Position numbers and translations under genes: made by a program | NCBI GenBank assembly: GCA_963753595.1 | Contig: CAVWCX010000007.1 | Location: 96,001 to 160,000 of the forward strand | Length of the DNA stretch: 64,000 bases | Direction of reading: 5' to 3' | DNA from: Candidatus Methanoperedenaceae archaeon | GTDB taxonomy: Archaea > Halobacteriota > Methanosarcinia > Methanosarcinales > Methanoperedenaceae | Shown: positions 1 through 64,000 of the stretch, piece after piece | Position numbering within the stretch: the stretch's first letter is position 1 | Layout: each line of letters opens with the position of its first letter | Notes under the pieces: model-generated | What the model was told of the DNA's origin: nothing | Seen by the model: only the letters and a program-made list of their open reading frames with translations | Databases searched by the model: none

Positions 1-205
1 ACTCAAGGATTTGCGGGAATCGTAATAAAATTGGAAATTTTATTTTTTTAGACACAAGATTATCAACCACATTTTTAAGATCTATAACCTGTGCATCAAT
101 TTTAGTTGGTTTGACAATCAAATTCCCTAATCTATTAAATGAAAAATAACCGCTTCCCCATCGCTCTATTCCATAAAGTTCTATAGCATCCTCAATTGTC
201 CACAT
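1..205 (-). CDS. speA: 5' part of a biosynthetic PLP-dependent arginine decarboxylase (runs off the window edge)
   Basis: Manual translation: MWTIEDAIELYGIERWGSGYFSFN...KFPILLRFPQILE. This matches the SpeA N-terminus (W...LYGI..WG.GYF ... P.L.RFP.IL). Confidence 0.8.
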   Translation of the reverse strand, partial: MWTIEDAIELYGIERWGSGYFSFNRLGNLIVKPTKIDAQVIDLKNVVDNLVSKKIKFPILLRFPQILE

Positions 206-300
206 TTATTTAGAATTCACGTCCTCATTATTGATAAATCCAGCGCAAGAATACTTTATCAGGTTTAAACTTTTCCATCTTAGATAATAAGATATAGTAA

Positions 301-570
301 TTAATATAATAAATCATCGTTTAATTCCTTATGCAGGTAATAAACTGCAACAAAAATACCGAGTAATCCAAGCATCCATTCAATATATTTTATTGGCAAT
401 ACAGGTTCGCCTGCGGAAAAATAAACATAACCTTCCATGTTTGCAAATATCCATGTAAAAAGGATCACGATCATGTAACTTATCAATGCCAAAAGACCAA
501 GGATACGGAATATTTTATTTGGTGAATTTCCTTTTTGTCCTTCAAACGGATATTCATTATACTGATTCAC
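301..570 (-). CDS. small membrane protein with two hydrophobic helices
   Basis: 89-aa ORF with two TM-like segments flanking GYVYFSAGEP. Confidence 0.6.
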   Translation of the reverse strand: MNQYNEYPFEGQKGNSPNKIFRILGLLALISYMIVILFTWIFANMEGYVYFSAGEPVLPIKYIEWMLGLLGIFVAVYYLHKELNDDLLY

Positions 571-768
571 AACCGTACTTTCTTCCGTGGTATATTAAAG
601 TTAACTACTTGTAATAATGATGAGCACCATAGATTATTATCGGTGTGCCTTTATTTCCAAAACAATCACCTTCATATCCAGCAACCATAATGAACGAAAA
701 ATGATGCCAGTGACGAACCTGCAATATTAATTATAAATAGTTGCATCTTCAATTAGCATGTTCAACAC

Positions 769-2046
769 ATGAAACTGACAATCAATAGATCCGAAGTAAA
801 AGGCACAGTTAATGCTCCACCATCAAAAAGCTACACTCACAGGGCTATTGCCATCGCAGCCCTCTCAAAAAAAGCAACGGTTCATAATCCACTGATCTCA
901 GAGGATACAAAAGCTACTATAAGGGCCACTGAAGCTTTCGGAGCGACTGTTGAATCAAAAAACGATTCTCTGCTTATTACAGGATTTGACGGGAAATTAA
1001 AAATTCCGGATAATGTGCTGGATGTTGCAAATTCAGGCACTACACTTCGGATAATGACGGCAGTATCCTCTCTTGTTGATGGGGCTACCGTACTTACCGG
1101 GGACGCAAGCATAAGGACAAGACCTAATACGCCGCTTCTTAATGCTCTCAATGATCTTGGGGCAGTGGTATTTTCTACGCGCAATAATGGTCTTGCTCCA
1201 ATAGTTGTCAGGGGCAAAATGAAGGGGGGAAAAGTCCAAATTGATGGTTCAATGAGTTCGCAGTTCATTTCCGCACTTCTGATCGCATGCCCTTTTGCTG
1301 AAAATGAAACCACCGTTTTGATAAAAGGTGAATTGAAATCACGGCCGTATGTTAATATTACAATTGATATGCTAAAAGATGCAGGAGCAAGCATTACTGT
1401 CGATGAAAAAGCCAATTCATTCACTATACCCCCAAAACAGAAGTATGATATGAGGTCATATAATGTTCCAGGGGATTTTTCCTCAGCTTCCTATATGATT
1501 GCAGCAGGAGCGCTATGCGGGGATGTCACTATTAAAAACCTGTACCCTTCACAGCAGGGCGATTCTGCTTTGATAGGAATACTTGAAAAAATGGGAGCAC
1601 AAATCTCATGGGATCGGAAAAATGGAGTTGTCAAAGTAAGCAAAAGCGAGCTTTCCGGAATCAAAGTTGATGTGGGAAAGACTCCGGACCTGGTTCCTAC
1701 GCTTGCTGTTCTCGGGGCAGCTTCTGGCGGGCAAATGGTCATTGAGAATGCCGAACACGTAAGATACAAGGAAACTGACCGCCTTCATGCAATGACAGTT
1801 GAACTAAAAAAAATGGGTGTGGATATTACAGAGGAAAAAGACAGGCTGATAATCAAAGGCGGGAAATTAAAAGGGGCCAAAGTGCATGGCTGGGATGACC
1901 ACAGGATCGTAATGGCGCTTGCCGTGGCGGGAATGGTTGCAGGTGAAACTACCATCGATACAATAGAATCCGTGAGTATTTCATACCCGGGGTTCTTTGA
2001 GGATTTGAGAAAGAGCGGTGCGGTTATTGATTTACCCCAAAAATAA
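769..2046 (+). CDS. aroA: 3-phosphoshikimate 1-carboxyvinyltransferase (EPSP synthase)
   Basis: PPSKSYTHR, NSGTTLR, SSQFISALL, KETDR and DHRIVMA motifs. Confidence 0.97.
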   Translation: MKLTINRSEVKGTVNAPPSKSYTHRAIAIAALSKKATVHNPLISEDTKATIRATEAFGATVESKNDSLLITGFDGKLKIPDNVLDVANSGTTLRIMTAVSSLVDGATVLTGDASIRTRPNTPLLNALNDLGAVVFSTRNNGLAPIVVRGKMKGGKVQIDGSMSSQFISALLIACPFAENETTVLIKGELKSRPYVNITIDMLKDAGASITVDEKANSFTIPPKQKYDMRSYNVPGDFSSASYMIAAGALCGDVTIKNLYPSQQGDSALIGILEKMGAQISWDRKNGVVKVSKSELSGIKVDVGKTPDLVPTLAVLGAASGGQMVIENAEHVRYKETDRLHAMTVELKKMGVDITEEKDRLIIKGGKLKGAKVHGWDDHRIVMALAVAGMVAGETTIDTIESVSISYPGFFEDLRKSGAVIDLPQK

Positions 2047-2131
2047 ATTAATAAATAAATTTATATTCTGGCAATTGATCAACCTGAAGACGATATATTT
2101 TAATACATCTTTGCATGTAGGGGAGGGATAT

Positions 2132-2241
2132 GCCCAGGTGGCCTAGTTGGTTAGGGCGCCAGACTCATAGGGTAAATTTGAAGAGGCGCTTGAGTCTCCT
2201 GAGAAATCTGGAGGTCACGGGTTCGGATCCCGTCCTGGGCA
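2132..2241 (+). tRNA. tRNA-Met(CAT), probably elongator, with a 36-nt intron at position 37/38 (2170-2205)
   Basis: Acceptor stem GCCCAGG/CCTGGGC, D arm GCCT..GGGC, anticodon stem CCAGA/TCTGG with CAT at 2166-2168, T arm ACGGG-TTCGGAT-CCCGT. The insertion after A37 is the canonical archaeal intron site. Confidence 0.93.
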
Positions 2242-2595
2242 TAATATAAAATGTTTTATTCCTGTCTAATTACGGCTTCAACCATCGGTCAAAAAGCCCG
2301 GATAAAGCCTCGGCTGAGGTGAAAATCAGGGGCCAATAAATGACCCCAGTAATCCAACGGGTATCGAACCCTTCAATTTTATTCGTGGATAAGTTCCACG
2401 CTCAAAACTACTCACCATAGCTAAGAACGGCTTTTGGTCGTCAGCGAATGACGTCGCCGGTTGAACAATATTCAATTGTATTTAATGAAATATAAACTTA
2501 ACTAATTGGTTCTGGAACATATATTCGTTCATTTGAAATTATCGTTCAATCCTCGAATTGTTTTACTTAGTTGAGTGGTTTTTTCCATTCGATAA

Positions 2596-5500
2596 TCATT
2601 CTTCCATATTATCATTGATTAGCCATTGATAATTCGCTCCTATATCATTGATAGGCCCAAAGTGAATTCCCGTGGTATAACCAACAAGATGGTTCTGGCG
2701 TATGATCATCATCTTACCAATGTACCCATGCACTCGTATTCCATCAATATTTAACTCCCCGGTGAGGCCAGTCCGCACAACGCTGGCAAAATTGTTCTGT
2801 ATAATAAGACTATTGCAATTCCCAACGAAGATCCCGTGCCGTTCACGGGTTCCATAAGGTGGCAACAGAACATCTATATTATTGTTTATGATATGCACAA
2901 TCCCTGCACTATCGTGTGTATCGGGAGTTACCCCGCGATGGCTTATGCCAACATGGATACCCTGGATGACTCCTTTTATCCTGTTACTAATAATATTAAC
3001 ATCGCCTGCGCTGCTCCCACCGATAACTATTCCCTGCGATCCTGCTTCCACGTTTAATTTTTCAAGCTCATCATACCATATTTTGAATTGGTCATATTTT
3101 TCTCTATAATTCACATTGAGCAAAACCCGATCAGCGACATGGACCAAATGGAAGAGTAGGTCACGGTCATTTTGAACTCCTTTAGGTTCATTTTTCCTTA
3201 ACCATTCGTTCCATGCATTAACAAGTAATTCGCCTGGTCTGAACTCTACGAAACCATTGCCAGCTTCAATACGAACAACATTTGTATCCTCGAAGACCTT
3301 ATCAGGTTTTCCAAGGTGCGCTGCCGGAATCATCAGGCTTCGAATTGCAGATCTGTATCTTTCGTTCCGTAACAACACATCCAAAGGCAGACTTTCTGGC
3401 ATTTTGCTGACATTTAAAACATTGTCCTCAACATGAGCGCTCTGGACATTAATAAGAAGGATTCCCACCTGCATAAGTCCAATGTGAAGGTCGCAGTTAT
3501 GTATGTGTACGGATTCTACCAGTTTTATCTTTTCATATATGTATAGCTTCTCTGTTTTCTTATCTTCCATTGCAATGAATTTATCGGTTCTACCATCGCT
3601 GATTATTACGGATACCTCTGTTTTGGCTTGATTAAGTTCTAAAGAAATAGTAATTGTTTCAAAATATACTGTTATTTTATTTATACCAATTTTATTAATT
3701 TTTTCCATATCTTCATTAATACTATATTTTTTCTGTAGAAATTCCACGAATTCTTTACCATCGACTCCTGGAATAGCATACCAGCTAAACGAATCCCTTT
3801 TTTCATGGGGATCATAATCAACGGCATCTCGAACATTGATGCATGAAGCCGCTCTTTCAGTACCTGCAGCACAAGTAAGCTCAACATCCTTGATTGTAAC
3901 CTTAGGGCATGCACAAAAGGTAAGTGTTCCATTCAGGGAGTTCAATTTTATTTTCTTGTCAAAGCCGGCAACTCCGCTTTCACCACACATGTCTTTGATC
4001 ACGACGCTTTTACATTCTTCGAATTGGAATATTGTTTCGCCCTCGAGTATTTTGATAATTGTACCTGTGCCGCTTCCACTGATCCTGATATGCCCTTTAT
4101 TTTTTAATACAATTGGTTTATAGGTAACAAATTCACCGATCTGGAAGCATATATTTGCATCCTGCTCGTCTTCTATAGTTTTAAATACGTCTTCCCAATC
4201 TTTTCGAGGCTCGATCACATGGGTACATATGCCCTGGCGATCTTTGCATAATTTGTTCAATGCGTCCTGCACTGTTATTATACTAATGTCTTCTTTTAGT
4301 TTTTTGCAAAGATCGTCATTCTTTTCGATCGGAAGGTCATCAGCATTGAATCTACATAGCAGCGCATCGAGAATATCCTTAACCTTTGAATCTGAACTGG
4401 CAGGGATATTTAATAGAGACCTGACCGTTGGATCAGCTGTCCCGTCGCAAGACGGACGGTAAGGGATATCGCTGCTGTCCAGATTCGCAACCAGGTCATC
4501 CAGGGCATTCTGCACCGTATATGGCAGAGACATACCGGAATCGGGAATTTCATTAATATCCTTCCACCGGTCTTCTTGTATTAAGGGATCATATGGAATA
4601 TCACCGCTATCCAGGTTTGCAACGAGGTTATCCAGGGCATCCTGCACCGTATATGGCAGAGACGTACCAGGTTTGGGAATTTCATTAATATCCTTCCACC
4701 GGTCTTCTTGTATTACGGGATTATATGGAATCTCCCCGGCTTCCAGTTCGCACAGGAGGGTATCCAGCACATCCTTAACAGTTGTATTCTCTGCATCATC
4801 TTTTGGCCAACTTTTTATCTTATCTATAAGAAGCTTCTGAACTGTAGGAATATCATTGCTGGTAAGTATATTTGTACAACCAGGCGGTTTATAGGCTACC
4901 TCGCTGGCCACGCTGAGGTTTGCATTGAAACGGATAGGTATATTGACAGATTTATCGCAGGCATCACGCAGCGTTGCCTCCACCTGCTGACCCTGTGTCG
5001 TTTTGTCAAGCACCCACCTGCAGGTTGCGATTCCCTCCTCGTCTGTATAAACATCAATAAAATCTTTCGGCAATCCGACTTTACCCATGATGGTGCCTTT
5101 CCCAATTGTGATCTGGAAACGCACCTTTGCATTCGTTACATATTGTTTTCCATTGGCTACTCCGACCTGTAGATATCCGGGAAGCTCTTCACCTGGCATT
5201 GCCTCCTGCCCGTCGCCGCAGACATGGAAGAAACTGGTAAGCTCTGTCACTGCAGGGAAAAGCCTGCGGCAGTCGCTGAGAAGCTCCCATTTATTATCGC
5301 TATCTTGCTTCAGCACTGCCAGGCGGCAGTAATGGTGCCTTATGCCTTCAGGCGGCTCTGGTTTTGGTTTTTTGGTTTCATCCATTGGCCATTCAATCTT
5401 CTCTGTCGCGGTGCGGGCCGGGATCAGCCAGTAATCTCCAGCCCTGAAGCTTGTCCCTGAGAACTGCACAAATATACCATCTTCAAGCTCGATAGAATCA

Positions 5501-6528
5501 TGCCCTGTGGCAGGCTTTACTGATATGGCATCGCTTCCCATGTCCCAGCGGCGGACCTTTGGGTGTCGCTTCAAATCTCCTGAAACGGCCTGGTTCAGTG
5601 TGATTATGCGCCCTGCTACATCAGGGGACTCGGTAATGTACGTGAGAGTTCCTGCCGGATTATCTGATAATTCCGTGACATCATCCAGCACTTCAACCCA
5701 ATCGTCTGTTTTCAATGAAAGTGTTTTGTCCTTCCCGAGTTGTTTAACTTTCAGTTTGGTAAGCTTGTCATTTGTATCTTTTATAAACTCTTCGATAGCG
5801 AATACAACCGAACCGTTGTCACGCGACCATTTGAACGTTGCATCTTTAAGTTCACCACCCTTATGGATTTCTACGCGATAGAGCTGGTTTTCAAGCCCAC
5901 GGTAGCCCGCGCCCGGAGAAACACTGCATGGGTTTTTACTCGGAGTCACCTTCTTTGTGAAGGCAGTAAGCTGTGCACCACTTCCAGCGGTGATATTTTT
6001 CCATTCTTGTATGATCGGCTTGCAGTCCACCACAGTTGAAACCTTATAATCCTTTAATGGGTTAAGTTTCACCTGCCAGACCGTTTTGGTTCTTGTGGAT
6101 GTATCCGGTCCCCCAAGTGCGACTTCGCGGATCTGTGGGTCTTCTATCGCAGTCATGTGGCGTTGCCATACATCCAGGTATGCCAGGTAAACACCCTCAC
6201 CGGGCAAATTGGAGAAACCAGGCAGATCATCCTGATCTAAGATATTGATATCTATGGAATTCTCACACAGGATTCCATCTACGTAGATTCTTCCCTCAGA
6301 TATTGTCAGGTTTTCTTTATCAGACGTAGGGTCTATCTTGAATCCACCGCCATCTTGCGGCGCACCGCATGGTCCAATGATATCGAGTGCTTCTTTCTCG
6401 ATTCGGTATGAATTTATATCGTTCTGTTCATTCCAGTCGGCATCAAGCTGGACGCGCCCCTGCTGCATGCGGACACTGCTATAATTTTTTTCAGGTTTAA
6501 ATGTGGATCGTGTAAAATCGCCTTTCAT
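2596..6528 (-). CDS. DUF6519-like eCIS protein (candidate fibre/adhesin) with internal repeats and a C-terminal beta-helix-like region
   Basis: True start is probably MKGDFTRSTF (ATG at 6528, GGAGG upstream). Motifs QQGRVQLDADWNEQ and ENQLYRVEIH..G...TFKWSRDNGS; Ig-like segment GDGQEA; C-terminal repeats of the I..N.I type. Confidence 0.8.
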   Translation of the reverse strand: MKGDFTRSTFKPEKNYSSVRMQQGRVQLDADWNEQNDINSYRIEKEALDIIGPCGAPQDGGGFKIDPTSDKENLTISEGRIYVDGILCENSIDINILDQDDLPGFSNLPGEGVYLAYLDVWQRHMTAIEDPQIREVALGGPDTSTRTKTVWQVKLNPLKDYKVSTVVDCKPIIQEWKNITAGSGAQLTAFTKKVTPSKNPCSVSPGAGYRGLENQLYRVEIHKGGELKDATFKWSRDNGSVVFAIEEFIKDTNDKLTKLKVKQLGKDKTLSLKTDDWVEVLDDVTELSDNPAGTLTYITESPDVAGRIITLNQAVSGDLKRHPKVRRWDMGSDAISVKPATGHDSIELEDGIFVQFSGTSFRAGDYWLIPARTATEKIEWPMDETKKPKPEPPEGIRHHYCRLAVLKQDSDNKWELLSDCRRLFPAVTELTSFFHVCGDGQEAMPGEELPGYLQVGVANGKQYVTNAKVRFQITIGKGTIMGKVGLPKDFIDVYTDEEGIATCRWVLDKTTQGQQVEATLRDACDKSVNIPIRFNANLSVASEVAYKPPGCTNILTSNDIPTVQKLLIDKIKSWPKDDAENTTVKDVLDTLLCELEAGEIPYNPVIQEDRWKDINEIPKPGTSLPYTVQDALDNLVANLDSGDIPYDPLIQEDRWKDINEIPDSGMSLPYTVQNALDDLVANLDSSDIPYRPSCDGTADPTVRSLLNIPASSDSKVKDILDALLCRFNADDLPIEKNDDLCKKLKEDISIITVQDALNKLCKDRQGICTHVIEPRKDWEDVFKTIEDEQDANICFQIGEFVTYKPIVLKNKGHIRISGSGTGTIIKILEGETIFQFEECKSVVIKDMCGESGVAGFDKKIKLNSLNGTLTFCACPKVTIKDVELTCAAGTERAASCINVRDAVDYDPHEKRDSFSWYAIPGVDGKEFVEFLQKKYSINEDMEKINKIGINKITVYFETITISLELNQAKTEVSVIISDGRTDKFIAMEDKKTEKLYIYEKIKLVESVHIHNCDLHIGLMQVGILLINVQSAHVEDNVLNVSKMPESLPLDVLLRNERYRSAIRSLMIPAAHLGKPDKVFEDTNVVRIEAGNGFVEFRPGELLVNAWNEWLRKNEPKGVQNDRDLLFHLVHVADRVLLNVNYREKYDQFKIWYDELEKLNVEAGSQGIVIGGSSAGDVNIISNRIKGVIQGIHVGISHRGVTPDTHDSAGIVHIINNNIDVLLPPYGTRERHGIFVGNCNSLIIQNNFASVVRTGLTGELNIDGIRVHGYIGKMMIIRQNHLVGYTTGIHFGPINDIGANYQWLINDNMEE
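4463..4730. repeat. 132-bp (44-aa) tandem duplication inside the DUF6519-like gene
   Basis: IPY.P.IQEDRWKDINEIP..G.SLPYTVQ.ALD.LVANLDS.D occurs twice; DNA offset is 132 (cagggcat at 4501 and 4633). Confidence 0.9.
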
Positions 6529-6547
6529 ATAATTACCTCCTTTTTTA

Positions 6548-8686
6548 TCAAGTGACATAAAATATACCAGCCTCAAGTCCGACGCGCATGTATTCCTCAA
6601 GGCTTGCGCGCAGGTTTGCCTCCCGCTGTGGCTGTTGTAAATGGTGGAATACACCCATCTCTGCCTCATCTTGTGCCCCCTCCCGGATCTCTACAGGGCA
6701 TTGCAAATATAACTGGGCATAACCGGGGTGACCGTAACCCAGGTCTGTAAAGATTGGTTTCAGCCGTACCGCTATTTCATTTTCAATTTGATTCCTTATC
6801 TTCTCCTCAAGTTCTTTCTGTTCTTGAGGCGTCATTCCCGATTTCTTCTTCAGTGCAGCATCAAGCTCTTTTTTTACGGCGTTCTGTATTGCAGTATCAG
6901 AGTTCTTTATTACAGTATCAGGCTGGCAGCGGTACTGGCGTGGAACCTTTGATCCTTTCGGGAAATAACTGAAACGCATACATCCTTCCTGGTTTCTATC
7001 TGCAATCACTTCTCCTGTAAAAATGCTGTTGCTGCCGAGCTTGAAGGACTGTACCGAAACGTTGCCAAGGACGGTGCTCTCTTCTATGACAACCGAAGGA
7101 CCTTTAATTGCAGAACCGCCTAACCCGTCTATAATACTGTCCTTGATAGATAAACGGTATGTACCTTCAAGATTAAGGCTCCCTGTAATAGACCGGTTGA
7201 CTGTAACATCAAGATGTAAATTTCCCTTGAGCGATTCCTTTCCCACAGATTTGGGAGTGGAATCAATATAAAGGTCAATCCCGGGTACCAGGGTGGAATG
7301 CAGCACTTGCAGAGACCCCAGGTCGCCGTCAAGGATATTTATATTGCCACCTGTGATTAGTAATCCGTCGATTATCATCTGACCGCCAGGCTGGTCTTTT
7401 TTAGCTTTATCCCCTTTGATGGTGAGAGTGCCAGCCAGGCGAATGATCGGACGCTCTCCATTGTCTGCCCTGATTTCAAGCGTTATGCCTGCTGGTATGT
7501 TAAACTCAAGTTTTGTATCTTCTTTAAATATATTGCTGTCTTTTATGGAAAATACTGCATCCGGGCGTTGATCTGCCTCCCAGGAAGAGATTGCATCTTT
7601 AATAGTATTTATAAACCCCGGTGATTTAGCGATATTATACTGCTTAATACCTGCATTGGTCTGCCTTATGCCTGTACGGCGGTCGTAAAAACCACCGCCT
7701 ACCTCGCTGCTAAAGCCGTAATAATATGTGACCTGAACATCTGATGGTGGAACCGCGTATGAAAAAGCTATTCGTCCAAGGACCGGATCAACTGCGACCA
7801 TACCATCCGGCGGCAGGTGTTCCCAACCGCTCAAGTCGCAGGGGACTATCTCATCAGCCGGGATGTCCCTGCCGTCTGCCCTGATATGGATGCTTTTATC
7901 CTTACCATAGTATAATTCCTTAGAGGTATAAAAAGCCCGGCGGCGTATCGGGGAAGGTACGTTTACCTCCCCGGCAAGATGGGTGGGGTTTTGTTCTGTC
8001 ACCGGATGGTTGAAAAGCTGGATATCATTGCCAAGCTGGCTGAAACTGAACCGCCCTTTACTGTGCAAAAACGCCGGTGCCTCTCTCACCGGGTATGCCT
8101 GCAAGCGCCACAAATATATGCCGATATTCATGATGTTGTATTTTCCCCTCCTGTTCTCAATATGGCGGACTTCGGCTGTATGGGCGACAGTATCAAAAGG
8201 AGTATCAAGAAGCTCTAATTTTTCACCATCGCGTATATCAGGCGAACGGTGATTATCCAACCGTATGTGATTGATATATTGCGTGGTCCCGAGCAGTTTG
8301 AAGAACTCAACTACCCTTGCATCCCATCCTGTTGTATCATGCGCCAGTTGCTCAAGCATCGAGGCTGTGCCTTTACGCCTGCGGTAACCCAGTGTATTTG
8401 CGACCCGGGCGCGCTGGCTGAACGTAGCTTTTTCGCTGATGGGATGAAGGTTCCTCACGCCCAGCAGGTTACCAATGTAGGGTACGACCCACTCGTCGCA
8501 GGTTTCTATGAACCAGTTATCGTAGAGCCGGGCAATATCCTCATCCATCACATCAGCCTGCTGTGCGAGGACTTCCATGAATGCCTTCAGGACTTCTCCA
8601 TTCTCTGAAACTTCTCCGTTCTCTGAATCACGGATCCTGTAGATTGCGGGCAATAACTGGTAAAGTTTATCTGCGCTGTAGCTCAA
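6548..8686 (-). CDS. baseplate wedge / tail protein I-like eCIS protein
   Basis: LYQLLPAIYRIRD, YDNWFIETCDEWVVPYIG, RRKGT motifs; sits downstream of the two baseplate J genes. Confidence 0.75.
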   Translation of the reverse strand: MSYSADKLYQLLPAIYRIRDSENGEVSENGEVLKAFMEVLAQQADVMDEDIARLYDNWFIETCDEWVVPYIGNLLGVRNLHPISEKATFSQRARVANTLGYRRRKGTASMLEQLAHDTTGWDARVVEFFKLLGTTQYINHIRLDNHRSPDIRDGEKLELLDTPFDTVAHTAEVRHIENRRGKYNIMNIGIYLWRLQAYPVREAPAFLHSKGRFSFSQLGNDIQLFNHPVTEQNPTHLAGEVNVPSPIRRRAFYTSKELYYGKDKSIHIRADGRDIPADEIVPCDLSGWEHLPPDGMVAVDPVLGRIAFSYAVPPSDVQVTYYYGFSSEVGGGFYDRRTGIRQTNAGIKQYNIAKSPGFINTIKDAISSWEADQRPDAVFSIKDSNIFKEDTKLEFNIPAGITLEIRADNGERPIIRLAGTLTIKGDKAKKDQPGGQMIIDGLLITGGNINILDGDLGSLQVLHSTLVPGIDLYIDSTPKSVGKESLKGNLHLDVTVNRSITGSLNLEGTYRLSIKDSIIDGLGGSAIKGPSVVIEESTVLGNVSVQSFKLGSNSIFTGEVIADRNQEGCMRFSYFPKGSKVPRQYRCQPDTVIKNSDTAIQNAVKKELDAALKKKSGMTPQEQKELEEKIRNQIENEIAVRLKPIFTDLGYGHPGYAQLYLQCPVEIREGAQDEAEMGVFHHLQQPQREANLRASLEEYMRVGLEAGIFYVT

Positions 8687-11600
8687 AGTCTCATCTCCGT
8701 TAATTCGATTCCCCCGGGATTCACGGTAAGGAGTTCGGCAAGTATTTGCCTGCTATTATCCAGACTTGCAATACCGGCTCCCAGGTAAGCTTTCAGCGCC
8801 GGCATATCCCCTTTCAGGTAGAGGGCATTCAGATCAACAGCTATAACCCCTTCTACTCCCTGCATTACTGCAAGCACCTCGCTCTCAGTGACCGCCTGCC
8901 CGAAGCTGCGCTGCTCGAATGAGAATGCCTGCTTCAGAACATCAGTGATAGCAACCAGGACCTTCTCTTTAATGTACCTGCTATCCACCTGCACACTTGC
9001 AGACAGGTTGAAGAAGAGTGGATTAAAAGAATCTATGCGGAACTGCTGTACAGGGTCCTTGGCTCCCTTGATACCAAGCCAGAGGTTCTTATATAGTTCT
9101 GACATCTTATCGACCATCCCTGCATCGGCTGAAGCGACGGTGATATGTACGAAGTGCACCTCGCCATCCCGGAGCCATGCAGCCCGGGCTTTTCCGATAC
9201 CGGCGAAGGCACGGGTAAAATCTTCAAAATCCTGCAATGATACGATGCGGTCAAGCGTGAGTACTTTCTGGGGCGCATTCTGTTTCGCCTGGTCGCGGGT
9301 TTCGGGGTCAGCTGCCCCTGTAGGAGCAAGTGGGTTAATAACTCCTTTCACACCCAGGGGGCGTGTCATCAGGAGGCTTAACTGGTTCGCTTTGACCATA
9401 CCCTGCATTCCGATACCAGTCCTGTAAGTAGCTGTAATATTTTCCTGCCCTGAAGTAAGCCTTGCTCCATTTTTTCCATCACCAAAGGTAAGGGTAGTAT
9501 TACCGTTATCATCTATGCGTATGATATGACCCTGGATGCGCGCATCCAGCCCGTAAAGGGAAGGCACTTCCTGCCATTTTACATCGTTTACCCTTACCTC
9601 AATTGTGCTTTCAGTGCCGCTTGGGGTCTTTGCAGATACATAGGTAAGAGGTTTTTTAAGCATAAAATGCTGGTTCGCCCGGGCACCGCTGCCGCTTCCC
9701 AGCACTTCGCGCACTGTTTCGCCGTGAGTGGCACGCGCCACATTGGCATAGATAGTCACTGTGGCGGGGTCATAGCAGTTCTGCATCCTCTGCTTGAGGA
9801 CAAGAATGGTTCCCGTTTCTGAGATCCCTTCAAGCTCTGCCGCTTCGCTGACAGCCGTATCCTGCGGTGCTGCAGGCATCTGCAGGATACTATCATGAAG
9901 TGCGGTCACCGAACCTGTGAATCCGTCCCTGTCCATCAATGTCCAGCGCAAATCAGTACCAATTTCAACCTGTGGCTCCAATACCTGGAGCACATCTCCT
10001 GGCCGGATGGTTTTTACTCTCTCGCCATCGGAGGATACAAGTTCAAGCCCGGCCCGTGTAACAAGGGCACGCATCCGCTTGCCGCTGATAATAAGGATCT
10101 TGCCTTTGTCAAGCCCGGATACAAGGTTACCAAGTTCAATTTCATTACCTGACAACAAATCGGTGCGCGGCGTTTCGGCAATGTCAAGTTGCTCGCTCTG
10201 GGCGAAGACAATGGTTTGCCGAAGATTATCAAAGTTATCAGAAATTTCTTCGTGTAGGGTCACCCGCGTTGTTTTTCCTGTCAATGTGAAATTGGATTGC
10301 GAATCTTCCACCACATTTTTAATTATATAAGGTTCTTTGTAATATGGAGAAGATAAAATCAACCAACTGTCTGGTAATATCTGCTGATAGACAGCATCTA
10401 AAAAAATATTCTTCTTATCCTGTGAGATTTTGAATCCTGGCCATTCATCGTATTTCTGATAAAAATCAGGTCGATAAAGATTAGCTTCAGGAATAATCTC
10501 ATTCTTATTATCGGGAGTTTGCCAGGACAGTTTGATTATCCCCTCACCAATACCTATGTGATAGTATTCCAGCTTAATATCGTAAATTTGTCCTTTCACA
10601 AGCGATATCGTTGCGCTGTCTTTTGTAGATCCGTGATCCGTCCAGTTATTGATAATCAATTTGCCATCCACCCATAACCTGGTCCCATCATCAGATTGAG
10701 TGTAAAACGTGTAGATCCCGGTAAACTCAGGCTTAACAAAACCTGTCCAGCGAGCTGAGAAGTTATTAAAGTTGACGGCAAGATCAGGAGAACTTGTACC
10801 CTGCCAGTTCACCTGAGTTTCTCTCTTTATCACTTTTGGACTTACCACATTTGGATTGATATTATTAAAATATTCTGCATACAAGCCTGTATCGCTGTTT
10901 GAGGGATTTATATAGTTTTTTTTAACATTGGCCGGCATTGTACGCCAGTCAGGTGCATTATATCCGAAAATGGACGCACGCAAACGAAAAGCATATATCT
11001 TGAGTTCCTCTTCCGTCGTTGTCAGTTCTTTATTCCAGGTTGCCTGTGTGCATCCAGCGGCTATATCAGCAGTAACGGCCTTCACTATTCGAAAATTGGG
11101 ATCACTGCCAGGGTACTTACCCATAAAGAGAAGGCCGTCCCCGGGTTTCAATCTTGTTGCGGTGCTTTTGAGATAAACCTCTTTGCTGCCCATAACCGGT
11201 ATTTTCTTCTCGGTCAGTCTCGGTTTCAATTCATTCCATGCCGCCCTTGCCTCTATCTTTTCGATAGTTTCAAAGGTCTGTGGTTTCTCGTTCTGCCCGG
11301 GAATGCTCATTACCTTTACACCTGTATCAATGGTTGCATAGCCCGGCGTGCCCGGGGCATTATCCAGGGTAAACGCCAGGAATGTACTTGCTGCAACACC
11401 GGGCTTGAGTTCATACCCGATGGCGCGGGCAAGCTCGATCACCGAACTTCGCTCAACAGCCGTGAGAAGGTTGCCCTCATTTGCAATTCTTTCCTGGTAA
11501 AAAGTGAGCACATCAAGCACGCAAGCCCATGCATCGATCAAAGCAATGGACGGATCGTCATCTTCCCTGATGGTCAATCCGCCAAGAGCCTTCAGGCTGG

Positions 11601-11757
11601 ATAGTGCGGCTATCATCGTTGTTTTAAAGCTTCCGTGCGTCCCGACCCTGTAAGAGAGAGCAGGAAGACCTGGAAGGTTTTCAAGCGAAACAGGGGTCAG
11701 GGCAGTTATACCTTTGCAGCAGCCGCAGGTATCATTAGTCTTGTTCTTGGAATTCAT
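8683..11757 (-). CDS. baseplate J-like protein with an inserted PA14 domain
   Basis: DDPSIALIDAWA..DVLTFYQERIANE, LTFGDG..GAR, DRIVSLQDFEDF; PA14-type segment FSARWTG...SDDG.RLWVDG. Confidence 0.85.
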   Translation of the reverse strand: MNSKNKTNDTCGCCKGITALTPVSLENLPGLPALSYRVGTHGSFKTTMIAALSSLKALGGLTIREDDDPSIALIDAWACVLDVLTFYQERIANEGNLLTAVERSSVIELARAIGYELKPGVAASTFLAFTLDNAPGTPGYATIDTGVKVMSIPGQNEKPQTFETIEKIEARAAWNELKPRLTEKKIPVMGSKEVYLKSTATRLKPGDGLLFMGKYPGSDPNFRIVKAVTADIAAGCTQATWNKELTTTEEELKIYAFRLRASIFGYNAPDWRTMPANVKKNYINPSNSDTGLYAEYFNNINPNVVSPKVIKRETQVNWQGTSSPDLAVNFNNFSARWTGFVKPEFTGIYTFYTQSDDGTRLWVDGKLIINNWTDHGSTKDSATISLVKGQIYDIKLEYYHIGIGEGIIKLSWQTPDNKNEIIPEANLYRPDFYQKYDEWPGFKISQDKKNIFLDAVYQQILPDSWLILSSPYYKEPYIIKNVVEDSQSNFTLTGKTTRVTLHEEISDNFDNLRQTIVFAQSEQLDIAETPRTDLLSGNEIELGNLVSGLDKGKILIISGKRMRALVTRAGLELVSSDGERVKTIRPGDVLQVLEPQVEIGTDLRWTLMDRDGFTGSVTALHDSILQMPAAPQDTAVSEAAELEGISETGTILVLKQRMQNCYDPATVTIYANVARATHGETVREVLGSGSGARANQHFMLKKPLTYVSAKTPSGTESTIEVRVNDVKWQEVPSLYGLDARIQGHIIRIDDNGNTTLTFGDGKNGARLTSGQENITATYRTGIGMQGMVKANQLSLLMTRPLGVKGVINPLAPTGAADPETRDQAKQNAPQKVLTLDRIVSLQDFEDFTRAFAGIGKARAAWLRDGEVHFVHITVASADAGMVDKMSELYKNLWLGIKGAKDPVQQFRIDSFNPLFFNLSASVQVDSRYIKEKVLVAITDVLKQAFSFEQRSFGQAVTESEVLAVMQGVEGVIAVDLNALYLKGDMPALKAYLGAGIASLDNSRQILAELLTVNPGGIELTEMRL

Positions 11758-14696
11758 AAGCCACCATCCATGTTAAAATCAATTTTGCCGTTTTCAGGAA
11801 AGTTAGGGTCATTATCGAGCCTTATTACTTCAAGTGTCCCCGGTATCAGGACCCCGTTTTCTATCTCATGGACAGGCAGTTTGCCCCAGCGCTGGAAAAG
11901 CGTCACTTTAACCCATGCTACACCTGCAACTCCCATGGCCGCTTCATACATGCGGCTTAGATATACGGGCTGGCTGAAGGTGAAATTATCGGGGTGGAAG
12001 AAACCGCGCCTGCCGTTTACGAGTTCATGGTTACTGAAAGCGAGAAGTAAGGATTGTTTGACATTGCTTCGGAAGTATCCGGGTTTGACACAGACGTTCA
12101 TTGCGATCTCAAGGGGCACGTAAATCGGGCTGTTAATCTCAATATCATAACCAGCTATCCTGTATTGATCCAGGAAAGTCAGCATTTTTTTCTTGAAATC
12201 ATCATTTACATCGCCTCCGCCTTTTCTGTCGATCGTGACAAATGCCGTATGCCAGCTCCCGGTCCAACGGATGTTCGCTATGGCTTTTTGAACTCCGGGA
12301 TGCTTTTGTGCCATCTCTTCATAATCTGCCTCGGTAACAGCCCGTTCCTGGGTACGGAATGCCTGCGGGGCATAGAGGCGCACCTGTTCCATCGGTTCAG
12401 GGTCAGTGCCGCCAGATGCGGGCAGAGGATTACGCACGCGATTTATGCCGCCACCTTTTATGGCAATACGGGAAATAGCCCCTGTGCCAACATTACCTGC
12501 CCTGCCGTTCCCGATCCTGTAAGTTGCTTTGAATGTGGAACCTTCAATGGGCATTTCGCCCAATATATTATCGCCAAAGCGAAGGTAGGAAAAGCCATCC
12601 AGCTCATTCTCAACTACGAACTCAGCAGCAAATTTGTCACTGGCGAGCAAATCATATTGCACAGACCACTTCGTCGCTTCATTGTTTTTGTCTTTGCTTA
12701 CAAGGTTAATTGCAGGAATAGCTTTTCGTATGTCCCTGAGCATAGCAGAAACGGCAGGTTTCTTTAGATCGGTATCCAGGTTAAACTGTTCACGGTATGT
12801 CAGAGGTCCGGAAATGAGCCTTGGACAGTATGAACCTTTTTCGGGCACCAGATCAGGCACCATGGCTTCAGTAACGGTGCGCCCGTGGTCAACCAGAACC
12901 GCATTTCCCCGCGCAACGGCTATATCTGAGATGCGACTGTCTTTAATGGGGGCTGAAATACACAGGGGAAAGGGAAGGGCATCGTCTTCATGCCATTTAA
13001 TTTCCACAACTGGCGTATTATCCAGGGGGTCTTTCATTTTAGTTACTTTGGTCAGGCGGACCGCATGACGGTGGGAGGGATCTGCATCTTTCCCGGTCGT
13101 CGGGCTGCATACTTCTTCAAATACCAGGACATCCCCTGCATTAAGGAATAATTCATCGATATCAAATAAAGTCGCCTGCGTACTGCCGCGCGGCAGGCAG
13201 CATGCGGTATCGTTCCATGTATAAAACCTGATACGATTGTGGGCGCTGTACAATGTCACAGGATACATAGTCTCGAACACCGTGACGTCACCTGTCAAAA
13301 AAGACCTGAGTTTGTCAGGATCAACTACGGCAGCTTTATCAGAACCGCGTGTAAGAAGGATCGTGCCCTTTGGCAGAGGTCTGCCATATACATTAAGTAG
13401 TCCGCTCTCTTTTTTTATCTGGAGGCTGTAAGTTTGATTATCATCTATTTTTAATATCGCATTTTCTTCACTTTTATCAAGCGTAATCTCTACTGATTTT
13501 CCATAGCTAATGATACTGATAATTTTATTATCCTTTGATATACTGATCGTTGCATTTTTTGCCCATTCGATGCCAAGGACATCCATAAGGAAATTCAGTA
13601 CCCTGCTTTTATCCTTTCCGATTGCGCTGTCCCAGTTAAACCAGTATGCTTTGCCATCTATTGCCTTGTACTCATCAACCTCCAGGCATACCCAGGCACG
13701 CGCATTGCAGCCTTCGTGCATGAAATAATCAAGTAGCCTAGCATGGCGCCGCAAAGATATCCTTTTGCGGGCAGTGCCAAGATACGCATCAGTGGCGACA
13801 GCATCCTGGAAATAGCTCAGGTTATCGCCTACATATGCAAGCATTTCCACCAGCGCAACCTGGAGGTCGGCAGGGTTTCGCTCTCTCCAGTCAGGCATGA
13901 TGACGCTTAACCTGTCCAGCATGAGGCGACGGAAGCTGGCATAATCCTTGGCAAGATAATCTATCTCAGGTTCTGGCAGTTTTTCCGGAGGACATTCACT
14001 TTGCGGCTTGCAGTCAAATTCAGCAGGGCATTTGACCTTGAACGAGAAGTCCACATGCGATAACTGTGGATCAAAGCCGTCGGGCGGCGATAGGTCGGTT
14101 TTTGATTTAACTATACGGAGCGTATATTTTGAAAAATCCCCAAGACTGTTTACTGTAACATTAACAATTTTACCTTCCTGATTAACGGGTTCCATGGGGC
14201 CCACTTCTACGTTCTTGATCCTTACGCCTCCTTCGATAACCACATTGGCTTCCGTTAGCTCCTTGCCTCTTAGGGGAACTGAAAGAGGGAAAATGAAATG
14301 AACCTCTAACGTGCTCTTTCCAGTTTCTCCGTCAACTTTTACCTCAAGGTAATCAATCCCGTTAATCGTCGGAGTGTATATGTTCAGAGTGCCATTTTCC
14401 ATCTTCGCATTGAGTTCAGAGGTTCCATCGCCACCGATTTTGAGGATCACTTTAGTGCTATCATCATTAAGTTCCAGAGAAACAGAATTTGTACCAGTAG
14501 ATACATTTATGGTCTTACCATCGATTTTTTTAATGTTTGCTTTTGTTACCCAATCAAGATCAAAAATTTGTTTTAGACAGTCTATAAGTTTAACATTATC
14601 GTTTCTTAGAATATCATCCCAGCTAAACAAATACGTCAGGTGACTGGCAACTGCCTGGCGTCTGCCCTCTTTATTGCAGCGGTATTGTGTACCCAT
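11754..14696 (-). CDS. baseplate J-like protein (Afp11/gp6-like) with two inserted ~86-aa modules
   Basis: IDYLAKDYASFRRLMLDRL, LSYFQDAVATDAYLGTA, RFGD..G, RAVTEADY motifs. Confidence 0.88.
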   Translation of the reverse strand: MGTQYRCNKEGRRQAVASHLTYLFSWDDILRNDNVKLIDCLKQIFDLDWVTKANIKKIDGKTINVSTGTNSVSLELNDDSTKVILKIGGDGTSELNAKMENGTLNIYTPTINGIDYLEVKVDGETGKSTLEVHFIFPLSVPLRGKELTEANVVIEGGVRIKNVEVGPMEPVNQEGKIVNVTVNSLGDFSKYTLRIVKSKTDLSPPDGFDPQLSHVDFSFKVKCPAEFDCKPQSECPPEKLPEPEIDYLAKDYASFRRLMLDRLSVIMPDWRERNPADLQVALVEMLAYVGDNLSYFQDAVATDAYLGTARKRISLRRHARLLDYFMHEGCNARAWVCLEVDEYKAIDGKAYWFNWDSAIGKDKSRVLNFLMDVLGIEWAKNATISISKDNKIISIISYGKSVEITLDKSEENAILKIDDNQTYSLQIKKESGLLNVYGRPLPKGTILLTRGSDKAAVVDPDKLRSFLTGDVTVFETMYPVTLYSAHNRIRFYTWNDTACCLPRGSTQATLFDIDELFLNAGDVLVFEEVCSPTTGKDADPSHRHAVRLTKVTKMKDPLDNTPVVEIKWHEDDALPFPLCISAPIKDSRISDIAVARGNAVLVDHGRTVTEAMVPDLVPEKGSYCPRLISGPLTYREQFNLDTDLKKPAVSAMLRDIRKAIPAINLVSKDKNNEATKWSVQYDLLASDKFAAEFVVENELDGFSYLRFGDNILGEMPIEGSTFKATYRIGNGRAGNVGTGAISRIAIKGGGINRVRNPLPASGGTDPEPMEQVRLYAPQAFRTQERAVTEADYEEMAQKHPGVQKAIANIRWTGSWHTAFVTIDRKGGGDVNDDFKKKMLTFLDQYRIAGYDIEINSPIYVPLEIAMNVCVKPGYFRSNVKQSLLLAFSNHELVNGRRGFFHPDNFTFSQPVYLSRMYEAAMGVAGVAWVKVTLFQRWGKLPVHEIENGVLIPGTLEVIRLDNDPNFPENGKIDFNMDGGL

Positions 14697-15053
14697 TTAC
14701 ATCACTCTCTTAAATTCATCGACATTGCTTTGCTGGTTACTTCTGACCTTATACCGCACTTTAACGCTCACCGTACTGTCCTCGCCTGTAACCTGTACAT
14801 CTTCGACCAGGATCAAATCCCCAAGCCACTGCTGTAAAGCACCCTGTACAGTCAGTTGCACGGCTGCTGTCAGCATGTCGCTATTGGGAGCAAAGACAAG
14901 CTGCAATAAGCCGCTCCCGAAAGTTGGGCGGTTGACCCGTTCGCCGGGTGAAGTGAACAGCACCTGCTCAATAAGATCGCGGATGTGCTTGGTGTCATCA
15001 GCACTGGCAGTACGCCCGCGGCCATCGAAATGGAATGGATAGTCTATGTTCAT
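14697..15053 (-). CDS. gp25/gpW-like baseplate protein
   Basis: IEQVLFTSPGERVNRPTFGSGL..LVF motif. Confidence 0.92.
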   Translation of the reverse strand: MNIDYPFHFDGRGRTASADDTKHIRDLIEQVLFTSPGERVNRPTFGSGLLQLVFAPNSDMLTAAVQLTVQGALQQWLGDLILVEDVQVTGEDSTVSVKVRYKVRSNQQSNVDEFKRVM

Positions 15054-15376
15054 CAAATCCCCTTGACTCGCATCTGGTTAACTATAATATTCAACCCTGT
15101 ACCTGTTGGAACACAGACTGCCTGGCTGTCCTGCAGAAGTACAGGCATTCCACCTGCCTTCACGCGTATCGCTGCGGTTACCCACTGGGCTGTCACGCAT
15201 GGTCCGGTGCCCGCCGGTGGCACGAATGGACACCCGACAATCGTATAAGTGCTCATTTGGGTCACAACCGGCTGGCTGTTTACTTTTACGCGCGGGTTAG
15301 AAACGACCGGCTGCGCCTGCCCGGAATGCATACACATCACCGTAGCGCTGGAATGGAGAAGATAACCCGGCATCAT
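15053..15376 (-). CDS. PAAR-like (DUF4280-type) spike tip
   Basis: Cys-rich: C.H.G ... GCPF....PC...W; directly follows the spike gene. Confidence 0.75.
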   Translation of the reverse strand: MMPGYLLHSSATVMCMHSGQAQPVVSNPRVKVNSQPVVTQMSTYTIVGCPFVPPAGTGPCVTAQWVTAAIRVKAGGMPVLLQDSQAVCVPTGTGLNIIVNQMRVKGI

Positions 15377-16023
15377 GTCACCTCCAGTGCGCCATTGTTT
15401 ATTGTTACCTGCGATCCTGACATCTTGATACTTGCTCCCTGCCCGTTGGTTATCTCAATGCCACTTGAGCTTATCACCATCTTCTGTCCACCCGATGTCT
15501 CAAGCTTGATTTCCTGCCCATTGGTTATCTGGATGCCATTTGAGTCTATGACTATCTTCTGTCCCCCTGATGCCTCAATCTTGATTACCTGCCCTTTGGT
15601 TATCTCGATGCCATTTGAATCCATGACTATCTTCTGTCCTCCTGATGTTTCAAGGGTGATCCCTCCGGAGCCGGATGTATCGTCCAGCAGGATACTGTGG
15701 CCGCTCTCGGTCTTGAGCATCACTTTTTTATAAGGTTCTGAAAGTAGCACCGGCGGCATTTCGGCAGAAGAGCCCCACCAGCATCCTGACCATATCGGAT
15801 AGTCCGGGTCGCCGTGCTCAAATTCTATCCAGACACCCGCATCTGTAACAGGAAGCGCAAAAAAGCCCATGGCTTTGCCGCCAAAAGGCGCGCACGGCAT
15901 CGCCCAGCCGCTCTCCTGGTCGCCCAGTACATCGGGCACCTTTGCACATATCCTCCCTATCATTAGCGGGTCTTTATTATCAGTCACAATACCTCGATAT
16001 TTTCCATAGAAAGTATTACTCAT
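15373..16023 (-). CDS. baseplate assembly protein V / gp5-like spike
   Basis: YGKYRGIV..NKDP...GRI..KVP, WAMP, VWIEFEHGDPDYPIWSG; beta-strand repeats at the C-terminus. Confidence 0.9.
   Translation of the reverse strand: MSNTFYGKYRGIVTDNKDPLMIGRICAKVPDVLGDQESGWAMPCAPFGGKAMGFFALPVTDAGVWIEFEHGDPDYPIWSGCWWGSSAEMPPVLLSEPYKKVMLKTESGHSILLDDTSGSGGITLETSGGQKIVMDSNGIEITKGQVIKIEASGGQKIVIDSNGIQITNGQEIKLETSGGQKMVISSSGIEITNGQGASIKMSGSQVTINNGALEVT
15437..15655. repeat. three 75-bp (25-aa) tandem repeats in the spike gene
   Basis: [LI]E[TA]SGGQK.V..S.GI.IT.GQ repeated three times. Confidence 0.85.
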
Positions 16024-17156
16024 GGTCGTACAACCGGCAGTAAAGCGCCGGTTCCCTCCTTGCTGATCTTGAAGTCTTGTTTATAAGTTGCACTTTTTTG
16101 GGGGCTGCCAAGCTCGATTATGTGTTTGATGCTTCGCACGTAATAGTTGCCGTTATAGGAAAAACCAACCCCACGGACACCCACCAGTTTGCGGGCGCGC
16201 AGCACGTAGCCGTAGCGCAACGTATCGAGTTCTCCATCACCAGTAACCGCTTCATGTGCGCCAGTCACAGCGGCGACTGCGCTTGTGGATGCCTGTGCAG
16301 GGTTCTGGTTAGCTGTGTCTCTCAATATCATAATACGTTTTGCCTCCATTGGATTTGCTGCAAGCGGCGGTATGCGCAGTGACGGAAGCGTCGGGATCGG
16401 GATACTTACCTTTGTTTTAGGTTCGACAAAAGCCCCTTTGGTGCCAACAGGTGAAAGTGCGTCCTGCGAAAAGCGAAGTGAATTAACATTTGTCCACGAG
16501 CCCATGTTCATCGTCAGGGCAGGCTGTGGAATGCCCAGGCGGTTATCCGGACCCCAGTATGCGGTGTTCGAGCCGAAGGTTAGCGGCTCGATATAGAATA
16601 TAAAGCCGTTGCGTTTCGCGAGGCGCTTGATGAACTTCAGGTCAGTCTCATGCTGGCGCGGGATGCGTTCTGTAACGATTGGCACATCCGTGGTTGGCGT
16701 TATAGCCGGTACCAGCCCGTATTGCGCGTAAGAACCGATCAGTTGCGTTACTATCAGGGAATCAGTCTGGTTTTCGTACTTCTCGTTTTTCTGCTCAAGG
16801 TCAAGCATCTGGCTGACATCTTTGCCTGTAACAACGAGTGTAGACGTCCCGGGCTCGTTTCCTGGCAGTATCTGGTGATGTGCGATCACACCATCTATTA
16901 GAACTTCAGGAGTTGCGCCCAGTATTACCCCGATCATTACCCTGGTATAAGGCTCAATAATTCCGCTTTGAAGAATTCCGTAATCCATGGTTTTATCTTT
17001 GCCAAGGCTGAAAGTCATCTGGAAGCCGTCGCCATTTTCATCATCATTGGTTACTTCGACTTTGAGGAGTGAGTCCAGCACTTCGGATGGAGCGGGCTGC
17101 GGTATGGTTTTTCCCATCCACAGTACAAGACGCACACCAAGAATGCTTGCTAACAT
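16020..17156 (-). CDS. gpD/gp27-like hub protein (late control D family)
   Basis: GKDVSQMLD, Q.ETDLKFIKRLAKRNG, YNGNYYV..I.H motifs; immediately precedes the spike gene. Confidence 0.8.
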   Translation of the reverse strand: MLASILGVRLVLWMGKTIPQPAPSEVLDSLLKVEVTNDDENGDGFQMTFSLGKDKTMDYGILQSGIIEPYTRVMIGVILGATPEVLIDGVIAHHQILPGNEPGTSTLVVTGKDVSQMLDLEQKNEKYENQTDSLIVTQLIGSYAQYGLVPAITPTTDVPIVTERIPRQHETDLKFIKRLAKRNGFIFYIEPLTFGSNTAYWGPDNRLGIPQPALTMNMGSWTNVNSLRFSQDALSPVGTKGAFVEPKTKVSIPIPTLPSLRIPPLAANPMEAKRIMILRDTANQNPAQASTSAVAAVTGAHEAVTGDGELDTLRYGYVLRARKLVGVRGVGFSYNGNYYVRSIKHIIELGSPQKSATYKQDFKISKEGTGALLPVVRP

Positions 17157-17165
17157 AGAATCCTT

Positions 17166-17468
17166 TTACATGAACGGCAGATTGATCTTTATCCGGCTGC
17201 CGCTCTGGGCCGTAAGCTCATCCGGATCCAGGATAAGATTGGCATCGCAGACCCTCCAGAACAGGGTGGGGTCGCCCAGGTAGAGCGCCGTGATATTATC
17301 GAGCCGCTCCCCCTGTATAACTGTGTGTTCAACAAGTGTGGTCGTTCCCTCTGATGACGGGATAAAGCGGCGGCGCTTGTAAACAATCATGCGCTCTTTG
17401 CCGTCGCTGTCTTTTACAGTGATGGTCGCATTGTTTATTTTGAAATAACGGCTGTTGGTATCGAACAT
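17166..17468 (-). CDS. LysM-like (tail X) protein
   Basis: HTVIQGERLDNITALYLGDPTLFWRVCDAN. Confidence 0.85.
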   Translation of the reverse strand: MFDTNSRYFKINNATITVKDSDGKERMIVYKRRRFIPSSEGTTTLVEHTVIQGERLDNITALYLGDPTLFWRVCDANLILDPDELTAQSGSRIKINLPFM

Positions 17469-17473
17469 AATAT

Positions 17474-18121
17474 TTATAAACCTCCTAATAGTGAAGACGA
17501 TGCTGAAATATTGCCGACGCTGCCTATGGTTGCCATTACTTCTTTGGCTACCTGGTGCGCCATGAACAGCGAGCCGCCAAAGCTTTTCATTCCCAGGTCC
17601 TGGTAATTAAGTACGCGCAGGGTCAGTTTGACTTTGGCATGTATGGGATTCAATTTAGGGTCGAAACTTTCTTCGGTGATGACGAACTGGGTAATACGCA
17701 CAGGAAGAACCCGCTTTACTCCCCACGCGAATAAGGTCAGCGGCGCCTCAGGCGGCATTATTTCGATAACGCCAAGAGAGGACAATACTTCATTGGCAAT
17801 AACCAGCGCAGACTTTGGATACAGCAGCATTTCAAGCGACGCCAGCGCAGGATAGATGCCCATTGAAGTGGCAGTGCTTTCTGCCTTCTCAAGCTGGTCT
17901 GCGGCATCAATGACAAGGTCAAGAGTAATGTCTTCTTCAGGCGGGCCGTTCAGGCGCAGTGCTTCGCCCTTATTCGTACCTCCGGTAGCCTGCATCTTAA
18001 GTGTACGTGAAAGCGTTACAGGATTATACTGGAACACTACCACGCTTGCCAGCGGGTTTATCGGGTCAAGCCCGATCAAGGCACCTTTTTGCAGGCGCGG
18101 GGATCCGGGGAATGTGGTCAT
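17474..18121 (-). CDS. eCIS tube-initiator-like protein
   Basis: FQYNP..L.R ... FAWG..RVLPVRIT...ITEESFDPKLNPIHAKV; precedes the LysM gene. Confidence 0.7.
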   Translation of the reverse strand: MTTFPGSPRLQKGALIGLDPINPLASVVVFQYNPVTLSRTLKMQATGGTNKGEALRLNGPPEEDITLDLVIDAADQLEKAESTATSMGIYPALASLEMLLYPKSALVIANEVLSSLGVIEIMPPEAPLTLFAWGVKRVLPVRITQFVITEESFDPKLNPIHAKVKLTLRVLNYQDLGMKSFGGSLFMAHQVAKEVMATIGSVGNISASSSLLGGL

Positions 18122-18234
18122 GGTTGGGTACTCCTTTTTGTGATTTTATTAAAATGTTCGTAAAAATTTCATCAGTCGTTATCATATTTACCATTGTTTG
18201 GTGCATGGAATGCACCTACCTCGCTACAATGGCC

Positions 18235-20865
18235 TTAATCCCATTCAAACTTTAAGTGCTCCAACTTTTTTGATATTTTGGGGCCATGAGTGAGGACATC
18301 AGGATTCTTTCGGATGATTTGTCCTAGCTCTTGAAGAACCTTGGTAATACGTTGTTTGGCTTGCTCGCGTGTGAGGCCGGGAGGTGCACCATCCCATAAA
18401 AGCCTATTCACCCATGCTTTGTAATCCTCATGGTGGCCTTTCATATAATATTTGTAATTGCCTTTTTCCCAATCATACCATCCCCGCAACTGCCCGTGTT
18501 CTTCGAAGTCTAATATTTTGTTTAGTTCGATATCCATGTCCATACCAGCCTTCTTAAACATCTCTTTACTTTTGTTGTCGTAGAGTGAGGCAATATGGTG
18601 ATCTTCTGCCAAACTGACTCCAGCCCTCTTTCTATCTATAGGTTCAAAATCAGGCAGGTCCTCAAAACCTTCTGGTGGTGTCGGTTCGGATACTGCCGTA
18701 ACTTCCGATGGTGATTTTTTAGGCATCTTTTTATTTTCAGGAACTTCCGGGTATTTGATATTTCCACCACGCTGCTTGAATTGTTCAATCGTTTCCTTGC
18801 CTTTGCCACCCATTCCTGATGGACAGGAAACTTTAGCGTGTGGAGGCGACGAGTGTAATTCGCAACCAATACCTAAAGGCAAGTCCGGGTCTGGTACTTC
18901 AACAATCTCATGGCCATCACCGACAGATGCACGCTGATGCCCAGGTTCGCCCTTAATCACATTGGGATTTTCCTCGACGAATTTCACCGCATCAGCTTGT
19001 GGTTTTGCAATCGGGGGCTCTTTCGGCGGTGTCATCTCAACTTGTGGTTTTTTCGGTGCTACCACATCAATATTGGGCTCTTTGGGAACCATTGAATCCG
19101 CATGTGGCCTATTCCCTGGAGCTTCAATATGAGGTGCTTTAGTAGCAGGTGGTATATGAGGTGCCGGAATATGCGGAGCAGGTGTTCTTACGGGTAATGG
19201 AACATCAATTGGCAGTTTTGCAGCGGCATCCTCAGCACCACTGAACAGTTTCTTTAACATCGCGATCAAATCGTCAAAAATGCTACCCGCTTCACCGATA
19301 AAATCTTCGAAACCTTTCAGCAACGAACGCCCCACCTTAACAAGCCCAGCCTTAATTGTTTCTACCACGCCGCGAATTTCAGCAATGATCGTCCCTAGTT
19401 CACTTGCAATAAATCTGACGCCCTTCATCAGGGTTGGTGCCACTTTATCCAAAACTTGTCCAACCTTTGTCAGCGCATTGCCAATCCCCCCTGAGAAGAC
19501 AGCCATAATTACTTCGATAAGTACCGTTCCGACAACCGTTCCTACGCCTTCCCCTATTTTCCCCCAAGGTTTCTCCAAGAAATCGAAGATCGCTTGACCT
19601 GCCTTGTGCCCGCCTGTTTTCGCAAGCTCGAAAACGCCTCCTGAAATGGCGCCCATGAGTTGGCCAACAAATTCCATCGCGTTATTTCCAATTCCGCCTA
19701 AAAACGCTTTCAATTTGCCTCCCAGTTTTGAGAAGCGGTCGATGAGACTGCCCTGCATCGTGGCGATTTCATGGAAGTTTTGAATAACATTGGCAATAGT
19801 CTGTATCTGCCATTGCTGCAATTTCCAGGCGAGCTTCACGATGTCGATTAAACCTTGAATTGGGCTCCAGAGTCCCTGAAGAATGCCCCACAGATAGCCT
19901 TTTCCATATTCCATCATGTCTCCAGGGCTTCTTACGAGTTTCTTTACCTTGTCTATAAATTTCTCGCCCTTACCTTCCTTGACCTGATGCCGAATTTCGG
20001 TATAAAACCCTGTAAAACCTCCTTTTATGACGGGCCTAAGTGACGGCATTCCAACGGTTGCACCCAATGAAAGACCCTCAATGACGATTGACTCCCCTAA
20101 ACCAAGTGACTCATCGCGCTGTTTATTATCATCAGTCGATATTTCCTCCCTCTGAATGTATTTAACCGAAGTACGACCAATGTCATTTTCCCTGCCGGCA
20201 ACCAGAGTATTATGAGTTACAGGGGATAGACTATGTTTTTCATCGCTTTGATCGAGACGACCTCCATATGTACCCGACTGCTGTACCACGTGTGTCAGCT
20301 CATGTGCAATCAGGCGCTTCCCCTCAAGCGTCCCGGGTGCGAACCGACCTGCACCAAATACAATGTTGTGTCCCACCGTGTAAGCATGGGCGTTCACATC
20401 CCGCGCCGATTGCTCGGCATTTGCATCGGAATGCACCCTCACCTGGGTAAAGTCGTGGCCAAAGTGTTGCTCCATATCCTGCCGTAGCGCCGGCTCCAGT
20501 AGCCTGCCGGGACTGGCAAGGGCCTGGTTTACACTGGCGGGCATGGTCGTCGTCTGCACATCCGGTTGCCCCGCGAAGCGCTGGATGCGTGGTGGGGCGC
20601 CGCTAACGGCGTGATGCGCCGGCGCTGCCATCACCTGATCAGCCATGCGGTCCGCTTCCCGTTCGTAGATATCCCCTGGCGCGTTAACCACAAGTTTGGT
20701 TTGCAGACCAAATCGCTTATTTTTGCTGCATTCCGCACACACACCACCCGCCATCGTGTGATTTCCGCAGGCGCATTTGCGTTGCAGGGAGCCGATTCGA
20801 AAAGGTGTGAAGCCAGATGTTGATGCCGATGTGTTTTTCACCCGTGCCTGAAGTTGCAGGCTCAT
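18235..20865 (-). CDS. DUF4157 (eCIS core) protein with a putative C-terminal HNH/AHH-like nuclease
   Basis: LQRKCACG, YEREADRMADQVM, FGHDFTQVRVH, AHAYTVG..IVF, LIAHELTHVVQQ. The C-terminus reads DHHI...GMDMD..LN....H...GHH..Y...V. Confidence 0.8.
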   Translation of the reverse strand: MSLQLQARVKNTSASTSGFTPFRIGSLQRKCACGNHTMAGGVCAECSKNKRFGLQTKLVVNAPGDIYEREADRMADQVMAAPAHHAVSGAPPRIQRFAGQPDVQTTTMPASVNQALASPGRLLEPALRQDMEQHFGHDFTQVRVHSDANAEQSARDVNAHAYTVGHNIVFGAGRFAPGTLEGKRLIAHELTHVVQQSGTYGGRLDQSDEKHSLSPVTHNTLVAGRENDIGRTSVKYIQREEISTDDNKQRDESLGLGESIVIEGLSLGATVGMPSLRPVIKGGFTGFYTEIRHQVKEGKGEKFIDKVKKLVRSPGDMMEYGKGYLWGILQGLWSPIQGLIDIVKLAWKLQQWQIQTIANVIQNFHEIATMQGSLIDRFSKLGGKLKAFLGGIGNNAMEFVGQLMGAISGGVFELAKTGGHKAGQAIFDFLEKPWGKIGEGVGTVVGTVLIEVIMAVFSGGIGNALTKVGQVLDKVAPTLMKGVRFIASELGTIIAEIRGVVETIKAGLVKVGRSLLKGFEDFIGEAGSIFDDLIAMLKKLFSGAEDAAAKLPIDVPLPVRTPAPHIPAPHIPPATKAPHIEAPGNRPHADSMVPKEPNIDVVAPKKPQVEMTPPKEPPIAKPQADAVKFVEENPNVIKGEPGHQRASVGDGHEIVEVPDPDLPLGIGCELHSSPPHAKVSCPSGMGGKGKETIEQFKQRGGNIKYPEVPENKKMPKKSPSEVTAVSEPTPPEGFEDLPDFEPIDRKRAGVSLAEDHHIASLYDNKSKEMFKKAGMDMDIELNKILDFEEHGQLRGWYDWEKGNYKYYMKGHHEDYKAWVNRLLWDGAPPGLTREQAKQRITKVLQELGQIIRKNPDVLTHGPKISKKLEHLKFEWD

Positions 20866-21128
20866 CGTTTCAATCCCCCATAAACTGCCCTTCCCGTCTT
20901 TGCTCCGATCACTTCTGCACTAGAATCTGATGTGATCTTGAACTCCATGCCGTTAAGTCCCTCAATCCTGCCTCCCCGTTCCAGCGATGGCGGCACTCCC
21001 TGCTCTGTAAACAACCGGGATAACTCGCGTTCAACAGCCTCCCCTATACTCCGGGAGTCACTTCCTGCAAAGCCGTCCAGTACAAGTTCTTCAATATTAA
21101 GTTCAATATTCTTTGGTCTCATACCCAT
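20862..21128 (-). CDS. small eCIS-associated hypothetical protein
   Basis: IELNIEELVLDG ... AVERELSRL; lies between the ATPase and DUF4157 genes and overlaps both. Confidence 0.7.
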   Translation of the reverse strand: MGMRPKNIELNIEELVLDGFAGSDSRSIGEAVERELSRLFTEQGVPPSLERGGRIEGLNGMEFKITSDSSAEVIGAKTGRAVYGGLKR

Positions 21129-23131
21129 CCTCCGATCTCAGCCTCTGATACCGACTTTTCAAGTTTTGCACATTCACTGCGTGCAGCATACAGGAGATGT
21201 TTCATTCCTACAGCCTCACCTTCATCAGCAGCCATGAAAGCAGAATTGAGCGCAATGTTGCGGATATTCCCGCCGGCCACATTCAGCTTAGCCAGCTTAT
21301 TTATGTCCAGCCTTTCGGTCGGGGTACTTTCCGGAAAGATGCGCTGCCATATCCGTCCCCGCTGTGAAGCATCCGGGAACGGGAATTGCACGATAAAACG
21401 TATGCGCCGCAGAAAAGCAGTGTCAAGGCCATTTTTCATATTGGTTGTAAGTATAGCAAGGCCGCGGTAGGCTTCCATGCGCTGCAGCAGGTAGCTCACT
21501 TCTATGTTCGCATAACGGTCATGGCTGTCCCTCACTTCGCTGCGTTTTCCAAAAAGGGCATCTGCCTCATCGAACAGGAGGATCGCTCCTCCTTCCTCTG
21601 CTGCATCAAAAATGCGCCGCAGGTTCTTTTCAGTTTCACCGATGTATTTACTCACCACCTGGCTGATGTCAATTCTGTAAAGGTCAAGGTGCAGCTCATT
21701 TGCGATCACTTCCGCAGCCATAGTTTTGCCCGTGCCGCTATCTCCTGTAAAAAGCGCGCTTATGCCCAGCCCGCGCGAACCCTTTGAGGCAAAGCCCCAT
21801 TCGTCATATACCTTAAAACGCTGCTTCACATGCATTGCGATCTCATGCAATGTCCGGGTCTGTGATTCGGGAAGCACAAGATCATCCCAGGTTGCAACGG
21901 GTTCGATTCGCTGCGCCAGGTTATCCAGGCGTGGTCGGCTCTGTTTCAGGCAGGCCTCCCAGAGTACGGTATCTAATTCCTTCGGGTTTGTCGGGATAGT
22001 GTCATTACCCCCCGGATTTCCCAGCGCTTCGGCACAGGCATTATGAATAGCCCGGGTGTTTAAATTGAATTGCGATACCAGTGATCCTACCTGCCCGTTC
22101 AGGCCAGATGCCGCAGTACCAAGCACATTCTTCCATATTGTATGCTGCTCTTCCTTAGTCAGCCTGGGGATATCAAAGGTTATCGCTTCACGCTGCGATA
22201 TGACCCGCCGTTCTTTACATGTAACGACCAGCGCACTTCTTATGCGTTCGATTAACCGGTTTATGAGCTTTTCACGCGTGGTATCCGTTGCATCAATCTC
22301 ATCGCAGTCCAGGAGAAGCGCATTCGAACTCAAAGCAGCTTCGCGCTCCCATAACCTGATAAAAGCATCGATTTCGCCTGAGGTGGATGGAAGAGAACCG
22401 GCAGAAACCATATTGATGTTGAGTCCTAAAGCAGAGCATGCTTCTGCTGCAATGGCATACTTTCCCGCAATGTCATCACCGCATAATTGCACGACTGGAA
22501 GCGCTGAAGTGCTTGCAGCCTGCGACCACACCATGGCGAAGCGCTCTGCCAGCGAATGGTACGATGGCAAAAGGTCAATTGAAACATGCAATGGTTCGAT
22601 GATACCGGCAAGCCTCTCATCAAGATACTGCACCCCTGTAAGATAGTGCAGCACACGTTCATCTATGCGAAGCGGACTCTGTGTCAGAGTGTCTCCATTT
22701 CCTGTTTCTATCAGGCGCCAGCGGCGAAGAGGTGACGATGGCGTAAGGGCGCTCCAGTGCGCCCCAGGCAGTGCAGCAAGCGCAAGGCTGAATGTAGGAT
22801 AATTTCGCCGCGGGTCACCCTGAGCCGCAGCACACAGAGAACCGAAGGTGGAGTCCAGTTCTATACCAGCGCACAGCAGCAGGATATCGCGCTCAAATGA
22901 AGACAGGGCGAATATCGCACACAGGGTATCAAGCGCCGGCGGGGAAGGCATTGCTGATGCTGCCTCCAGCAATGTCTTTTCCGACTCTTTAATTTTTACA
23001 TCCGTATCTTTTTCAGGATTACCCATGGAGTTCGCAGTGCGGGATTCCAGCGATTCGCGCTCAAGCACAAGTGCTGACATCAGGTAGCGTTTGTTTGCCT
23101 CATACCAGTTTACAGGTTCATGGGAACTCAT
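21119..23131 (-). CDS. eCIS AAA+ ATPase (Afp15-like)
   Basis: Walker A GDSGTGKT, VVSKYIGETEKNL, Walker B LLFDEADALFGKR, DRYAN. Confidence 0.93.
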   Translation of the reverse strand: MSSHEPVNWYEANKRYLMSALVLERESLESRTANSMGNPEKDTDVKIKESEKTLLEAASAMPSPPALDTLCAIFALSSFERDILLLCAGIELDSTFGSLCAAAQGDPRRNYPTFSLALAALPGAHWSALTPSSPLRRWRLIETGNGDTLTQSPLRIDERVLHYLTGVQYLDERLAGIIEPLHVSIDLLPSYHSLAERFAMVWSQAASTSALPVVQLCGDDIAGKYAIAAEACSALGLNINMVSAGSLPSTSGEIDAFIRLWEREAALSSNALLLDCDEIDATDTTREKLINRLIERIRSALVVTCKERRVISQREAITFDIPRLTKEEQHTIWKNVLGTAASGLNGQVGSLVSQFNLNTRAIHNACAEALGNPGGNDTIPTNPKELDTVLWEACLKQSRPRLDNLAQRIEPVATWDDLVLPESQTRTLHEIAMHVKQRFKVYDEWGFASKGSRGLGISALFTGDSGTGKTMAAEVIANELHLDLYRIDISQVVSKYIGETEKNLRRIFDAAEEGGAILLFDEADALFGKRSEVRDSHDRYANIEVSYLLQRMEAYRGLAILTTNMKNGLDTAFLRRIRFIVQFPFPDASQRGRIWQRIFPESTPTERLDINKLAKLNVAGGNIRNIALNSAFMAADEGEAVGMKHLLYAARSECAKLEKSVSEAEIGGWV

Positions 23132-24384
23132 GGTATTTTCACCTTTGGGTTGGTGTACTGGTTATAAGTCGGGCTGCTCTCATTGGTATCAGTAATAAGC
23201 TGACTCTGCGCACCGTCCACCTGTACACGCACAAGATAATCGGAAGCCTTCACACCGCTGACAGAGATTTCAATTGTGGATTTATCTTTATCGCGCGATT
23301 TATCAACGAAGGTGTATGACGCTGCATCACCGCCAGATATCTTATTCAATAGCAAGACCACACGCTGGTTCTTGCCGATTATCGGGTTGATTATTATTGT
23401 CAACAATGCCGAGCGCAGGGCGGTGCCCGTCCCTTTAAGATTGGATATCGTGACTTTAGTAATTGATGGATGCAGCACAAAGGCTACCAGATTTGACTCT
23501 ACACCTTTATGCGGAACAGGCGGCGTGCCCATAAGTATCTGGTGTATTACCTGTAAACCCTGCACGCCTGCTTGCAGGCCGACCGGAAGCGGTATCGTAA
23601 TTTGCCCCTCGTTTGTATCTGTAGGCGTTATTTCGATCCCGTTAACTCTTGCCAGCGTAATATCCCCCCGCAGCTTTTTGCCTTTGATAATCAGCGTGCT
23701 ACCTTCAACAATGGGCATATCGGCACCTTTCGATGAAATGACCTGTTCAACAACCGGCTGGTGAAAAGGTACAACGTAGAGGTTGCGTTCGCGTACTGGA
23801 AGAGTGCTCTGGGGAGATTCATCGCTTTCTATCAATACGACCGTGGCAGTGTAGGCTAAAGATAAGCGATATGGAGTCTGGAAAAAGACTGACCAGAGCT
23901 TGGATAGCTCCTCCAGGGATAAGTGAACAGGAGTAAATTTAATAGTTTCAAATGCGTCTGCGAGGTTGGAGCCTTTCAGGATATTGTTATAAAGAGTGTC
24001 AATTATTGTATCCTTAATCATCTGGCGCGTAAGAACGGGTCTGGCATGTAGAGTGCGAACGGCACTACCCAGCAGTCTCTGCGTTTCCAGATTTAAATCA
24101 TCGCCATAGAACGTCAGCAAATAGTGCAGATCAAGGGCCACCTGCGGGCGTTGGACAAGCCTTCCTTCGGAGCTGCGGTCAGGCATATTGATATTACGCA
24201 TCGAAGCATTCGGGGTAACCTGGTAAAGGTAAAGATTGGCACCTTTTGTCGTTATTCCGGTGCCCTCTGGCCTGACCGTTGATACTTTTGATCCGGGAAC
24301 GTCTATAATCAGGGCAGCTTCTAAAGTTCTTCGAAGAGAAGCCGTTACAGTAGCTATAGCCAGAAAATTACTCATAACAATCAT
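23128..24384 (-). CDS. DUF4255 (Afp16/Pvc16-like cap) protein with C-terminal Ig/IPT-like domains
   Basis: SNFLAIATVT, NLYLYQV..N..RN, LDLHYLLT, EELSKLWS.F..PYRLS..Y. Confidence 0.85.
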   Translation of the reverse strand: MIVMSNFLAIATVTASLRRTLEAALIIDVPGSKVSTVRPEGTGITTKGANLYLYQVTPNASMRNINMPDRSSEGRLVQRPQVALDLHYLLTFYGDDLNLETQRLLGSAVRTLHARPVLTRQMIKDTIIDTLYNNILKGSNLADAFETIKFTPVHLSLEELSKLWSVFFQTPYRLSLAYTATVVLIESDESPQSTLPVRERNLYVVPFHQPVVEQVISSKGADMPIVEGSTLIIKGKKLRGDITLARVNGIEITPTDTNEGQITIPLPVGLQAGVQGLQVIHQILMGTPPVPHKGVESNLVAFVLHPSITKVTISNLKGTGTALRSALLTIIINPIIGKNQRVVLLLNKISGGDAASYTFVDKSRDKDKSTIEISVSGVKASDYLVRVQVDGAQSQLITDTNESSPTYNQYTNPKVKIP

Positions 24385-25643
24385 CCATTATACTGTTTCA
24401 GGTAATCATCAAGGGAGAGAATCGGGCGCTGCTTTGGAGGAGGAGACTGCAACTGCGGTGCCTGAGGTGGTGTTACTGCCTTAACTTCTATACGGCCGAT
24501 GGTTACTTTTACAATCGGTACTGTTGAAGGCGGTCTTGGTGCAACAGCATGCTGATCAATTAACATATTCCCCTTCTGCTCCAGGGTTGCATTGACATTC
24601 GGTTTATTCATTCGATCAGGATTTTGCCTGCTGGCAATTAGTGAAGGTGTATCAAGATGCGGATAATCAGCCCGATAGAAATCGGTCCCGGATGCAGGCT
24701 CACTATTCTGCAGGATATCCCCACCGTTCTTCATGCTTGAGAAACTTTCATGTAGCAGGCTGGAATCCGATATGTGCCCAATGAGCGTCTTAGCAACAGG
24801 GTTATCTTCAATATCTATCAAAGGCTCGTTTTGCCAAGTCTCGCCTGTGTTTTTGCTGCCTGGGTGTTTGCCGGCAGATAAATTCTCATAAGGTAATTCC
24901 GGATATCTTGTAATATTATTCTCATAAGGCAATTCCGGATATCTTGTAATATTAGTTCGGTTGTTATTTCGGTTCTTTTGTATACCCACCGGATGCGAGG
25001 GCTTAGACACCTCTAAAGAACCGGTTTCAGGGTTTTGAGGCGGTTCTTTATCAAAAATCGGATTCATCATCGAAATAGTTTTCCTGTTTTCACGGGCATC
25101 AGCAAAATCCTTATGCTCCGGTTCAACATGCACCTGAGAATCCGGTCCAGGGGAGTGAAACTGCTTTTCATATTTGACATATCCTGAAGTATCGGAATCA
25201 ACCTGGTGAAGAAGTCCTTTATCATGAGCCAGCTCAGGAATACCGTTTTGATTAAGCAGCTCAATATTATGCGGCAGCCTCGATATAGAAGTTAAGTCTT
25301 CCGGGCTTCCCCGGCCCTCTATCTGATAAGAGTGTTTCGCACCATCCTTGTCCCGGGAACCGGATTCAACATACTGAACTGGAACATGCTGGTTATCAGG
25401 AATTTTATTTAATGACTTTTTCTGTGTTGGCTGACCATTATGTTGAGACTTAATTCCGGTTTCCGGGGCACTTTCGATATATATACTTTCCTGATTGCTC
25501 ACTTGTTCACTATCACTGGCTAAATCCTGTATGTAATCACTCTCTCTCGCAGGCATCGGAGCAAATACAGAACCGATTACAGGCCGGGCTACAGGCATCA
25601 AACCATACGCCCGTTCTACTAATCTTGAGAGAAAATCAGGCAT
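24381..25643 (-). CDS. largely disordered eCIS-associated protein
   Basis: Conserved-looking termini (DFLSRLVERA; VKVTIGRIEV...LSLDDYLK) around a low-complexity core. 36-bp tandem duplication at 24882-24953. Confidence 0.7.
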   Translation of the reverse strand: MPDFLSRLVERAYGLMPVARPVIGSVFAPMPARESDYIQDLASDSEQVSNQESIYIESAPETGIKSQHNGQPTQKKSLNKIPDNQHVPVQYVESGSRDKDGAKHSYQIEGRGSPEDLTSISRLPHNIELLNQNGIPELAHDKGLLHQVDSDTSGYVKYEKQFHSPGPDSQVHVEPEHKDFADARENRKTISMMNPIFDKEPPQNPETGSLEVSKPSHPVGIQKNRNNNRTNITRYPELPYENNITRYPELPYENLSAGKHPGSKNTGETWQNEPLIDIEDNPVAKTLIGHISDSSLLHESFSSMKNGGDILQNSEPASGTDFYRADYPHLDTPSLIASRQNPDRMNKPNVNATLEQKGNMLIDQHAVAPRPPSTVPIVKVTIGRIEVKAVTPPQAPQLQSPPPKQRPILSLDDYLKQYNG

Positions 25644-26368
25644 CAGGTCACCATCCCGAGGTAAAACTGGCGCCGGGTATCACTCATCGACAGGATATCC
25701 GATTCACGCCAGCCATATGCCTGGGCAAGCGCATGGACATCATATAGCAATCGTCTGGCATGTGCGCTGAGTTCCGACCAGAAATAGGACACGATATCAA
25801 AAACCATCTGCCACTGATGGCCGCATTCGGGGCAATGGAGATCCAGCATGATCTCTGCCTGGGGATCGTGTTCTGCCATATGTGCTGAAAGTTCAGCCTT
25901 GACATGTGCGGATATGTCGCAGCAACCCACAGGAACCCCATCGCGAATAACCTGAAGCACACAGCGCTGTACCAGCAGGTCACTTGCTGTATCCCTTAAT
26001 CCTGCAACAGCAGCAAGGTCCAGGCTGTTTGGCAAGCGATACCTTAACACGAGATTCCCATTTGTAAGCTCCAGTTCCTGTTTATTTCCAGGTAGGGGCG
26101 ATAGGCGAATATCTGTTGTCTTTATGGTGAACTCCAGACGCTCCTTACATCCCGGACATTCGGCAAAACAGTTAAGTTTTGGGCCAAAGGTCAGTTCCCT
26201 GAGCGCCAGGAGGTATGAGTCCCGCTGCCCAATACTCAACTCAGCCAGTTTATCCCTGGTCATGCCAGGGATCACGGCAAGAAGTAAGGTCAGAGCTTTG
26301 TCCATATGATGCTGGACTTGCCCCTGCTCCCATACCTTCAGAATATCGGGCGCGAACAATGGACGCAT
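25643..26368 (-). CDS. T4 gp26/gp51-like baseplate assembly protein
   Basis: Two CxxC pairs (CPGC, CPECG); VHALAQAYGWRESDIL.MS..RRQFYL. Confidence 0.75.
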   Translation of the reverse strand: MRPLFAPDILKVWEQGQVQHHMDKALTLLLAVIPGMTRDKLAELSIGQRDSYLLALRELTFGPKLNCFAECPGCKERLEFTIKTTDIRLSPLPGNKQELELTNGNLVLRYRLPNSLDLAAVAGLRDTASDLLVQRCVLQVIRDGVPVGCCDISAHVKAELSAHMAEHDPQAEIMLDLHCPECGHQWQMVFDIVSYFWSELSAHARRLLYDVHALAQAYGWRESDILSMSDTRRQFYLGMVT

Positions 26369-26371
26369 TGT

Positions 26372-26896
26372 TTAGCTCGGTTCCAGATATGTCGGTTCTT
26401 GGGGTTCAGCCACTTCATAATCCCGTTCCCAGCCTTCGTTCTCAAGTTTAATTGTCTGTATAGCTACAGCATTTGTGCTGGCATCCAGCCCGGGCAGAGC
26501 CTGGAATTCGGAAACCCAGCAGCGATACACTTTATAAGCTATTGCGAGTTGTCCTGCCTCGTTGTAGACTTCGATTATAATGTCTTTTCGGAAGTCCTTG
26601 AGCGAGACCTCACTTCCCAATCCCGACCCATAGTTCCAGACTTTATTTGTCCACTGTTCGAATTCTTTGTCATGGGTGACACCGCGCTCCAGGGTTATGG
26701 CATCGTACTTGGTCTGCCCTGGTGATTTTCTCTCTGTGCTTGGGTCGCCTCCCTCCCGGTAGGTCACGGGAGTGTTAGTGCGCTTCAGGGCGCCAACCTT
26801 GTTTACCCCGGCTACGTAACGGCCATCCCACTTAACCCGGAACTTGAAACTCTTATACGGATCGAAACGCTGTGCATTTACACTAAACTGTGCCAT
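26372..26896 (-). CDS. tail tube protein (T4 gp19-like)
   Basis: DPYKSFKFRVKWDG, YREGG, PGQTKYDAITLERGVT, AVAIQTIKLENEG. Confidence 0.95.
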   Translation of the reverse strand: MAQFSVNAQRFDPYKSFKFRVKWDGRYVAGVNKVGALKRTNTPVTYREGGDPSTERKSPGQTKYDAITLERGVTHDKEFEQWTNKVWNYGSGLGSEVSLKDFRKDIIIEVYNEAGQLAIAYKVYRCWVSEFQALPGLDASTNAVAIQTIKLENEGWERDYEVAEPQEPTYLEPS

Positions 26897-26908
26897 ATTT
26901 TTTCCTCC

Positions 26909-29173
26909 TTATGTCTGTATGTTACCGGCTATTTGCTGAATCTGGATGATTACAAACTCTGCCGGTTTAAGCGGGGCAAAACCCACCACGATGTTGACAA
27001 TACCTTTGTTGATATCATCCTGAGTTGTTGTCTCTTTATCGCATTTTACGAAGTACGCCTCTTTTGGCGTTTGTCCCTGGAAAGCGCCCTGGCGGAAGAG
27101 CGAGTGCATGAAAGCCCCCAGATTCAGGCGGATCTGTGACCAGAGGGGCTCATCGTTTGGCTCGAACACCACCCATTTTGTGCCCCTGAACAGGCTTTCC
27201 TCAATGAAAAGAGCCAGCCGTCGTATAGGGATATACTTGTACTCCGATGCCATCTGGTCCGCACCGCGCAATGTACGGGCGCCCCAGGCAACTGCGCCGA
27301 AGACCGGAAAGATGCGTATACAGTTGGAGCCGAGTGGGTTAAGCGTCCCGTTCTCCATATCGGTTAATTGATATTTAACGTCCTTTACTCCAACCAACGT
27401 GGCATCCGTGCCTGCAGGAGCTTTCCATACCCCGCGTGAGCTGTCCATACGTGCATACAACCCCGCGACCGTGCCGCTTGGCGGGCATAAACGTACTTTG
27501 CCACCCTTTAATGGGTCAGCTATCCCGATCCATGGGTAGTAGACTGCTGCATGATCCGATTTCGGAAGTGCCGTGCCTGAGATAACACTGACCATTTCTG
27601 TTGGATTCTTCGTAATAAGGGGTGCATCGATAATCATGAATGCACGCCGCTCCTGGCAATATGAGACGGCATCAGCCAAAATACCGCTGTCAGTGACCCC
27701 TGGAAGGCAGAGCAGGTTGAATATATCAACCTCTTCCAGGGCGTAGATACCATCGCGGTCTGCCCGGCTGGCAATGTATATATTATACGCCTCGGCATCG
27801 GTAAAGGATTCTTCATTACCGTCCGCCAGTGTTAAATTCGTCGCATTTGTTCCACCTAATAGAAGTTTTAATCCTTTAGCCAGACCGTCACCCGTGACCT
27901 CATTAACCATTACTGTTGAACCTGTCCCCGTGCTTCCTGAAGACAGTATCAATTTTGATGCAGAGGAAACGGTACAGGTGAAATTCATGTAACTGGGATT
28001 GGATGTTTTAAGTGCACATACACTAGTCTGGATACGCTTTGCTATATCCTGCAGGTTAGCTGCTGATGTTGTACTTATATCAACTGCATCAGGACCGTAG
28101 CCGTCTATGCTTATGTAGAAGCTTCGGTTGCCGAGACTGGGCAGCCCAGGAGGTCCGGTCAGATCAGTGGCACTCAATACGCCGCTGGTCAGAGTTCCAT
28201 GATCAGGGACTTCCACAGGTCTGATCACCGAAACTGCATCAGTCTCTTGTCCACCATTTACGGTTCCAAGCTTTAACCTGCCTGCAGCATCGTTTCGTAT
28301 GCCTGCTAGCACACGCACACTGGATGCCTCTTTCCCTTCGCCTGAAGTCATTATAATACGATTTTTATCTGTATTGGGGACACAAGTAAATAGGGACTGG
28401 GCGGGATTTCCATTAGCTATACCCGCATCCCTCACTTTCTTCTGGATCGCACTGCAGAGCTTGGTTAGCTTGGCAGCCGGATCCCCTGCTACATCAGTCG
28501 GCAGGGTGATTTGCACGCTTATAGGTTCTGAGCGATTGACCGATATAAGCAACTGGTTGTGAGTAGCATCCAGTAATGGTTTACTCAGTGTTGGATCCAG
28601 ATCACCGATTTCGCCGCTTATGCTTGTTCCATTGCCCAGGCCCGCCAGATCATGAACCCGTTCAACTTCTACCAACCGCGAAGCACCCTTCAAAATGTCA
28701 CCAACGTAACGCGCATCTTTACTGTTCATCGAGAGATCAAGATACGTCTCATCGCCAACAGCGAGGTTGAATGTACTGGCAGGATTAGCGGTTTTGTAAT
28801 CTACCCGAACTTCAATATCATTACCTGTTTTACCCTCGTCCAGGGCTGTTATCTTAAGCACATCTTTACCGGTACTGTTTTGCAGAGTTTTTGTGGCTGC
28901 AACTGCATTCTTAGCTACTCTCACAACCCAGGCATCGCTTCCGCCGTTGGAAAAAAACTGGCGCACTGCATAGCTCATCTCCGAATCCTCAAATAAACCT
29001 CCAAAACGGCGTTCAAAGTCGCTGTAGCTCAGGATATGGATCGCTTTATTTATCGGACCTCTCTTAGCTGATCCGGCAAAGGCTGTTACCGAGGTGCTGA
29101 CCCCCACAATAGTCCGCACACCACTGGGAATTTCCTGGACATATACTCCTGGATAGGTTGGATTAATTGGCAT
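26909..29173 (-). CDS. contractile tail sheath protein
   Basis: YPGVYVQE, RGVWKAPAG, WGARTL, YIPIRRL, WVVFEPND, GFAPLKPAEFV. Confidence 0.96.
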   Translation of the reverse strand: MPINPTYPGVYVQEIPSGVRTIVGVSTSVTAFAGSAKRGPINKAIHILSYSDFERRFGGLFEDSEMSYAVRQFFSNGGSDAWVVRVAKNAVAATKTLQNSTGKDVLKITALDEGKTGNDIEVRVDYKTANPASTFNLAVGDETYLDLSMNSKDARYVGDILKGASRLVEVERVHDLAGLGNGTSISGEIGDLDPTLSKPLLDATHNQLLISVNRSEPISVQITLPTDVAGDPAAKLTKLCSAIQKKVRDAGIANGNPAQSLFTCVPNTDKNRIIMTSGEGKEASSVRVLAGIRNDAAGRLKLGTVNGGQETDAVSVIRPVEVPDHGTLTSGVLSATDLTGPPGLPSLGNRSFYISIDGYGPDAVDISTTSAANLQDIAKRIQTSVCALKTSNPSYMNFTCTVSSASKLILSSGSTGTGSTVMVNEVTGDGLAKGLKLLLGGTNATNLTLADGNEESFTDAEAYNIYIASRADRDGIYALEEVDIFNLLCLPGVTDSGILADAVSYCQERRAFMIIDAPLITKNPTEMVSVISGTALPKSDHAAVYYPWIGIADPLKGGKVRLCPPSGTVAGLYARMDSSRGVWKAPAGTDATLVGVKDVKYQLTDMENGTLNPLGSNCIRIFPVFGAVAWGARTLRGADQMASEYKYIPIRRLALFIEESLFRGTKWVVFEPNDEPLWSQIRLNLGAFMHSLFRQGAFQGQTPKEAYFVKCDKETTTQDDINKGIVNIVVGFAPLKPAEFVIIQIQQIAGNIQT

Positions 29174-29186
29174 TTCAAATCCTCCT

Positions 29187-29300
29187 CTATATTATAGCAT
29201 CCGGTTCATTTTTGTCTTCAACTGTCATTGTTCGGATTGCCGGAATTCCCAGCATTCCAGGGACGTTGATATACAGCGCCCATTTCATCATTTTCTTCAT
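29187..29300 (-). CDS. 37-aa ORF directly upstream of the sheath gene (micro-protein or truncated gene)
   Basis: MKKMMKWALYINVPGMLGIPAIRTMTVEDKNEPDAII; GGAGGT RBS; its stop codon abuts the sheath RBS. Confidence 0.45.
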   Translation of the reverse strand: MKKMMKWALYINVPGMLGIPAIRTMTVEDKNEPDAII

Positions 29301-29343
29301 ATTTTTACCTCCGTTTGATAATCCATAGAATTTCTATTCTGTT

Positions 29344-29655
29344 TCAAAGTCTTTTAAACGCCTCAAGTAGTATCTCGCGATCTGACAAAATCCCCCTCGA
29401 CTTCAACCGGTCAACCTCCAGGAGAAGTTTCTCAGCATCCTGGCTATCAAGTTTATTCTTTTCAGCAAATCTCTTTGTCAATACTTTCAGTTCTATTCTG
29501 GAAGAATACTTCTTGGGAATCGTATCATCAATAAAATTGAATATATGCCCGCATTTATGATGCCCTATCGTTGAAGTTGACGGACCTGCGGAAGTTCTTA
29601 TGTAATCCCTGAAAGTATCACCTTTGATAATCTCTCCACACTCGCATATTAACGT
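29344..29655 (-). CDS. 103-codon Cys/His protein starting at ACG (non-canonical or mutated start); first gene of the eCIS operon
   Basis: Manual translation: (M)LICECGEIIKGDTFRDYIRTSAGPSTSTIGHHKCGHIFNF...EAFKRL*. GGTGGTG lies 5 nt upstream of the ACG; an in-frame TAA lies just upstream. Confidence 0.55.
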   Translation of the reverse strand, partial: TLICECGEIIKGDTFRDYIRTSAGPSTSTIGHHKCGHIFNFIDDTIPKKYSSRIELKVLTKRFAEKNKLDSQDAEKLLLEVDRLKSRGILSDREILLEAFKRL

Positions 29656-30184
29656 TTTAACACCACCATTTTATTTTTAAAATTTTAAAAAAAACATTAC
29701 AGTATCAACTATCCACAAGGAGTTTCATCGCCCTGCTGCTCACTCCTTATTAATAATTATGATTATCTCATATAGATGCTCATATATATGTATTGTGATT
29801 GTTTATTGTTGGGCTATCTATCTCTCCGGCCGGCAAAATGATTTTTCTGGCTGTCCCTTTACAATCTGTTTTGGGTCTGATCTTAAACATCACTTTTTGC
29901 CGCTTTCTTCTACGCTTCCTTCTGAAACCATCCGGAATTCCCATCAATCACGACCAGCCCTGATTATCACCGAACCATATCCTGATTTTCAGGGTTTCAT
30001 GGGTTACAAAATTGGAAAAGAATAACTATGAATCGTATTTTATAGGCATCTGAAAAATTTCAAAATTTTGCGCTTAAATTTATATTCAATTCGGGCCAAT
30101 TTATCTTTTTTGTATTGAAAAACTTTATCACAGCCGAAAGATTTAAAATATAGAAAGAATAGGTTTAGTAGGAGGTGAAAAAAA

Positions 30185-30322
30185 ATGGTTGGACTCGAAA
30201 GCTCAATGGATAATGCAACGGCAGCGAAAAAGGTAAAAGCAAAAGAAGATCCTGCTGAGAAAAAGAGATTAGACGATTTTAATGCAAAACTGAGATCTCG
30301 CAAGGCACCTCAGCCGAAATAA
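30185..30322 (+). CDS. 45-aa basic small protein
   Basis: MVGLESSMDNATAAKKVKAKEDPAEKKRLDDFNAKLRSRKAPQPK, preceded by a strong GGAGGTG RBS. Confidence 0.55.
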   Translation: MVGLESSMDNATAAKKVKAKEDPAEKKRLDDFNAKLRSRKAPQPK

Positions 30323-30571
30323 GAGTATTGTTGCATAAACAACAATTCTCATATTCCTGCAGACATCAGGACGGCGCTTTTTGGCCTTACTCTTTGCATG
30401 TTGCCGGCGCATAATGGTGTCTGAAGGTTCTTTTTTGTCATCAAAAATAACATCTATAGCTATTTTTTGGATTTATCTATTCTTTGAATTTATATTAATA
30501 GTTTGTTTGGTCAATGAGTTTGATCGAAATATAAGATAGATTCTTAAATCAATAGATTGTTAATCAGACCA

Positions 30572-30973
30572 ATGATTCTTGATTACAAAGATATTGCAGA
30601 CTATATCATTAATAATTACAAGAATAAAGTCGTGGAAGTGGGAGTCGGAAGCCTTCCCCAGGTCGCTCTTCTCCTGAAGGATAAATTGGACGTAGTTGTC
30701 ACGGATATCAATGAGCAGAAGTATGCGGGAGTAAGATTTTGCAGGGATGATATCTTCAAACCTGATATGGGAATATACAGGAATGCATCCCTTATTTATG
30801 CTATCAGGCCTCCCATTGACCTCCAGGATGCGATCGCGGCGATTGCCAGGGAAGTTGAGGCTGACCTTATCATTCGTCCATTCGGGAGCGAAAAAGCTGA
30901 TTTGATAAAATATTTTAAAGAATATTCTCTTGTGAATTATAAAAAGGCAAGATTTTATTTGTACAGGTCTTAG
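30572..30973 (+). CDS. UPF0146 family protein
   Basis: KVVEVGVG, TDI, DDIFKP...Y..ASLIYAIRPP. Confidence 0.85.
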   Translation: MILDYKDIADYIINNYKNKVVEVGVGSLPQVALLLKDKLDVVVTDINEQKYAGVRFCRDDIFKPDMGIYRNASLIYAIRPPIDLQDAIAAIAREVEADLIIRPFGSEKADLIKYFKEYSLVNYKKARFYLYRS

Positions 30974-31015
30974 GTTTTAATCGTTTTTTGAAGGTCTTAA
31001 AAAGAAGTTTGCTTG

Positions 31016-31813
31016 CTAATTCTTTCTTACTTTAAAAACATATATTATTACTATAAATACAATCCCGATCCCGATAATATTCCAGTTTCTTATTTTATTA
31101 GAAATACCAGATGCCGGTTTTGTAATATTTTCATTTAATCCAGGAGAAGAATTTTCGGTTATATTGCCCTCAGGAGCAGTTTCTTTGTATGATTCATTCT
31201 TTGTTATATTGATCGTTATTTCTCCCCTTTTATCAGATAAATTAGAGAAAAAACCTGTGACCTCAGCATGCGAATCGATATTTTTATTTTCAATATTCAT
31301 GCCTGAAATATCCACAATATCGATACCCTGTGGCAGAATTATTGTTACGGGGGATTTTGGTTCTCCGAGGAACCAGATGCTACTGCCGTTATAAATACTA
31401 TCGTTCAGCCTGTAATGTACGTTATACCTGTTCTCGATCGTATCCGGAGTATGGGTATTTCCAATGATGGCCTGCGATAATGAAGAATCAACATCCATCA
31501 TTTCTATACCCGAAGTCTCATTATTTATCCTGATATCAAGTTCATTTTCTATAGAGCTTTTGAACCTTTGGCGCGATTCCTGATCCGCTTTAAGGACTTC
31601 CCATGCATTAACAAAACTGTCATTATCCCCGATCCCCGTGTCAATGCTTATCTTATATCCTATGGAATCCATGCCTGTATAAATCTCGGTGTAACCCCAT
31701 GTGATATTATATTTGTCTACGGTTATATTATTTATCCATTGGGTTTGCGCGCCAGCCATATCTGTTAACGTAAAAAGAAGAAATATGGATAAAAATAACC
31801 GCAATATTTTCAT
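31016..31813 (-). CDS. secreted, C-terminally membrane-anchored hypothetical protein
   Basis: N-terminal signal-like peptide, many N-x-S/T sequons, C-terminal TM helix followed by basic residues. Confidence 0.7.
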   Translation of the reverse strand: MKILRLFLSIFLLFTLTDMAGAQTQWINNITVDKYNITWGYTEIYTGMDSIGYKISIDTGIGDNDSFVNAWEVLKADQESRQRFKSSIENELDIRINNETSGIEMMDVDSSLSQAIIGNTHTPDTIENRYNVHYRLNDSIYNGSSIWFLGEPKSPVTIILPQGIDIVDISGMNIENKNIDSHAEVTGFFSNLSDKRGEITINITKNESYKETAPEGNITENSSPGLNENITKPASGISNKIRNWNIIGIGIVFIVIIYVFKVRKN

Positions 31814-32685
31814 CTGGTGATTACCTCACATCCATCCGTTGTTACTATGATCGTATGTTCAGCCTGGGAAATAAGGCCGCCCTGGATCTCCTTAAGTATC
31901 GGGTATGGCCTGATAATATTTGCTTTGGCAAGAGCAAGCATTGCAAAATCCACACGCTCACCGAGCCATCGTTTCGCAAATGGGAGCGTCTTATATTTCT
32001 CTATTTCCTGCAATAATTTTCTTGCTGATGGATGCCTGACCGGTCTTTCGGAAACAAGATGGAAGATCTCAGCACTTCCCGCATCATGAATTTTTCCCGC
32101 GCCGTTCGTAGCGAAAGGTTCAATTGCAATGATATCTCCTTCCTGGAGAATTACACCGCCAGGCATTCTCTTATTCGGGATCGCAGGCGGAGCATGCTGG
32201 ATGTACTGTGCAAGCCCATGCCCTGTGAGGTTGATTATGGGTTTATAACCAAAGGAGGTTATAGCATCTTCAATTACTCCCCCGATATCTGAAGTATTAA
32301 CACCTGCTTTGACGAATTCAATCGCTTCTTCAAGAGCAGTTTCAGCAGCCTTGACAAGCTTTGGATTACCGGAAAGATCAACGGTTATTGCGGTATCAGC
32401 GATATATCCGTCGATATGAACCCCTATATCCAGTTTTACGATATCTTTTCCAAATACGGATTTATCATTTAAACATGGAGTGGAATGAGCAGCCTCGTCA
32501 TTTCGTGAAATGTTCACCGGGAATGCAGGCTCTCCGCCTTTTTCACGTATCAGGTTCTCTGCGAATTCCGCGACCATAAGAAGGCTTGCACCTTCAGTTA
32601 CTTTTTCTGCAGTAAGTTTCCGGACTTCGGACAGGATCCTTCCTGCCCGCCTGTATTTCTCGATTACTTCATCAGTTTCTGTCAT
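31810..32685 (-). CDS. map: type II methionine aminopeptidase
   Basis: AFPVNIS..AAH, KLDIGVHIDGYIADTA, NLTGHG, AIEPFAT, QAEHT. Confidence 0.96.
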   Translation of the reverse strand: MTETDEVIEKYRRAGRILSEVRKLTAEKVTEGASLLMVAEFAENLIREKGGEPAFPVNISRNDEAAHSTPCLNDKSVFGKDIVKLDIGVHIDGYIADTAITVDLSGNPKLVKAAETALEEAIEFVKAGVNTSDIGGVIEDAITSFGYKPIINLTGHGLAQYIQHAPPAIPNKRMPGGVILQEGDIIAIEPFATNGAGKIHDAGSAEIFHLVSERPVRHPSARKLLQEIEKYKTLPFAKRWLGERVDFAMLALAKANIIRPYPILKEIQGGLISQAEHTIIVTTDGCEVITR

Positions 32686-33839
32686 TATAACACCAGATTC
32701 TTTTCAAACATAGTTAAATTCTTGCATCCGCTCCGGGTAACGACCACAACATCCTCAATGCGAACACCGCCGATCTTCTTATAATAAAGACCGGGTTCCA
32801 CTGTGACAATACATCCTGCTTTAAGTTCCTTTCCATTCTCGCCCAGGTTTGGGCCCTCATGAATATCAAGACCTACTCCATGCCCTGTCGAATGAATAAA
32901 ACCTTCTGTGAATTCACCGCTTTTTCCTCTTGAGGTCTCATATCCTCTTTCTTCCAGTACATCACATACGATATTATGAATTTCAGCGCCGGTAACCCCT
33001 GCTTTTATTTTATTTAATGCAGCTTCCTGCGAATCAAGCACGGCAGAATATATATCTTTAAGTTCTTTAGAGGGGGTTCCATGCATGACGGTTCTTGTCA
33101 TGTCAGAATAATACCTTTCTTTCCTGGATCGCGGCACCATATCAATGACTATTGGCTCATCTGCGAGCAGTTCTCCTTCTCCTTTCCAGTGCGGGTCGCT
33201 GCTTCCTTTCCCGCATGCGATAATAATATCCGGCGCTTCACAATTAAAAGACAGTAGTGATCTGTCGATTATTGCCCGCACGTCCTCTGTTTTTAAAGGC
33301 GAATCTTCAAGTTCACTCATAAGAACGCCATTCCTGACAGAAGCATTTTTTATCGCATTGATGCCTTCTGAAAGTGCTTTCTCGCCTGCTCTCTGGGCAT
33401 ATTCGATCGCACTTATTTCTGTTTGGCTTTTTATATCACGCATTTCACGCAATGGGCTTTTTACCGGTATTATCTCAAAATTTGCCTTCCGGAGGCAATC
33501 AGCAAGCTGTACCGGAAAATTATACGGCACTGCGATACGATCTAAATTCTTTGAATGAAGGAGTTCCTGGATCATTTCACAATATGCGGCATCAACATCC
33601 CTGTTCTTTCGGACCTTATCCATAATGTTGTATCTGGATGTCGGGAACACCTCTTTGACTTTAGATTCTTTTTTTGCCCTTCCCAGTTCCATATCCGATA
33701 CAAGGATCATATCGTCCCCGGAATTCAGGTAAATGAATGAATCATAAGCAAGGAACCCGCTGGCATAATACATATCAGCATTGTGTTCGCTTTCACTCAC
33801 CATCAGGAATGCCTGGGAATCAGGGAGAGTCAGTTTCAT
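32685..33839 (-). CDS. M24 Xaa-Pro peptidase
   Basis: YYSDMTRT, HSTGHGVGLDIHEGP, TVEPGLY, GGVRIED. Confidence 0.93.
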   Translation of the reverse strand: MKLTLPDSQAFLMVSESEHNADMYYASGFLAYDSFIYLNSGDDMILVSDMELGRAKKESKVKEVFPTSRYNIMDKVRKNRDVDAAYCEMIQELLHSKNLDRIAVPYNFPVQLADCLRKANFEIIPVKSPLREMRDIKSQTEISAIEYAQRAGEKALSEGINAIKNASVRNGVLMSELEDSPLKTEDVRAIIDRSLLSFNCEAPDIIIACGKGSSDPHWKGEGELLADEPIVIDMVPRSRKERYYSDMTRTVMHGTPSKELKDIYSAVLDSQEAALNKIKAGVTGAEIHNIVCDVLEERGYETSRGKSGEFTEGFIHSTGHGVGLDIHEGPNLGENGKELKAGCIVTVEPGLYYKKIGGVRIEDVVVVTRSGCKNLTMFEKNLVL

Positions 33840-34055
33840 TTGTTATATGAGGTAAATTATTGTAGATATTACCTTCGGATAGGTTTATGGGTTCGAAGAT
33901 CCTTGCCCCTTTCCTGTACGCCCAAGATGTCGATGATGTGTCATCCACCTGCCTAACTGACCTGACTGGAAACTAATGTCAATGCCCTGGGAAGATTAAT
34001 GCTGCATAGAAAATCTTATAGCATTCACTACCAATATTAAAGTAATTGATATACT

Positions 34056-34346
34056 ATGACTACCCAGGTAAACATACGGCTTGATGAACATCTCCTTCAG
34101 GAGATAGATGCGCTTTCACACATGCTCCATGTTCCGAGATCTGAATGGCTTAGAATGAAATTAGCAGAAGTTGTAAAAGATAACATTTTAAAATATCGTG
34201 AAGCACTGGCGCTGGAATATACAATGGGACACATTTCATTTGAAGAATTACATACTTTAATTGGCAAAGATGCCGATGATGTCAAATTGATACATCAGAT
34301 GACTCAAAAAGGGAAAAAAGAAATTGACAAACTATTCGATAAATGA
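34056..34346 (+). CDS. RHH/CopG-like putative antitoxin
   Basis: QVNIRLDEHLLQEIDAL....RSEWLR; overlaps the PIN gene (ATGA). Confidence 0.75.
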   Translation: MTTQVNIRLDEHLLQEIDALSHMLHVPRSEWLRMKLAEVVKDNILKYREALALEYTMGHISFEELHTLIGKDADDVKLIHQMTQKGKKEIDKLFDK

Positions 34347-34813
34347 CAATTTTTGCGATCGATACTTGTTCTCTGATAGCCCTCCAGTATAGCGGTTATC
34401 TTGAAATAATCATCAAAAATGTGAATCTTTTGATCACAAAAAAAATTGTTTCTGAACTTAAAGAGATTTCTGCTATCCATGATGATGATGGCAGAGCTGC
34501 AGGGGATGTTTTAAGATCATTATCCGGATTGTCAATCATAGAAACAACGCCAAAATACAGCGGTGAAGAAGAACTGATAGAAGTTGCTCTTCAGGATAGG
34601 TGCGATTTTATTGTATCTGATGATATACGTGCCATTCCAAAATTTAAGACGGTTAATTTGCCAATAATTTTCAGCAGTCATTTGTTGTATTATATTTATA
34701 GAGAAGGTATTATCTCAAAAGTAGAAGGCCTGGTCGCACTTGAAAAAATGCGAACCAAACGTTCCTGGAAAGAGAATGTTATATACATTGCAGGAATACA
34801 ATTGTTAAAATAA
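34343..34813 (+). CDS. PIN-domain putative toxin (VapC-like)
   Basis: IDTCSLI, EL, GEEE, VSDD acidic tetrad. Confidence 0.78.
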   Translation: MTIFAIDTCSLIALQYSGYLEIIIKNVNLLITKKIVSELKEISAIHDDDGRAAGDVLRSLSGLSIIETTPKYSGEEELIEVALQDRCDFIVSDDIRAIPKFKTVNLPIIFSSHLLYYIYREGIISKVEGLVALEKMRTKRSWKENVIYIAGIQLLK

Positions 34814-34831
34814 TTACATAAATCAAAACTT

Positions 34832-35029
34832 CATCTGTCATCGGTTAAGGAATTTAATGGCTAAGAAAATATCTTTTTATGGTTTCTATTAGATCTCCAA
34901 TTAGTCTAAATAGAACGCGGATGACGCTGATTACGCGGATTTACACGGATAATCCAATCCGCGCTTATCCGCGTAATCCGTGCAATCTGTGTTCTATGTC
35001 CTGATTTTTCTCTTAACCGATGACATATG
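34832..35029. mobile_element. 198-bp MITE with 18-bp TIRs and a 10-bp target duplication (IS4/ISH8-like ends)
   Basis: TIRs CATCTGTCATCGGTTAAG / CTTAACCGATGACATATG (1 mismatch). Direct repeat ATCAAAACTT at 34822-34831 and 35030-35039. Confidence 0.85.
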
Positions 35030-35171
35030 ATCAAAACTTAATTGCCTTGTTTCCTGAAATACGGCAGCTTTATTACGAAAAAGTGTATAAAAAGACAATT
35101 GGGAAAATACCTAAATAGTATTGACACCATATATAGTTCGTATAAATACGAATAAATATGAGGAAAAAAAC

Positions 35172-36062
35172 ATGAAAGAAGAACGCTGGGGCAACCTGGG
35201 CTCAAAATTCGCGCATCTTACGAGTGCTCATCCCTGTTATAATGAAAAAGCGCATTTTACGACCGCAAGGATCCACCTGCCAGTTGCGCCGCGCTGCAAT
35301 ATACAGTGCAACTACTGTATTCGGAAATTAGATAAATGCGAACACAGGCCAGGTGTTGCGTCATTTATTCTTAATCCCCGTGAAGCTCTTGTCAGGGTTG
35401 ATAAATACGCAAAGGAAATGCAAAATCTTAAAGTAGTAGGTATCGCCGGACCCGGTGAGGCGCTTGCAAATGAAGATAGCTTTGAAACCATGCGCCTTGT
35501 GCATGAAAAATACCCGGAACTTATAAAATGTGTGGCAAGCAACGGTCTTATGCTTTCTGAAAGAGTTGATGACCTTGTCAAAGCCGGAGTAACAAGCGTT
35601 ACTGTAACTATAAACGCAGTTGACCCTGAGGTCGGCGCAAAGATATATTCATTTGTCCGCTACCATGATAAGACTTATAAAGGCGTGGAAGGCGCAAAAC
35701 TCCTGATAGAAAAACAGTTCGAGGGGGTAAAGAAGGCAAGTGAAGCGGGACTTAATGTTAAAGTCAACACAGTGCTTATTCCTGAGATCAACTTTTCCCA
35801 GATAAAGGAAGTTGCTAAAAAAGCGGCAGAGAACGGTGCAATAATAATGAATATCATTCCAATGATACCGCTTCACAATTTTGAAAAGGAAAGACCCCCG
35901 GATTGCGATGAACTCAATATGGCAAGAACCATTGCAGAAGAATTCCTGCCCCAGTTCAGGCTGTGCAGGCAGTGCCGCGCAGATGCGGTTGGTGTACCGG
36001 GTGCAGAGCCATGCGGCTCACCCGTGCAGCAGCGCACAACCAGCGAATACTATCATGCTTAA
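35172..36062 (+). CDS. nifB: NifB-like radical SAM protein (stand-alone, no NifX domain)
   Basis: HPCY, RIHLPVAPRCNIQCNYC, EHRPG, GIAGPGE, CRQCRADAVG. Likely start is ATG 35172. Confidence 0.85.
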   Translation: MKEERWGNLGSKFAHLTSAHPCYNEKAHFTTARIHLPVAPRCNIQCNYCIRKLDKCEHRPGVASFILNPREALVRVDKYAKEMQNLKVVGIAGPGEALANEDSFETMRLVHEKYPELIKCVASNGLMLSERVDDLVKAGVTSVTVTINAVDPEVGAKIYSFVRYHDKTYKGVEGAKLLIEKQFEGVKKASEAGLNVKVNTVLIPEINFSQIKEVAKKAAENGAIIMNIIPMIPLHNFEKERPPDCDELNMARTIAEEFLPQFRLCRQCRADAVGVPGAEPCGSPVQQRTTSEYYHA

Positions 36063-36100
36063 TATTCATCAAGGAAATAAAAAACAAAAGAGGTGAAAAA

Positions 36101-36256
36101 ATGTGCTTTGCAGATTCATCGGTCAGCGTGGAAATTGAGGAAGGAGATATGGTATTTGACCAGTATAAATGCATGGATTGCAGTTCCAGTTTCCGCGGGA
36201 TCGGGAAAAAGGTAAAATGCCCTACGTGTGAATCAGGAAATGTGAAGAAGGTTTAG
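36101..36256 (+). CDS. 51-aa zinc-ribbon protein
   Basis: YKCMDC...KCPTCES; GAGGTG RBS before ATG 36101. Confidence 0.75.
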   Translation: MCFADSSVSVEIEEGDMVFDQYKCMDCSSSFRGIGKKVKCPTCESGNVKKV

Positions 36257-37048
36257 TACCTCATCCATGCTACCGCTCCTGAAACCCATAAGGTCTAGTG
36301 TAACATAAGAAAAACCAAGCCTCTTAAATTCAACAGAAACCGCATCGCGCATCTCCATCAACCGAATCATCTCATCAGGGGTGATCTCAATGCGGGCAAT
36401 CCCGGCATGGTCGCGCACACGTACCACATTGAACCCGCATCCACGAAGAAAATTCTCGGCAGCTCCCACGCGCCTTAAAGCATCAGCCGTGATCGTTTGT
36501 CCATACGGGAAACGGGACGAAAGGCATGCCATTGAAGGCTTATCTGCGACAGATAAACCAAGTTTTCGGGCTATCTCCCTTATCTCTTCTTTTGTGATCT
36601 TAAATTCCACGAAAGGATTATAGATCCCCTCTTCAACCACAGCCCTGTGTCCTGGCCTGCGGTTCTTCAGATCGGAAATATTTGTTCCTTCGAGAATAGT
36701 TTTTATGTCATACTCTGAGGCGATTTTTTTTAGCTCCCTTATGAGTCCCTTTTTGCAATGATAGCATCTATCTACAGGATTTTCTGCAAACCCGGGCTCG
36801 CCAAGTTCATCGTAGTATATCGTTTTATGCGTAATTCCGATCTCTTTCGCTACTGTTTTTGCACGATCAAGCTCACCCGGGGCAAGTGTCTGTGAATCCG
36901 CTGTGACAGCAATTGCCTTTTTTCCAAGTGCCCTGTATGCCAGAGCCGCAAGGACAGAGCTATCCACTCCGCCTGAAAATGCAATAAGAACGCTGCCTTT
37001 TTCTGCAATATCTGCCAGAATAAACTGTATTTTTTCGTCAATTGACAT
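36233..37048 (-). CDS. larE: LarE-family ATP-dependent sacrificial sulfur transferase
   Basis: AFSGGVDS PP-loop, RCYHCK, RPG, KPSMACLSSRFPYG, RVRDH, GFRSGSM. Confidence 0.9.
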   Translation of the reverse strand: MSIDEKIQFILADIAEKGSVLIAFSGGVDSSVLAALAYRALGKKAIAVTADSQTLAPGELDRAKTVAKEIGITHKTIYYDELGEPGFAENPVDRCYHCKKGLIRELKKIASEYDIKTILEGTNISDLKNRRPGHRAVVEEGIYNPFVEFKITKEEIREIARKLGLSVADKPSMACLSSRFPYGQTITADALRRVGAAENFLRGCGFNVVRVRDHAGIARIEITPDEMIRLMEMRDAVSVEFKRLGFSYVTLDLMGFRSGSMDEVLNLLHIS

Positions 37049-37402
37049 TGCAATAATAACAATCCGAAAAGATGTAAGCGTTTCTATAAAACTGATGAAA
37101 CATGCAATATACTGAATAGAACATTTTCCACCTGAAATGAAGGTAAAACAGTAAACATATTTCGAAAGAATGACATTAATGTGCTAAAATCAATATCTAT
37201 TATTCGTGTTAAATCATGAATCGATAGCCTATGGCTGATTTCATGTGCTGTTTTTCCATCATAATAATGAATATCATTATTTAATTTCTCCATTAGAAAT
37301 AAAGGGGTTAAAATAATAATAAAAATGGAAAATGATCAGAAAACAATCAGGAAATATGTTGGAAATATTGACTATTGAAAAAAAAGTATTTTATAAGAAC
37401 AA

Positions 37403-37814
37403 TTATTTCAACAATATTGTAAATGTATGTTTGTGTTCTTCCTCTTCGGCAAGGATCTCTTCAAACAGCAATCTTGTGGTCGAATCTCCTTTTTTTGAAG
37501 CAAAAACAATGATTTTCTTATATAGCTCAATAGCTTCATTTTCTGCTTCAAGATCATGTCTCCACCATCTCTTCAAGCGAACCGCCAACTTTTATGGGTG
37601 TGGGTATTACTGTCGGGATCCCGCCAAGATAAAACAGCCTTTCTGCGATCTTCTCAGCATGCTTCATTTCAACTATAGCAATATCTTCAAAAACGTCCTT
37701 TACTTCAGGGCTTTTCATCCCCATTGCCATCACATGCTGCCACATATACTGGACACTTACACCTATCTCCCTGGCTATCGCTTTATTAAGTAATTCTATT
37801 AATTCACCCGCCAT
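37403..37814 (-). pseudogene. ferritin-like/bacterioferritin gene split by a frameshift near 37560
   Basis: The N-half (E....QY..., EMKHAE) and the C-half (DLEAE..AI..Y, EEEEH) are in different frames. Confidence 0.8.
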
Positions 37815-37862
37815 AATTGATCTATGTATTATTTATTTTGTTCTTATTTAAGGATTGACATT

Positions 37863-38855
37863 TCACTTAATTTCCAATCCTTTCACATTTATCCCTTCTT
37901 CCACGATTTCCCCAACTACTTTTCCACCTAACATCTGTGCCGCATTTTTTGCATCTTTTTTGGGGATTACGACTACAAAACCCATACCCATATTGAATGT
38001 TTTATACATCTCAAGGTCTTCCACATCCCCTTCTTCCTGCAGGAACTTGAATATCGGCTGGGGTTCCAATGGGTCATTGATATCAAATCCGTATTTTGTG
38101 GTGCGGCGAAGTTTCATAAGACCGCTTCCGGTAATATGGGCAAGCCCATGAATATCGAACTTTTTTGCTGCATCCAGTATTTCCATATAGATCCTTGTAG
38201 GTACCAGCAATTCATCCCCTATAGTCGTCTCTTCATTGTATGGAAATGTGTCATGATATGAATGGCCTGCGTCTTTTATGATCCTCCGTACGAGGGAATA
38301 TCCATTACTGTGCACGCCGCTTGATGGTATCCCGACAATGGCATTGCCTATTTCGATCTTTTCTCCTGTGATCACTTTCTCTTTTTTGACCATTCCCATA
38401 CATGTGCCTGCAAGGTCAAAACCATTGATAATATCCGGAAGAGTAGCAGTTTCCCCCCCTACAATGGTCATCCTTGATATTTCGGCACCTTTTGTAAGCC
38501 CTTCCCCGATTTGTCCCATGATCTCCGTATTGGGTTCGTGTATGGCGATGTAATCAACAAATGCAAGAGGTTCAATCCCCATAGCCAGAAGGTCGTTCAC
38601 ATTCATGGCGATACAATCAATCCCGATCGTGTTCCATCTTTTCATCTCGTTTGCGATCAGGACCTTTGAACCCACACCATCTGTAGTCAGTGCAAGAGCA
38701 TATTCCCCAAAATCGATCAGACCCGCATAGTGGCCAACATCGGTTATAGGGGCGCCAATGCCTTTGCGTTTATAGGTAAGCTGTTTTGCAAGGGCAGCTA
38801 TTGCCCGGTTTTCAGTATCGATATCAACGCCTGCTTTTGCATAAGTTAACGCCAT
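37863..38855 (-). CDS. purM: phosphoribosylformylglycinamidine cyclo-ligase
   Basis: YAKAGVD, TDGVGSK, GGETA, SSGVHSNGYSL, AHITG, TFNMGMG. Confidence 0.97.
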   Translation of the reverse strand: MALTYAKAGVDIDTENRAIAALAKQLTYKRKGIGAPITDVGHYAGLIDFGEYALALTTDGVGSKVLIANEMKRWNTIGIDCIAMNVNDLLAMGIEPLAFVDYIAIHEPNTEIMGQIGEGLTKGAEISRMTIVGGETATLPDIINGFDLAGTCMGMVKKEKVITGEKIEIGNAIVGIPSSGVHSNGYSLVRRIIKDAGHSYHDTFPYNEETTIGDELLVPTRIYMEILDAAKKFDIHGLAHITGSGLMKLRRTTKYGFDINDPLEPQPIFKFLQEEGDVEDLEMYKTFNMGMGFVVVIPKKDAKNAAQMLGGKVVGEIVEEGINVKGLEIK

Positions 38856-39223
38856 ACACGCTTCAATAAGAGTGATTGCATAAAGATTTTATGATTGGAT
38901 AGAGCAGGCGTTGGATAGGTGTGTGTGGGAGTGACATAAAAAAATGCCTGCTCATACTTATGATAATTACAATACTATTTAACTATTTTGGTTGGTCGTA
39001 ATAAATACCGATAAAATATATGTATTCTAGAAATAATTGCAAAGCTCTGGTAACGAAATAATTCACAAAAAAGGAAAAATTATTAAACTTACTTTGTGCG
39101 GGTCAAGGGGTAGAGAACGCCCAACGCCTTTAGGCTTAGGCTGAATCGTACCCCTTGGTAGTTATTACTTTCACATCGTCCTATCATAAAAGATATATGT
39201 TCCTTAAAGAATGTCAATGCTGC

Positions 39224-40381
39224 ATGAAAAAAACGTATCAATTCAGGATATACCCGAACAAGAATCAGGAAGTGATACTGAACAGAACCCTCTCTACATG
39301 CAGACGGCTTTATAATAATTCTCTTGCAGAACGGAAACAACAGGCAGAGCTTAACCGATTGAAAAAGGATTTTCAGTTATTCCCGTGGGGTAAACCTGAA
39401 TGGATAAATAAATATGACCAGATGCTTGACCTGACAGCTACCAAAACACCATATCAAAAAGAAGTATTCTCTCAGGTACTCCAAGATGTGATTAAACGAG
39501 TTGACCACAGTTTCAAGAATTTCTTTAAAGGCTTCGGGTATCCCCGGTTTCAGGGACGGGATAGGTATAACAGTTTCACATATCCGCAATCGGGCTTCAA
39601 AATCGAAGATGGAAAACTTAATCTGTCGAAAATCGGAAGTATCAAGATCATCCTGCATAGACCGATTGAAGGCATAATCAAGACCTGTACCATCAAAAAG
39701 GATATTGACCAGTGGTATGTTTCGTTTTCCTGTGAAATTGAAGACCCGATCCCCGTTGAGATCAAGACCAAAACAGGTATTGACGTGGGCTTAATCGACC
39801 TGATAACCCTGAGCAACGGGGAACAGGTCAAACCGCCAAAATTCCTGCGAGAATCAGAGAATAATCTGACACAAGAACAGAAAAGGTTAAGCCGGAAAAA
39901 GCTCAGTTCAAAGAACCGAAATAAGCAGCGGGCGATAGTATCCAGGGTACATAGAAAAATCAGGAATCAAAGAAAAGATTTTGCTCATAAGACCAGCAAG
40001 GTTCTTGTGGATTCCTATGACCGTATCGTGTTTGAAGATTTGCAGATAAAAAACATGGTGCAAAACCATCATTTTGCTAAATCCATCTCCGATGCTGGCT
40101 GGTATCAATTAATGCAATTCACAAAATCCAAGGCAGAATGTGCCGGGAAAATAGTTGAATTCGTTAATCCCACAGGAACATCTCAGACCTGTATTTGCGG
40201 TTTCCGTGTCCCGAAAGACCTTTCAATGAGGGTACATAGTTGTCCTTCCTGTGGTCTTGTCATGGGAAGAGATCAGGTGTCTGCAATATTAATCGAGAAT
40301 AGATGTACGGTAGGAACTACCGGAATTTACGCCCGTCAAGGATATCTCAGCGGAGTATCAATGCAGCGGGACGCTCCGTGA
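39224..40381 (+). CDS. tnpB: TnpB RNA-guided endonuclease
   Basis: KTYQFRIYP HTH, RuvC GIDVG, VFEDL, TSQTC.CG...CPSCG..RD..SA. Confidence 0.93.
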   Translation: MKKTYQFRIYPNKNQEVILNRTLSTCRRLYNNSLAERKQQAELNRLKKDFQLFPWGKPEWINKYDQMLDLTATKTPYQKEVFSQVLQDVIKRVDHSFKNFFKGFGYPRFQGRDRYNSFTYPQSGFKIEDGKLNLSKIGSIKIILHRPIEGIIKTCTIKKDIDQWYVSFSCEIEDPIPVEIKTKTGIDVGLIDLITLSNGEQVKPPKFLRESENNLTQEQKRLSRKKLSSKNRNKQRAIVSRVHRKIRNQRKDFAHKTSKVLVDSYDRIVFEDLQIKNMVQNHHFAKSISDAGWYQLMQFTKSKAECAGKIVEFVNPTGTSQTCICGFRVPKDLSMRVHSCPSCGLVMGRDQVSAILIENRCTVGTTGIYARQGYLSGVSMQRDAP

Positions 40382-40386
40382 CTTTA

Positions 40387-42117
40387 GAGGCTGTCCGATA
40401 ATTAACTGAAAAACTCTCCGATTTTTCCATAATTCCAAATTATAATCAAGCCCATTGCTTGCGAAATAATTTCAAAACATTTATATCATACAAATACAGT
40501 TTTTAAATAAATATGACTTTCTATAAAGACCTCAAAGACCAGGAACTGCTCTTACCTCCAAACATTCGTGATATGATACCAAAAAATCACATCTGCCATC
40601 TGGTTGATAAAATAATCCAGAATATGGATCTATCTGATATCGAAAAGGAATACGAAGGAGCAGGACACCCCGCATATCATCCAAAACTCATCCTCAAGCT
40701 TCTGATATTGGGTCAAATAGATGGAGTATGTTCATCAAGGATAATAGCAAAAAATGCTAGAGAGAACGTGGTATACATTTACCTTGCAGGTCTTCTCCAA
40801 CCTGATTTCAGGACGATAAGCGACTTTCGGAAAAACAATCTTGAAATGGTCAAATCATCATTTCATGAAGTTGTAAAATTCGCAAAAGATCTTGGCATGG
40901 TATCTCTTGGTCACATATGCATTGATGGAACAAAAATAAAAGCCAATGCATCAAATCACAGTGCAGTAACAAAAGATGATTTTTTAAAATTGAAGGAACT
41001 CGTTGAAAGAGAACTGGAAGAAGGCATCAGAATAGACGAGGAAGAGGACAGGATCCATGGTGATAAGAATATCGATGAGCTGCCAGATAACATCTTTGAC
41101 AAAACGATAGCGGAAAAATTGAAAGAGAAATATCAGTCAGGGAGCAAAGAACAAAAAGAAAAAATCAAGAAACAGGTTGATAAGATCGAAAAAGAAATCG
41201 AAAAATCAGAGAGTGCCATCAGTGCTACTGATCCTGAAAGCAGGTTCATGCCAAATAACAAGAAGGTCACTGAATATTCCTATAATCCTCAGATAACAGC
41301 GGATTCTTCTTTTGGGATAATCATTTCCAACGATGTCACGTCAGAGGTAAGGGATGCAAATCAGCTTCAGCCTCAGATAATACAGGCAGAAGAGAATGTT
41401 GGAACCCTTCCGGAAGGTACGAAGGTGAGTGCTGATAATGGATATTCAAGCAGCAAGAATCTCAAATTCATGAAGAAAAAAAAGCTGGATGGCTATATCC
41501 CGGATGAAAAAACGGCATCAAACCTGAACAAAAATGAAGGAAAACCAGAAAACCCATTCGGTAAAGAGAATTTCGATTATGACCCGATAGAAGATTGTTT
41601 CATTTGCCCCAATAATCAGAAACTGACGTTCCGTTTTGAGTATGTGGATATTGCCAAAAACAGAAATGTGTGGATTTATAAAGGCACTCAGTGTAAGCAA
41701 TGTCCTGATCGTAAAAAATGTTCAAAGAACTCTCGGGATGGAAAAGTGATCAAGAATTATGAGGGAATGGAAGAGGAAAGAAGGAAGATGGCTTCTAAAT
41801 TGATGTCAAAAGAGGGAGCATTGACATATCAGACGAGGAAAAAGGTCGTGGAGTGCATCTTTGGTCATATCAAGAGGAATCTTGGGTTCAGGGAATTTCT
41901 GTTGAGAGGGATTAATGGGGCGAAAATTGAGTTCAATCTTACCTGCATTGCTTCAAACCTGAGAAGAATGTGGAACTTTTTGAATGGATTTATTGAAGTA
42001 AGATGTTAAATTGGAGAAGAAGTATCGTTTTTTTTTTGTTTGTCTGAAAAATTAGGCAATTATTGCTGTAACATTGCTTGAATAAACTGTATTTGATATC
42101 AAATGTCGGTCAACCTC
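40387..42117 (+). mobile_element. IS1182-family insertion sequence with 5-bp TSD CTTTA
   Basis: Imperfect TIRs GAGGCTGTCCGATAATT / AAATGTCGGTCAACCTC. CTTTA at 40382-40386 and 42118-42122. Confidence 0.85.
40513..42009 (+). CDS. IS1182-family DDE transposase
   Basis: GHPAYHP, PDFRTISDFRK, IDGTKIKANAS, TDPESRFM, YNPQ, ADNGY, RKKVVECIFGHIK. Confidence 0.95.
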   Translation: MTFYKDLKDQELLLPPNIRDMIPKNHICHLVDKIIQNMDLSDIEKEYEGAGHPAYHPKLILKLLILGQIDGVCSSRIIAKNARENVVYIYLAGLLQPDFRTISDFRKNNLEMVKSSFHEVVKFAKDLGMVSLGHICIDGTKIKANASNHSAVTKDDFLKLKELVERELEEGIRIDEEEDRIHGDKNIDELPDNIFDKTIAEKLKEKYQSGSKEQKEKIKKQVDKIEKEIEKSESAISATDPESRFMPNNKKVTEYSYNPQITADSSFGIIISNDVTSEVRDANQLQPQIIQAEENVGTLPEGTKVSADNGYSSSKNLKFMKKKKLDGYIPDEKTASNLNKNEGKPENPFGKENFDYDPIEDCFICPNNQKLTFRFEYVDIAKNRNVWIYKGTQCKQCPDRKKCSKNSRDGKVIKNYEGMEEERRKMASKLMSKEGALTYQTRKKVVECIFGHIKRNLGFREFLLRGINGAKIEFNLTCIASNLRRMWNFLNGFIEVRC

Positions 42118-42134
42118 CTTTAGCCCGGAGCAGT

Positions 42135-42794
42135 TCACAGGAATCCCAGTGTATCTTCTATACGGCTAATCTCAGGGCTGGTGGTTTCTTCGCCCACCAC
42201 ATAGCCTTTTACATTGGCAAGAAGCCCGGAACCAACAAGAGGTGAGCCAAAATTAACCGTCCCGATATTGACTGGTAATTTGAACAGCTCTTCAATTACC
42301 GAAATCTCAGCAGGGCTGGATTTAGGATGCACGAGTACACCTTTGTTCGTGGCTATACCTGCCATTCCCACGGTCTTTAAACCGCCAAGAGTGCCTCGCT
42401 GGACTTCGACACCGAGAGTTTTCTGAATTATCTTAATGGACTTTTCTGAGAGATCCGGATGAACAAGGGCTGCCGTATCATTGGCTAAAATAAGATTTCC
42501 TGCTGCGTTATGCTCTTCAGTCAACCTTGCTGCCTTGATATGTTTCCTTATGGCCCTGATCTCTTTTTCCAGGACAAAGCCTGCTACCATCATCCCGTTA
42601 TTGTTTCCCCGCATAAGTGAACCCAGAATGGCACTTCCGCTTATTGCAGTGCGGCAGGCTACAACGCCCAGTGATTCTTCCAATTCCCCTATGGTTTCGG
42701 CAGATGTATCATAAGGTACAAATACAAATTCATCTGTACATGTTGCAAAAACGCCCAGTACGGGGCTCCCTGAAATATTTAATTTACGTTTCAA
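42135..42794 (-). CDS. eif6: translation initiation factor 6 (aIF6)
   Basis: GNLILAND..ALVHP, ATNKGVLVHP, GTVNFGSP.VGSG, TT.PEI.RIE. Confidence 0.95.
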   Translation of the reverse strand: MKRKLNISGSPVLGVFATCTDEFVFVPYDTSAETIGELEESLGVVACRTAISGSAILGSLMRGNNNGMMVAGFVLEKEIRAIRKHIKAARLTEEHNAAGNLILANDTAALVHPDLSEKSIKIIQKTLGVEVQRGTLGGLKTVGMAGIATNKGVLVHPKSSPAEISVIEELFKLPVNIGTVNFGSPLVGSGLLANVKGYVVGEETTSPEISRIEDTLGFL

Positions 42795-42812
42795 TTATGC
42801 CCCAAAAAAAAA

Positions 42813-43076
42813 TTATTCCTGGGCGAGTTCGGCCTGAACGCCGCCGGCTTCGAACTTGACCGCCCTTACTCTTAATTTTAACGGCGGTTTCATTGAGCCT
42901 CTCTCCCAGAGTTTCTCGTTGATGGTCTTATCGATCTTGACCTCGTCAAGGTCGGTCTTCAGGTGTTTTCCGAGGTATGCTCTTACTTTCCTGACTGCGC
43001 ATTCTGCTCTCTTCCAGCGCGGGACTTTCCTTGCATCCGAAAGGGGAATAGTATAAATTCTTTCAATATCTGCCAT
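42813..43076 (-). CDS. rpl31e: 50S ribosomal protein L31e
   Basis: [29 protein letters not shown]. The start could alternatively be GTG 43085. Confidence 0.95.
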
Positions 43077-43086
43077 AATAATCACT

Positions 43087-43239
43087 TTAAACCTTGAGTG
43101 TGCTTCTTCTCCAGTTGCGTCTCTTTGGGTGGGTCATTACATTTCTCTTGGTCTTTACGATAACCCATGCCGGGAGGCGCTGGTTCTGGTTCTGGTGTTT
43201 TGCCAGTCGTTTCTTCTTTGCTTTTGTCCTTTGAGTCAT
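43087..43239 (-). CDS. rpl39e: 50S ribosomal protein L39e
   Basis: Manual translation [50 protein letters not shown]; canonical order L39e-L31e-aIF6. Confidence 0.95.
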
Positions 43240-43358
43240 AAGAATTCACCGAATAATCTAGAATTGGAATACCCTGTACGTCTTGATACATTGATAAAGC
43301 TTTTGGATACCTATTTATACCCTCCTGCCATCTAAAATCCTCTTGAGGGTGATATGAT

Positions 43359-44633
43359 ATGGAAAAAACATCAAAGATATCAGGTTTTTATAAGCAAAGC
43401 CCGGAAGAAAGGCTCAGGATAGTATCCGAATTCTCGGGGCTCTTAGAAGAAGAAGCATCATGCATAGGTGCAACTGGCGCTCTTTCACTTGATGCTGCTG
43501 ACAGAATGGTGGAAAACCTCATTGGAATTATGGAAGTGCCGATGGGTGTTGCGGTGAATTTCCAGATAAACGGCAGGGATTATCTCATTCCCATGGCAAT
43601 TGAGGAACCATCAGTGATAGCCGCAGCGAGCAATGCAGCGAAAATGGCGCGGGAAGGCGGGGGTTTCACAACGAGCAGCACCGGTCCGGTAATGATGGGC
43701 CAGATACAGGCAGTCGGGATAAAAGACCCAAATGGCGCCAGATTGAACATTCTTGAGAAAAAAGATGAGATCATAAGGCGCGCGAACGAGGTTGACCCGA
43801 TACTTGTTAAATTCGGCGGCGGCGCAAAGGATGTTGAAGTCCGGGTGATAGATACGCCTTCAGGGAAAATGGTCATCACGCACCTTGTAGTGGATTGCAG
43901 GGATGCCATGGGCGCAAATGCCGTGAATACGATGGCTGAAACAGTGGCTCCTTATATTGAAGAACTCACCGGAGGGCGCGTATATCTTCGTATTATTTCA
44001 AATTTTGCAGATAAACGTTTGATGAGGGCAAAAGCGGTTTTCCCAAAAGAGACTATCGGGGGAGAAGATGTTGTTGACGGTATCCTTGCAGCATATCATT
44101 TCGCGGCAGGCGATCCATACAGGGCGGCAACTCATAACAAAGGTATCATGAACGGGGTTTCAGCAGCAGTGCTTGCTACAGGTAACGATACAAGGGCAAT
44201 AGAAGCAGGGGCGCATGTTTATGCATCACGAAGCGGAGTTTACCGGCCCCTTTCGTGTTATGAGAAAAATGCAAATAATGATCTTGTTGCAACAATAGAA
44301 ATGCCAATGGCCGTAGGTCTTGTAGGCGGGGCGACGAAAACAAATCCGATAGCGCGTGCTGCTGTAAAGATCCTTGGCGTAAAGTCAGCAACAGAAATGG
44401 GTGAAGTATTTGCAGCCCTTGGTCTTGCCCAGAATTTTGCAGCAATGCGTGCACTTGCCACAGAAGGCATCCAGAGAGGACATATGGGGCTTCATTCAAG
44501 GAATGTAGCCATCCAGGCAGGCGCCACTGGTGATCTGGTTGATAAAATAGCAGAAATAATGGTCAGGGAAAAGAAGGTAAGGGCGGACAGGGCAAAGGAA
44601 CTGCTGGATGAGATGATAGAAAAAAGGAAATAG
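43359..44633 (+). CDS. mvaA: hydroxymethylglutaryl-CoA reductase, class II type
   Basis: ENLIG, EEPSVIAAAS, DAMGAN, RAATHNKGIMNG, GNDTRAIEAGAH, EGIQRGHM.LH. Confidence 0.9.
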   Translation: MEKTSKISGFYKQSPEERLRIVSEFSGLLEEEASCIGATGALSLDAADRMVENLIGIMEVPMGVAVNFQINGRDYLIPMAIEEPSVIAAASNAAKMAREGGGFTTSSTGPVMMGQIQAVGIKDPNGARLNILEKKDEIIRRANEVDPILVKFGGGAKDVEVRVIDTPSGKMVITHLVVDCRDAMGANAVNTMAETVAPYIEELTGGRVYLRIISNFADKRLMRAKAVFPKETIGGEDVVDGILAAYHFAAGDPYRAATHNKGIMNGVSAAVLATGNDTRAIEAGAHVYASRSGVYRPLSCYEKNANNDLVATIEMPMAVGLVGGATKTNPIARAAVKILGVKSATEMGEVFAALGLAQNFAAMRALATEGIQRGHMGLHSRNVAIQAGATGDLVDKIAEIMVREKKVRADRAKELLDEMIEKRK

Positions 44634-44806
44634 GCTGATTCAGGGGTCAGTCGTCAAAATAAAGGATTGCGCTATTAACGAAATTTGCCTCATCCGAAGC
44701 AATATCTGATAGCGCATACCTGGTCAGGTTGGCAAGTAAACTGCATCAGCTTAACACTATAAAAATATTTTGTTCAAGAATTAGCAATTATTGACAGGCT
44801 TGAACT

Positions 44807-44896
44807 TCACTTTGCCCCAAATCCGCCGCGAAGAAACCTCTGGAGGTCTTCTTCATCGTCATTATCCTGATATTTATGTGTTTTTTCTTCATCCAT
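44807..44896 (-). CDS. 29-aa acidic micro-ORF
   Basis: MDEEKTHKYQDNDDEEDLQRFLRGGFGAK; starts 1 nt after the stop of the upstream Zn-finger ORF. Confidence 0.35.
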   Translation of the reverse strand: MDEEKTHKYQDNDDEEDLQRFLRGGFGAK

Positions 44897-44897
44897 T

Positions 44898-45053
44898 TTA
44901 ATTTTCCAATCCCAACAGATTGTCCTCTATAGTAAAAGCGCCCCTGCCACAGTCGATACATGAAACCATTGCAATTCCCTTAATGAAATCGGCGCTTCTT
45001 AACGGTATTGACTGTTTGCAATTCGGGCATACATATTGTTTCTCGGTGATCAT
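44898..45053 (-). CDS. 51-aa CPxC/CxxC zinc-finger micro-protein
   Basis: MITEKQYVCPNCKQ...SCIDCGRG; GGTGG RBS-like sequence upstream. Confidence 0.6.
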   Translation of the reverse strand: MITEKQYVCPNCKQSIPLRSADFIKGIAMVSCIDCGRGAFTIEDNLLGLEN

Positions 45054-45178
45054 ATCAACCACCAGACATAATCCCGGTTATTTTCAGAGTTCATTTCATG
45101 CTCGCTTTTCCGGAATTTATTTACTTTACCCTCATGGCTATTTCCCTCTAATTCTCCTCTGCCATCATTCTTGATCAT
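45050..45178 (-). CDS. 42-aa micro-ORF
   Basis: MIKNDGRG...DYVWWLI; its stop overlaps the next start (ATGA). Confidence 0.3.
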   Translation of the reverse strand: MIKNDGRGELEGNSHEGKVNKFRKSEHEMNSENNRDYVWWLI

Positions 45179-45409
45179 AACTACTCATATCTTTTTGTTT
45201 TGTTCATAATCCCGCGATTCTGTGACAAAAGTGCCACATGACTAAGATCCGATATCAACCCGTAATGCTTCCTGTTTTTTAGATTACAGGGAGATAACAG
45301 TACCATCATAATGATTATAATAATATAAAAGGCTTTCGCAGTTTATTGCTGATAATCTCACCTCACAAAGAGGGCTGAAATACTGCATAAACGCAGAGGA
45401 CTACAATTA

Positions 45410-45871
45410 TCATTTATCTTTTTTTCTATGCCCGAAACGGGATGATCCAAGAGGCTTGAAACCATCAATAAGTCCGGGCATCTCTGTATTTCCTGCCTGT
45501 TTTACAAGATCCGGAAAATCATTCAACCCTGGCTTTCTTTGTGAATGCAGTATCCTAAACTCTTCGATTTCATCATGATCGATTTTTATCTCAGAAACAT
45601 TTACCTTTTTCACAACATCAGCAGCTTTTTCAGCAGCTTCACTATCACTGCCCTTGTCCCTGCTTTTCTTACCGTTTAATTTGCCATCCTGGTAATGGAT
45701 TTCAGGAGATTTTATACCCAGCTTAAGGGCACGCTCCGCAAGAGTATTATATTCTCGTATTACCCAGCCAATTTCTGAGTGGCTTTTGAATCCCACTTCA
45801 AAGCCAAGCTCATATATTTTCTTTATCAGTTCAGCCCTCTCTTTTTCCATTTTTGTATCGGTAATACCCAA
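45410..45871 (-). CDS. hypothetical protein coupled to the KaiC-like ATPase
   Basis: 153-aa ORF 11 nt downstream of the ATPase, with RBS; YELGFEVG...HSEIGWV motif. Confidence 0.7.
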   Translation of the reverse strand: MGITDTKMEKERAELIKKIYELGFEVGFKSHSEIGWVIREYNTLAERALKLGIKSPEIHYQDGKLNGKKSRDKGSDSEAAEKAADVVKKVNVSEIKIDHDEIEEFRILHSQRKPGLNDFPDLVKQAGNTEMPGLIDGFKPLGSSRFGHRKKDK

Positions 45872-45882
45872 AACCTCCTTGT

Positions 45883-46635
45883 TTACTTCTTGAGCGATTT
45901 TCCTACTTTTATGCCCTTATCGGAAAATTCAATGGCTCGCAGCTCACAGTCATGTTTTGTCCCGCGCATTTTAATGATCTGTAAAGCACGGACCATACTT
46001 CCCTGCTTGTCCATGAAATTATGCAGGAATATCACACCATGGGATGCAAATTGTTCAATAGTATAAGCATCTGGTTTTGTAAGTTCGGATAGAAGGATCG
46101 TTGTACACCCCAGGGTTTTCAGATTGCGGATGAACCTGCTAATTGAACGCTCTTCCGATGCCGGATCCCTTGACGCGAACCTGATCGAAGACAAAGAGTC
46201 GATCACCAGTCTCTTAATGCCGAACTTTTTGACATGATTTTCCACTTCTTTAAATACGGAAAATGGAGTAGGTGGTTGATTCACAAGGTTCTCACCTGAT
46301 TGCTGGACATAATCCGGAGCAATAAGATTTGACATCTCATCATATTCCCCATAATTTATCGTAGGACCCAGATCTATAAAGAACAATTTTTTCTTCTTGA
46401 TCAGATCATCGATATGCAGGTCATATCGAGACATATCCTCTATAAAGATCCCGACACTCTCTGATAATGCAACGTATGCCCCTATCTCGCCTTCAAGGGC
46501 TCCGGCTGCAAGAAACTGGACGCCAAAAGTACTCTTTCCACTTCCCGGTGTGCCGCTCAATAAATACTGCCTTCCCTGCGGAAATCCTCCTTCAACCAGC
46601 GTATCAAATCCTTCAATCCCTGATTTTATTCTCAA
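45883..46635 (-). CDS. KaiC/RAD55-family single-domain ATPase
   Basis: SGIEGFD.LV.GG.P, GTPGSGKS, RLVIDSL, IIKMRGT.H. Confidence 0.92.
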   Translation of the reverse strand: MRIKSGIEGFDTLVEGGFPQGRQYLLSGTPGSGKSTFGVQFLAAGALEGEIGAYVALSESVGIFIEDMSRYDLHIDDLIKKKKLFFIDLGPTINYGEYDEMSNLIAPDYVQQSGENLVNQPPTPFSVFKEVENHVKKFGIKRLVIDSLSSIRFASRDPASEERSISRFIRNLKTLGCTTILLSELTKPDAYTIEQFASHGVIFLHNFMDKQGSMVRALQIIKMRGTKHDCELRAIEFSDKGIKVGKSLKK

Positions 46636-46724
46636 TACCTACACCTCATAATCGTTGTTATAGTGTAATATTTTTTGAGTATATAAAAGCATTGATAAAT
46701 GCGTACCTGAAATCACAACACGTT

Positions 46725-48158
46725 TTATTCCAGCCCCATATGTCCCAGAAGATGGTGATAATGTTCGGGAGGAACCAATGAATAAAAAGCTTTCTGGACA
46801 ACCTCGCTTATTGCAGGATGGATATGCATTCCCTGGATTACAGGTTCTGGATTTTCTTCTTTTGTATACATGAGGTTCACAACTTCCTGGATAAGGATAG
46901 ATGCATATGGGCCTATGATATGGGCGCCTAATATCCTCTCTGTGCTTTTTTCAAATATGATCTTCACAAAATAATCTTTTAAGTCCATCGCCTGGCCTTT
47001 TGCCGTATCTTCATATTTATGGAAACCGATCAACAGGTTTGCATGTCCGTATTTTTCCAGGGCTTCTTTTTCCCCCATTCCAACGCTTGCCATCTCAGGA
47101 TATGAAAAAACAGCATAAGGGACTGCGTGATAATCAACTTTTATCTTCTTTTTCATGACCGCATTATAGAAAACGACCCTTGATTCATAATTTGCCACAT
47201 GCTTGAAGAGATATTTTCCATTGGAATCCCCGAAAGCCCAGACACCGGGTTGGTTTGTCTCAAGATATTCATTTACAACGATCCATCCTTTTGCATCTGT
47301 ATTTATTCCTCCTTTCTCAGGATGCAGGATGTCATGAGTGGGCCCCCGTCCTGAGGCAACCAGGATCTCATCAACGATAATATCAACTTTTTCCCCTTCA
47401 CCCCGGGCAATGACTTTTTTCTTCCCATCTGCTGTTGTTTGCACTTCCTCGACTTCATGACCTGTGATGATATCCATGAATCCGGACATGTCTCTTTTTG
47501 CCAGCCTTGAAATCTCAGGCTCTTCTTCAGGGATGAACTGCCTGTTCCTTCCGATAATAGTTACCTTAGAACCCATTGAGGAGAAAAAATGGCCATACTC
47601 TGCTGCTATATATCCACCCCCAATTATGGCAATGCTTGCCGGGAGTTTTGTCATTTCCAGAACAGTATCACTTGTGAGATAACCTGCTTCCTCCAGCCCC
47701 TTTACTTTCGGTATTGTTGTTTTTGAGCCGGTACACAGAAATATCATTTTTGAAGTAATGAGTGTGCCGCCAACTTTCATAGTATATGGTGATACGAAAT
47801 CTGCAATATCGTGATAATAATCAACATTCGGGTCACTGGAAAGTCCTTCACGTATCGATCCAATGTCTTCTGATATAATTGACCTCATTATATCCATAAT
47901 GTAATTGAAATCAACAATTTTCATTTCAACATCTATGCCGAATTTCCGGGCTGTTCCTATTGTCCTTATAAGTTCAGCAGGGTATAGCAGGAGTTTGGAA
48001 GGTATGCATCCGCGGGTAAGGCATATTCCTCCCGGCTCATCTTTATCTATTACGGCGATTTTAAAACCAGGATTCTTTTCAAGGATTGAGCCAACATAGT
48101 TCATTCCCGAACCTGTTCCGATCACGATCAGGTCATACTTTTTTATATCATTATTCAA
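46725..48158 (-). CDS. dihydrolipoamide dehydrogenase-family flavoprotein disulfide reductase
   Basis: GTGSG, GGICLTRGCIPSK, GGGYIAAE, HIHPAISE. Confidence 0.88.
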   Translation of the reverse strand: MNNDIKKYDLIVIGTGSGMNYVGSILEKNPGFKIAVIDKDEPGGICLTRGCIPSKLLLYPAELIRTIGTARKFGIDVEMKIVDFNYIMDIMRSIISEDIGSIREGLSSDPNVDYYHDIADFVSPYTMKVGGTLITSKMIFLCTGSKTTIPKVKGLEEAGYLTSDTVLEMTKLPASIAIIGGGYIAAEYGHFFSSMGSKVTIIGRNRQFIPEEEPEISRLAKRDMSGFMDIITGHEVEEVQTTADGKKKVIARGEGEKVDIIVDEILVASGRGPTHDILHPEKGGINTDAKGWIVVNEYLETNQPGVWAFGDSNGKYLFKHVANYESRVVFYNAVMKKKIKVDYHAVPYAVFSYPEMASVGMGEKEALEKYGHANLLIGFHKYEDTAKGQAMDLKDYFVKIIFEKSTERILGAHIIGPYASILIQEVVNLMYTKEENPEPVIQGMHIHPAISEVVQKAFYSLVPPEHYHHLLGHMGLE

Positions 48159-48295
48159 TAAAATTCCCCGTTAATAAAAAGTATTCACTTATTCATTTAA
48201 ATCCTTTTTCTAATGGTCAAAATGTTTTTTAATAGTCATAACCTAATAGTCATAATGGAATATGATTAATATCAGTCCGATCATTTCAGGAAGCA

Positions 48296-48595
48296 ATGAA
48301 AGATGCCATCAAAATCACCCGGGATGGGGTGATCCTTGATCTTGAAATAACAGCAGGAGCAAAAGAAACTGCGATCCAGGGTTATAATCCATGGCGAAAG
48401 CGTATTGAAGTAAGGATCGCCCAAAGGGCTCAAAAAGGAAAAGCCAACGGAGAACTTATTTCATTTTTATCAGTATTATTTAATATTAATTCTAAGAACA
48501 TAGAAATAGTATCCGGCCTGGCAAGCAGTAAGAAATCAGTAATGATCTTCCAGGGGAACCAAGAAGAGATCTTAGAAATCCTGAGTTCGAAATGA
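48296..48595 (+). CDS. DUF167/UPF0235 protein
   Basis: GKANGELI.FL, IVSG..S.KK. Confidence 0.85.
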   Translation: MKDAIKITRDGVILDLEITAGAKETAIQGYNPWRKRIEVRIAQRAQKGKANGELISFLSVLFNINSKNIEIVSGLASSKKSVMIFQGNQEEILEILSSK

Positions 48596-49017
48596 TGCAA
48601 AGTGATCTTGAAGATATAGAACGTCTTGAAAAACTCGAAGAGATTATTCTGGAACTGAAGGAACTCGTAAAGGCAGGGGCAATTATCATTGTCGAAGGCA
48701 GGAAGGATGAAGGTTCTTTGCGATATCTTGGCATTAATGGTAATATCCAGTTTGCTTCACAGCAGCCATTGCTTGATCTTACGGATTCGCTCTCAAAGAC
48801 CGGAAAAGAAATCGTGATATTGACCGACTGGGATAAAAAAGGAAGCCTTGTTGCACGCAAAATAATTAAACATCTCTCTGCTTATGGTATTGTGCCCAAT
48901 ACCAAAATCCGGTTAAAGTTAAGATCCCTTTCAAAAAAAAGAATAAAAGACGTGGAAAGTCTCAATAATTATGTTACTAAATTGAGATATGAAATTCATG
49001 GAATAATGAGATTTTAG
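48592..49017 (+). CDS. small Toprim-domain protein
   Basis: IIVEGRKD..SL..LG, ILTDWDKKG. Confidence 0.88.
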   Translation: MMQSDLEDIERLEKLEEIILELKELVKAGAIIIVEGRKDEGSLRYLGINGNIQFASQQPLLDLTDSLSKTGKEIVILTDWDKKGSLVARKIIKHLSAYGIVPNTKIRLKLRSLSKKRIKDVESLNNYVTKLRYEIHGIMRF

Positions 49018-49108
49018 AAATGCGAGTCGAAAAAAGAAAAATTGAACCCACATTTATCCTGCCTAACCAGCAGATATAAGGGATAATGATCATTTTTAGA
49101 TTGAAATC

Positions 49109-50917
49109 ATGAAATCCCAACCCCCACTCCTTCCGATGTCACTACAGGAAGCCAAAAAACTTGGTATCCGTGATTTTGACATAATCCTTGTAACAGGCGA
49201 TGCTTATGTCGATCATCCTTCTTTTGGGACAGCATTGATCGGGCGCGTTCTCTGGGATGCAGGATTTACTGTTGGTATTATAACACAACCTGACTGGAAG
49301 AGCAATGATGATTTTAAAAAATTAGGAAAACCGCGATTATTCTTCGGTGTGAGTTCGGGAAATGTTGATTCCATGGTAAATAATTATACTGCGAACCTCA
49401 AAATCCGAAGTGATGATGTTTATTCACCTGGCGGACAGGGAGGACTGCGGCCAAACCGCGCATCAATTGTATATTCTGATAAGCTCCATTCAATTTTCCC
49501 TGGTACACCAATAATTCTTGGCGGGATTGAAGCAAGCCTGCGGCGCTTTGCCCATTATGATCACTGGTCAGATTCTGTACGCCAGTCCATCCTTGCTGAT
49601 GCGCCTGCTGATATGATCGTCTTCGGGATGGGAGAAAGACCAATTGTCGAGATCGCAAATCGTCTTTCAAAAGGCGAGAACATTAAAGAGATCATAGATT
49701 TAGCAGGAACAGCTATTAAAATGGAAATCAGCAAATGGCGCTCAATCAGTCATGAGGGCTATGTAGAAATCCCCGGATTTCCTGAAGTTTCACGCGATAA
49801 AGAGCTTTATGCTAATGCATTTAATCTTCATTACAACGAGCAAGACCCGGTCAGGGGAAGATCTGTGGTGCAACCGCACCCGAAAACCACAATAATCCAG
49901 AATAAACCCGCAATGCCGTTGAGTACACAGGAACTTGACCATGTATATGAACTTCCATTTTCAAGAAAAGCGCATCCCTCGTATAATAAGCCCATACCAG
50001 CACTTGCCCCTGTCAAATTTTCGGTCGTGAGCCACCGTGGATGCTTTGCATCATGCTCCTTTTGCGCCCTTACGCATCACCAGGGCAGGATAATCCAGAG
50101 CAGGAGCATAGAATCGATCGTTCGGGAAGTAAAAAGAATGGCGAAGATGCCTGATTTTAAGGGCATCGTGCAGGATGTGGGGGGGCCAACGGCAAATATG
50201 TATTCGATGCATTGCAAGCGGTGGGAGGCACAGGGCGCGTGTCCCGATAAAATTTGTATGGATTGCAAAAGTCTTGATGCAAGCCATAAGGGCCAGGTTG
50301 AACTCCTCAGACGACTCCTCGAAATAGAAGGCGTCAAAAAAGTATTCATAGGTTCGGGGATACGCTATGACCTGGCGCTTAAAGATACATCCGGGTATCT
50401 TTCCCGGCTATGCGAGCATCATGTGAGCGGCCACCTCAAAGTGGCGCCTGAACACATAATAAAACATGTCACGGATATTATGCATAAACCTGGAAAAGAA
50501 GAGTTCGAGGAGTTCAGGAAACGATTTGATGCAGAAAATAAAAGGCTGGGGAAACGGCAATATATTCTTCCATATTTCATGTCAGGGCATCCCGGATGCA
50601 CAGTGGAGGACATGGTCGAGCTTGCCGAATATATCCGCGATAACAATCTTTACACGGAACAGGTACAGGATTTCACGCCCACGCCCATGACAGCTTCAAC
50701 GTGTATGTATTACACAGGCATCGATCCAGCCACCATGGAAAAAGTGCATGTGGCAAAAGGACGGGAAAAAAGGATACAAAGGGCGCTTTTGCAGTACAGG
50801 GATGAAAGGAATTACGGGTTTGTGGCTGAGGGACTGAAGATAGCTGGAAGGGAAGACCTGATAGGGAGTGAGAGGAAGTGCCTGATAAAGAGGGGAAGAG
50901 AAAATAGAAGGATCTAA
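49109..50917 (+). CDS. YgiQ-family radical SAM protein
   Basis: GDAYVDHPSFG, GGIEASLRR.AHYD, HRGCFASCSFC, HVSGHLKVAPEH, QVQDFTPTP. Confidence 0.93.
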   Translation: MKSQPPLLPMSLQEAKKLGIRDFDIILVTGDAYVDHPSFGTALIGRVLWDAGFTVGIITQPDWKSNDDFKKLGKPRLFFGVSSGNVDSMVNNYTANLKIRSDDVYSPGGQGGLRPNRASIVYSDKLHSIFPGTPIILGGIEASLRRFAHYDHWSDSVRQSILADAPADMIVFGMGERPIVEIANRLSKGENIKEIIDLAGTAIKMEISKWRSISHEGYVEIPGFPEVSRDKELYANAFNLHYNEQDPVRGRSVVQPHPKTTIIQNKPAMPLSTQELDHVYELPFSRKAHPSYNKPIPALAPVKFSVVSHRGCFASCSFCALTHHQGRIIQSRSIESIVREVKRMAKMPDFKGIVQDVGGPTANMYSMHCKRWEAQGACPDKICMDCKSLDASHKGQVELLRRLLEIEGVKKVFIGSGIRYDLALKDTSGYLSRLCEHHVSGHLKVAPEHIIKHVTDIMHKPGKEEFEEFRKRFDAENKRLGKRQYILPYFMSGHPGCTVEDMVELAEYIRDNNLYTEQVQDFTPTPMTASTCMYYTGIDPATMEKVHVAKGREKRIQRALLQYRDERNYGFVAEGLKIAGREDLIGSERKCLIKRGRENRRI

Positions 50918-51012
50918 ATGATATTTTCAGTATCGATGGGGGGATTTTCGTACTATCGCAGTAAACTATTTATAATAGTTGCAATCCTATATAAATAATA
51001 AGAGGTGTAATT

Positions 51013-51174
51013 ATGGAATTCAATGAAAAAACCGTTGGTTACATATTGTATGCAGTAGGAATTGTTGGCGGCGTGGAAGGAGCTACTAATGCGCGTCCGG
51101 GATTAAGCCTTGTGATAAGTATTGTATCCATGGTTGTTATCATAATCGGCAGCTATCTATTAGCGAAGAAATAA
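51013..51174 (+). CDS. 53-aa two-helix membrane protein, copy 1
   Basis: MEFNEKTVGYILYAVGIVGGVEGATNARPGLSLVISIVSMVVIIIGSYLLAKK; GAGGTG RBS. Confidence 0.7.
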   Translation: MEFNEKTVGYILYAVGIVGGVEGATNARPGLSLVISIVSMVVIIIGSYLLAKK

Positions 51175-51255
51175 TACTTTTTTTAATCTTTTGATCTTTT
51201 TTCAGGCATAGGGGAATGTGAATAACAGAACATTTAGCAAAGGAATTCGTGGTTC

Positions 51256-51387
51256 TTATTTTTTCATCATCTTCTTAAATTCATCCACAGATAATCCAGC
51301 ATCAGCCAATATACTTTTAACAACTTTTGGATGCAGGATTTTTCCGCTATGATAAGCAATAGTTACTCTTGGTAGCTTTTCGCTCAT
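51256..51387 (-). pseudogene. hicA: HicA toxin with an internal in-frame deletion
   Basis: MSEKLPRVT|IAYHSGKILHPKVVKSILADAGLSVDEF: HicA termini are present but the central GSH segment is missing; overlaps the hicB stop. Confidence 0.75.
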
Positions 51388-51608
51388 GCTGTCACTTCAA
51401 GGGCAACAAGACTGAAAGAGTTAATCTTTTCAATTACCTCCCCGCTTTCGAGAATATCTTCTATGTGCAGGCGGATAGCGTCTTTTATATTTTCGAGGGC
51501 TTCCTCATAAGTATCCCCCTGAGAGTAACAGCCCTGCAAAGCCGGGCACATTGCAAAATAGCCATCATCGTCTTTTTCTATTACAACAGGGAGGGTATAT
51601 TTTTCCAT
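51384..51608 (-). CDS. hicB: HicB-family antitoxin
   Basis: VVIEKDDDGYFAMCPALQGCYSQGDTYEEALENIKDAI. Confidence 0.92.
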   Translation of the reverse strand: MEKYTLPVVIEKDDDGYFAMCPALQGCYSQGDTYEEALENIKDAIRLHIEDILESGEVIEKINSFSLVALEVTA

Positions 51609-51713
51609 AGATAGATTCCTTTCAAATCTAATTGATTTGGAAAGTATTTAATGATTACATTTCCCACTTCTGTTAGTTTCATCAAGCATACTTTTCCAAT
51701 AAGAGGTGGAATT

Positions 51714-51875
51714 ATGGAATTCAATGAAAAAACCGTTGGTTACATATTGTATGCAGTAGGAATTGTTGGCGGCGTGGAAGGAGCTACTAATGCGCGTCCG
51801 GGATCAAGCCTTGTGATAAGTATTGTATCCATTGTCGTTATCATAATCGGCAGCTATCTATTAGCGAAGAAATAA
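51714..51875 (+). CDS. 53-aa two-helix membrane protein, copy 2
   Basis: Differs from copy 1 by two substitutions (L to S, M to I). Confidence 0.7.
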   Translation: MEFNEKTVGYILYAVGIVGGVEGATNARPGSSLVISIVSIVVIIIGSYLLAKK

Positions 51876-52406
51876 TACTTTTTTTAATATTTTGATCTTT
51901 TTTCAGGCATCGGGGAATGTGAATAACAGAACATTTAGCAAAGGAATATTCGTCACTACCTAGGACTCCGCTTCGCTAAAGTCCAAGGCATCAACTTGGT
52001 GCATGAAGTTTTTTATCTTCGATTGGTTGTTTTGGCCATTATCAAAGGGGGGCACAGAACAGGCATATGTGTAATCGCTCTTATGTGCTTCTTTTGTCAT
52101 GAATCGTTGTGTATATAAGGTCGGTAAATTGCGTATGAAATCAATGAGTTTGGCATTTTTGTTCTTACATCTGGTATACAAGTTATTCATGCTCATGAAA
52201 TAGACAAATAAATAGTTACTGGTTTCTTTGGATTTATGTGACATAATTACTCACATACCCTGACAAAAACATAAGTTATATATACAATGTGGATAAACAA
52301 TTTATCAGTGTGGTGAAATAATTGTTCTTTTTTTTCAAGAGTAAAAGTATCTTGAAAAAAAATAAAAAGAACATTTTTCAAATGAAGATTGGAGGTTAGA
52401 AGCGAT

Positions 52407-55283
52407 ATGAAAGAAGATACCGAGATAACAAGAAGAAGAAAAACTAATGATTATATAGTTTATGGACGAGTTACATATTCCGAGTCAGGCCAGCCGGCAG
52501 TTGGCGTGCATGTCACTGCAATGGATGCCGACCTGCTATTTGACGACAAGCTTGGCGTAGCCACAACGGATGATGATGGCCGGTTCAATATAACCTATGG
52601 AGTTGATAAATTCCGCGATCTTTTCGAGCGTGCGCCTGATATCTATTTATTTATTCACGATGAGCACGGTTGCCTATTGACAACTACGAGAGATTCGGTT
52701 ATCTGCGATGCAGGGGCCACACAAGAAATCCTTGTGCAATTGCTTGGGGCTGGTCCCGAAAAAAAGCCGCCGACCACAGAAGTAGGCAGCATTCTGGTTA
52801 ACCGTCGTGCTTTCGAACGGTTGGAGCCACAAATCGTACTAGGAATAGCTGACTTTGCGATCCAAGGTCGTGGCGACCCCAAAAAATTCACGAGGATTAT
52901 GAAGGAGTTAAGCCCAGAATTAACCCCCGAGCATCTCAATGCCCAGTTTTGCTTTACTCCTTTATTAAAATTTCTCCGTGATACTATCCAGATAAAAGGG
53001 TGGCCACGTGAAATTCGCTTGCGTCTTGAGGAGATATTGACTGGTTATGATCCGGAAGCAAGCTATGCTACATTTAGCTGCCCAAACTTCACAATAACCT
53101 ATCAAAATAGCGGAACTGACCAACCCCCCACGGCTGATACGGGTGGTAACATCACAATGCCGGGCACAGGAACAGTTGTTGGAACAACTACAGGGGGAAA
53201 TGGTGTTCCAGACTACATTGAAAAGCTTTGTTTCTGGATTGGAAATGCGCTCGCCCGCTACACTAATCCGCCATTCAGCCTAAGGAACCCCGCGGCGAGT
53301 GGGAATATTCCTGTAAATGTCACAGGTACAGCGGCGGGTTTTGCAGGCGGGGGATCGATGACCATTGGAAGGAATCTCAACGATGATCTGCTCGCGGCTG
53401 TTCCCACTCACGAACTGATGCACCTGATCCAAGAGCTGTATGAGGGAGCTGGCACTACAGGTGGCTGGAATCCGGGAATGACCGAAGGAGGGGCAGTGCT
53501 TGGAGAGGACGTTGTATTTGATACCCACAATCGCTACATTGTACAAGCTGGCACGTCAGGTTCATTAGCATTTCCGAACACGTCGATTAAAGATTCCAGT
53601 AAGCGATACGAGTTGGCGTTGTTCTTGAAGTACATCTCCGAGCAGCAATCTTCGAGGATCAACCCTGGTGATGAACCAGCAATTGGTGTGGAAACCTATA
53701 GGACACTCCTCGAGGGGTTTGACGCAAGTGGCTACACCGATGCTGCTTTCGCAACAGCAATTGGTCAATTGCCGTGGTATCAGGGTTTTTATGAGTTCAG
53801 CTACTTGGATCCAGCAAGGTTTGATGAGACCTCGTCAGAGACTCTTCTGGGCAATTTCTGGCTCGCATGCTACCTCAAGGACTTCGGTATCAACGTGCCA
53901 GATCGCCGATTTGACTTCATGGAGGACGAGGAGAATGCCACTTGGGACACAATATTCATGGGTGCAGATACAGTTAGCACATTGGGCACAGTGGCCCTAA
54001 CTTCTACTAACACGTTGAACAGTGGGGGCAGCCTCACTCTAAGTTCCGGAATTGGAGGAACGGTCGATCCTTTTGCAGCTCGCTTCTACAAAGTCAACAT
54101 AGCCGCAGGTGTAGATACACTGCGAGTGGACTTCACGAATAGTCCAGGCTTTTCTCGGCCTCTGGTGCAGATCGTATTAGTCGAGCCGGGCAACATCGTC
54201 CGTGACATTCTCAGATATGACAGAGCTACTTTATCACGTACAATTGCCAACGCCCGCGGCGGAACTAATTTGGATTACATCCTTATTGTTGTTGCCGGCA
54301 CTAACACTGGGGGCTTATTTACTCTGACGGCGAGAGATGTTCCACCTGCTCCAGATATCATGGTTACCCGCTGGCACCATGTTGCAGGCACTCACTATGA
54401 GATTGACTCTTTAGGGTGGGCTTGGACATGGATTTCGCCTGACATATGGGTAGACAATGATGGAAATGGTCTTGCAGATAGTGAGGTTTTCTTCAACCAG
54501 AACAATAAGTTGTTTATTCGTCTCCGCAATCAAGGCCATATCAGCGCCTCAGGCATAGGGGTCGACTTCTGGTATCAAGATGCTTCGGGGGGCTTGAGCG
54601 ACTCGGCATGGCTTCCTGTTCAGAATACTGCGGGAGCGACACAAGTATTAACTGGCTTGAGTTTAGCAGCGGAGGCAACAGACAAATGGTCTGTGGATTG
54701 GGCGCCTGTGCCGTCTGGGACGAGCAAACATTTCTGTATTAGAGCAGTCGTTACCGTGCCAGGAGATCCAAATACAGATAACAAACGATGCCTATCAAAC
54801 TTTGCTAATGTCCATGCTTATGGTCCATACATTGACCTTCCACTACTTCGCCGCCTGCCACGAAAATTCAGAGATTTCCGCATCGATGTTATTCCGCGAA
54901 CTTATGGTCGGCTTTTCGTCTCAACCAGTGATTTAGCTCATGCCGAAACAATCGACATCAAGCCAGGGCAGGAAGTTACCGATACATTCCGGATCCGTCG
55001 CCGAGCCGAGTTAATCCAACAGACCGGTCATGTTGATGCGACTACTGAATTTTTAGCTAAAAGGCCTTGCCCTAGCAGAGAAAAAAGTAGCCGGCGAGAG
55101 ATCAGGCCAGACCCATTTGGGCACTACCCAACAAATTCCCGAGCCCTGCCACCTGGTTTGGAAAATGTCCCGCTGGTCACTATTGCCCATGTCGTAGACG
55201 GGAGGCCTATAGGCGGCTTCACTTGGGCTATCCGTGAGGATGAAAAGATAACCAAGAAGAAAGGTAAACGTATGGGACAATAG
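52407..55283 (+). CDS. multidomain putative zinc metalloprotease
   Basis: N-terminal transthyretin/carboxypeptidase-regulatory-like fold (DADLLFDD.LG...TD..GRF.I...PDIY), HELMH with a downstream EGGA, C-terminal W.SPDIWV Ig-like domain; GGAGG upstream of ATG 52407. Confidence 0.75.
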   Translation: MKEDTEITRRRKTNDYIVYGRVTYSESGQPAVGVHVTAMDADLLFDDKLGVATTDDDGRFNITYGVDKFRDLFERAPDIYLFIHDEHGCLLTTTRDSVICDAGATQEILVQLLGAGPEKKPPTTEVGSILVNRRAFERLEPQIVLGIADFAIQGRGDPKKFTRIMKELSPELTPEHLNAQFCFTPLLKFLRDTIQIKGWPREIRLRLEEILTGYDPEASYATFSCPNFTITYQNSGTDQPPTADTGGNITMPGTGTVVGTTTGGNGVPDYIEKLCFWIGNALARYTNPPFSLRNPAASGNIPVNVTGTAAGFAGGGSMTIGRNLNDDLLAAVPTHELMHLIQELYEGAGTTGGWNPGMTEGGAVLGEDVVFDTHNRYIVQAGTSGSLAFPNTSIKDSSKRYELALFLKYISEQQSSRINPGDEPAIGVETYRTLLEGFDASGYTDAAFATAIGQLPWYQGFYEFSYLDPARFDETSSETLLGNFWLACYLKDFGINVPDRRFDFMEDEENATWDTIFMGADTVSTLGTVALTSTNTLNSGGSLTLSSGIGGTVDPFAARFYKVNIAAGVDTLRVDFTNSPGFSRPLVQIVLVEPGNIVRDILRYDRATLSRTIANARGGTNLDYILIVVAGTNTGGLFTLTARDVPPAPDIMVTRWHHVAGTHYEIDSLGWAWTWISPDIWVDNDGNGLADSEVFFNQNNKLFIRLRNQGHISASGIGVDFWYQDASGGLSDSAWLPVQNTAGATQVLTGLSLAAEATDKWSVDWAPVPSGTSKHFCIRAVVTVPGDPNTDNKRCLSNFANVHAYGPYIDLPLLRRLPRKFRDFRIDVIPRTYGRLFVSTSDLAHAETIDIKPGQEVTDTFRIRRRAELIQQTGHVDATTEFLAKRPCPSREKSSRREIRPDPFGHYPTNSRALPPGLENVPLVTIAHVVDGRPIGGFTWAIREDEKITKKKGKRMGQ

Positions 55284-55284
55284 G

Positions 55285-57396
55285 GTGCAATTGGAGGATA
55301 TAATAGTGCCCAAAAAGGATAAAATGTCAATAATCATGTTCCTAGACCAGACGTTCGGGACCCTCAGGCTGATTCGACAGGGAAGCTCGATCAGTTTGGG
55401 AGGAATCGATCTCGCACCTGGTACGGCTGATGCTCTGGCACATCTCAAAGAAGCTGGCACCCGGATAACGCTGGTTACATTGGAACCACTATCCCAGCAA
55501 GCACAGCAAGTTTTAAATCAATTCCTTCCATCGATTGAGAATATCATCCCATTTGAGCGAGACATAACCAATACACTTTCTACTTGTGCGAAGCAGCTTT
55601 CAGTTGATCTGAAGCAAACAATTTTCGTTGCAGCCGATCGCATGTGGAGAGGCGCGGCGACAGAGCAGGGATGCCTTGCCGTTTCTCATCCAACAATTGC
55701 AGCTCTTGTAGCTCGTGGATGTTCTCTCCAGTTTGCCTATGCGACCGGGGATCGTGAGCAGTTCAACCGAATTTCTGAAGTCATTCCTTATTTCTGGGAA
55801 CGAAATGAAAATGGCTCATGGAGTTTACTGGCTGTAATGTCTCATGCTGCTGTTGCCGAAGCTGTTGGACGGCGAATTCGAGTCGAAATTCTGCCACTTG
55901 ATATATCCAAAGAGGATCCTCTCTTAGTTCAGCTTGACGAGATCAACGAACGTGCCAAAGAAGAACTAAAAAAACAGAAAATACTATTCGCTGACGGTCG
56001 GAGAATGCTTGTAGCATTAGGTCCTTCTATTTTCAACGATTCTCTTGCTATCCATGGATGGCACTTTCAATTCCTGATGCCCAGCCCAGAGTTGCTGCAA
56101 CCTGCTACCAATACATCCATTGCTATTCGGGAAGCTCAGGTGGCTTTTGGCAAGTGGCCTCTAGACAAGGTCAAAGTCGGACGAATCCAAATCGATCCAG
56201 ACATTTTAGACATTATTCTGAATCGGTGCCCTTCAACAGCAATATCTTTTCAAGCTGATATCGATCGCTATCGTGGGGCTTCCAATCTGGACAGTTCCGG
56301 CCCAATTATATCGAGGCATATACGGCATTCCGACAATCAAAGGACAGTGCAGGCTATTGTGAACGAGTTGAATGAGATGGGGTATTGTGCTTATACTCAT
56401 AGTTTCACTCACGCTGGAATGACATTGAACAATGTCATCGCCGATTTGCCTGGAACTGGCTATTTCAGACTAGATCCGAATATCCGGGAACGAGTGAAGG
56501 AAATCTTTTTAAAGCATCCTTTCCCTGATCCGCCAGATCCTTGGATAAAATCCATCTCCAAACTTGTAGGAATGAAGTGGTTCAAGGATCAAAACTTCAA
56601 TAGGCTTTCTCCTTTAAAGTTAAGAAGCACACTTGAAACAATGTTTGAACTTAAGCCTTGGTTTCCCTGGTGGCTGAAACGATGCCCGCTTGCTGGACTG
56701 GGGTCGCAGATCATTATTGTTGGCTGCCATCTGGATTCTACTGCTGCTAGAGATGTAGGATATAATCCCCTCACGGATCCTGCTCCTGGTGCCGACGACG
56801 ATGCTTCTGGAATTGTAGCTACACTAGCGATTGCCCGTTATCTATCAGGCTTTCGCGGGAAACTGACACATTCCGTGCGTTTCTGCTTCTTCAACGCAGA
56901 GGATTCTGGCTTGGTTGGCAGCAAAGCATATGCTGCAATGCTGAAAGCATCAGGTGCTCCGATTAAGGCAGTTGTTTGCATGGATATGATTGGTTATAAT
57001 AGCGACGCAGCGCGCATATTCGAAATACACGCAGGGTACACCGATCCTGCTGTGCGCGATAATAGCGCGCCAATCGCTGACTCGATTGCGACGTGGGCTT
57101 CCTGCTTAGGAGCTTTGGCTCCTGCTCAAATATACAAGGGTACGAGCAGTGCCAGCGGAGCAGACCGAAACCTCTATGATGGCGCAATCAATCGTAGCGA
57201 CCATGCTGCTTTTCACCAACAAGGCTACCCTGCAGTAGTAGTCTCAGAAGATTTCTTTGTCAATCTCGCATCAGAGCCTGGCGTGGATCCAAATCCGAAC
57301 TACCATAGGGGAGATGATACGGTCATCGATAGTGCCTATGCCTCAAATATAACCTGTGCCGTATCTTTCGCTATTAAGGAGCTTGCCAGAGGATAA
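55285..57396 (+). CDS. M28-family metallopeptidase with a long N-terminal extension
   Basis: VGCHLDS, PGADDDASG, FNAEDSGLVGS, MDMIGY, SDHAAF, YH..D. Confidence 0.85.
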   Translation: MQLEDIIVPKKDKMSIIMFLDQTFGTLRLIRQGSSISLGGIDLAPGTADALAHLKEAGTRITLVTLEPLSQQAQQVLNQFLPSIENIIPFERDITNTLSTCAKQLSVDLKQTIFVAADRMWRGAATEQGCLAVSHPTIAALVARGCSLQFAYATGDREQFNRISEVIPYFWERNENGSWSLLAVMSHAAVAEAVGRRIRVEILPLDISKEDPLLVQLDEINERAKEELKKQKILFADGRRMLVALGPSIFNDSLAIHGWHFQFLMPSPELLQPATNTSIAIREAQVAFGKWPLDKVKVGRIQIDPDILDIILNRCPSTAISFQADIDRYRGASNLDSSGPIISRHIRHSDNQRTVQAIVNELNEMGYCAYTHSFTHAGMTLNNVIADLPGTGYFRLDPNIRERVKEIFLKHPFPDPPDPWIKSISKLVGMKWFKDQNFNRLSPLKLRSTLETMFELKPWFPWWLKRCPLAGLGSQIIIVGCHLDSTAARDVGYNPLTDPAPGADDDASGIVATLAIARYLSGFRGKLTHSVRFCFFNAEDSGLVGSKAYAAMLKASGAPIKAVVCMDMIGYNSDAARIFEIHAGYTDPAVRDNSAPIADSIATWASCLGALAPAQIYKGTSSASGADRNLYDGAINRSDHAAFHQQGYPAVVVSEDFFVNLASEPGVDPNPNYHRGDDTVIDSAYASNITCAVSFAIKELARG

Positions 57397-57820
57397 GAGA
57401 GACTGCAATGCTATGTGAAAATTAGAGCTCGCAATAGGATTTTTACGACAGAAAATCAAAAAAGTCATGCGACCCTAGAAGTATAGACATGTTCCATTTC
57501 ATGGTGTTTATTTTCCTAATCGCTATTCTTTTTGGTTAAATACGTACCCCAACTTAACACCACGATTTTTATTCGGGATTCCTATCGCCTATACGAGCAT
57601 AACACCTCTATCGCCTTCAGTCACCGGTATACCCCGTACGATGTACGAGGCCTGTATAACTGCATCAGCCCCCTATTAGACCCTAATTCTCCACTATATA
57701 CTATTTGAATTAAATGGTTTTGTGTTGCACACTGGCTTTAATACCAGGACGAATTGAAACATTCTCCTTTTTCCCAATAATTTAATTACATCAACATACA
57801 ATTAGAACCGGAGTGAAATT

Positions 57821-58867
57821 ATGTTTGATAGAAAAGCGCTTTTAGAGAGATTATCGAATGCCCATGGTGTTTCAGGGTATGAAGGAAATATAAGGCAGAT
57901 CATTGAAGAGGAAGTCAGGCCTTATGTTGATGAAATAAAAACTGATAAGATGGGCAATCTCATTGCTACAAAAAAAGGAAAAAAACCTGTCGTGATGCTT
58001 GCCGCCCATATGGATGAGATCGGCTTGATGGTAAAATATGTTGACGATAAAGGCTTTGCACGTTTCACAAAAACCGGAGGATGGTTCGACCAGACCCTCC
58101 TTAACCAGAGGATGATATTGCATACGGAGAACGGCCCTGTTTATGGTGTTCTTGGTTCCAAACCTCCGCATGTGATAAAAGAAGAGGAGAAGAATAAAGT
58201 AATAAAAGCCGATGACATGTTCATTGATGTGGGAGCAACAAGCAAGGAAGATGCGGATAAAATAGGTGTAAAAACCGGAACCCCGGTCACTTCAGATATT
58301 GATTTTAAATCCCTGGGAAATGACTTTGTCACTGGAAAGGCTTTTGATAACAGGGCAGGCTGCGTAATGCTGATCGAAGCGCTTAGCATGATGAAAGATG
58401 TAAAAGCCACAGTCCATGCAGTGTTTACTGTACAGGAAGAAGTAGGATTAAAAGGAGCAAAAACATCTGCTTTCAGATTGAATCCTGATGTCGCTCTTGC
58501 TACTGATGTCACAATAACAGGAGACCATCCGGGAATTGATAAAAAAGATTCTTCTATTGAGATGGGAAAAGGTCCTTCAGTCACCGTAAGTGATGCTGAC
58601 GGGCGCGGGATAATCGTTCCTGAATCTGTATTGAAATGGCTAAAGGAGGCTGCCGGTTCTAGCATCCCATACCAGCTTGAAGTGGGAAGCGGCGGCACTA
58701 CTGATGCAACAGCGATACACCTTACAAAGGAAGGAATACCCACAGGTGTTATCAGCATGCCTACACGTTATATCCATACTCCCGTATCAGTGTTGAGCAT
58801 GGCAGACCTTGAAAAGAGCGCAGAATTGATCGCAAAGGCAGTTGAAATCGTGGATAAGTTTTTCTGA
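57821..58867 (+). CDS. M42 (TET-like) aminopeptidase
   Basis: AAHMDEIG, KAFDNR, QEEVGLKGA, GGTTDA, RYIHTP. Confidence 0.95.
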   Translation: MFDRKALLERLSNAHGVSGYEGNIRQIIEEEVRPYVDEIKTDKMGNLIATKKGKKPVVMLAAHMDEIGLMVKYVDDKGFARFTKTGGWFDQTLLNQRMILHTENGPVYGVLGSKPPHVIKEEEKNKVIKADDMFIDVGATSKEDADKIGVKTGTPVTSDIDFKSLGNDFVTGKAFDNRAGCVMLIEALSMMKDVKATVHAVFTVQEEVGLKGAKTSAFRLNPDVALATDVTITGDHPGIDKKDSSIEMGKGPSVTVSDADGRGIIVPESVLKWLKEAAGSSIPYQLEVGSGGTTDATAIHLTKEGIPTGVISMPTRYIHTPVSVLSMADLEKSAELIAKAVEIVDKFF

Positions 58868-58917
58868 ATAGAGGCTATTATTGTTGACATTATAATTAAT
58901 AAGATGGTGATATAAAT

Positions 58918-59097
58918 ATGAAGAATGTTGAAATGTCAGTAGAAGGGAACATCTTAACGATAAAGGTGGATTTGACAAAGGATTTCGGGCCATCAGCATC
59001 AGGGAAAACTATCATTATAGCATCGAGTGAAGGCAACCAGTCCATACCTGGAAAGGAAGCTTTGAAAATAGGATTGAATGTTTATAAGAAGAAATAA
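58918..59097 (+). CDS. 59-aa small hypothetical protein
   Basis: MKNVEMSVEGNILTIKVDLTKDFGPSASGKTIIIASSEGN...KIGLNVYKKK; GGTGA RBS. Confidence 0.75.
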   Translation: MKNVEMSVEGNILTIKVDLTKDFGPSASGKTIIIASSEGNQSIPGKEALKIGLNVYKKK

Positions 59098-59148
59098 AAT
59101 CGCAGATAAATCCAGATTATGGAAATTATTGAGTAATAGTGCACAAAT

Positions 59149-59442
59149 ATGAAAACCATCGGTGAAATAAAATCAATCCTTTCAGAGCAGAAGCATAAGC
59201 TAAGAAAGACGTACAGAGTAAAAGAGATAGGAATTTTTGGCTCTTATGTCCGGGGAGAACAGAAAGAAATATCCGATCTTGATGTTCTCGTTGAATTTGA
59301 TGAGCCAGTTAGTCTTCTCTGGCTTGTAAAAGTTGAGATATATCTGTCTGAGCTTTTAGGCATAAAGGTTGACCTCGTGCCCAAAAAGGACGTAAGACCT
59401 GAGCTAAAAGAAAGAATTCTTAAAGAGGCGGTATATCTGTGA
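59149..59442 (+). CDS. minimal nucleotidyltransferase (MNT antitoxin)
   Basis: GIFGSYVRGEQ...SDLDVLVEF, KVDLV. Confidence 0.92.
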   Translation: MKTIGEIKSILSEQKHKLRKTYRVKEIGIFGSYVRGEQKEISDLDVLVEFDEPVSLLWLVKVEIYLSELLGIKVDLVPKKDVRPELKERILKEAVYL

Positions 59443-59480
59443 ATCGTGATATTTCCATTTATCTTAAGGATATCCTCTGA
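59439..59480 (+). pseudogene. 13-codon remnant of a HEPN/DUF86 toxin
   Basis: GTG start overlaps the MNT stop; MNRDISIYLKDIL* resembles the DUF86 N-terminus. Confidence 0.6.
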
Positions 59481-59553
59481 CAGAAAAAGTAATATACAAC
59501 TCAAGACCGTTATACTGGATTCACAATCAATAAAATAATAGAAGGGATTTCCT

Positions 59554-61038
59554 TTATTTAAAAATATAAAAATACTCGATACCACCCTCAGGGACGGAGA
59601 ACAGACACCCGGAGTTTCACTCACAACAGAGAACAAGCTATTGATCGCAAGAAAGATAGACAGCCTTGGCGTTGATATTCTGGAAGCAGGTTCTGCTATT
59701 ACTTCCGAGGGTGAGCGCGCTTCGATAAAAGAAATAGCAGCGGCAGGGTTGAATGCAGAGATATGCAGCTACTGCCGTATTAAGAAAGAAGATATTGATG
59801 CAGCCATTGCCTGTGATGTTGACTCAATCCATCTTGTTGTACCTGTATCTGATCTTCATATCCAGCAGAAATTAAAAAAAGACAGGGATTCTGTCCGGGA
59901 ACTGGCCGCAGAAATGACAGAGTATGCAAAATCACATGGATTGATCGTCGAATTAAGCGGGGAAGATGCATCAAGGGCTGATCTTGAATACCTTAAATCC
60001 GTTTATAATGCAGGGATCGACGCGGGAGCTGACAGGCTGTGTTTTTGTGATACGGTAGGAATTCTTCTTCCTGAAAATACCTATGAGATCTTCACTGACC
60101 TTTCTTCGCTTCGTGCTCCTATAAGCGTTCATTGCCACAATGATTTCGGAATGGCTACAGCAAATACGATTTCAGCTCTGCGTGCAGGCGCAAATGAAGC
60201 CCATGTTACAATAAATGGCATCGGAGAACGCGCAGGGAACACCTCACTTGAAGAAGTGGTCATGGTTCTTTATTCATTATACAAATATAAAACAGCAATA
60301 GATATAAAAGGTTTATACACCACTTCGCGTCTTGTCAGCAGGCTAAGCGGCATTCCGGTCGCTCCCAATAAGTCAATAGTAGGTGGAAATGCGTTCACTC
60401 ATGAAGCGGGCATCCATGTTCATGGACTTCTTGCAAATACCGCCACATACGAACCAATAACACCTGAACTTGTGGGACGTGAGCGAAAGATCGTACTCGG
60501 GAAACACGCAGGAAGAAGTTCAGTAGTTCTTGCATTAAAAGAACTGGGGCTGGATGCAAGTGAAAAACAGATCGATGATATCGTTATCCGGATGAAAGAA
60601 CTTGGAGATAAAGGAAAACGTGTCACGGATGCAGATCTCCAGACAATAGCTGAAACAGTCCTTGGAATATACCAGGAAGCAAAGATCAAGCTGGAAGAAC
60701 TTACTGTCGTAGCAGGAAATACTGTAATGCCTACTGCTTCCATCCGGTTGAAGGTCAACGGGAATCATGTCGTTGAAGCAGGCGTGGGAACAGGACCTGT
60801 GGATGCTGCAATAAATGCATTGAAAAAAGCCCTTTCAGGGGTAGCGGATATACATCTTGATGAATACCATGTTGATGCCATTACAGGCGGAACCGATGCC
60901 CTTGTTGAAGTCTGGATAAAACTCAGTAAAGGCGGGAAGACAATAACCGCAAGAGGCGCAAGGACAGACATCATAATGGCATCAGTTGAAGCAGTCCTTG
61001 AAGGCATAAACAGGTTAATACAACAGGAAAAAAAATAG
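59554..61038 (+). CDS. cimA: (R)-citramalate synthase / 2-isopropylmalate synthase family; start codon non-canonical and uncertain
   Basis: In-frame ILDTTLRDGEQTPG lies upstream of the predicted TTG; HCHNDFG, GERAGN, GTGPVDA motifs; in an operon with ilvB/ilvN. Confidence 0.8.
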   Translation, partial: LFKNIKILDTTLRDGEQTPGVSLTTENKLLIARKIDSLGVDILEAGSAITSEGERASIKEIAAAGLNAEICSYCRIKKEDIDAAIACDVDSIHLVVPVSDLHIQQKLKKDRDSVRELAAEMTEYAKSHGLIVELSGEDASRADLEYLKSVYNAGIDAGADRLCFCDTVGILLPENTYEIFTDLSSLRAPISVHCHNDFGMATANTISALRAGANEAHVTINGIGERAGNTSLEEVVMVLYSLYKYKTAIDIKGLYTTSRLVSRLSGIPVAPNKSIVGGNAFTHEAGIHVHGLLANTATYEPITPELVGRERKIVLGKHAGRSSVVLALKELGLDASEKQIDDIVIRMKELGDKGKRVTDADLQTIAETVLGIYQEAKIKLEELTVVAGNTVMPTASIRLKVNGNHVVEAGVGTGPVDAAINALKKALSGVADIHLDEYHVDAITGGTDALVEVWIKLSKGGKTITARGARTDIIMASVEAVLEGINRLIQQEKK

Positions 61039-61093
61039 ATCAAAATTTCAGAAATATTTATACAATATCAGTCAGTGTTAAAGGTAGATAAAA

Positions 61094-62773
61094 ATGACCA
61101 AACCCAAAATGTCTGGTGCGCACGCAATAATTGAATCGCTTTCGCATGAAAATGTCGAAGTTATCTTCGGATATCCAGGAGGGTCAGTGCTTCCCCTGTA
61201 TGATGAATTATACGATGCAAAAATAAGACATATCCTTGTAAGACATGAGCAAGCTGCAGCGCATGCTGCTGATGGCTATGCAAGAGCTACTGGTAAAGCG
61301 GGAGTCTGTCTTGCCACTTCAGGACCCGGGGCTACAAACCTTGTTACAGGTATTGCCACTGCATATATGGATTCTGTGCCCATGATAGCAATTACAGGCC
61401 AGGTACAAAGGTCGCTTATAGGTTATGACGCATTCCAGGAAGCCAATATCACAGGTATTACACTTCCGATCACAAAACACAATTATTTAGTCCAGGACGC
61501 ACAGGACATACCCCGGATTTTCAAGGAAGCCTTCTACATTGCCCAGACAGGCCGGCCCGGACCAGTCCTGATCGACGTACCTAAGGATGCTCAAATTGAG
61601 ATAATAGACTTTGAATATCCGCAGGAAGTAAAATTGCGCGGTTATAAACCAACCTATGCGGGAAATGAACAGCAGATAAAAAAGGCTGCATCATTGATCG
61701 TAAAAGCTGAAAAACCCATATTCTATGTCGGAGGAGGTATTATTTTCTCAAAGGCCTCTGAAGAATTGAGGACTCTTGCTGAAACCATAATGGCTCCTGT
61801 TACAACGACCCTTATGGGTATGAGCGCTTTTCCCACAGCTCACCCGTTGTCTGTTGGGATGCTGGGAATGCATGGTACAAGATATGCAAATTATGCAATT
61901 CAGGAATCTGACCTGATAATCGCAATTGGGGTACGCTTTGATGACAGGGTGACAGGTAAAATATCTGCATTTGCGCCTAATGCAAAGATAATCCATATTG
62001 ATATCGACCCGGCTGAGATAAGTAAAAATGTACGCGTAGATATCCCGATAGTCGGGGATGCCAGGAATGTGCTCAAAAGCCTCATAAAATATGTAAAAAT
62101 CGAACAGGCAAAGACGGATGCCTGGATCAAGAAGATAGATGGCTGGAAAAAAGAATATCCACTAACCTATAAGAAGGATAAAATGCTTCGCCCCCAGTTC
62201 GTGGTCGAGCAGATATCCGAGATTTGTCCTGATGCGATAATCGTTACCGAAGTCGGACAAAACCAGATGTGGGCAGCACAATTCTTTAATTATAAGACGC
62301 CAGGGACATTTATATCAAGCGGAGGGCTTGGCACTATGGGTTACGGCTTCCCCGCAGCCATAGGCGCAAAGGTTGGAAAACCTGAATCCACGGTTATTGA
62401 TATCTCAGGTGATGGATCGTTCCAGATGAACTCACAGGAGCTTGCAACAGTTGTCCAGGAAGACATTCCCGTCATCGTTGCAATATTGAACAACGGGTTT
62501 CTTGGAATGGTCAGGCAGTGGCAGGAACTGTTTTTCGACAGGCGGTATTCATCAACATGTCTTGAGAATAGCGTGGATTTCGTGAAACTTGCAGAGGCTT
62601 ATGGGGCTCTTGGATTGCGTGCAACCAGGAAAAGTGAAGTGAAGGATGTTATTGTAGAAGCTGTAGCATCTAAGAGGCCAACAGTTATTGATTTTGTAGT
62701 TGAACGGGAAGAAAATGTATCTCCAATGGTTCCAGCCGGGGCTGCTATCAATGAGATACTGGACCTGGAGTGA
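61094..62773 (+). CDS. ilvB: acetolactate synthase large subunit
   Basis: [34 protein letters not shown]. Confidence 0.96.
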
Positions 62774-62778
62774 TCAAA

Positions 62779-63279
62779 ATGAAACATACGCTTGCCATAC
62801 TTGTGGAAAACAGACCCGGAGTCTTAACCAGGGTCGCAGGTTTATTCTCAAGGAGAGGTTTTAATATCGAAAGCCTGGCTGTTGGTGTTACAGAAAACAA
62901 GGATATTTCGCGTATTACAATTCTTGTAAGCGGAGATGACAATGTCCTTGAACAGGTCGAAAAACAGCTGAATAAACTTATTGATGTTATAAGGGTAAGT
63001 GACATCCCGGCAGAGGAATCAGTAAACAGGGAACTTGCACTCATTAAAGTCGGGGTAGATACAACAACCCGCGCTGAAGTAATGCAGATAGTGGATATCT
63101 TCAGGGCTAAAATCGTTGATGTGGGAATTAAATCGCTTGTTATTGAAGTGACAGGAGATGAGAGCAAGATCAATGCCATTGAGCAACTGCTTCGACAGTT
63201 CGGGATAAAAGAAATGGTCAGGACAGGTAAGATCGCGATGAACCGAGGGGCAAAAGTTGTCCAGAGTGAAAAACGGTAG
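62779..63279 (+). CDS. ilvN: acetolactate synthase small subunit
   Basis: [34 protein letters not shown]. Confidence 0.96.
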
Positions 63280-63304
63280 GAGCCATTAACTAAATTGGGG
63301 TGTT

Positions 63305-63820
63305 TCAAATCCTCCATGTTTCCCACATTACGATCTCATCGAAACCTTTTCGTGGTGTTGGCTGCGGGATATCCGCGGGATATCCAAGAGATAGAAGCGT
63401 AACCACTCGAATTTCATCAGGGACATTTAATATTTCCTTGACCTTTTTTTCATCGAATGCACCAATCCAGCATGTTCCAAGTCCTTCTTCAACTGCTGTA
63501 AGTGTCATGTGATCAACAGCGATAGCAGTGTCAATGGGATAAGCAAGCTGGCCGCAGGCCATTACATAATCTTTTTGGACAGAACAGGCGGCAATAACTA
63601 CAGGCGCCTGGGCCAAAAATTTCTGGTTTCTTGCAGCTTCTGAAAGAGCTTTTCTGGTGCTTGCATCTTTTATTATAATAAACCTGCGCTCCTGGCGGTT
63701 TGAAGCTGAGGGTGAAAGTCTTCCTGATTCAAGTACCTTCATCAATTTTTCCTCTTCCACCTCGCGGGGTTCATACTCCCGGATACTTCGTCTGGTTCTT
63801 ATTGCTGTTTTCACATCCAT
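63305..63820 (-). CDS. nitroreductase family protein
   Basis: RRSIREY, SPSASNRQ, GLGTCWIG, LGYP. Confidence 0.93.
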   Translation of the reverse strand: MDVKTAIRTRRSIREYEPREVEEEKLMKVLESGRLSPSASNRQERRFIIIKDASTRKALSEAARNQKFLAQAPVVIAACSVQKDYVMACGQLAYPIDTAIAVDHMTLTAVEEGLGTCWIGAFDEKKVKEILNVPDEIRVVTLLSLGYPADIPQPTPRKGFDEIVMWETWRI

Positions 63821-64000
63821 AAATCTTCACTCCTTTATTTTTTTAAATTTTGTTGATATATGATATCAAATATCATAATATTATCATCCATATATAAATA
63901 AAATAGCTGACTTGCCAGGAGCTTATTATAATGTCATCGTTTGATCGTTTATATTGATCTCATCCACCGCGCCCCATTCCGTGTGACACCCACTCATCTA

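Follow-up and report, generated by a model that had tools for sequence, protein, structure and literature searches.

A contractile injection system operon with a candidate nuclease effector at a tRNA-edged site in Candidatus Methanoperedens

We analysed a 64,000-nucleotide stretch of archaeal DNA (hereafter, the window) and found an operon of 18 minus-strand ORFs encoding a contractile injection system (CIS). The ORFs abut or overlap and run in the same direction from position 29173 down to 2596, and all 18 are intact, with no internal stops, in agreement with the first-pass annotation of this DNA, which had described a co-oriented operon with uninterrupted core ORFs. In our favoured explanation, about which we are evenly divided, the locus encodes a functional CIS of the eCIS/PLTS superfamily (lineage II, IIa-like), known here from its genes, on a horizontally acquired island of ~28 kb in the Candidatus Methanoperedens chromosome. 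The features of the locus are listed below in window coordinates, with E values of the family matches.

2132–2241, plus strand: intron-bearing tRNA-Met (CAT) (Rfam RF00005, 58.5 bits)
2596–6669, minus strand: DUF6519 (eBAP5) tail-fibre candidate (DUF6519, 1.4e-69)
6548–8686, minus strand: P2 gpI/Afp12-like baseplate wedge, 712 aa (Tail_P2_I, 1.2e-4, above cut-off)
8683–11757, minus strand: Baseplate J/Afp11-like copy 2, 1024 aa (TIGR02243, 7.2e-63; PA14, 8.6e-30)
11754–14696, minus strand: Baseplate J/Afp11-like copy 1, 980 aa (TIGR02243, 5e-92; Baseplate_J, 2.6e-8)
14697–15056, minus strand: gp25-like baseplate wedge, 119 aa (GPW_gp25, 1.2e-17)
15053–15376, minus strand: PAAR-like spike tip, 107 aa (DUF4280, 3.4e-5, slightly below cut-off)
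15373–16023, minus strand: spike, gp5/gpV-like half of a split VgrG, 216 aa (Phage_base_V, 9.2e-24; VgrG_rel positions 377–543)
16020–17156, minus strand: spike hub, gp27/gpD-like half of the split VgrG, 378 aa (VgrG_rel positions 15–339 of 547, 1.3e-9)
17166–17468, minus strand: baseplate protein, 100 aa (phrog_7145 baseplate wedge subunit, 5.2e-5)
17474–18121, minus strand: tube-initiator-like protein, 215 aa (CIS_tube, 9.3e-5, below cut-off)
18235–20865, minus strand: DUF4157 (eCIS_core, HExxH) protein, 876 aa (eCIS_core, 7.3e-31)
20862–21128, minus strand: conserved accessory protein, 88 aa (homologues beside the ATPase gene)
21119–23131, minus strand: AAA+ ATPase (Afp15-like), 670 aa (AAA, 4.2e-28; WHD, 6e-21; phrog_10401, 3.8e-87)
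23128–24384, minus strand: tail terminator/cap (Afp16/Pvc16-like), 418 aa (Pvc16_N, 6.8e-47)
24381–25643, minus strand: low-complexity Pro-rich protein, 420 aa (ORF only)
25643–26368, minus strand: T4_baseplate (PF12322) protein, 241 aa (Pfam, 7e-15; phrog_150 baseplate hub, 2.6e-13)
26372–26896, minus strand: inner tube protein, 174 aa (Phage_T4_gp19, 4.9e-44; TIGR02241, 8.4e-43)
26909–29173, minus strand: sheath (Cis2/Afp2–4-like), 754 aa (Pfam Phage_sheath_1, 1.6e-10, and Phage_sheath_1C, 9.6e-10; phrog_23 tail sheath, 2.2e-60)
29187–29300, minus strand: 37-codon ORF separating zr from the sheath gene; its ribosome-binding site is good
29344–29655, minus strand: zr, an ORF of 103 codons whose N-terminal half resembles a Zn ribbon (CxC...HxxC) and is followed by three C-terminal helices
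29708–29757, minus strand: conserved k-turn-like leader hairpin (alignment A5, covariation, model R1)
~29760–29800, minus strand: promoter-like stretch, located by eye in 15 upstream sequences (approximate coordinates)

Matches in Pfam, NCBIfam and PHROGs bear out the sheath, tube and AAA+ ATPase genes named earlier, and Pfam and NCBIfam matches do the same for the gpV, gp25, wedge, DUF6519-like and two baseplate J genes; the former DUF4255 and DUF4157 calls correspond to Pvc16_N and eCIS_core. The initiator, gpD and PAAR-like assignments also find matches, but these score under the curated thresholds (CIS_tube, 22.7 bits against 27; Phage_GPD on the 378-aa hub, 6.8e-5 and 22.6 bits against 30.1; DUF4280, 24.8 bits against 26.3). 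The tube-initiator-like gene is syntenic in bacterial loci at 46–60% identity, and the PAAR-like tip is 51–57% identical in Achromobacter and Anaerolineales loci. Each of the two spike genes matches one half of NCBIfam VgrG_rel, and the gpV-like gene contains three tandem repeats of 75 nt (25 aa) at 15438–15662. Two labels were not confirmed. No family search recovered ‘gp26-like’ for the 241-aa protein, which matches PF12322 and phrog_150 and has a Cys-rich motif at its C terminus, and the 100-aa ‘LysM’ ORF has no Pfam match even at E ≤ 10, its only match being phrog_7145. The 420-aa protein, without a match in Pfam, NCBIfam or PHROGs, keeps only its termini (residues 1–29/46 and 364–420, conserved in G057 and G060), and bacterial loci show a gene-sized gap at its place. 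The 88-aa protein matches no Pfam family; homologues of it from G013, G057, G060 and from Nostoc and Anaerolineales loci are direct neighbours of the ATPase gene.

At the fibre end of the operon, the DUF6519 gene probably starts at the Met at 6528, giving 1310 aa, and includes two 132-nt repeats. In the accessible part of PMC12923769, DUF6519 goes by the name eBAP5 and is described as a domain that attaches fibres to the baseplate. For the C-terminal ~500 aa a right-handed beta-helix is possible, and here Atlas gives leads only (Beta_helix/NosD clusters and a Uroviricota cluster, scores 0.88–0.91). Copy 2 of the J protein carries an inserted PA14 domain at residues 289–424.

This gene set includes the defining eCIS/PLTS components given in the available sections of Chen et al. 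2019 and Geller et al. 2021, in line with the earlier claim, and the profile searches recovered the eCIS markers Pvc16_N, Afp15-type AAA+ ATPase, DUF4157 and DUF6519. By the criteria in those sections of Chen et al. 2019, the sequence fits lineage II, subtype IIa-like, because it has two afp11 genes, a split afp8, and PAAR-like (afp10), afp12-like and afp13-like genes. The order sheath, tube, PF12322 protein, an unassigned position, cap, ATPase, DUF4157, initiator, wedge, gpD, gpV and PAAR recurs in G013 and in those bacterial loci that reach far enough.

The sheath has conserved N- and C-terminal parts separated by a variable insert of ~270 aa; sheaths of relatives span 505–1065 aa with conserved ends. 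Among solved structures, its best matches are PDB 9EZM (1.3e-80), from the membrane-bound T6SS-like CIS of the haloarchaeon Halogeometricum borinquense, then 8BKY (1e-76) and 8BL4 (6e-74), from the cytoplasmic Streptomyces CIS. In our tree it is nested in a mixed bacterial and archaeal CIS clade of 84 rows, 55 of them bacterial and many from Chloroflexota, and stands away from the short-sheath type, which is common in the genus. The tube protein is 78–83% identical in nine of ten bacterial loci compared.

The nearest named sheath and zr homologues are labelled Candidatus Methanoperedens, a methane-oxidising member of ANME-2 in the order Methanosarcinales, and the flanks consist of archaeal housekeeping and core genes with 89–93% identity to their counterparts in seven further Methanoperedens genomes, supporting the proposed Methanosarcinales, probably ANME-2d, host. 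The tRNA-Met reported beside the operon was detected by Rfam, although not by ARAGORN; by our reading of the sequence, its anticodon is CAT and an insert follows the anticodon loop. Flank homology with all seven close relatives stops at 2242–2243, the 3′ end of this tRNA, which forms the left edge of a hypervariable region holding the CIS island. None of the seven has CIS genes at this site; copies in close relatives occupy different genomic sites. We found no att-type repeat matching the end of the tRNA. The third codon position GC content (GC3) is 0.509 in the 18 CIS genes and 0.407 in 19 other genes (Mann–Whitney p = 4e-6). The atypical GC3, the break at the tRNA and the nesting of the sheath in a largely bacterial clade argue for a foreign origin. 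Some 10 kb from the operon (39155–42009) are genes for a TnpB and a DDE transposase. As stated in the first-pass annotation, we found no capsid, terminase, integrase, T6SS membrane-complex or lysis families in the 64-kb window, among aroA and 24 other non-CIS ORFs of at least 100 aa (from 36 listed; the omitted ORFs mostly overlap larger ones). When the copy here was compared with those in G057 and G013, thereby spanning three genomes within the genus, the sheath and ATPase genes gave dN/dS of 0.09–0.12, indicating purifying selection.

The DUF4157 protein is probably cargo, since its C-terminal end (~residues 740–876) is a nuclease domain of the AHH-type HNH/EndoVII kind, preceded by a Gly/hydrophobic helical middle and a Pro-rich linker; this makes it an effector candidate. 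Searched alone, the C-terminal part matches AHH at E = 0.037, below threshold. Among 41 aligned homologues, 28 match AHH and 23 match eCIS_core, and H756, H757, N782, H790 and H811 are invariant. Relatives carry one to three copies, in which only the N-terminal domain is conserved. Residues 328–581 give weak matches to tape-measure PHROGs. No solved nuclease was a match to the domain’s predicted fold (pLDDT 81), and no immunity gene follows the nuclease gene; these two results and the sub-threshold AHH match count against our favoured explanation. DUF4157–toxin fusions are described in the available text of Geller et al. 2021.

The first-pass annotation extended the locus to 29655. The operon genes end at 29173, while the remainder holds the small zr ORF, whose start position is ACG with no canonical start codon (ATG, GTG or TTG). 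This may not be a defect, because Thr recurs there in 9 of 31 rows of alignment A3. The AlphaFold model of zr (pLDDT 74) found no fold match at E < 0.15. zr is linked to CIS loci across the archaeal loci examined, and outside the class of the window it occurs in 0 of ~330 genomes of a phylum sample that may not include haloarchaea. Upstream, the leader hairpin shows covariation and the features of a k-turn: a C-helix with terminal loop, a 3-nt bulge, tandem G:A/A:G pairs and an NC-helix. Its stability is not unusual (z = −0.89). Model R1 finds the window leader as its sole strong match in the genome, and 50 of 56 matches in the genus precede zr or a sheath gene. The promoter-like stretch reads, by eye, as a TATA-like alternating A/T run followed by a CAT-N4-ATG half-palindrome. 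Regardless of sheath lineage, this 5′ module of promoter-like sequence, hairpin and zr stands ahead of the CIS operons that we examined within the genus, and of the loci sampled from two further families; neither the module nor the leader element was found in 79 bacterial loci. The 37-codon ORF returned only its own copy in tblastn against the collected CIS loci. zr and the folded leader look like a common control module of archaeal CIS copies, and expression probably proceeds from one archaeal promoter under their control. The zr start and the ordinary hairpin stability weigh against the favoured explanation, as does a beta-helix fibre reading drawn from Atlas scores alone.

From these genes we infer how assembly, cargo loading, targeting, release and regulation may proceed. 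The gp25 protein, both Afp11/J proteins, the Afp12-like wedge and the split VgrG spike with its PAAR-like tip would form the baseplate, which would nucleate the gp19-type tube and the sheath; the Pvc16-type terminator would cap them, with the AAA+ ATPase aiding assembly. The DUF4157 protein would be seated in or on the tube or spike through its conserved N-terminal domain and helical middle, its nuclease being the toxic part. The DUF6519 fibre, with its possible beta-helix end, and the PA14 domain would bind glycans on the target-cell surface, and sheath contraction would push spike and cargo into the target. DUF6519 as eBAP5, the PA14 domain and the beta-helix lead suggest that these binding parts face outwards. 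We commit, at slightly under even confidence, to a free particle that is released and attacks neighbouring microbes. The earlier claim of a protein-injecting eCIS stands for the CIS gene set, but ‘extracellular’ is an assumption, because the solved sheaths nearest to this one come from systems that stay bound to the cell or in the cytoplasm. These sheaths count against release, as do the absence of lysis or release genes from the window and the intracellular CIS reported for a related Chloroflexota lineage in the available part of PMC12998442.

A less probable reading, to which we give roughly a third of our belief, is a cell-bound T6SS-like mode, in which particles are built against the cytoplasmic membrane from within and, on contact, fire through the S-layer, as in H. 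borinquense, delivering the nuclease into neighbours in the dense consortia of these archaea. The top sheath match and the lack of lysis genes agree with it, and a nuclease effector suits contact-dependent antagonism. According to the accessible part of PMC11566945, the H. borinquense cluster also has two cis11 genes, cis12 and cis13, and methanogen and ANME clusters are called unexplored. The same text correlates the haloarchaeal mode with a conserved six-helix membrane protein beside the cluster, whereas our Kyte–Doolittle scan found no operon ORF with more than one hydrophobic 19-mer and so no multi-pass protein of that kind. Moreover, the PA14 domain and the fibre, whose end may bind glycans, would face the producer’s own cytoplasm, the toxin lacks a following immunity gene, and zr was absent outside the class in the phylum sample described above.

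It is improbable that the CIS fires inside its producer and there mediates development or a stress-induced cell death, following the Streptomyces example and a proposal made for Chloroflexota. The second and third sheath matches, the Chloroflexota rows of the sheath clade and their reported intracellular CIS point in this direction, and an immunity gene would be irrelevant if the producer were the target. In the excerpts available, however, Streptomyces clusters have no tail-fibre gene, in contrast to the 1310-aa fibre candidate and PA14 domain here, and are of subtype IId. We consider it quite unlikely that the island is a recent, unexpressed or decaying import whose particles are no longer made: the GC3, the ACG in zr and the differing sites in relatives would fit, but all ORFs are intact, dN/dS is ~0.1, the operon is preceded by a leader and a promoter-like sequence of archaeal type, and Thr recurs at the zr start. 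A defective myovirus prophage tail or R-type tailocin is very improbable, since, despite phage-tail ancestry, PHROG tail matches and the adjoining tRNA, the locus has eCIS markers, no capsid, terminase, integrase, holin or endolysin gene in 64 kb, no att repeat and a pyocin sheath match of just 2.9e-7 against 1e-80 for CIS sheaths, and the related loci examined have no head or packaging genes beside them.

CIS in Methanoperedens is already known from print: PLTS/eCIS clusters have been published for all ANME groups, with two versions in ANME-2d (PMC9012536), and reported in Methanoperedens MAGs (PMC12246660) and for Methanoperedens and its jumbo extrachromosomal elements (PMC13444090). Our analysis adds the mixed-clade sheath, the hypervariable tRNA-edged site with atypical GC3, the AHH nuclease on the DUF4157 protein, the DUF6519 fibre candidate and the archaeal 5′ module. 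In gene content, as far as the available excerpts describe these systems, the locus shares paired cis11 genes, cis12 and cis13 with the H. borinquense cluster, and it differs from Streptomyces subtype IId, which has one afp11, an unsplit afp8 and no fibre gene, in its two afp11 genes, split afp8 and fibre candidate with PA14.

The contractile injection system (CIS) operon comprises 18 abutting or overlapping ORFs on the minus strand, running from 29173 down to 2596 (ORF listing of the window). On the basis of Pfam, NCBIfam and PHROGs matches, it opens with the sheath, a gp19-type tube, a PF12322 'T4_baseplate' protein and a 420-aa protein without a family. These are followed by a Pvc16_N terminator, an AAA+ ATPase, a family-less 88-aa protein and an 876-aa eCIS_core (DUF4157) protein. 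Downstream of the DUF4157 gene lie a weakly matching CIS_tube initiator and a 100-aa protein with a match only to a PHROG 'baseplate wedge subunit', then both halves of a split VgrG, a weakly matching DUF4280 (PAAR-like) protein and gp25. The 3' part encodes two TIGR02243 baseplate-J proteins (a PA14 domain is inserted in the second), then a P2-gpI-like wedge and a DUF6519 protein. The features discussed here are as follows.

2132-2241, plus strand: tRNA-Met, found with the Rfam tRNA model and missed by ARAGORN; CAT anticodon, intron in the sequence
2596-29173, minus strand: CIS operon, sheath gene first, DUF6519 fibre gene last
18235-20865, minus strand: 876-aa DUF4157 protein, candidate cargo
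29344-29655, minus strand: zr, a 103-codon Zn-ribbon-like ORF upstream of the sheath gene
29708-29757, minus strand: leader element, a 50-nt k-turn-like hairpin before zr

The core set of sheath, gp19-type tube, gp25 and baseplate J lies in one cluster, with Pfam and NCBIfam matches above cut-offs. The spike matches Phage_base_V at 9.2e-24, and two ORFs span VgrG_rel positions 15–339 and 377–543. The DUF4280 match is slightly under its cut-off (24.8 versus 26.3 bits), as is the CIS_tube match of the tube-initiator candidate below its own (Pfam). The eCIS markers are Pvc16_N (6.8e-47), AAA (4.2e-28) and eCIS_core (7.3e-31) (Pfam). The gene list of the first-pass annotation is right except for LysM: Pfam, NCBIfam and PHROGs bear it out, while no library supports the 'LysM' label by name. 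The 100-aa ORF has phrog_7145 (5.2e-5) as its sole match and no LysM at E ≤ 10. The core components, together with the Pvc16_N, AAA+ ATPase and DUF4157 markers, agree with the eCIS/PLTS core set of Chen et al. (2019) and Geller et al. (2021), as had been proposed, and none of the 18 operon ORFs and the 24 others scanned in the 64-kb window is a capsid, terminase, integrase, T6SS membrane (TssJLM) or lysis gene, as had been stated. Named homologues of the sheath and zr carry Candidatus Methanoperedens labels, which corresponds to ANME-2 of the order Methanosarcinales and fits the ANME-2d/Methanosarcinales host that had been thought probable. The earlier observation is real and its interpretation sound; the system has already been reported for the genus.

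The cluster is complete and lies on a 182-kb chromosomal contig. Among genus copies, the sheath and ATPase are under purifying selection (dN/dS 0.09–0.12, with dS near saturation). Three genes contain in-frame tandem repeats: the gpV-like spike (three 75-nt units, 15438–15662), the fibre gene (two 132-nt units, 4460–4723) and the gene of the 420-aa protein (two 36-nt units, 24882–24953). A 37-codon ORF with a strong ribosome-binding site is located between zr and the sheath gene (29187–29300, minus strand); tblastn found no relative of it in the compared loci. A search of sequencing runs with 20000–29900 listed no RNA run and eight DNA entries, the best containing 0.24 of the words.

The operon occupies the 3' side of tRNA-Met, which is a hypervariable spot in the genus. 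The pair of aroA and the tRNA is conserved in 44 of 49 genus genomes. In all seven close relatives (aroA 89–93% identical; loci L093–L100), DNA homology with the window ends at 2242–2243, one base beyond the tRNA, and the 6–18 kb that follow hold no CIS genes; the presence/absence comparison proposed for this site thus finds CIS genes here in the window and, at this site, in none of the seven relatives. Each of the five relatives scanned with Pfam carries different genes beyond tRNA-Met, among them defence-type AbiEii, SIR2 and UvrD/PD-(D/E)XK nuclease genes in genome G057, and SNF2/SWIM and Toprim genes in genome G004. On the other side of the island, homology is back by ~30148 in G004. Related CIS copies of G057 and two further genomes, G013 and G060, lie in other genomic contexts. 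GC3 is 0.509 in the CIS genes versus 0.407 in the other window genes. The 3' end of the tRNA, searched as a 29-nt pattern that allowed up to three mismatches, occurs only once, a repeat search over 2000–30600 returned no flanking direct repeat, and no integrase is present among the window ORFs scanned.

The 24 other window ORFs scanned are housekeeping genes, for example those for EPSP synthase, M24 peptidases, eIF-6 and HMG-CoA reductase. An IS605-type TnpB (OrfB_IS605, Cas12f1-like TNB) adjoins a DDE transposase (DDE_Tnp_1_6, DUF772) at 39155–42009 (plus strand), ~10 kb from the island. A 964-aa protein with only a weak match to the MXAN_6640 HExxH metalloprotease-like family is followed by a 703-aa M28 peptidase (52389–57396, plus strand).

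The C-terminal sheath domain occurs in 32 of the 49 genus genomes, mostly in a short type (~510 aa) that is only 42–50% identical. Full-length relatives at 74–82% identity are labelled Methanoperedens, and the next ones, at 58–70% over the whole length, come from bacteria of many phyla where named. We built two sheath trees. The first contained 94 rows (LG+G4, quick tree search); the second contained 92, with 24 earlier rows and locus L126, whose start was unset, omitted and 21 archaeal rows of the class added. In both, eight short-sheath archaeal rows split from one large clade (support 100), which in the second tree comprises 55 bacterial and 25 archaeal rows. The window sheath groups within this clade with G057, G013, an Anaerolineaceae row, a Nostoc row and a Pseudomonas/Achromobacter group (support 95). 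The proposed phylogeny check therefore places it in a mixed bacterial and archaeal clade, apart from the short-sheath archaeal rows.

Well-supported branches of the second tree force at least ten changes of the Bacteria label. This mosaic pattern points to a sheath lineage that moves between domains repeatedly, and because of the forced changes we make no claim on the direction of transfer. A bacterium-to-archaeon transfer, as read from the first tree, was dropped when the clade became mosaic upon addition of the 21 archaeal rows. The window and the bacterial loci have gene order and sequence in common as far as the 10-kb flanks reach, and 9 of 10 bacterial loci in the comparison have a tube protein 78–83% identical to that of the window. 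The mosaic tree adds detail to the known CIS traffic between bacteria and archaea.

The gene zr precedes the CIS loci across the class as their first gene, with different sheath lineages (window; L005, L017, L105, L107, L109–L116). Homologues lie directly upstream of the sheath gene on a contig titled Methanotrichaceae and in one further family of the order, and none was found in the bacterial loci compared. Within the genus, zr and the sheath each occur in 32 of 49 genomes: both in 29, zr only in 3, sheath only in 3 and neither in 14. In a draw of 301 genomes from the class, 83 had both, 14 only zr, 16 only the sheath and 188 neither, counts in which related genomes are not independent observations. 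Among 401 genomes drawn from the phylum, zr was found in 17, all in three families of the window's class. We examined 100 full-length zr places, omitting partial rows (20 of zr and 9 of the sheath); 61 had a sheath match no more than 15 kb away, and in 60 of the 61 zr was upstream on the same strand. In seven genomes (G136, G222, G096, G242, G094, G169 and G206), zr lies 21–37 kb from a sheath match, on the same strand and on its far side; this distance, about one operon length, suggests a second arrangement.

The zr family has no Pfam model, and its members are named only 'hypothetical'. Its structural model (pLDDT 74) gave no significant fold match. An NrdR- or TFIIB-type Zn-ribbon, the best Foldseek result, was set aside as not significant (E 0.15–0.3). 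The start position in the window is ACG, not ATG, 5 nt after a ribosome-binding-like GGTGGTG, and Thr occupies this position in 9 of the 31 rows of the zr alignment.

Fifteen sequences upstream of zr have in common a TATA-like run and a short CAT-N4-ATG palindrome, both recognized by eye, and the 50-nt leader element. The 19 aligned copies of this element align readily as two helices around an invariant G-A ... U-G-A-A-A-C. Paired cells amount to 90.8% versus 83.3% in shuffles, and the covariation score is 0.257 versus 0.138, neither value being reached in any of 500 shuffles. Both sides change in four of eight pairs, slid controls are 27–59% paired and RNAalifold recovers the same two helices. 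The layout is that of a C-helix, a GAU-type bulge, tandem G:A/A:G pairs and an NC-helix, with covariation in both helices. G21, A22, G36 and A37 are invariant, columns 23/32 are G:C in 19 of 19 copies, and the 3-nt bulge reads GAU in 12, AAU in 4, UAU in 2 and UGU in 1. By sequence, this layout conforms to the k-turn consensus of archaeal l7ae leaders (PMC6298567). K-turns are described in the 5' leaders of archaeal l7ae mRNAs (Daume et al. 2017; Huang, Ashraf and Lilley 2019, PMC6298567). The window element resembles these in its low intrinsic stability and in its position close upstream of a ribosome-binding site, as far as the accessible part of PMC6298567 describes them; it differs in preceding a CIS operon rather than l7ae, in having C:G at -1b:-1n and in carrying an extra A on the bulged strand. 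The minimum free energy of the hairpin is unexceptional (z = -0.89).

A covariance model found one strong copy in the genome (6.9e-14; next match 0.05) and 56 copies in 33 of the 49 genus genomes, 50 of them immediately ahead of zr or upstream of a sheath gene. It found none in 79 bacterial sheath loci at E ≤ 0.01. An Rfam search of 29150–29900 at E ≤ 10 returned a chance-level IRES entry and no family of this kind. Two copies are frequent in short-sheath loci, one ahead of zr and the other ahead of the following gene block (for example G011:C57 at 11886 and 11406). Six copies have no nearby zr or sheath match (G016:C17, G017:C13, G014:C8, G062:C258, G010:C65 and G053:C151:9329); G016 and G017 lack any zr or sheath match.

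It is possible, if somewhat doubtful, that CIS operons of unrelated sheath lineages in the class Methanosarcinia, some of them shared with bacteria, have all come under a single archaeal control cassette in front of them, consisting of a BRE/TATA-like promoter that includes a short palindrome, a covarying k-turn-type hairpin and the class-restricted zr. If the hairpin were bound by L7Ae or zr, the cassette would represent a post-transcriptional switch of the k-turn type for a contractile injection system, and an example of a regulatory module specific to the host domain that was captured by a machine moving between domains. We found no mention of zr or the leader element in the literature text available, where neither has an established name to search; supplements were outside its scope.

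The 876-aa protein is conserved in the relatives compared only across its DUF4157 domain, and each relative has one to three such genes. Its last ~140 residues match 76 cluster representatives at E ≤ 1e-3, 47 of them at E ≤ 1e-10, and the match is C-terminal in most full-length proteins among the 76. Forty of these representatives were aligned with the window protein. Among the 41 sequences, Pfam AHH was detected in 28 (E ≤ 0.01, best 2.7e-8) and DUF4157 in 23, and H756, H757, N782, H790 and H811 are invariant. The conserved His-His, Asn and His residues are what we take to be the catalytic signature of the AHH family (PF14412). The AHH match of the window protein itself is sub-threshold (E = 0.037; 14.5 bits versus a cut-off of 22.3; model positions 18–109 of 111), and Atlas leads for the C-terminal domain converge on the same toxin clan. 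The domain model has a pLDDT of 81 and a best VIA Z of 3.9; Foldseek gave no fold match at E < 0.8, VIA-align wide none that was usable and a PDB profile search none. We read the protein as a candidate cargo with a putative AHH-type nuclease end. DUF4157–linker–toxin fusions are typical eCIS-associated toxins according to the part of Geller et al. (2021) available. No immunity gene follows the gene.

The locus most likely encodes a contractile injection machine carrying a nuclease, for which the fibre and the PA14 domain may point to glycans on the target surface as the binding site. DUF6519 is named 'eBAP5', a fibre attachment domain, in the accessible work of Levy and co-workers. The C-terminal ~500 aa of the fibre yielded beta-helix leads only (Atlas); the fibre has no sequence relatives in the PDB, and its C-terminal 334 or 634 aa have no Pfam match at E ≤ 10 beyond one chance-level entry.

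We commit to release as a free particle, a reading we hold at just under an even chance, because the PA14 domain and the fibre would be of use only outside the cell and the scan revealed no anchor protein. Its weak step is release, since the closest relatives with solved structures and the absence of release genes from the window argue the other way. By sequence, the nearest solved sheaths are 9EZM (1.3e-80), 8BKY (1e-76) and 8BL4 (6e-74), followed at a distance by Afp and PVC (1e-45 to 2e-50) and pyocin (3e-7). As described in the available text, 9EZM comes from the membrane-bound system of the haloarchaeon Halogeometricum borinquense (Zachs et al. 2024, PMC11566945), and 8BKY and 8BL4 are from the cytoplasmic Streptomyces CIS (Casu et al. 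2023, PMC10066040); none of these systems is released. Firing from the membrane, as in haloarchaea, has both of these points in its favour and is nonetheless less likely in view of PA14, the fibre and an anchor not seen in the operon. The accessible text of Zachs et al. (PMC11566945) associates the T6SS mode of haloarchaea with a conserved six-helix membrane protein, a homologue of Hbor_38620, beside the cluster. By Kyte-Doolittle scan, rather than by comparison with Hbor_38620, each operon ORF has at most one hydrophobic 19-mer. Among the 25 ORFs scanned, only a 265-aa neighbour (31016–31813) has two such segments; it is part of the conserved flank and was rejected as an anchor candidate. Firing inside the cell, as in Streptomyces, draws on the same sheath similarity and absence of release genes and is improbable for a machine with PA14 and a fibre.

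The locus bears on how Methanoperedens and other ANME archaea compete or communicate with the organisms around them. These archaea, which form tight consortia, control the release of methane; to our knowledge, their CIS clusters have been listed and none studied. Concrete handles are the complete cluster, the assayable candidate nuclease cargo, and the fibre and PA14 pointing to glycan targets, and the conserved leader RNA and small protein could explain when the CIS is switched on. The CIS itself will not surprise specialists; the regulatory cassette may.

According to the available text of Chen et al. (2019), two afp11 genes occur in subtypes IIa and IIc, afp8 is split into two ORFs in IIa, IIb and IIc, afp10 is absent from IIb only, and divergent afp12 and afp13 are found in IIa and IIb and are absent from most IIc and IId; archaeal loci fall within IIa and IIc. 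The window locus has two afp11 genes (two TIGR02243 proteins) and a split afp8 (split VgrG_rel) (NCBIfam), and DUF4280, Tail_P2_I and DUF6519 as counterparts of afp10, afp12 and afp13 (Pfam). By gene content, rather than by tree placement among dbeCIS references, it fits the subtype IIa pattern of eCIS lineage II.

The T6SS-like CIS of H. borinquense resembles the window locus in its archaeal S-layer host, two cis11 genes, cis12, cis13 and, as predicted for the window locus, toxin delivery, as far as the accessible text of PMC11566945 describes it. It differs in that the 9EZM match is limited to the conserved sheath ends, because the window sheath is 180 aa longer. The window operon also has no six-helix anchor gene and no toxin–immunity pairs among the genes seen, and its zr is in none of ~330 phylum-sample genomes outside the window's class. 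The Streptomyces CIS belongs, as does the window locus by gene content, to lineage II, of which DUF4157-type genes are typical, and gives the second-best solved sheath match (1e-76). However, its subtype IId has, in the published text available, one afp11, an unsplit afp8 and no fibre, whereas the window locus has two afp11 genes, a split afp8 and a large fibre gene. Afp and PVC (eCIS lineage I; 6RAO, 6J0B) share sheath, tube, spike, gp25, J, ATPase and cap, but have three far more distant sheath genes in place of the one long gene; the window operon has no recognized Afp14-type tape measure and no 3'-end toxin genes, its candidate cargo lying mid-operon.

The closest comparison in host and gene-cluster kind is with the PLTS/eCIS clusters of ANME archaea and Methanoperedens, as far as the accessible sources describe them. 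These report PLTS clusters in every ANME group and in two different versions for ANME-2d (Chadwick et al. 2022, PMC9012536), a horizontally acquired CIS in ANME-3 (PMC12180501), eCIS in every Methanoperedens MAG from Lake Cadagno (PMC12246660) and eCIS carried by extrachromosomal elements of Methanoperedens (Shi et al. 2026, PMC13444090); Zachs et al. (PMC11566945) name methanogen and ANME clusters as unexplored. The available text of PMC9012536, PMC13444090 and PMC12246660 contains no description that we found of this sheath lineage, the tRNA-Met hot spot, the DUF4157–AHH cargo, zr or the leader element, and the gene maps (Fig 17 of PMC9012536; Supplementary Fig 23 of PMC13444090) may overlap with them. 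Because such clusters are already in print, the CIS itself is another member of a system known from Methanoperedens; what is new here is the regulatory cassette, the assignment of the cargo and the setting in a hot spot.

Follow-up and report, generated by a model that had tools for sequence, protein, structure and literature searches.

To our knowledge, selfish DNA that persists in coding genes by being translated has been known mainly from one bacterial genus. The Rickettsia palindromic elements (Ogata et al. 2000) are described in the accessible part of a review (PMC10969869) as repeats of obligate intracellular bacteria that measure about 150 bp and are palindromic throughout. According to the same text, these short repeated elements show many in-frame insertions in unrelated genes, where they add an extra peptide whose presence is considered compatible with the fold of the host. 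The ORF-bearing prokaryotic MITEs covered there (ERIC, BOX, QMITE1 of Coxiella and the Anabaena MITEs) are non-autonomous and multicopy, have terminal inverted repeats (TIRs) together with target-site duplications (TSDs), and occasionally form in-frame fusions. Inteins are in-frame insertions in conserved proteins as well, patchy among close alleles and sometimes nested. Extra globular domains are also found in peripheral loops of baseplate and fibre proteins, as in the eBAP5/DUF6519 fibres (accessible part of PMC12923769) and in the PA14 insert of a gene neighbouring those studied here.

In this study we analysed a window of 64,000 nucleotides from a Candidatus Methanoperedenaceae archaeon. 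Two eCIS structural genes in the window contain three in-frame segments (copies A, B and C, Table 1), and we consider it likely that these are copies of a non-autonomous, MITE-like DNA transposon with an ORF along its whole length. By analogy, the closest precedent is the Rickettsia palindromic elements. Compared with the descriptions of those elements, rather than with their sequences, the present element is 262 bp long, is inverted only at its ends, has a measurable 8-bp TSD, encodes a predicted globular domain of 87 residues, nests within itself and is archaeal. The suggestion of the initial annotation that this might be an undescribed type of element was therefore too strong, since in-frame coding MITEs are already known from Rickettsia. 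The unit has the features by which MITEs are recognised, being short and without a transposase, having TIRs and a TSD of fixed length, and occupying many unrelated loci. It differs from the MITEs named above, which are mainly intergenic and fuse in frame only incidentally, in that the copies examined were almost all inside ORFs and in that its length plus the TSD keeps the frame by construction. Unlike inteins, the module lacks both splicing residues and a Hint-like fold match, is accompanied by target duplications and is expected to stay in the protein. It also differs from PA14, a named and widespread family whose binding role is known; as had been noted from the sequence, the module is unnamed, and no Pfam, NCBIfam or PADLOC model matched it. 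Literature text searches with the motifs FSWDEIPG and SWDEIPGND gave no match, and no paper was found that links Methanoperedens with an in-frame miniature inverted-repeat insertion. The accessible part of an ANME comparative genomics study (PMC9012536) describes phage-like clusters and mentions no inserted module.

The three copies and their host genes

Both host genes are located in an eCIS cluster that comprises gp25, gp6/J-like, gpI-like, PAAR-like, VgrG-like spike, CIS_tube, eCIS_core (DUF4157) and AAA ATPase genes, and the PA14 domain lies inside the neighbouring baseplate gene at 10486-10893. The hosts had initially been named as a baseplate J and a DUF6519-like protein, and Pfam confirmed both names (Baseplate_J and DUF6519). 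Sequence matches of host gene 1 in the PDB were a baseplate-J-like protein and T4 gp6. DUF6519 is identified as eBAP5, a tail-fibre anchor, in the accessible part of PMC12923769. The true start of host gene 2 is probably the Met at about 6528, and copy C occupies a loop in the beta-helix-like C-terminal part of this eBAP5-type tail-fibre protein.

The positions first given for copies A and B were retained, while copy C was found to end at 3795, one codon past the 3792 of the initial annotation. The codons of copy A (14376-14633) are one fewer than the 87 of the consensus. In copy B, with codons at 13386-13646, the extra base at 13647 is an A and not a G.

Table 1. Positions in the window of the inserted copies, their 8-bp flanks and the host genes.
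Feature	Position	Strand	Details
Copy A	14376..14634	-	P0001 aa 22-107; 86 codons and leading G at 14634
Upstream 8-bp flank of copy A, TSD remnant	14635..14642	-	CACCTGAC
Downstream 8-bp flank of copy A	14368..14375	-	ACTCCGAC
Copy B	13386..13647	-	P0001 aa 351-437; 87 codons and one base
Upstream 8-bp flank of copy B	13648..13655	-	GGCAAAGC
Downstream 8-bp flank of copy B	13378..13385	-	GGCAGACC
Copy C	3535..3796	-	P0002 aa 959-1045; 87 codons and leading G at 3796
Upstream 8-bp flank of copy C	3797..3804	-	GAAAAAAG
Downstream 8-bp flank of copy C	3527..3534	-	GAAAAGAT
Host gene 1, gp6 / Baseplate_J-like baseplate wedge protein, 980 aa	11754..14696	-	Pfam PF04865, E 2.6e-8
Host gene 2, DUF6519 eCIS tail fibre, eBAP5 baseplate-anchor N-terminus	2596..6669	-	Pfam PF20129, E 1.4e-69

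The mutual similarity that had been noticed between the segments proved to be homology. In BLASTP comparisons copy A matched copy B with an E-value of 4e-13 (31% over 88 aa) and copy C with an E-value of 8e-6; the match between B and C was not significant alone (E 5.1). A profile built from the three copies detected four more in the same genome (E 2e-28, 4.4e-28, 2.8e-26 and 5.9e-5), which brings the number of copies in this genome to seven. Their AT-rich appearance was also real, as the GC3 of modules A, B and C was 0.30, 0.37 and 0.23, whereas the two host genes had 0.49 and 0.44 and the long ORFs of the genome 0.41.

An AlphaFold model of the module gave a confident alpha/beta fold (pLDDT 92.3, pTM 0.81), and independent folding of the module is predicted. 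Its core residues (F, W, L and I) were nearly invariant. With Foldseek, no PDB structure matched at E<=1e-3; a frataxin came closest (E 0.059, TM 0.42). A wide search with VIA-align reached at best a Z of 5.2, to a designed protein, and no informative fold relative was found. A search of the ESM Atlas returned no usable match. The prediction of a homodimer scored 0.00 and gave no answer.

All three insertions in the window are old and their ends are decayed. Between paralogous copies in unrelated genes of this genome dS was 0.54-0.98 and dN 0.28-0.56, with codons still in common, except for copy B, for which dS was saturated; B is the oldest and most diverged of the three. The dN/dS between paralogues was high (roughly 0.3-0.9). 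Recent copies were not encountered; among the non-adjacent paralogues examined, even the closest had a dS of about 0.5 or more. The nearest relative of copy A was the module at the same site in the homologue P0007 (70% identity), and same-site orthologues of copy B were present in P0005, P0011 and P0012 (69, 61 and 55% identity). For copy C no homologue with a module at that site was found.

Ends, target-site duplication and reading frame of the unit

The unit was 262 bp long. A single G preceded its 87 codons, the first of which was TAT and the last TAC (both Tyr). The 87-residue module was the only ORF, and no transposase gene was inside. When one copy was compared by blastn with 49 genomes of the genus, the matches (66-82% nucleotide identity) spanned approximately positions 10-270 of the query, exactly from Tyr codon to Tyr codon (261 bp). 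In the replication sample this Tyr-to-Tyr length was 261 bp in 29 of the 34 copies.

The ends of the consensus formed a 14-bp imperfect TIR, 5' GTATTTGTTTAGCT ... AGCTAAACATATAC 3', contrary to the earlier statement that no TIRs were present. At the very ends 12 of 13 bases were complementary, or 13 of 14 when counted by hand with the G/C end pair. Resampling of synonymous codons for the same peptide reached 12/13 in 0.1% of draws under the codon usage of the genome and in 0.37% under that of the module. The scores of single copies ranged over 3-12 of 14 in the first sample and 6-12 in the second. At the four wobble pairs, the two ends showed no detectable covariation.

The unit was directly flanked by a TSD of 8 bp. 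In the first sample, 33 copies from this and related genomes, the flanking 9 nt matched at a mean of 4.79 positions, compared to approx. 3.1 for permuted pairs, and none of 20000 permutations reached the observed mean (P<5e-5). Twelve copies had 6 or more matches, and registers shifted with the codons preserved gave means of 2.1-3.1. The second sample contained 34 copies, which were left from 39 once look-alike flanks had been removed; it was drawn from the blastn matches most similar to a consensus-like copy and was thereby biased to young copies. In general, copies in related genomes are not fully independent of each other. Here the mean was 5.47 versus 3.01 for permuted pairs (0 of 20000 permutations, P<5e-5), with 6 or more matches in 23 of the 34 copies. 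The per-position match was 0.56-0.76 at exactly 8 positions and 0.06-0.41 outside of them, with one outlier of 0.53. The best flanks agreed at 9 of 9 bases (locus L103) and others at 8 of 9. Of 34 copies, 28 had a G immediately before TAT, even though the residue encoded by the preceding codon varied widely.

The transposon case rests on the whole family, and the window copies' own ends are weak. Their TIR scores were 10/14 (A), 6/14 (B) and 9/14 (C), and the two flanks matched each other at 4/8, 6/8 and 6/8 positions, respectively. For copy A, each flank appeared to match the empty-site 8-mer of a metagenome allele at 6 of 8 positions, as judged by eye. Because the TIRs and TSDs of the window copies have decayed, they become visible only with comparison data.

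The 262 bp of the unit and the 8 bp of the TSD add up to 270 bp, or 90 codons, and consequently the downstream frame of the host is never shifted by the insertion. Every copy was open in the sense frame. Of the remaining five frames of the consensus unit, four had 5-14 stops each, and one antisense frame was open. We found no case in which this open antisense frame was read within a long gene. Matches to the stop-poor frame all coincided with sense copies, in short frames, and an antisense use of the element was rejected. Only 1 of 39 copies lay in a frame as short as 151 aa, and almost all retained copies were inside long open frames. A neutral element should leave many intergenic copies too, and the genic bias hints at selective retention or targeting.

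Spread of the family and empty sites

The module family comprised at least 2142 protein clusters, and the module was present in all 24 sampled genomes of the same genus with 2-29 matches per genome. The eCIS-only setting suggested by the window was accordingly too narrow, as the four further copies in this genome also demonstrate. The hosts were very diverse, with up to 12 matched stretches per protein, and many were STAND or KAP NTPases, TPR proteins, CHAT proteases, S-layer proteins and eCIS proteins. Three other module proteins are encoded in this genome; one has a signal-peptide-like N-terminus, the second two hydrophobic segments and a coiled coil, and the third is a TPR/DUF4332 protein. 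In viral contigs four pattern matches were obtained, and none of them was confirmed.

The module was repeatedly found inserted in itself. Nesting in the order N-N-C-C was detected in 27 of the best 150 profile matches and in P0006, and also at four loci of related genomes. The break points were at profile positions 27-30, 33-36, 42-44, 49-52, 56-62 and 70; judged by eye, they fell mostly between predicted secondary-structure elements.

Among the 120 baseplate homologues listed only 6 contained the module, and baseplate forms of about 805 aa, up to 86% identical, lacked both copies. A metagenome contig had 16 letters in place of 14373-14646. The site of copy C was empty in seven close homologues (P0286-P0292); over 56% of the searched region six of these were 74% identical and P0292 67%, and P0290 was 54% identical over the whole region. 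We concluded that the segments do interrupt typical eCIS sequence, as initially proposed, with empty sites in 74-86% identical homologues of both hosts. A scan of 75 homologue loci with an alignment-based query (P0001 alone as query had found nothing) detected the module at one archaeal locus and a weak match at a second. The same segments might have been expected in bacterial homologues if they were a regular part of the baseplate; none carried one, and the module was absent from the 69 of these loci whose record title names no archaeon.

Both insertions in the baseplate gene are common to some related alleles. On a host tree built without the insert columns, a single clade of module holders was rejected for site 2 (copy B; AU p 1.6e-7) and for site 1 (copy A; AU p 1.4e-6), and at least four changes were needed for site 2 and at least two for site 1. 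By pairwise identity, the modules at each baseplate site were each other's closest relatives. In a FastTree of 280 modules the two site-1 modules were not sisters, though their pairwise identity was 70% versus 60% for the next best; with an alignment of 87 columns, we treated the module tree as unresolved.

Proposed mechanism and alternative explanations

We propose that insertion of the element would duplicate 8 bp of the target, so that the host gains 270 bp. In the right orientation, and with the first base at codon position 3, the unit would be read through as an extra domain of about 87 residues, while insertions in other frames and orientations would mostly truncate the host and presumably be purged. 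That the module is translated is suggested by the open frames and the conservation at the protein level. As the peptide is predicted to fold alone, its insertion in a surface loop could leave the host working, and this self-folding together with the tolerance of loops would account for the presence of copies in loops of the module itself and of numerous unrelated proteins, most of them large and evolving fast. A DDE-type transposase with an 8-bp stagger between its cuts may mobilise the element in trans, and copies may be lost when the two 8-bp repeats slip against each other or when the allele is replaced. In the window the element would have entered the gp6-like gene twice and the distal DUF6519 fibre once, and the domain may chiefly be a tolerated passenger on the periphery of the eCIS particle, not a required part.

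The search for an autonomous partner covered this one genome, which is 92% complete, and six transposase Pfam families. The TIRs of four PF01609 IS families, one IS256-like and one IS6-like element were unrelated to those of the unit, and no IS66 or ISL3 transposase was present in this 92%-complete genome. When the 13-mer end was sought across the genome, allowing two mismatches at most, 162 matches were obtained; these were mostly AT-rich and due to chance, and no obvious pair stood out.

Several lines of evidence supported the initial idea of a lineage-specific mobile module that colonises surface loops, namely the 262-bp unit, its TIRs and TSDs, its occurrence in unrelated genes, its nesting in itself at predicted loops and its presence or absence in near-identical alleles. 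For a wider proposal we consider the chances to be evenly divided. The family may have evolved to live inside genes, in that the length of the unit plus TSD is a multiple of three and the single frame encodes a fast-folding, loop-closing domain, so that coding sequence could be colonised with little harm. It would then be a protein-level parasite and a source of surface variation in Methanoperedens-like archaea, including their injection machines and STAND/KAP-type conflict proteins, and may still be active in the clade or in extrachromosomal elements. Coding sequence makes up most of an archaeal genome.

Ordinary domain shuffling would instead mean that a functional binding or adaptor domain was spread by illegitimate or homologous recombination, without transposition, and was kept as useful. 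This would fit the conservation of the peptide as a fold with its core, the overwhelmingly genic location of retained copies and the insertion of PA14, another binding domain, in the neighbouring baseplate gene. The frequent hosts, STAND/KAP NTPases, TPR, CHAT, S-layer and eCIS proteins, often carry adaptor domains and would fit as well. However, recombination does not make an 8-bp target duplication at an exact register, and it leaves unexplained the inverted ends, a G that is conserved ahead of the first codon irrespective of the residue before it, and the recurrent self-insertion of precisely one complete unit. Most homologues also lack the module, and the host therefore needs none. We regard shuffling as quite improbable. 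Domestication, in which the element arrived by transposition and now has a role in the eCIS, seems rather unlikely to us. In that case the module could serve in adhesion or receptor binding, both on the fibre and at the periphery of the baseplate, or tie the particle to membrane or secreted proteins of the same cell that also bear the module. The three other module proteins of the genome would fit this reading. The copies at sites 1 and 2 stay open and alignable across alleles that are 15-30% different, and copy C is in the variable, presumably receptor-binding part of the fibre. Against such a role, the nearest alleles lack both baseplate copies, the dN/dS between paralogues is high, no search produced a ligand or partner, and no informative relative of the fold emerged.

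If the segment were a spliced element (an intein or an archaeal bulge-helix-bulge intron), the mature protein would lack it. The unit ends can pair, and the presence or absence among alleles resembles that of homing elements, but homing makes no target duplications, and the conservation at the protein level and the confident fold imply translation. As noted at the outset of the work, intein termini are absent; modules A, B and C start with Y, Y and D, end with IY, VY and IY, and are followed by T, G and E, so that there is no Cys/Ser/Thr start, no His-Asn end and no nucleophile after the module. Typical mini-inteins are longer than 87 residues. In MFE mini-folds of the junctions of seven copies, a weak test, a plain terminal stem or other structures were obtained and none contained the bulge-helix-bulge motif (two 3-nt bulges around a 4-bp helix). 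We consider splicing very unlikely.

As a MITE-like element, the unit offers a concrete mechanism for the entry of new domains into loops of existing proteins. With defined ends, a defined TSD, frame-neutral arithmetic, a predicted fold and dozens of self-nested copies, it would be a clearer, archaeal case in which the effect of translated selfish DNA on proteins can be tested. The insertions mark sites in an eCIS baseplate protein and a tail fibre that appear to tolerate insertion and may be of interest for particle engineering. When proteins of Methanoperedens and related archaea are annotated, an apparent 'extra domain' may turn out to be a mobile element and not an adaptation. Finally, a hairpin was noticed by eye in the codons of the W-N-D-V-P-G stretch; it was confined to the Asn variants and was put down to codon coincidence.

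Inserted copies and their hosts

The initial annotation had described three mutually similar segments, and these were found to be a genuine feature of the two genes that carry them, i.e. the baseplate gene (P0001; copy A at site 1, copy B at site 2) and the tail-fibre gene (P0002; copy C). The positions were confirmed except for copy C, whose start lies one codon further upstream than had been proposed. Copy A matched copy B (BLASTP E 4e-13) and copy C (8e-6), but B and C alone did not match significantly. The AT-richness noticed earlier was also seen as GC3 values of 0.30 (A), 0.37 (B) and 0.23 (C); outside the copies the two host genes had values of 0.49 and 0.44, and the long ORFs of the genome 0.41. 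Thus it is more than an effect of amino-acid composition. The module had been called unnamed, and no covering model was present in Pfam, NCBIfam or PADLOC. When the 2.9-Mb genome was searched with a profile of the three copies, as had been suggested, four further copies were detected in unrelated proteins: in a 922-aa frame containing TPR and DUF4332, in a 199-aa frame with a signal-peptide-like start, in a 239-aa frame that has a coiled coil besides two hydrophobic segments and, as a weak match, in a 367-aa frame.

Features of the eCIS-type cluster, module copies and other segments of the window. TSD, target-site duplication; TIR, terminal inverted repeat; base, the base before the first codon.
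Feature	Position	Strand	Remarks
AAA ATPase	21119-23131	minus	eCIS cluster
eCIS_core/DUF4157 protein	18235-20865	minus	eCIS cluster
CIS_tube	17474-18121	minus	eCIS cluster
GPD-like hub	16020-17156	minus	eCIS cluster
Phage_base_V spike	15373-16023	minus	eCIS cluster
PAAR-like DUF4280 protein	15053-15376	minus	eCIS cluster
gp25	14697-15056	minus	eCIS cluster
P0001, Baseplate_J/gp6-like protein	11754-14696	minus	eCIS cluster; 980 aa
P0003, second J-like protein	8683-11757	minus	eCIS cluster; 1024 aa, PA14 domain inserted
P0004, P2 gpI-like protein	6548-8686	minus	eCIS cluster
P0002, DUF6519 protein	2596-6669	minus	eCIS cluster; 1357 aa
Copy A	14376-14633	minus	TSD 4/8; TIR 10/14; base G
Copy B	13386-13646	minus	TSD 6/8; TIR 6/14; base A
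Copy C	3535-3795	minus	TSD 6/8; TIR 9/14; base G
PA14 domain in P0003	10486-10893	minus	Pfam E 8.6e-30
Apparent tandem repeats in P0002	~4390-4750	minus	~aa 640-760
Antisense frame opposite copy A	14374-14643	plus	stop-poor
IS4/IS5-type transposase (PF01609)	41254-41961	plus	500-aa frame

The eCIS-type cluster occupies approx. 2.6 to 23 kb of the window on the minus strand. P0001 matched the solved structures of T4 gp6 and of a baseplate-J-like protein, and DUF6519 is described under the name 'eBAP5' as the domain that anchors eCIS tail fibres to the baseplate (PMC12923769). Within the genus this type of eCIS is rare: of 48 other genomes only 3 were matched by P0001, at approx. 55% identity. 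The GC content of the cluster genes (2596-23131) is 0.45-0.49 against 0.405 for the genome. Both observations fit a horizontal acquisition of the cluster and a later or independent arrival of the AT-rich modules. The PA14 domain inside P0003 is one more inserted module in the eCIS that holds A, B and C, with a GC content of 0.40 compared with 0.49 in the remainder of the gene. Judged from its translation, P0002 appears to include two to three tandem repeats of approx. 45 residues, with the pattern IPY.P.IQEDRWKDINEIP...LD.LVANLDS.D.

The module was present in only 6 of the 120 best P0001 homologues. Forms of approx. 805 aa, up to 86% identical to P0001, were without both baseplate copies; P0007 contained the site 1 module only, P0005, P0011 and P0012 contained the site 2 module only, and in P0006 two more copies were nested within the site 2 module. 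Among 75 genomic loci of P0001 homologues (flanks up to 10 kb) a clear module was found at just one, the archaeal locus L015, and in none of the 69 loci without an archaeon in the record title. In a Bathyarchaeota MAG (L022:9950-12766) a weak, degenerate module-like stretch (~aa 360-440 of the frame, profile E ~1e-4, FSW motif missing) lies at a third site of the baseplate-J homologue, between the equivalents of P0001 aa ~510 and 520. A soil-metagenome contig matched the sequences to the left and right of copy A, with 14373-14646 replaced by 16 letters, and the same run covered copy B; this contig represents a related allele in which site 1 is empty. In seven close P0002 homologues the loop of copy C, which lies in a beta-helix-like part of the protein, is short. 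In a distant DUF6519 group (P0293, P0296, P0297 and P0304) the loop equivalent to 3527-3804 holds an unrelated insert of approx. 80 residues, which argues that it is an insertion-tolerant hot spot. The early reading of a mobile module in surface loops was right.

The DNA unit and its target duplication

A blastn search with one copy across the genus gave matches of 66-82% identity spanning 261 bp, from the opening to the closing Tyr codon. TIRs had been stated to be absent, which was wrong: in the majority-codon consensus 12 of 13 end bases are complementary. When synonymous codons were resampled for this peptide, as many were reached in only 0.1% of draws under genome codon usage and in 0.37% under module codon usage. 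The flanks of a first set of 33 copies matched each other at a mean of 4.79 out of 9 positions, compared with approx. 3.1 for permuted pairs; at least 6 matches were counted in 12 copies, none of 20000 permutations was as high, and shifted registers gave no signal. A second set was taken from the blastn list before any flank was inspected (39 copies, 34 without look-alike flanks). In this set, which is biased to near-consensus and probably younger copies, the mean was 5.47 compared with 3.01, with at least 6 matches in 23 of the 34, and here too none of 20000 permutations came up to the observed value. The per-position match was 0.56-0.76 at exactly eight positions and at baseline outside these. 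The ninth base, immediately 5' of TAT, was G in 28 of 34 copies, independent of the encoded residue. Together with the 261-bp match this defines a unit of 262 bp, whose inverted repeat is 14 bp long when the G/C end pair is included. With the duplication of 8 bp, each insertion adds a net 270 bp, i.e. 90 codons. Copies A, B and C fit this pattern in a decayed form.

The antisense frame opposite copy A is unusually poor in stops. Of 38 copies, 11 had no stop in it and 13 more had a single one; in the consensus unit the remaining non-coding frames contained 5-14. All matches to this frame coincided with sense copies and lay in short frames, and thus it does not seem to be used.

The genome contains 35 PF01609 matches, which fall into four IS families, as well as one IS256-like gene and IS6-like genes. 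None of these elements carried module-like ends, their own ends being unrelated, and the IS66 and ISL3 families were not found in the genome. The PF01609 transposase of the window is a member of one of the four IS families with near-identical copies (98.8-99.9%), showing that mobile DNA is active in this genome.

Age and proposed gain and loss

For A, C and three clear copies elsewhere in the genome we obtained dS values of 0.54-0.98 and dN values of 0.28-0.56; the divergence of copy B was saturated. No near-identical paralogues were seen among the copies examined. On a host tree of 24 proteins, with the insert columns left out, a single clade was rejected both for the five holders of site 2 (AU p 1.6e-7) and for the two holders of site 1 (1.4e-6), and at least 4 and at least 2 changes were needed, respectively. 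The closest relative of A is the site 1 module of P0007 (70%), and those of B are the site 2 modules of P0005, P0011 and P0012 (69, 61 and 55%). A single gain at each site with several later losses would fit, and slippage between the two 8-bp repeats would be an obvious way to lose a copy exactly. Allele exchange through recombination would also fit.

The retained copies lie almost all within long frames, and a purely neutral element would not obviously yield such near-exclusive genic retention. Either intergenic copies may decay fast, or genic copies may be favoured.

Fold, self-nesting and the module family

AlphaFold2 (24-row alignment; pLDDT 92.3, pTM 0.81) predicted a fold of one short strand, two helices and six strands, for which neither Foldseek nor a wide VIA-align search returned a convincing structural relative. 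In 27 of the 150 best matches, and in P0006, one module was interrupted by precisely one complete module, or by two, in the order N-N-C-C, an arrangement that tandem duplication is unable to produce. The same nesting was seen at the DNA level at four loci of related genomes. The break points (profile positions 27-30, 33-36, 42-44, 49-52, 56-62 and 70) appear, by reading, to fall mostly in gaps between the predicted secondary-structure elements. Inner and outer copies looked very alike in several cases, e.g. P0154 and P0155.

When 1.84 billion representative proteins were searched with the profile, at least 2142 family members were identified at E<=1e-3, 1596 of them at <=1e-10, and some had up to 12 matched stretches. 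Among the 46 top matches (of the 150 listed) scanned for host domains there were NB-ARC/STAND and KAP NTPases, GAF, pentapeptide, HEAT and TPR proteins, an HNH nuclease, a CHAT protease, a RAMP protein, a trypsin-AAA protein, Methanosarcinales-type S-layer proteins and several Baseplate_J, DUF6519 and DUF6603 proteins. All 24 other genomes sampled within the genus contained the module, as did 8 of 16 from elsewhere in the order and 25 of 301 in an even phylum sample; across the phylum it was concentrated in the family of the window and in one other family, of which 19 of 38 genomes had it.

The nearest precedent is given by the Rickettsia palindromic elements, repeats of approx. 150 bp found in-frame in unrelated genes (PMC10969869). 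In contrast to the Rickettsia elements the module family is archaeal, has classical transposon ends with a measured target duplication, is frame-neutral by its arithmetic, encodes a predicted globular domain and nests in itself. The module motif strings were found in none of the papers searched, and a literature search gave no earlier description of the family.

The sole source name seen for module proteins was 'hypothetical protein [Candidatus Methanoperedens sp.]'. P0265, P0278 and P0279 are 'stand-alone' module proteins of 118-158 aa with flanks resembling translated non-coding DNA, and such proteins may represent intergenic element copies that were annotated as genes.
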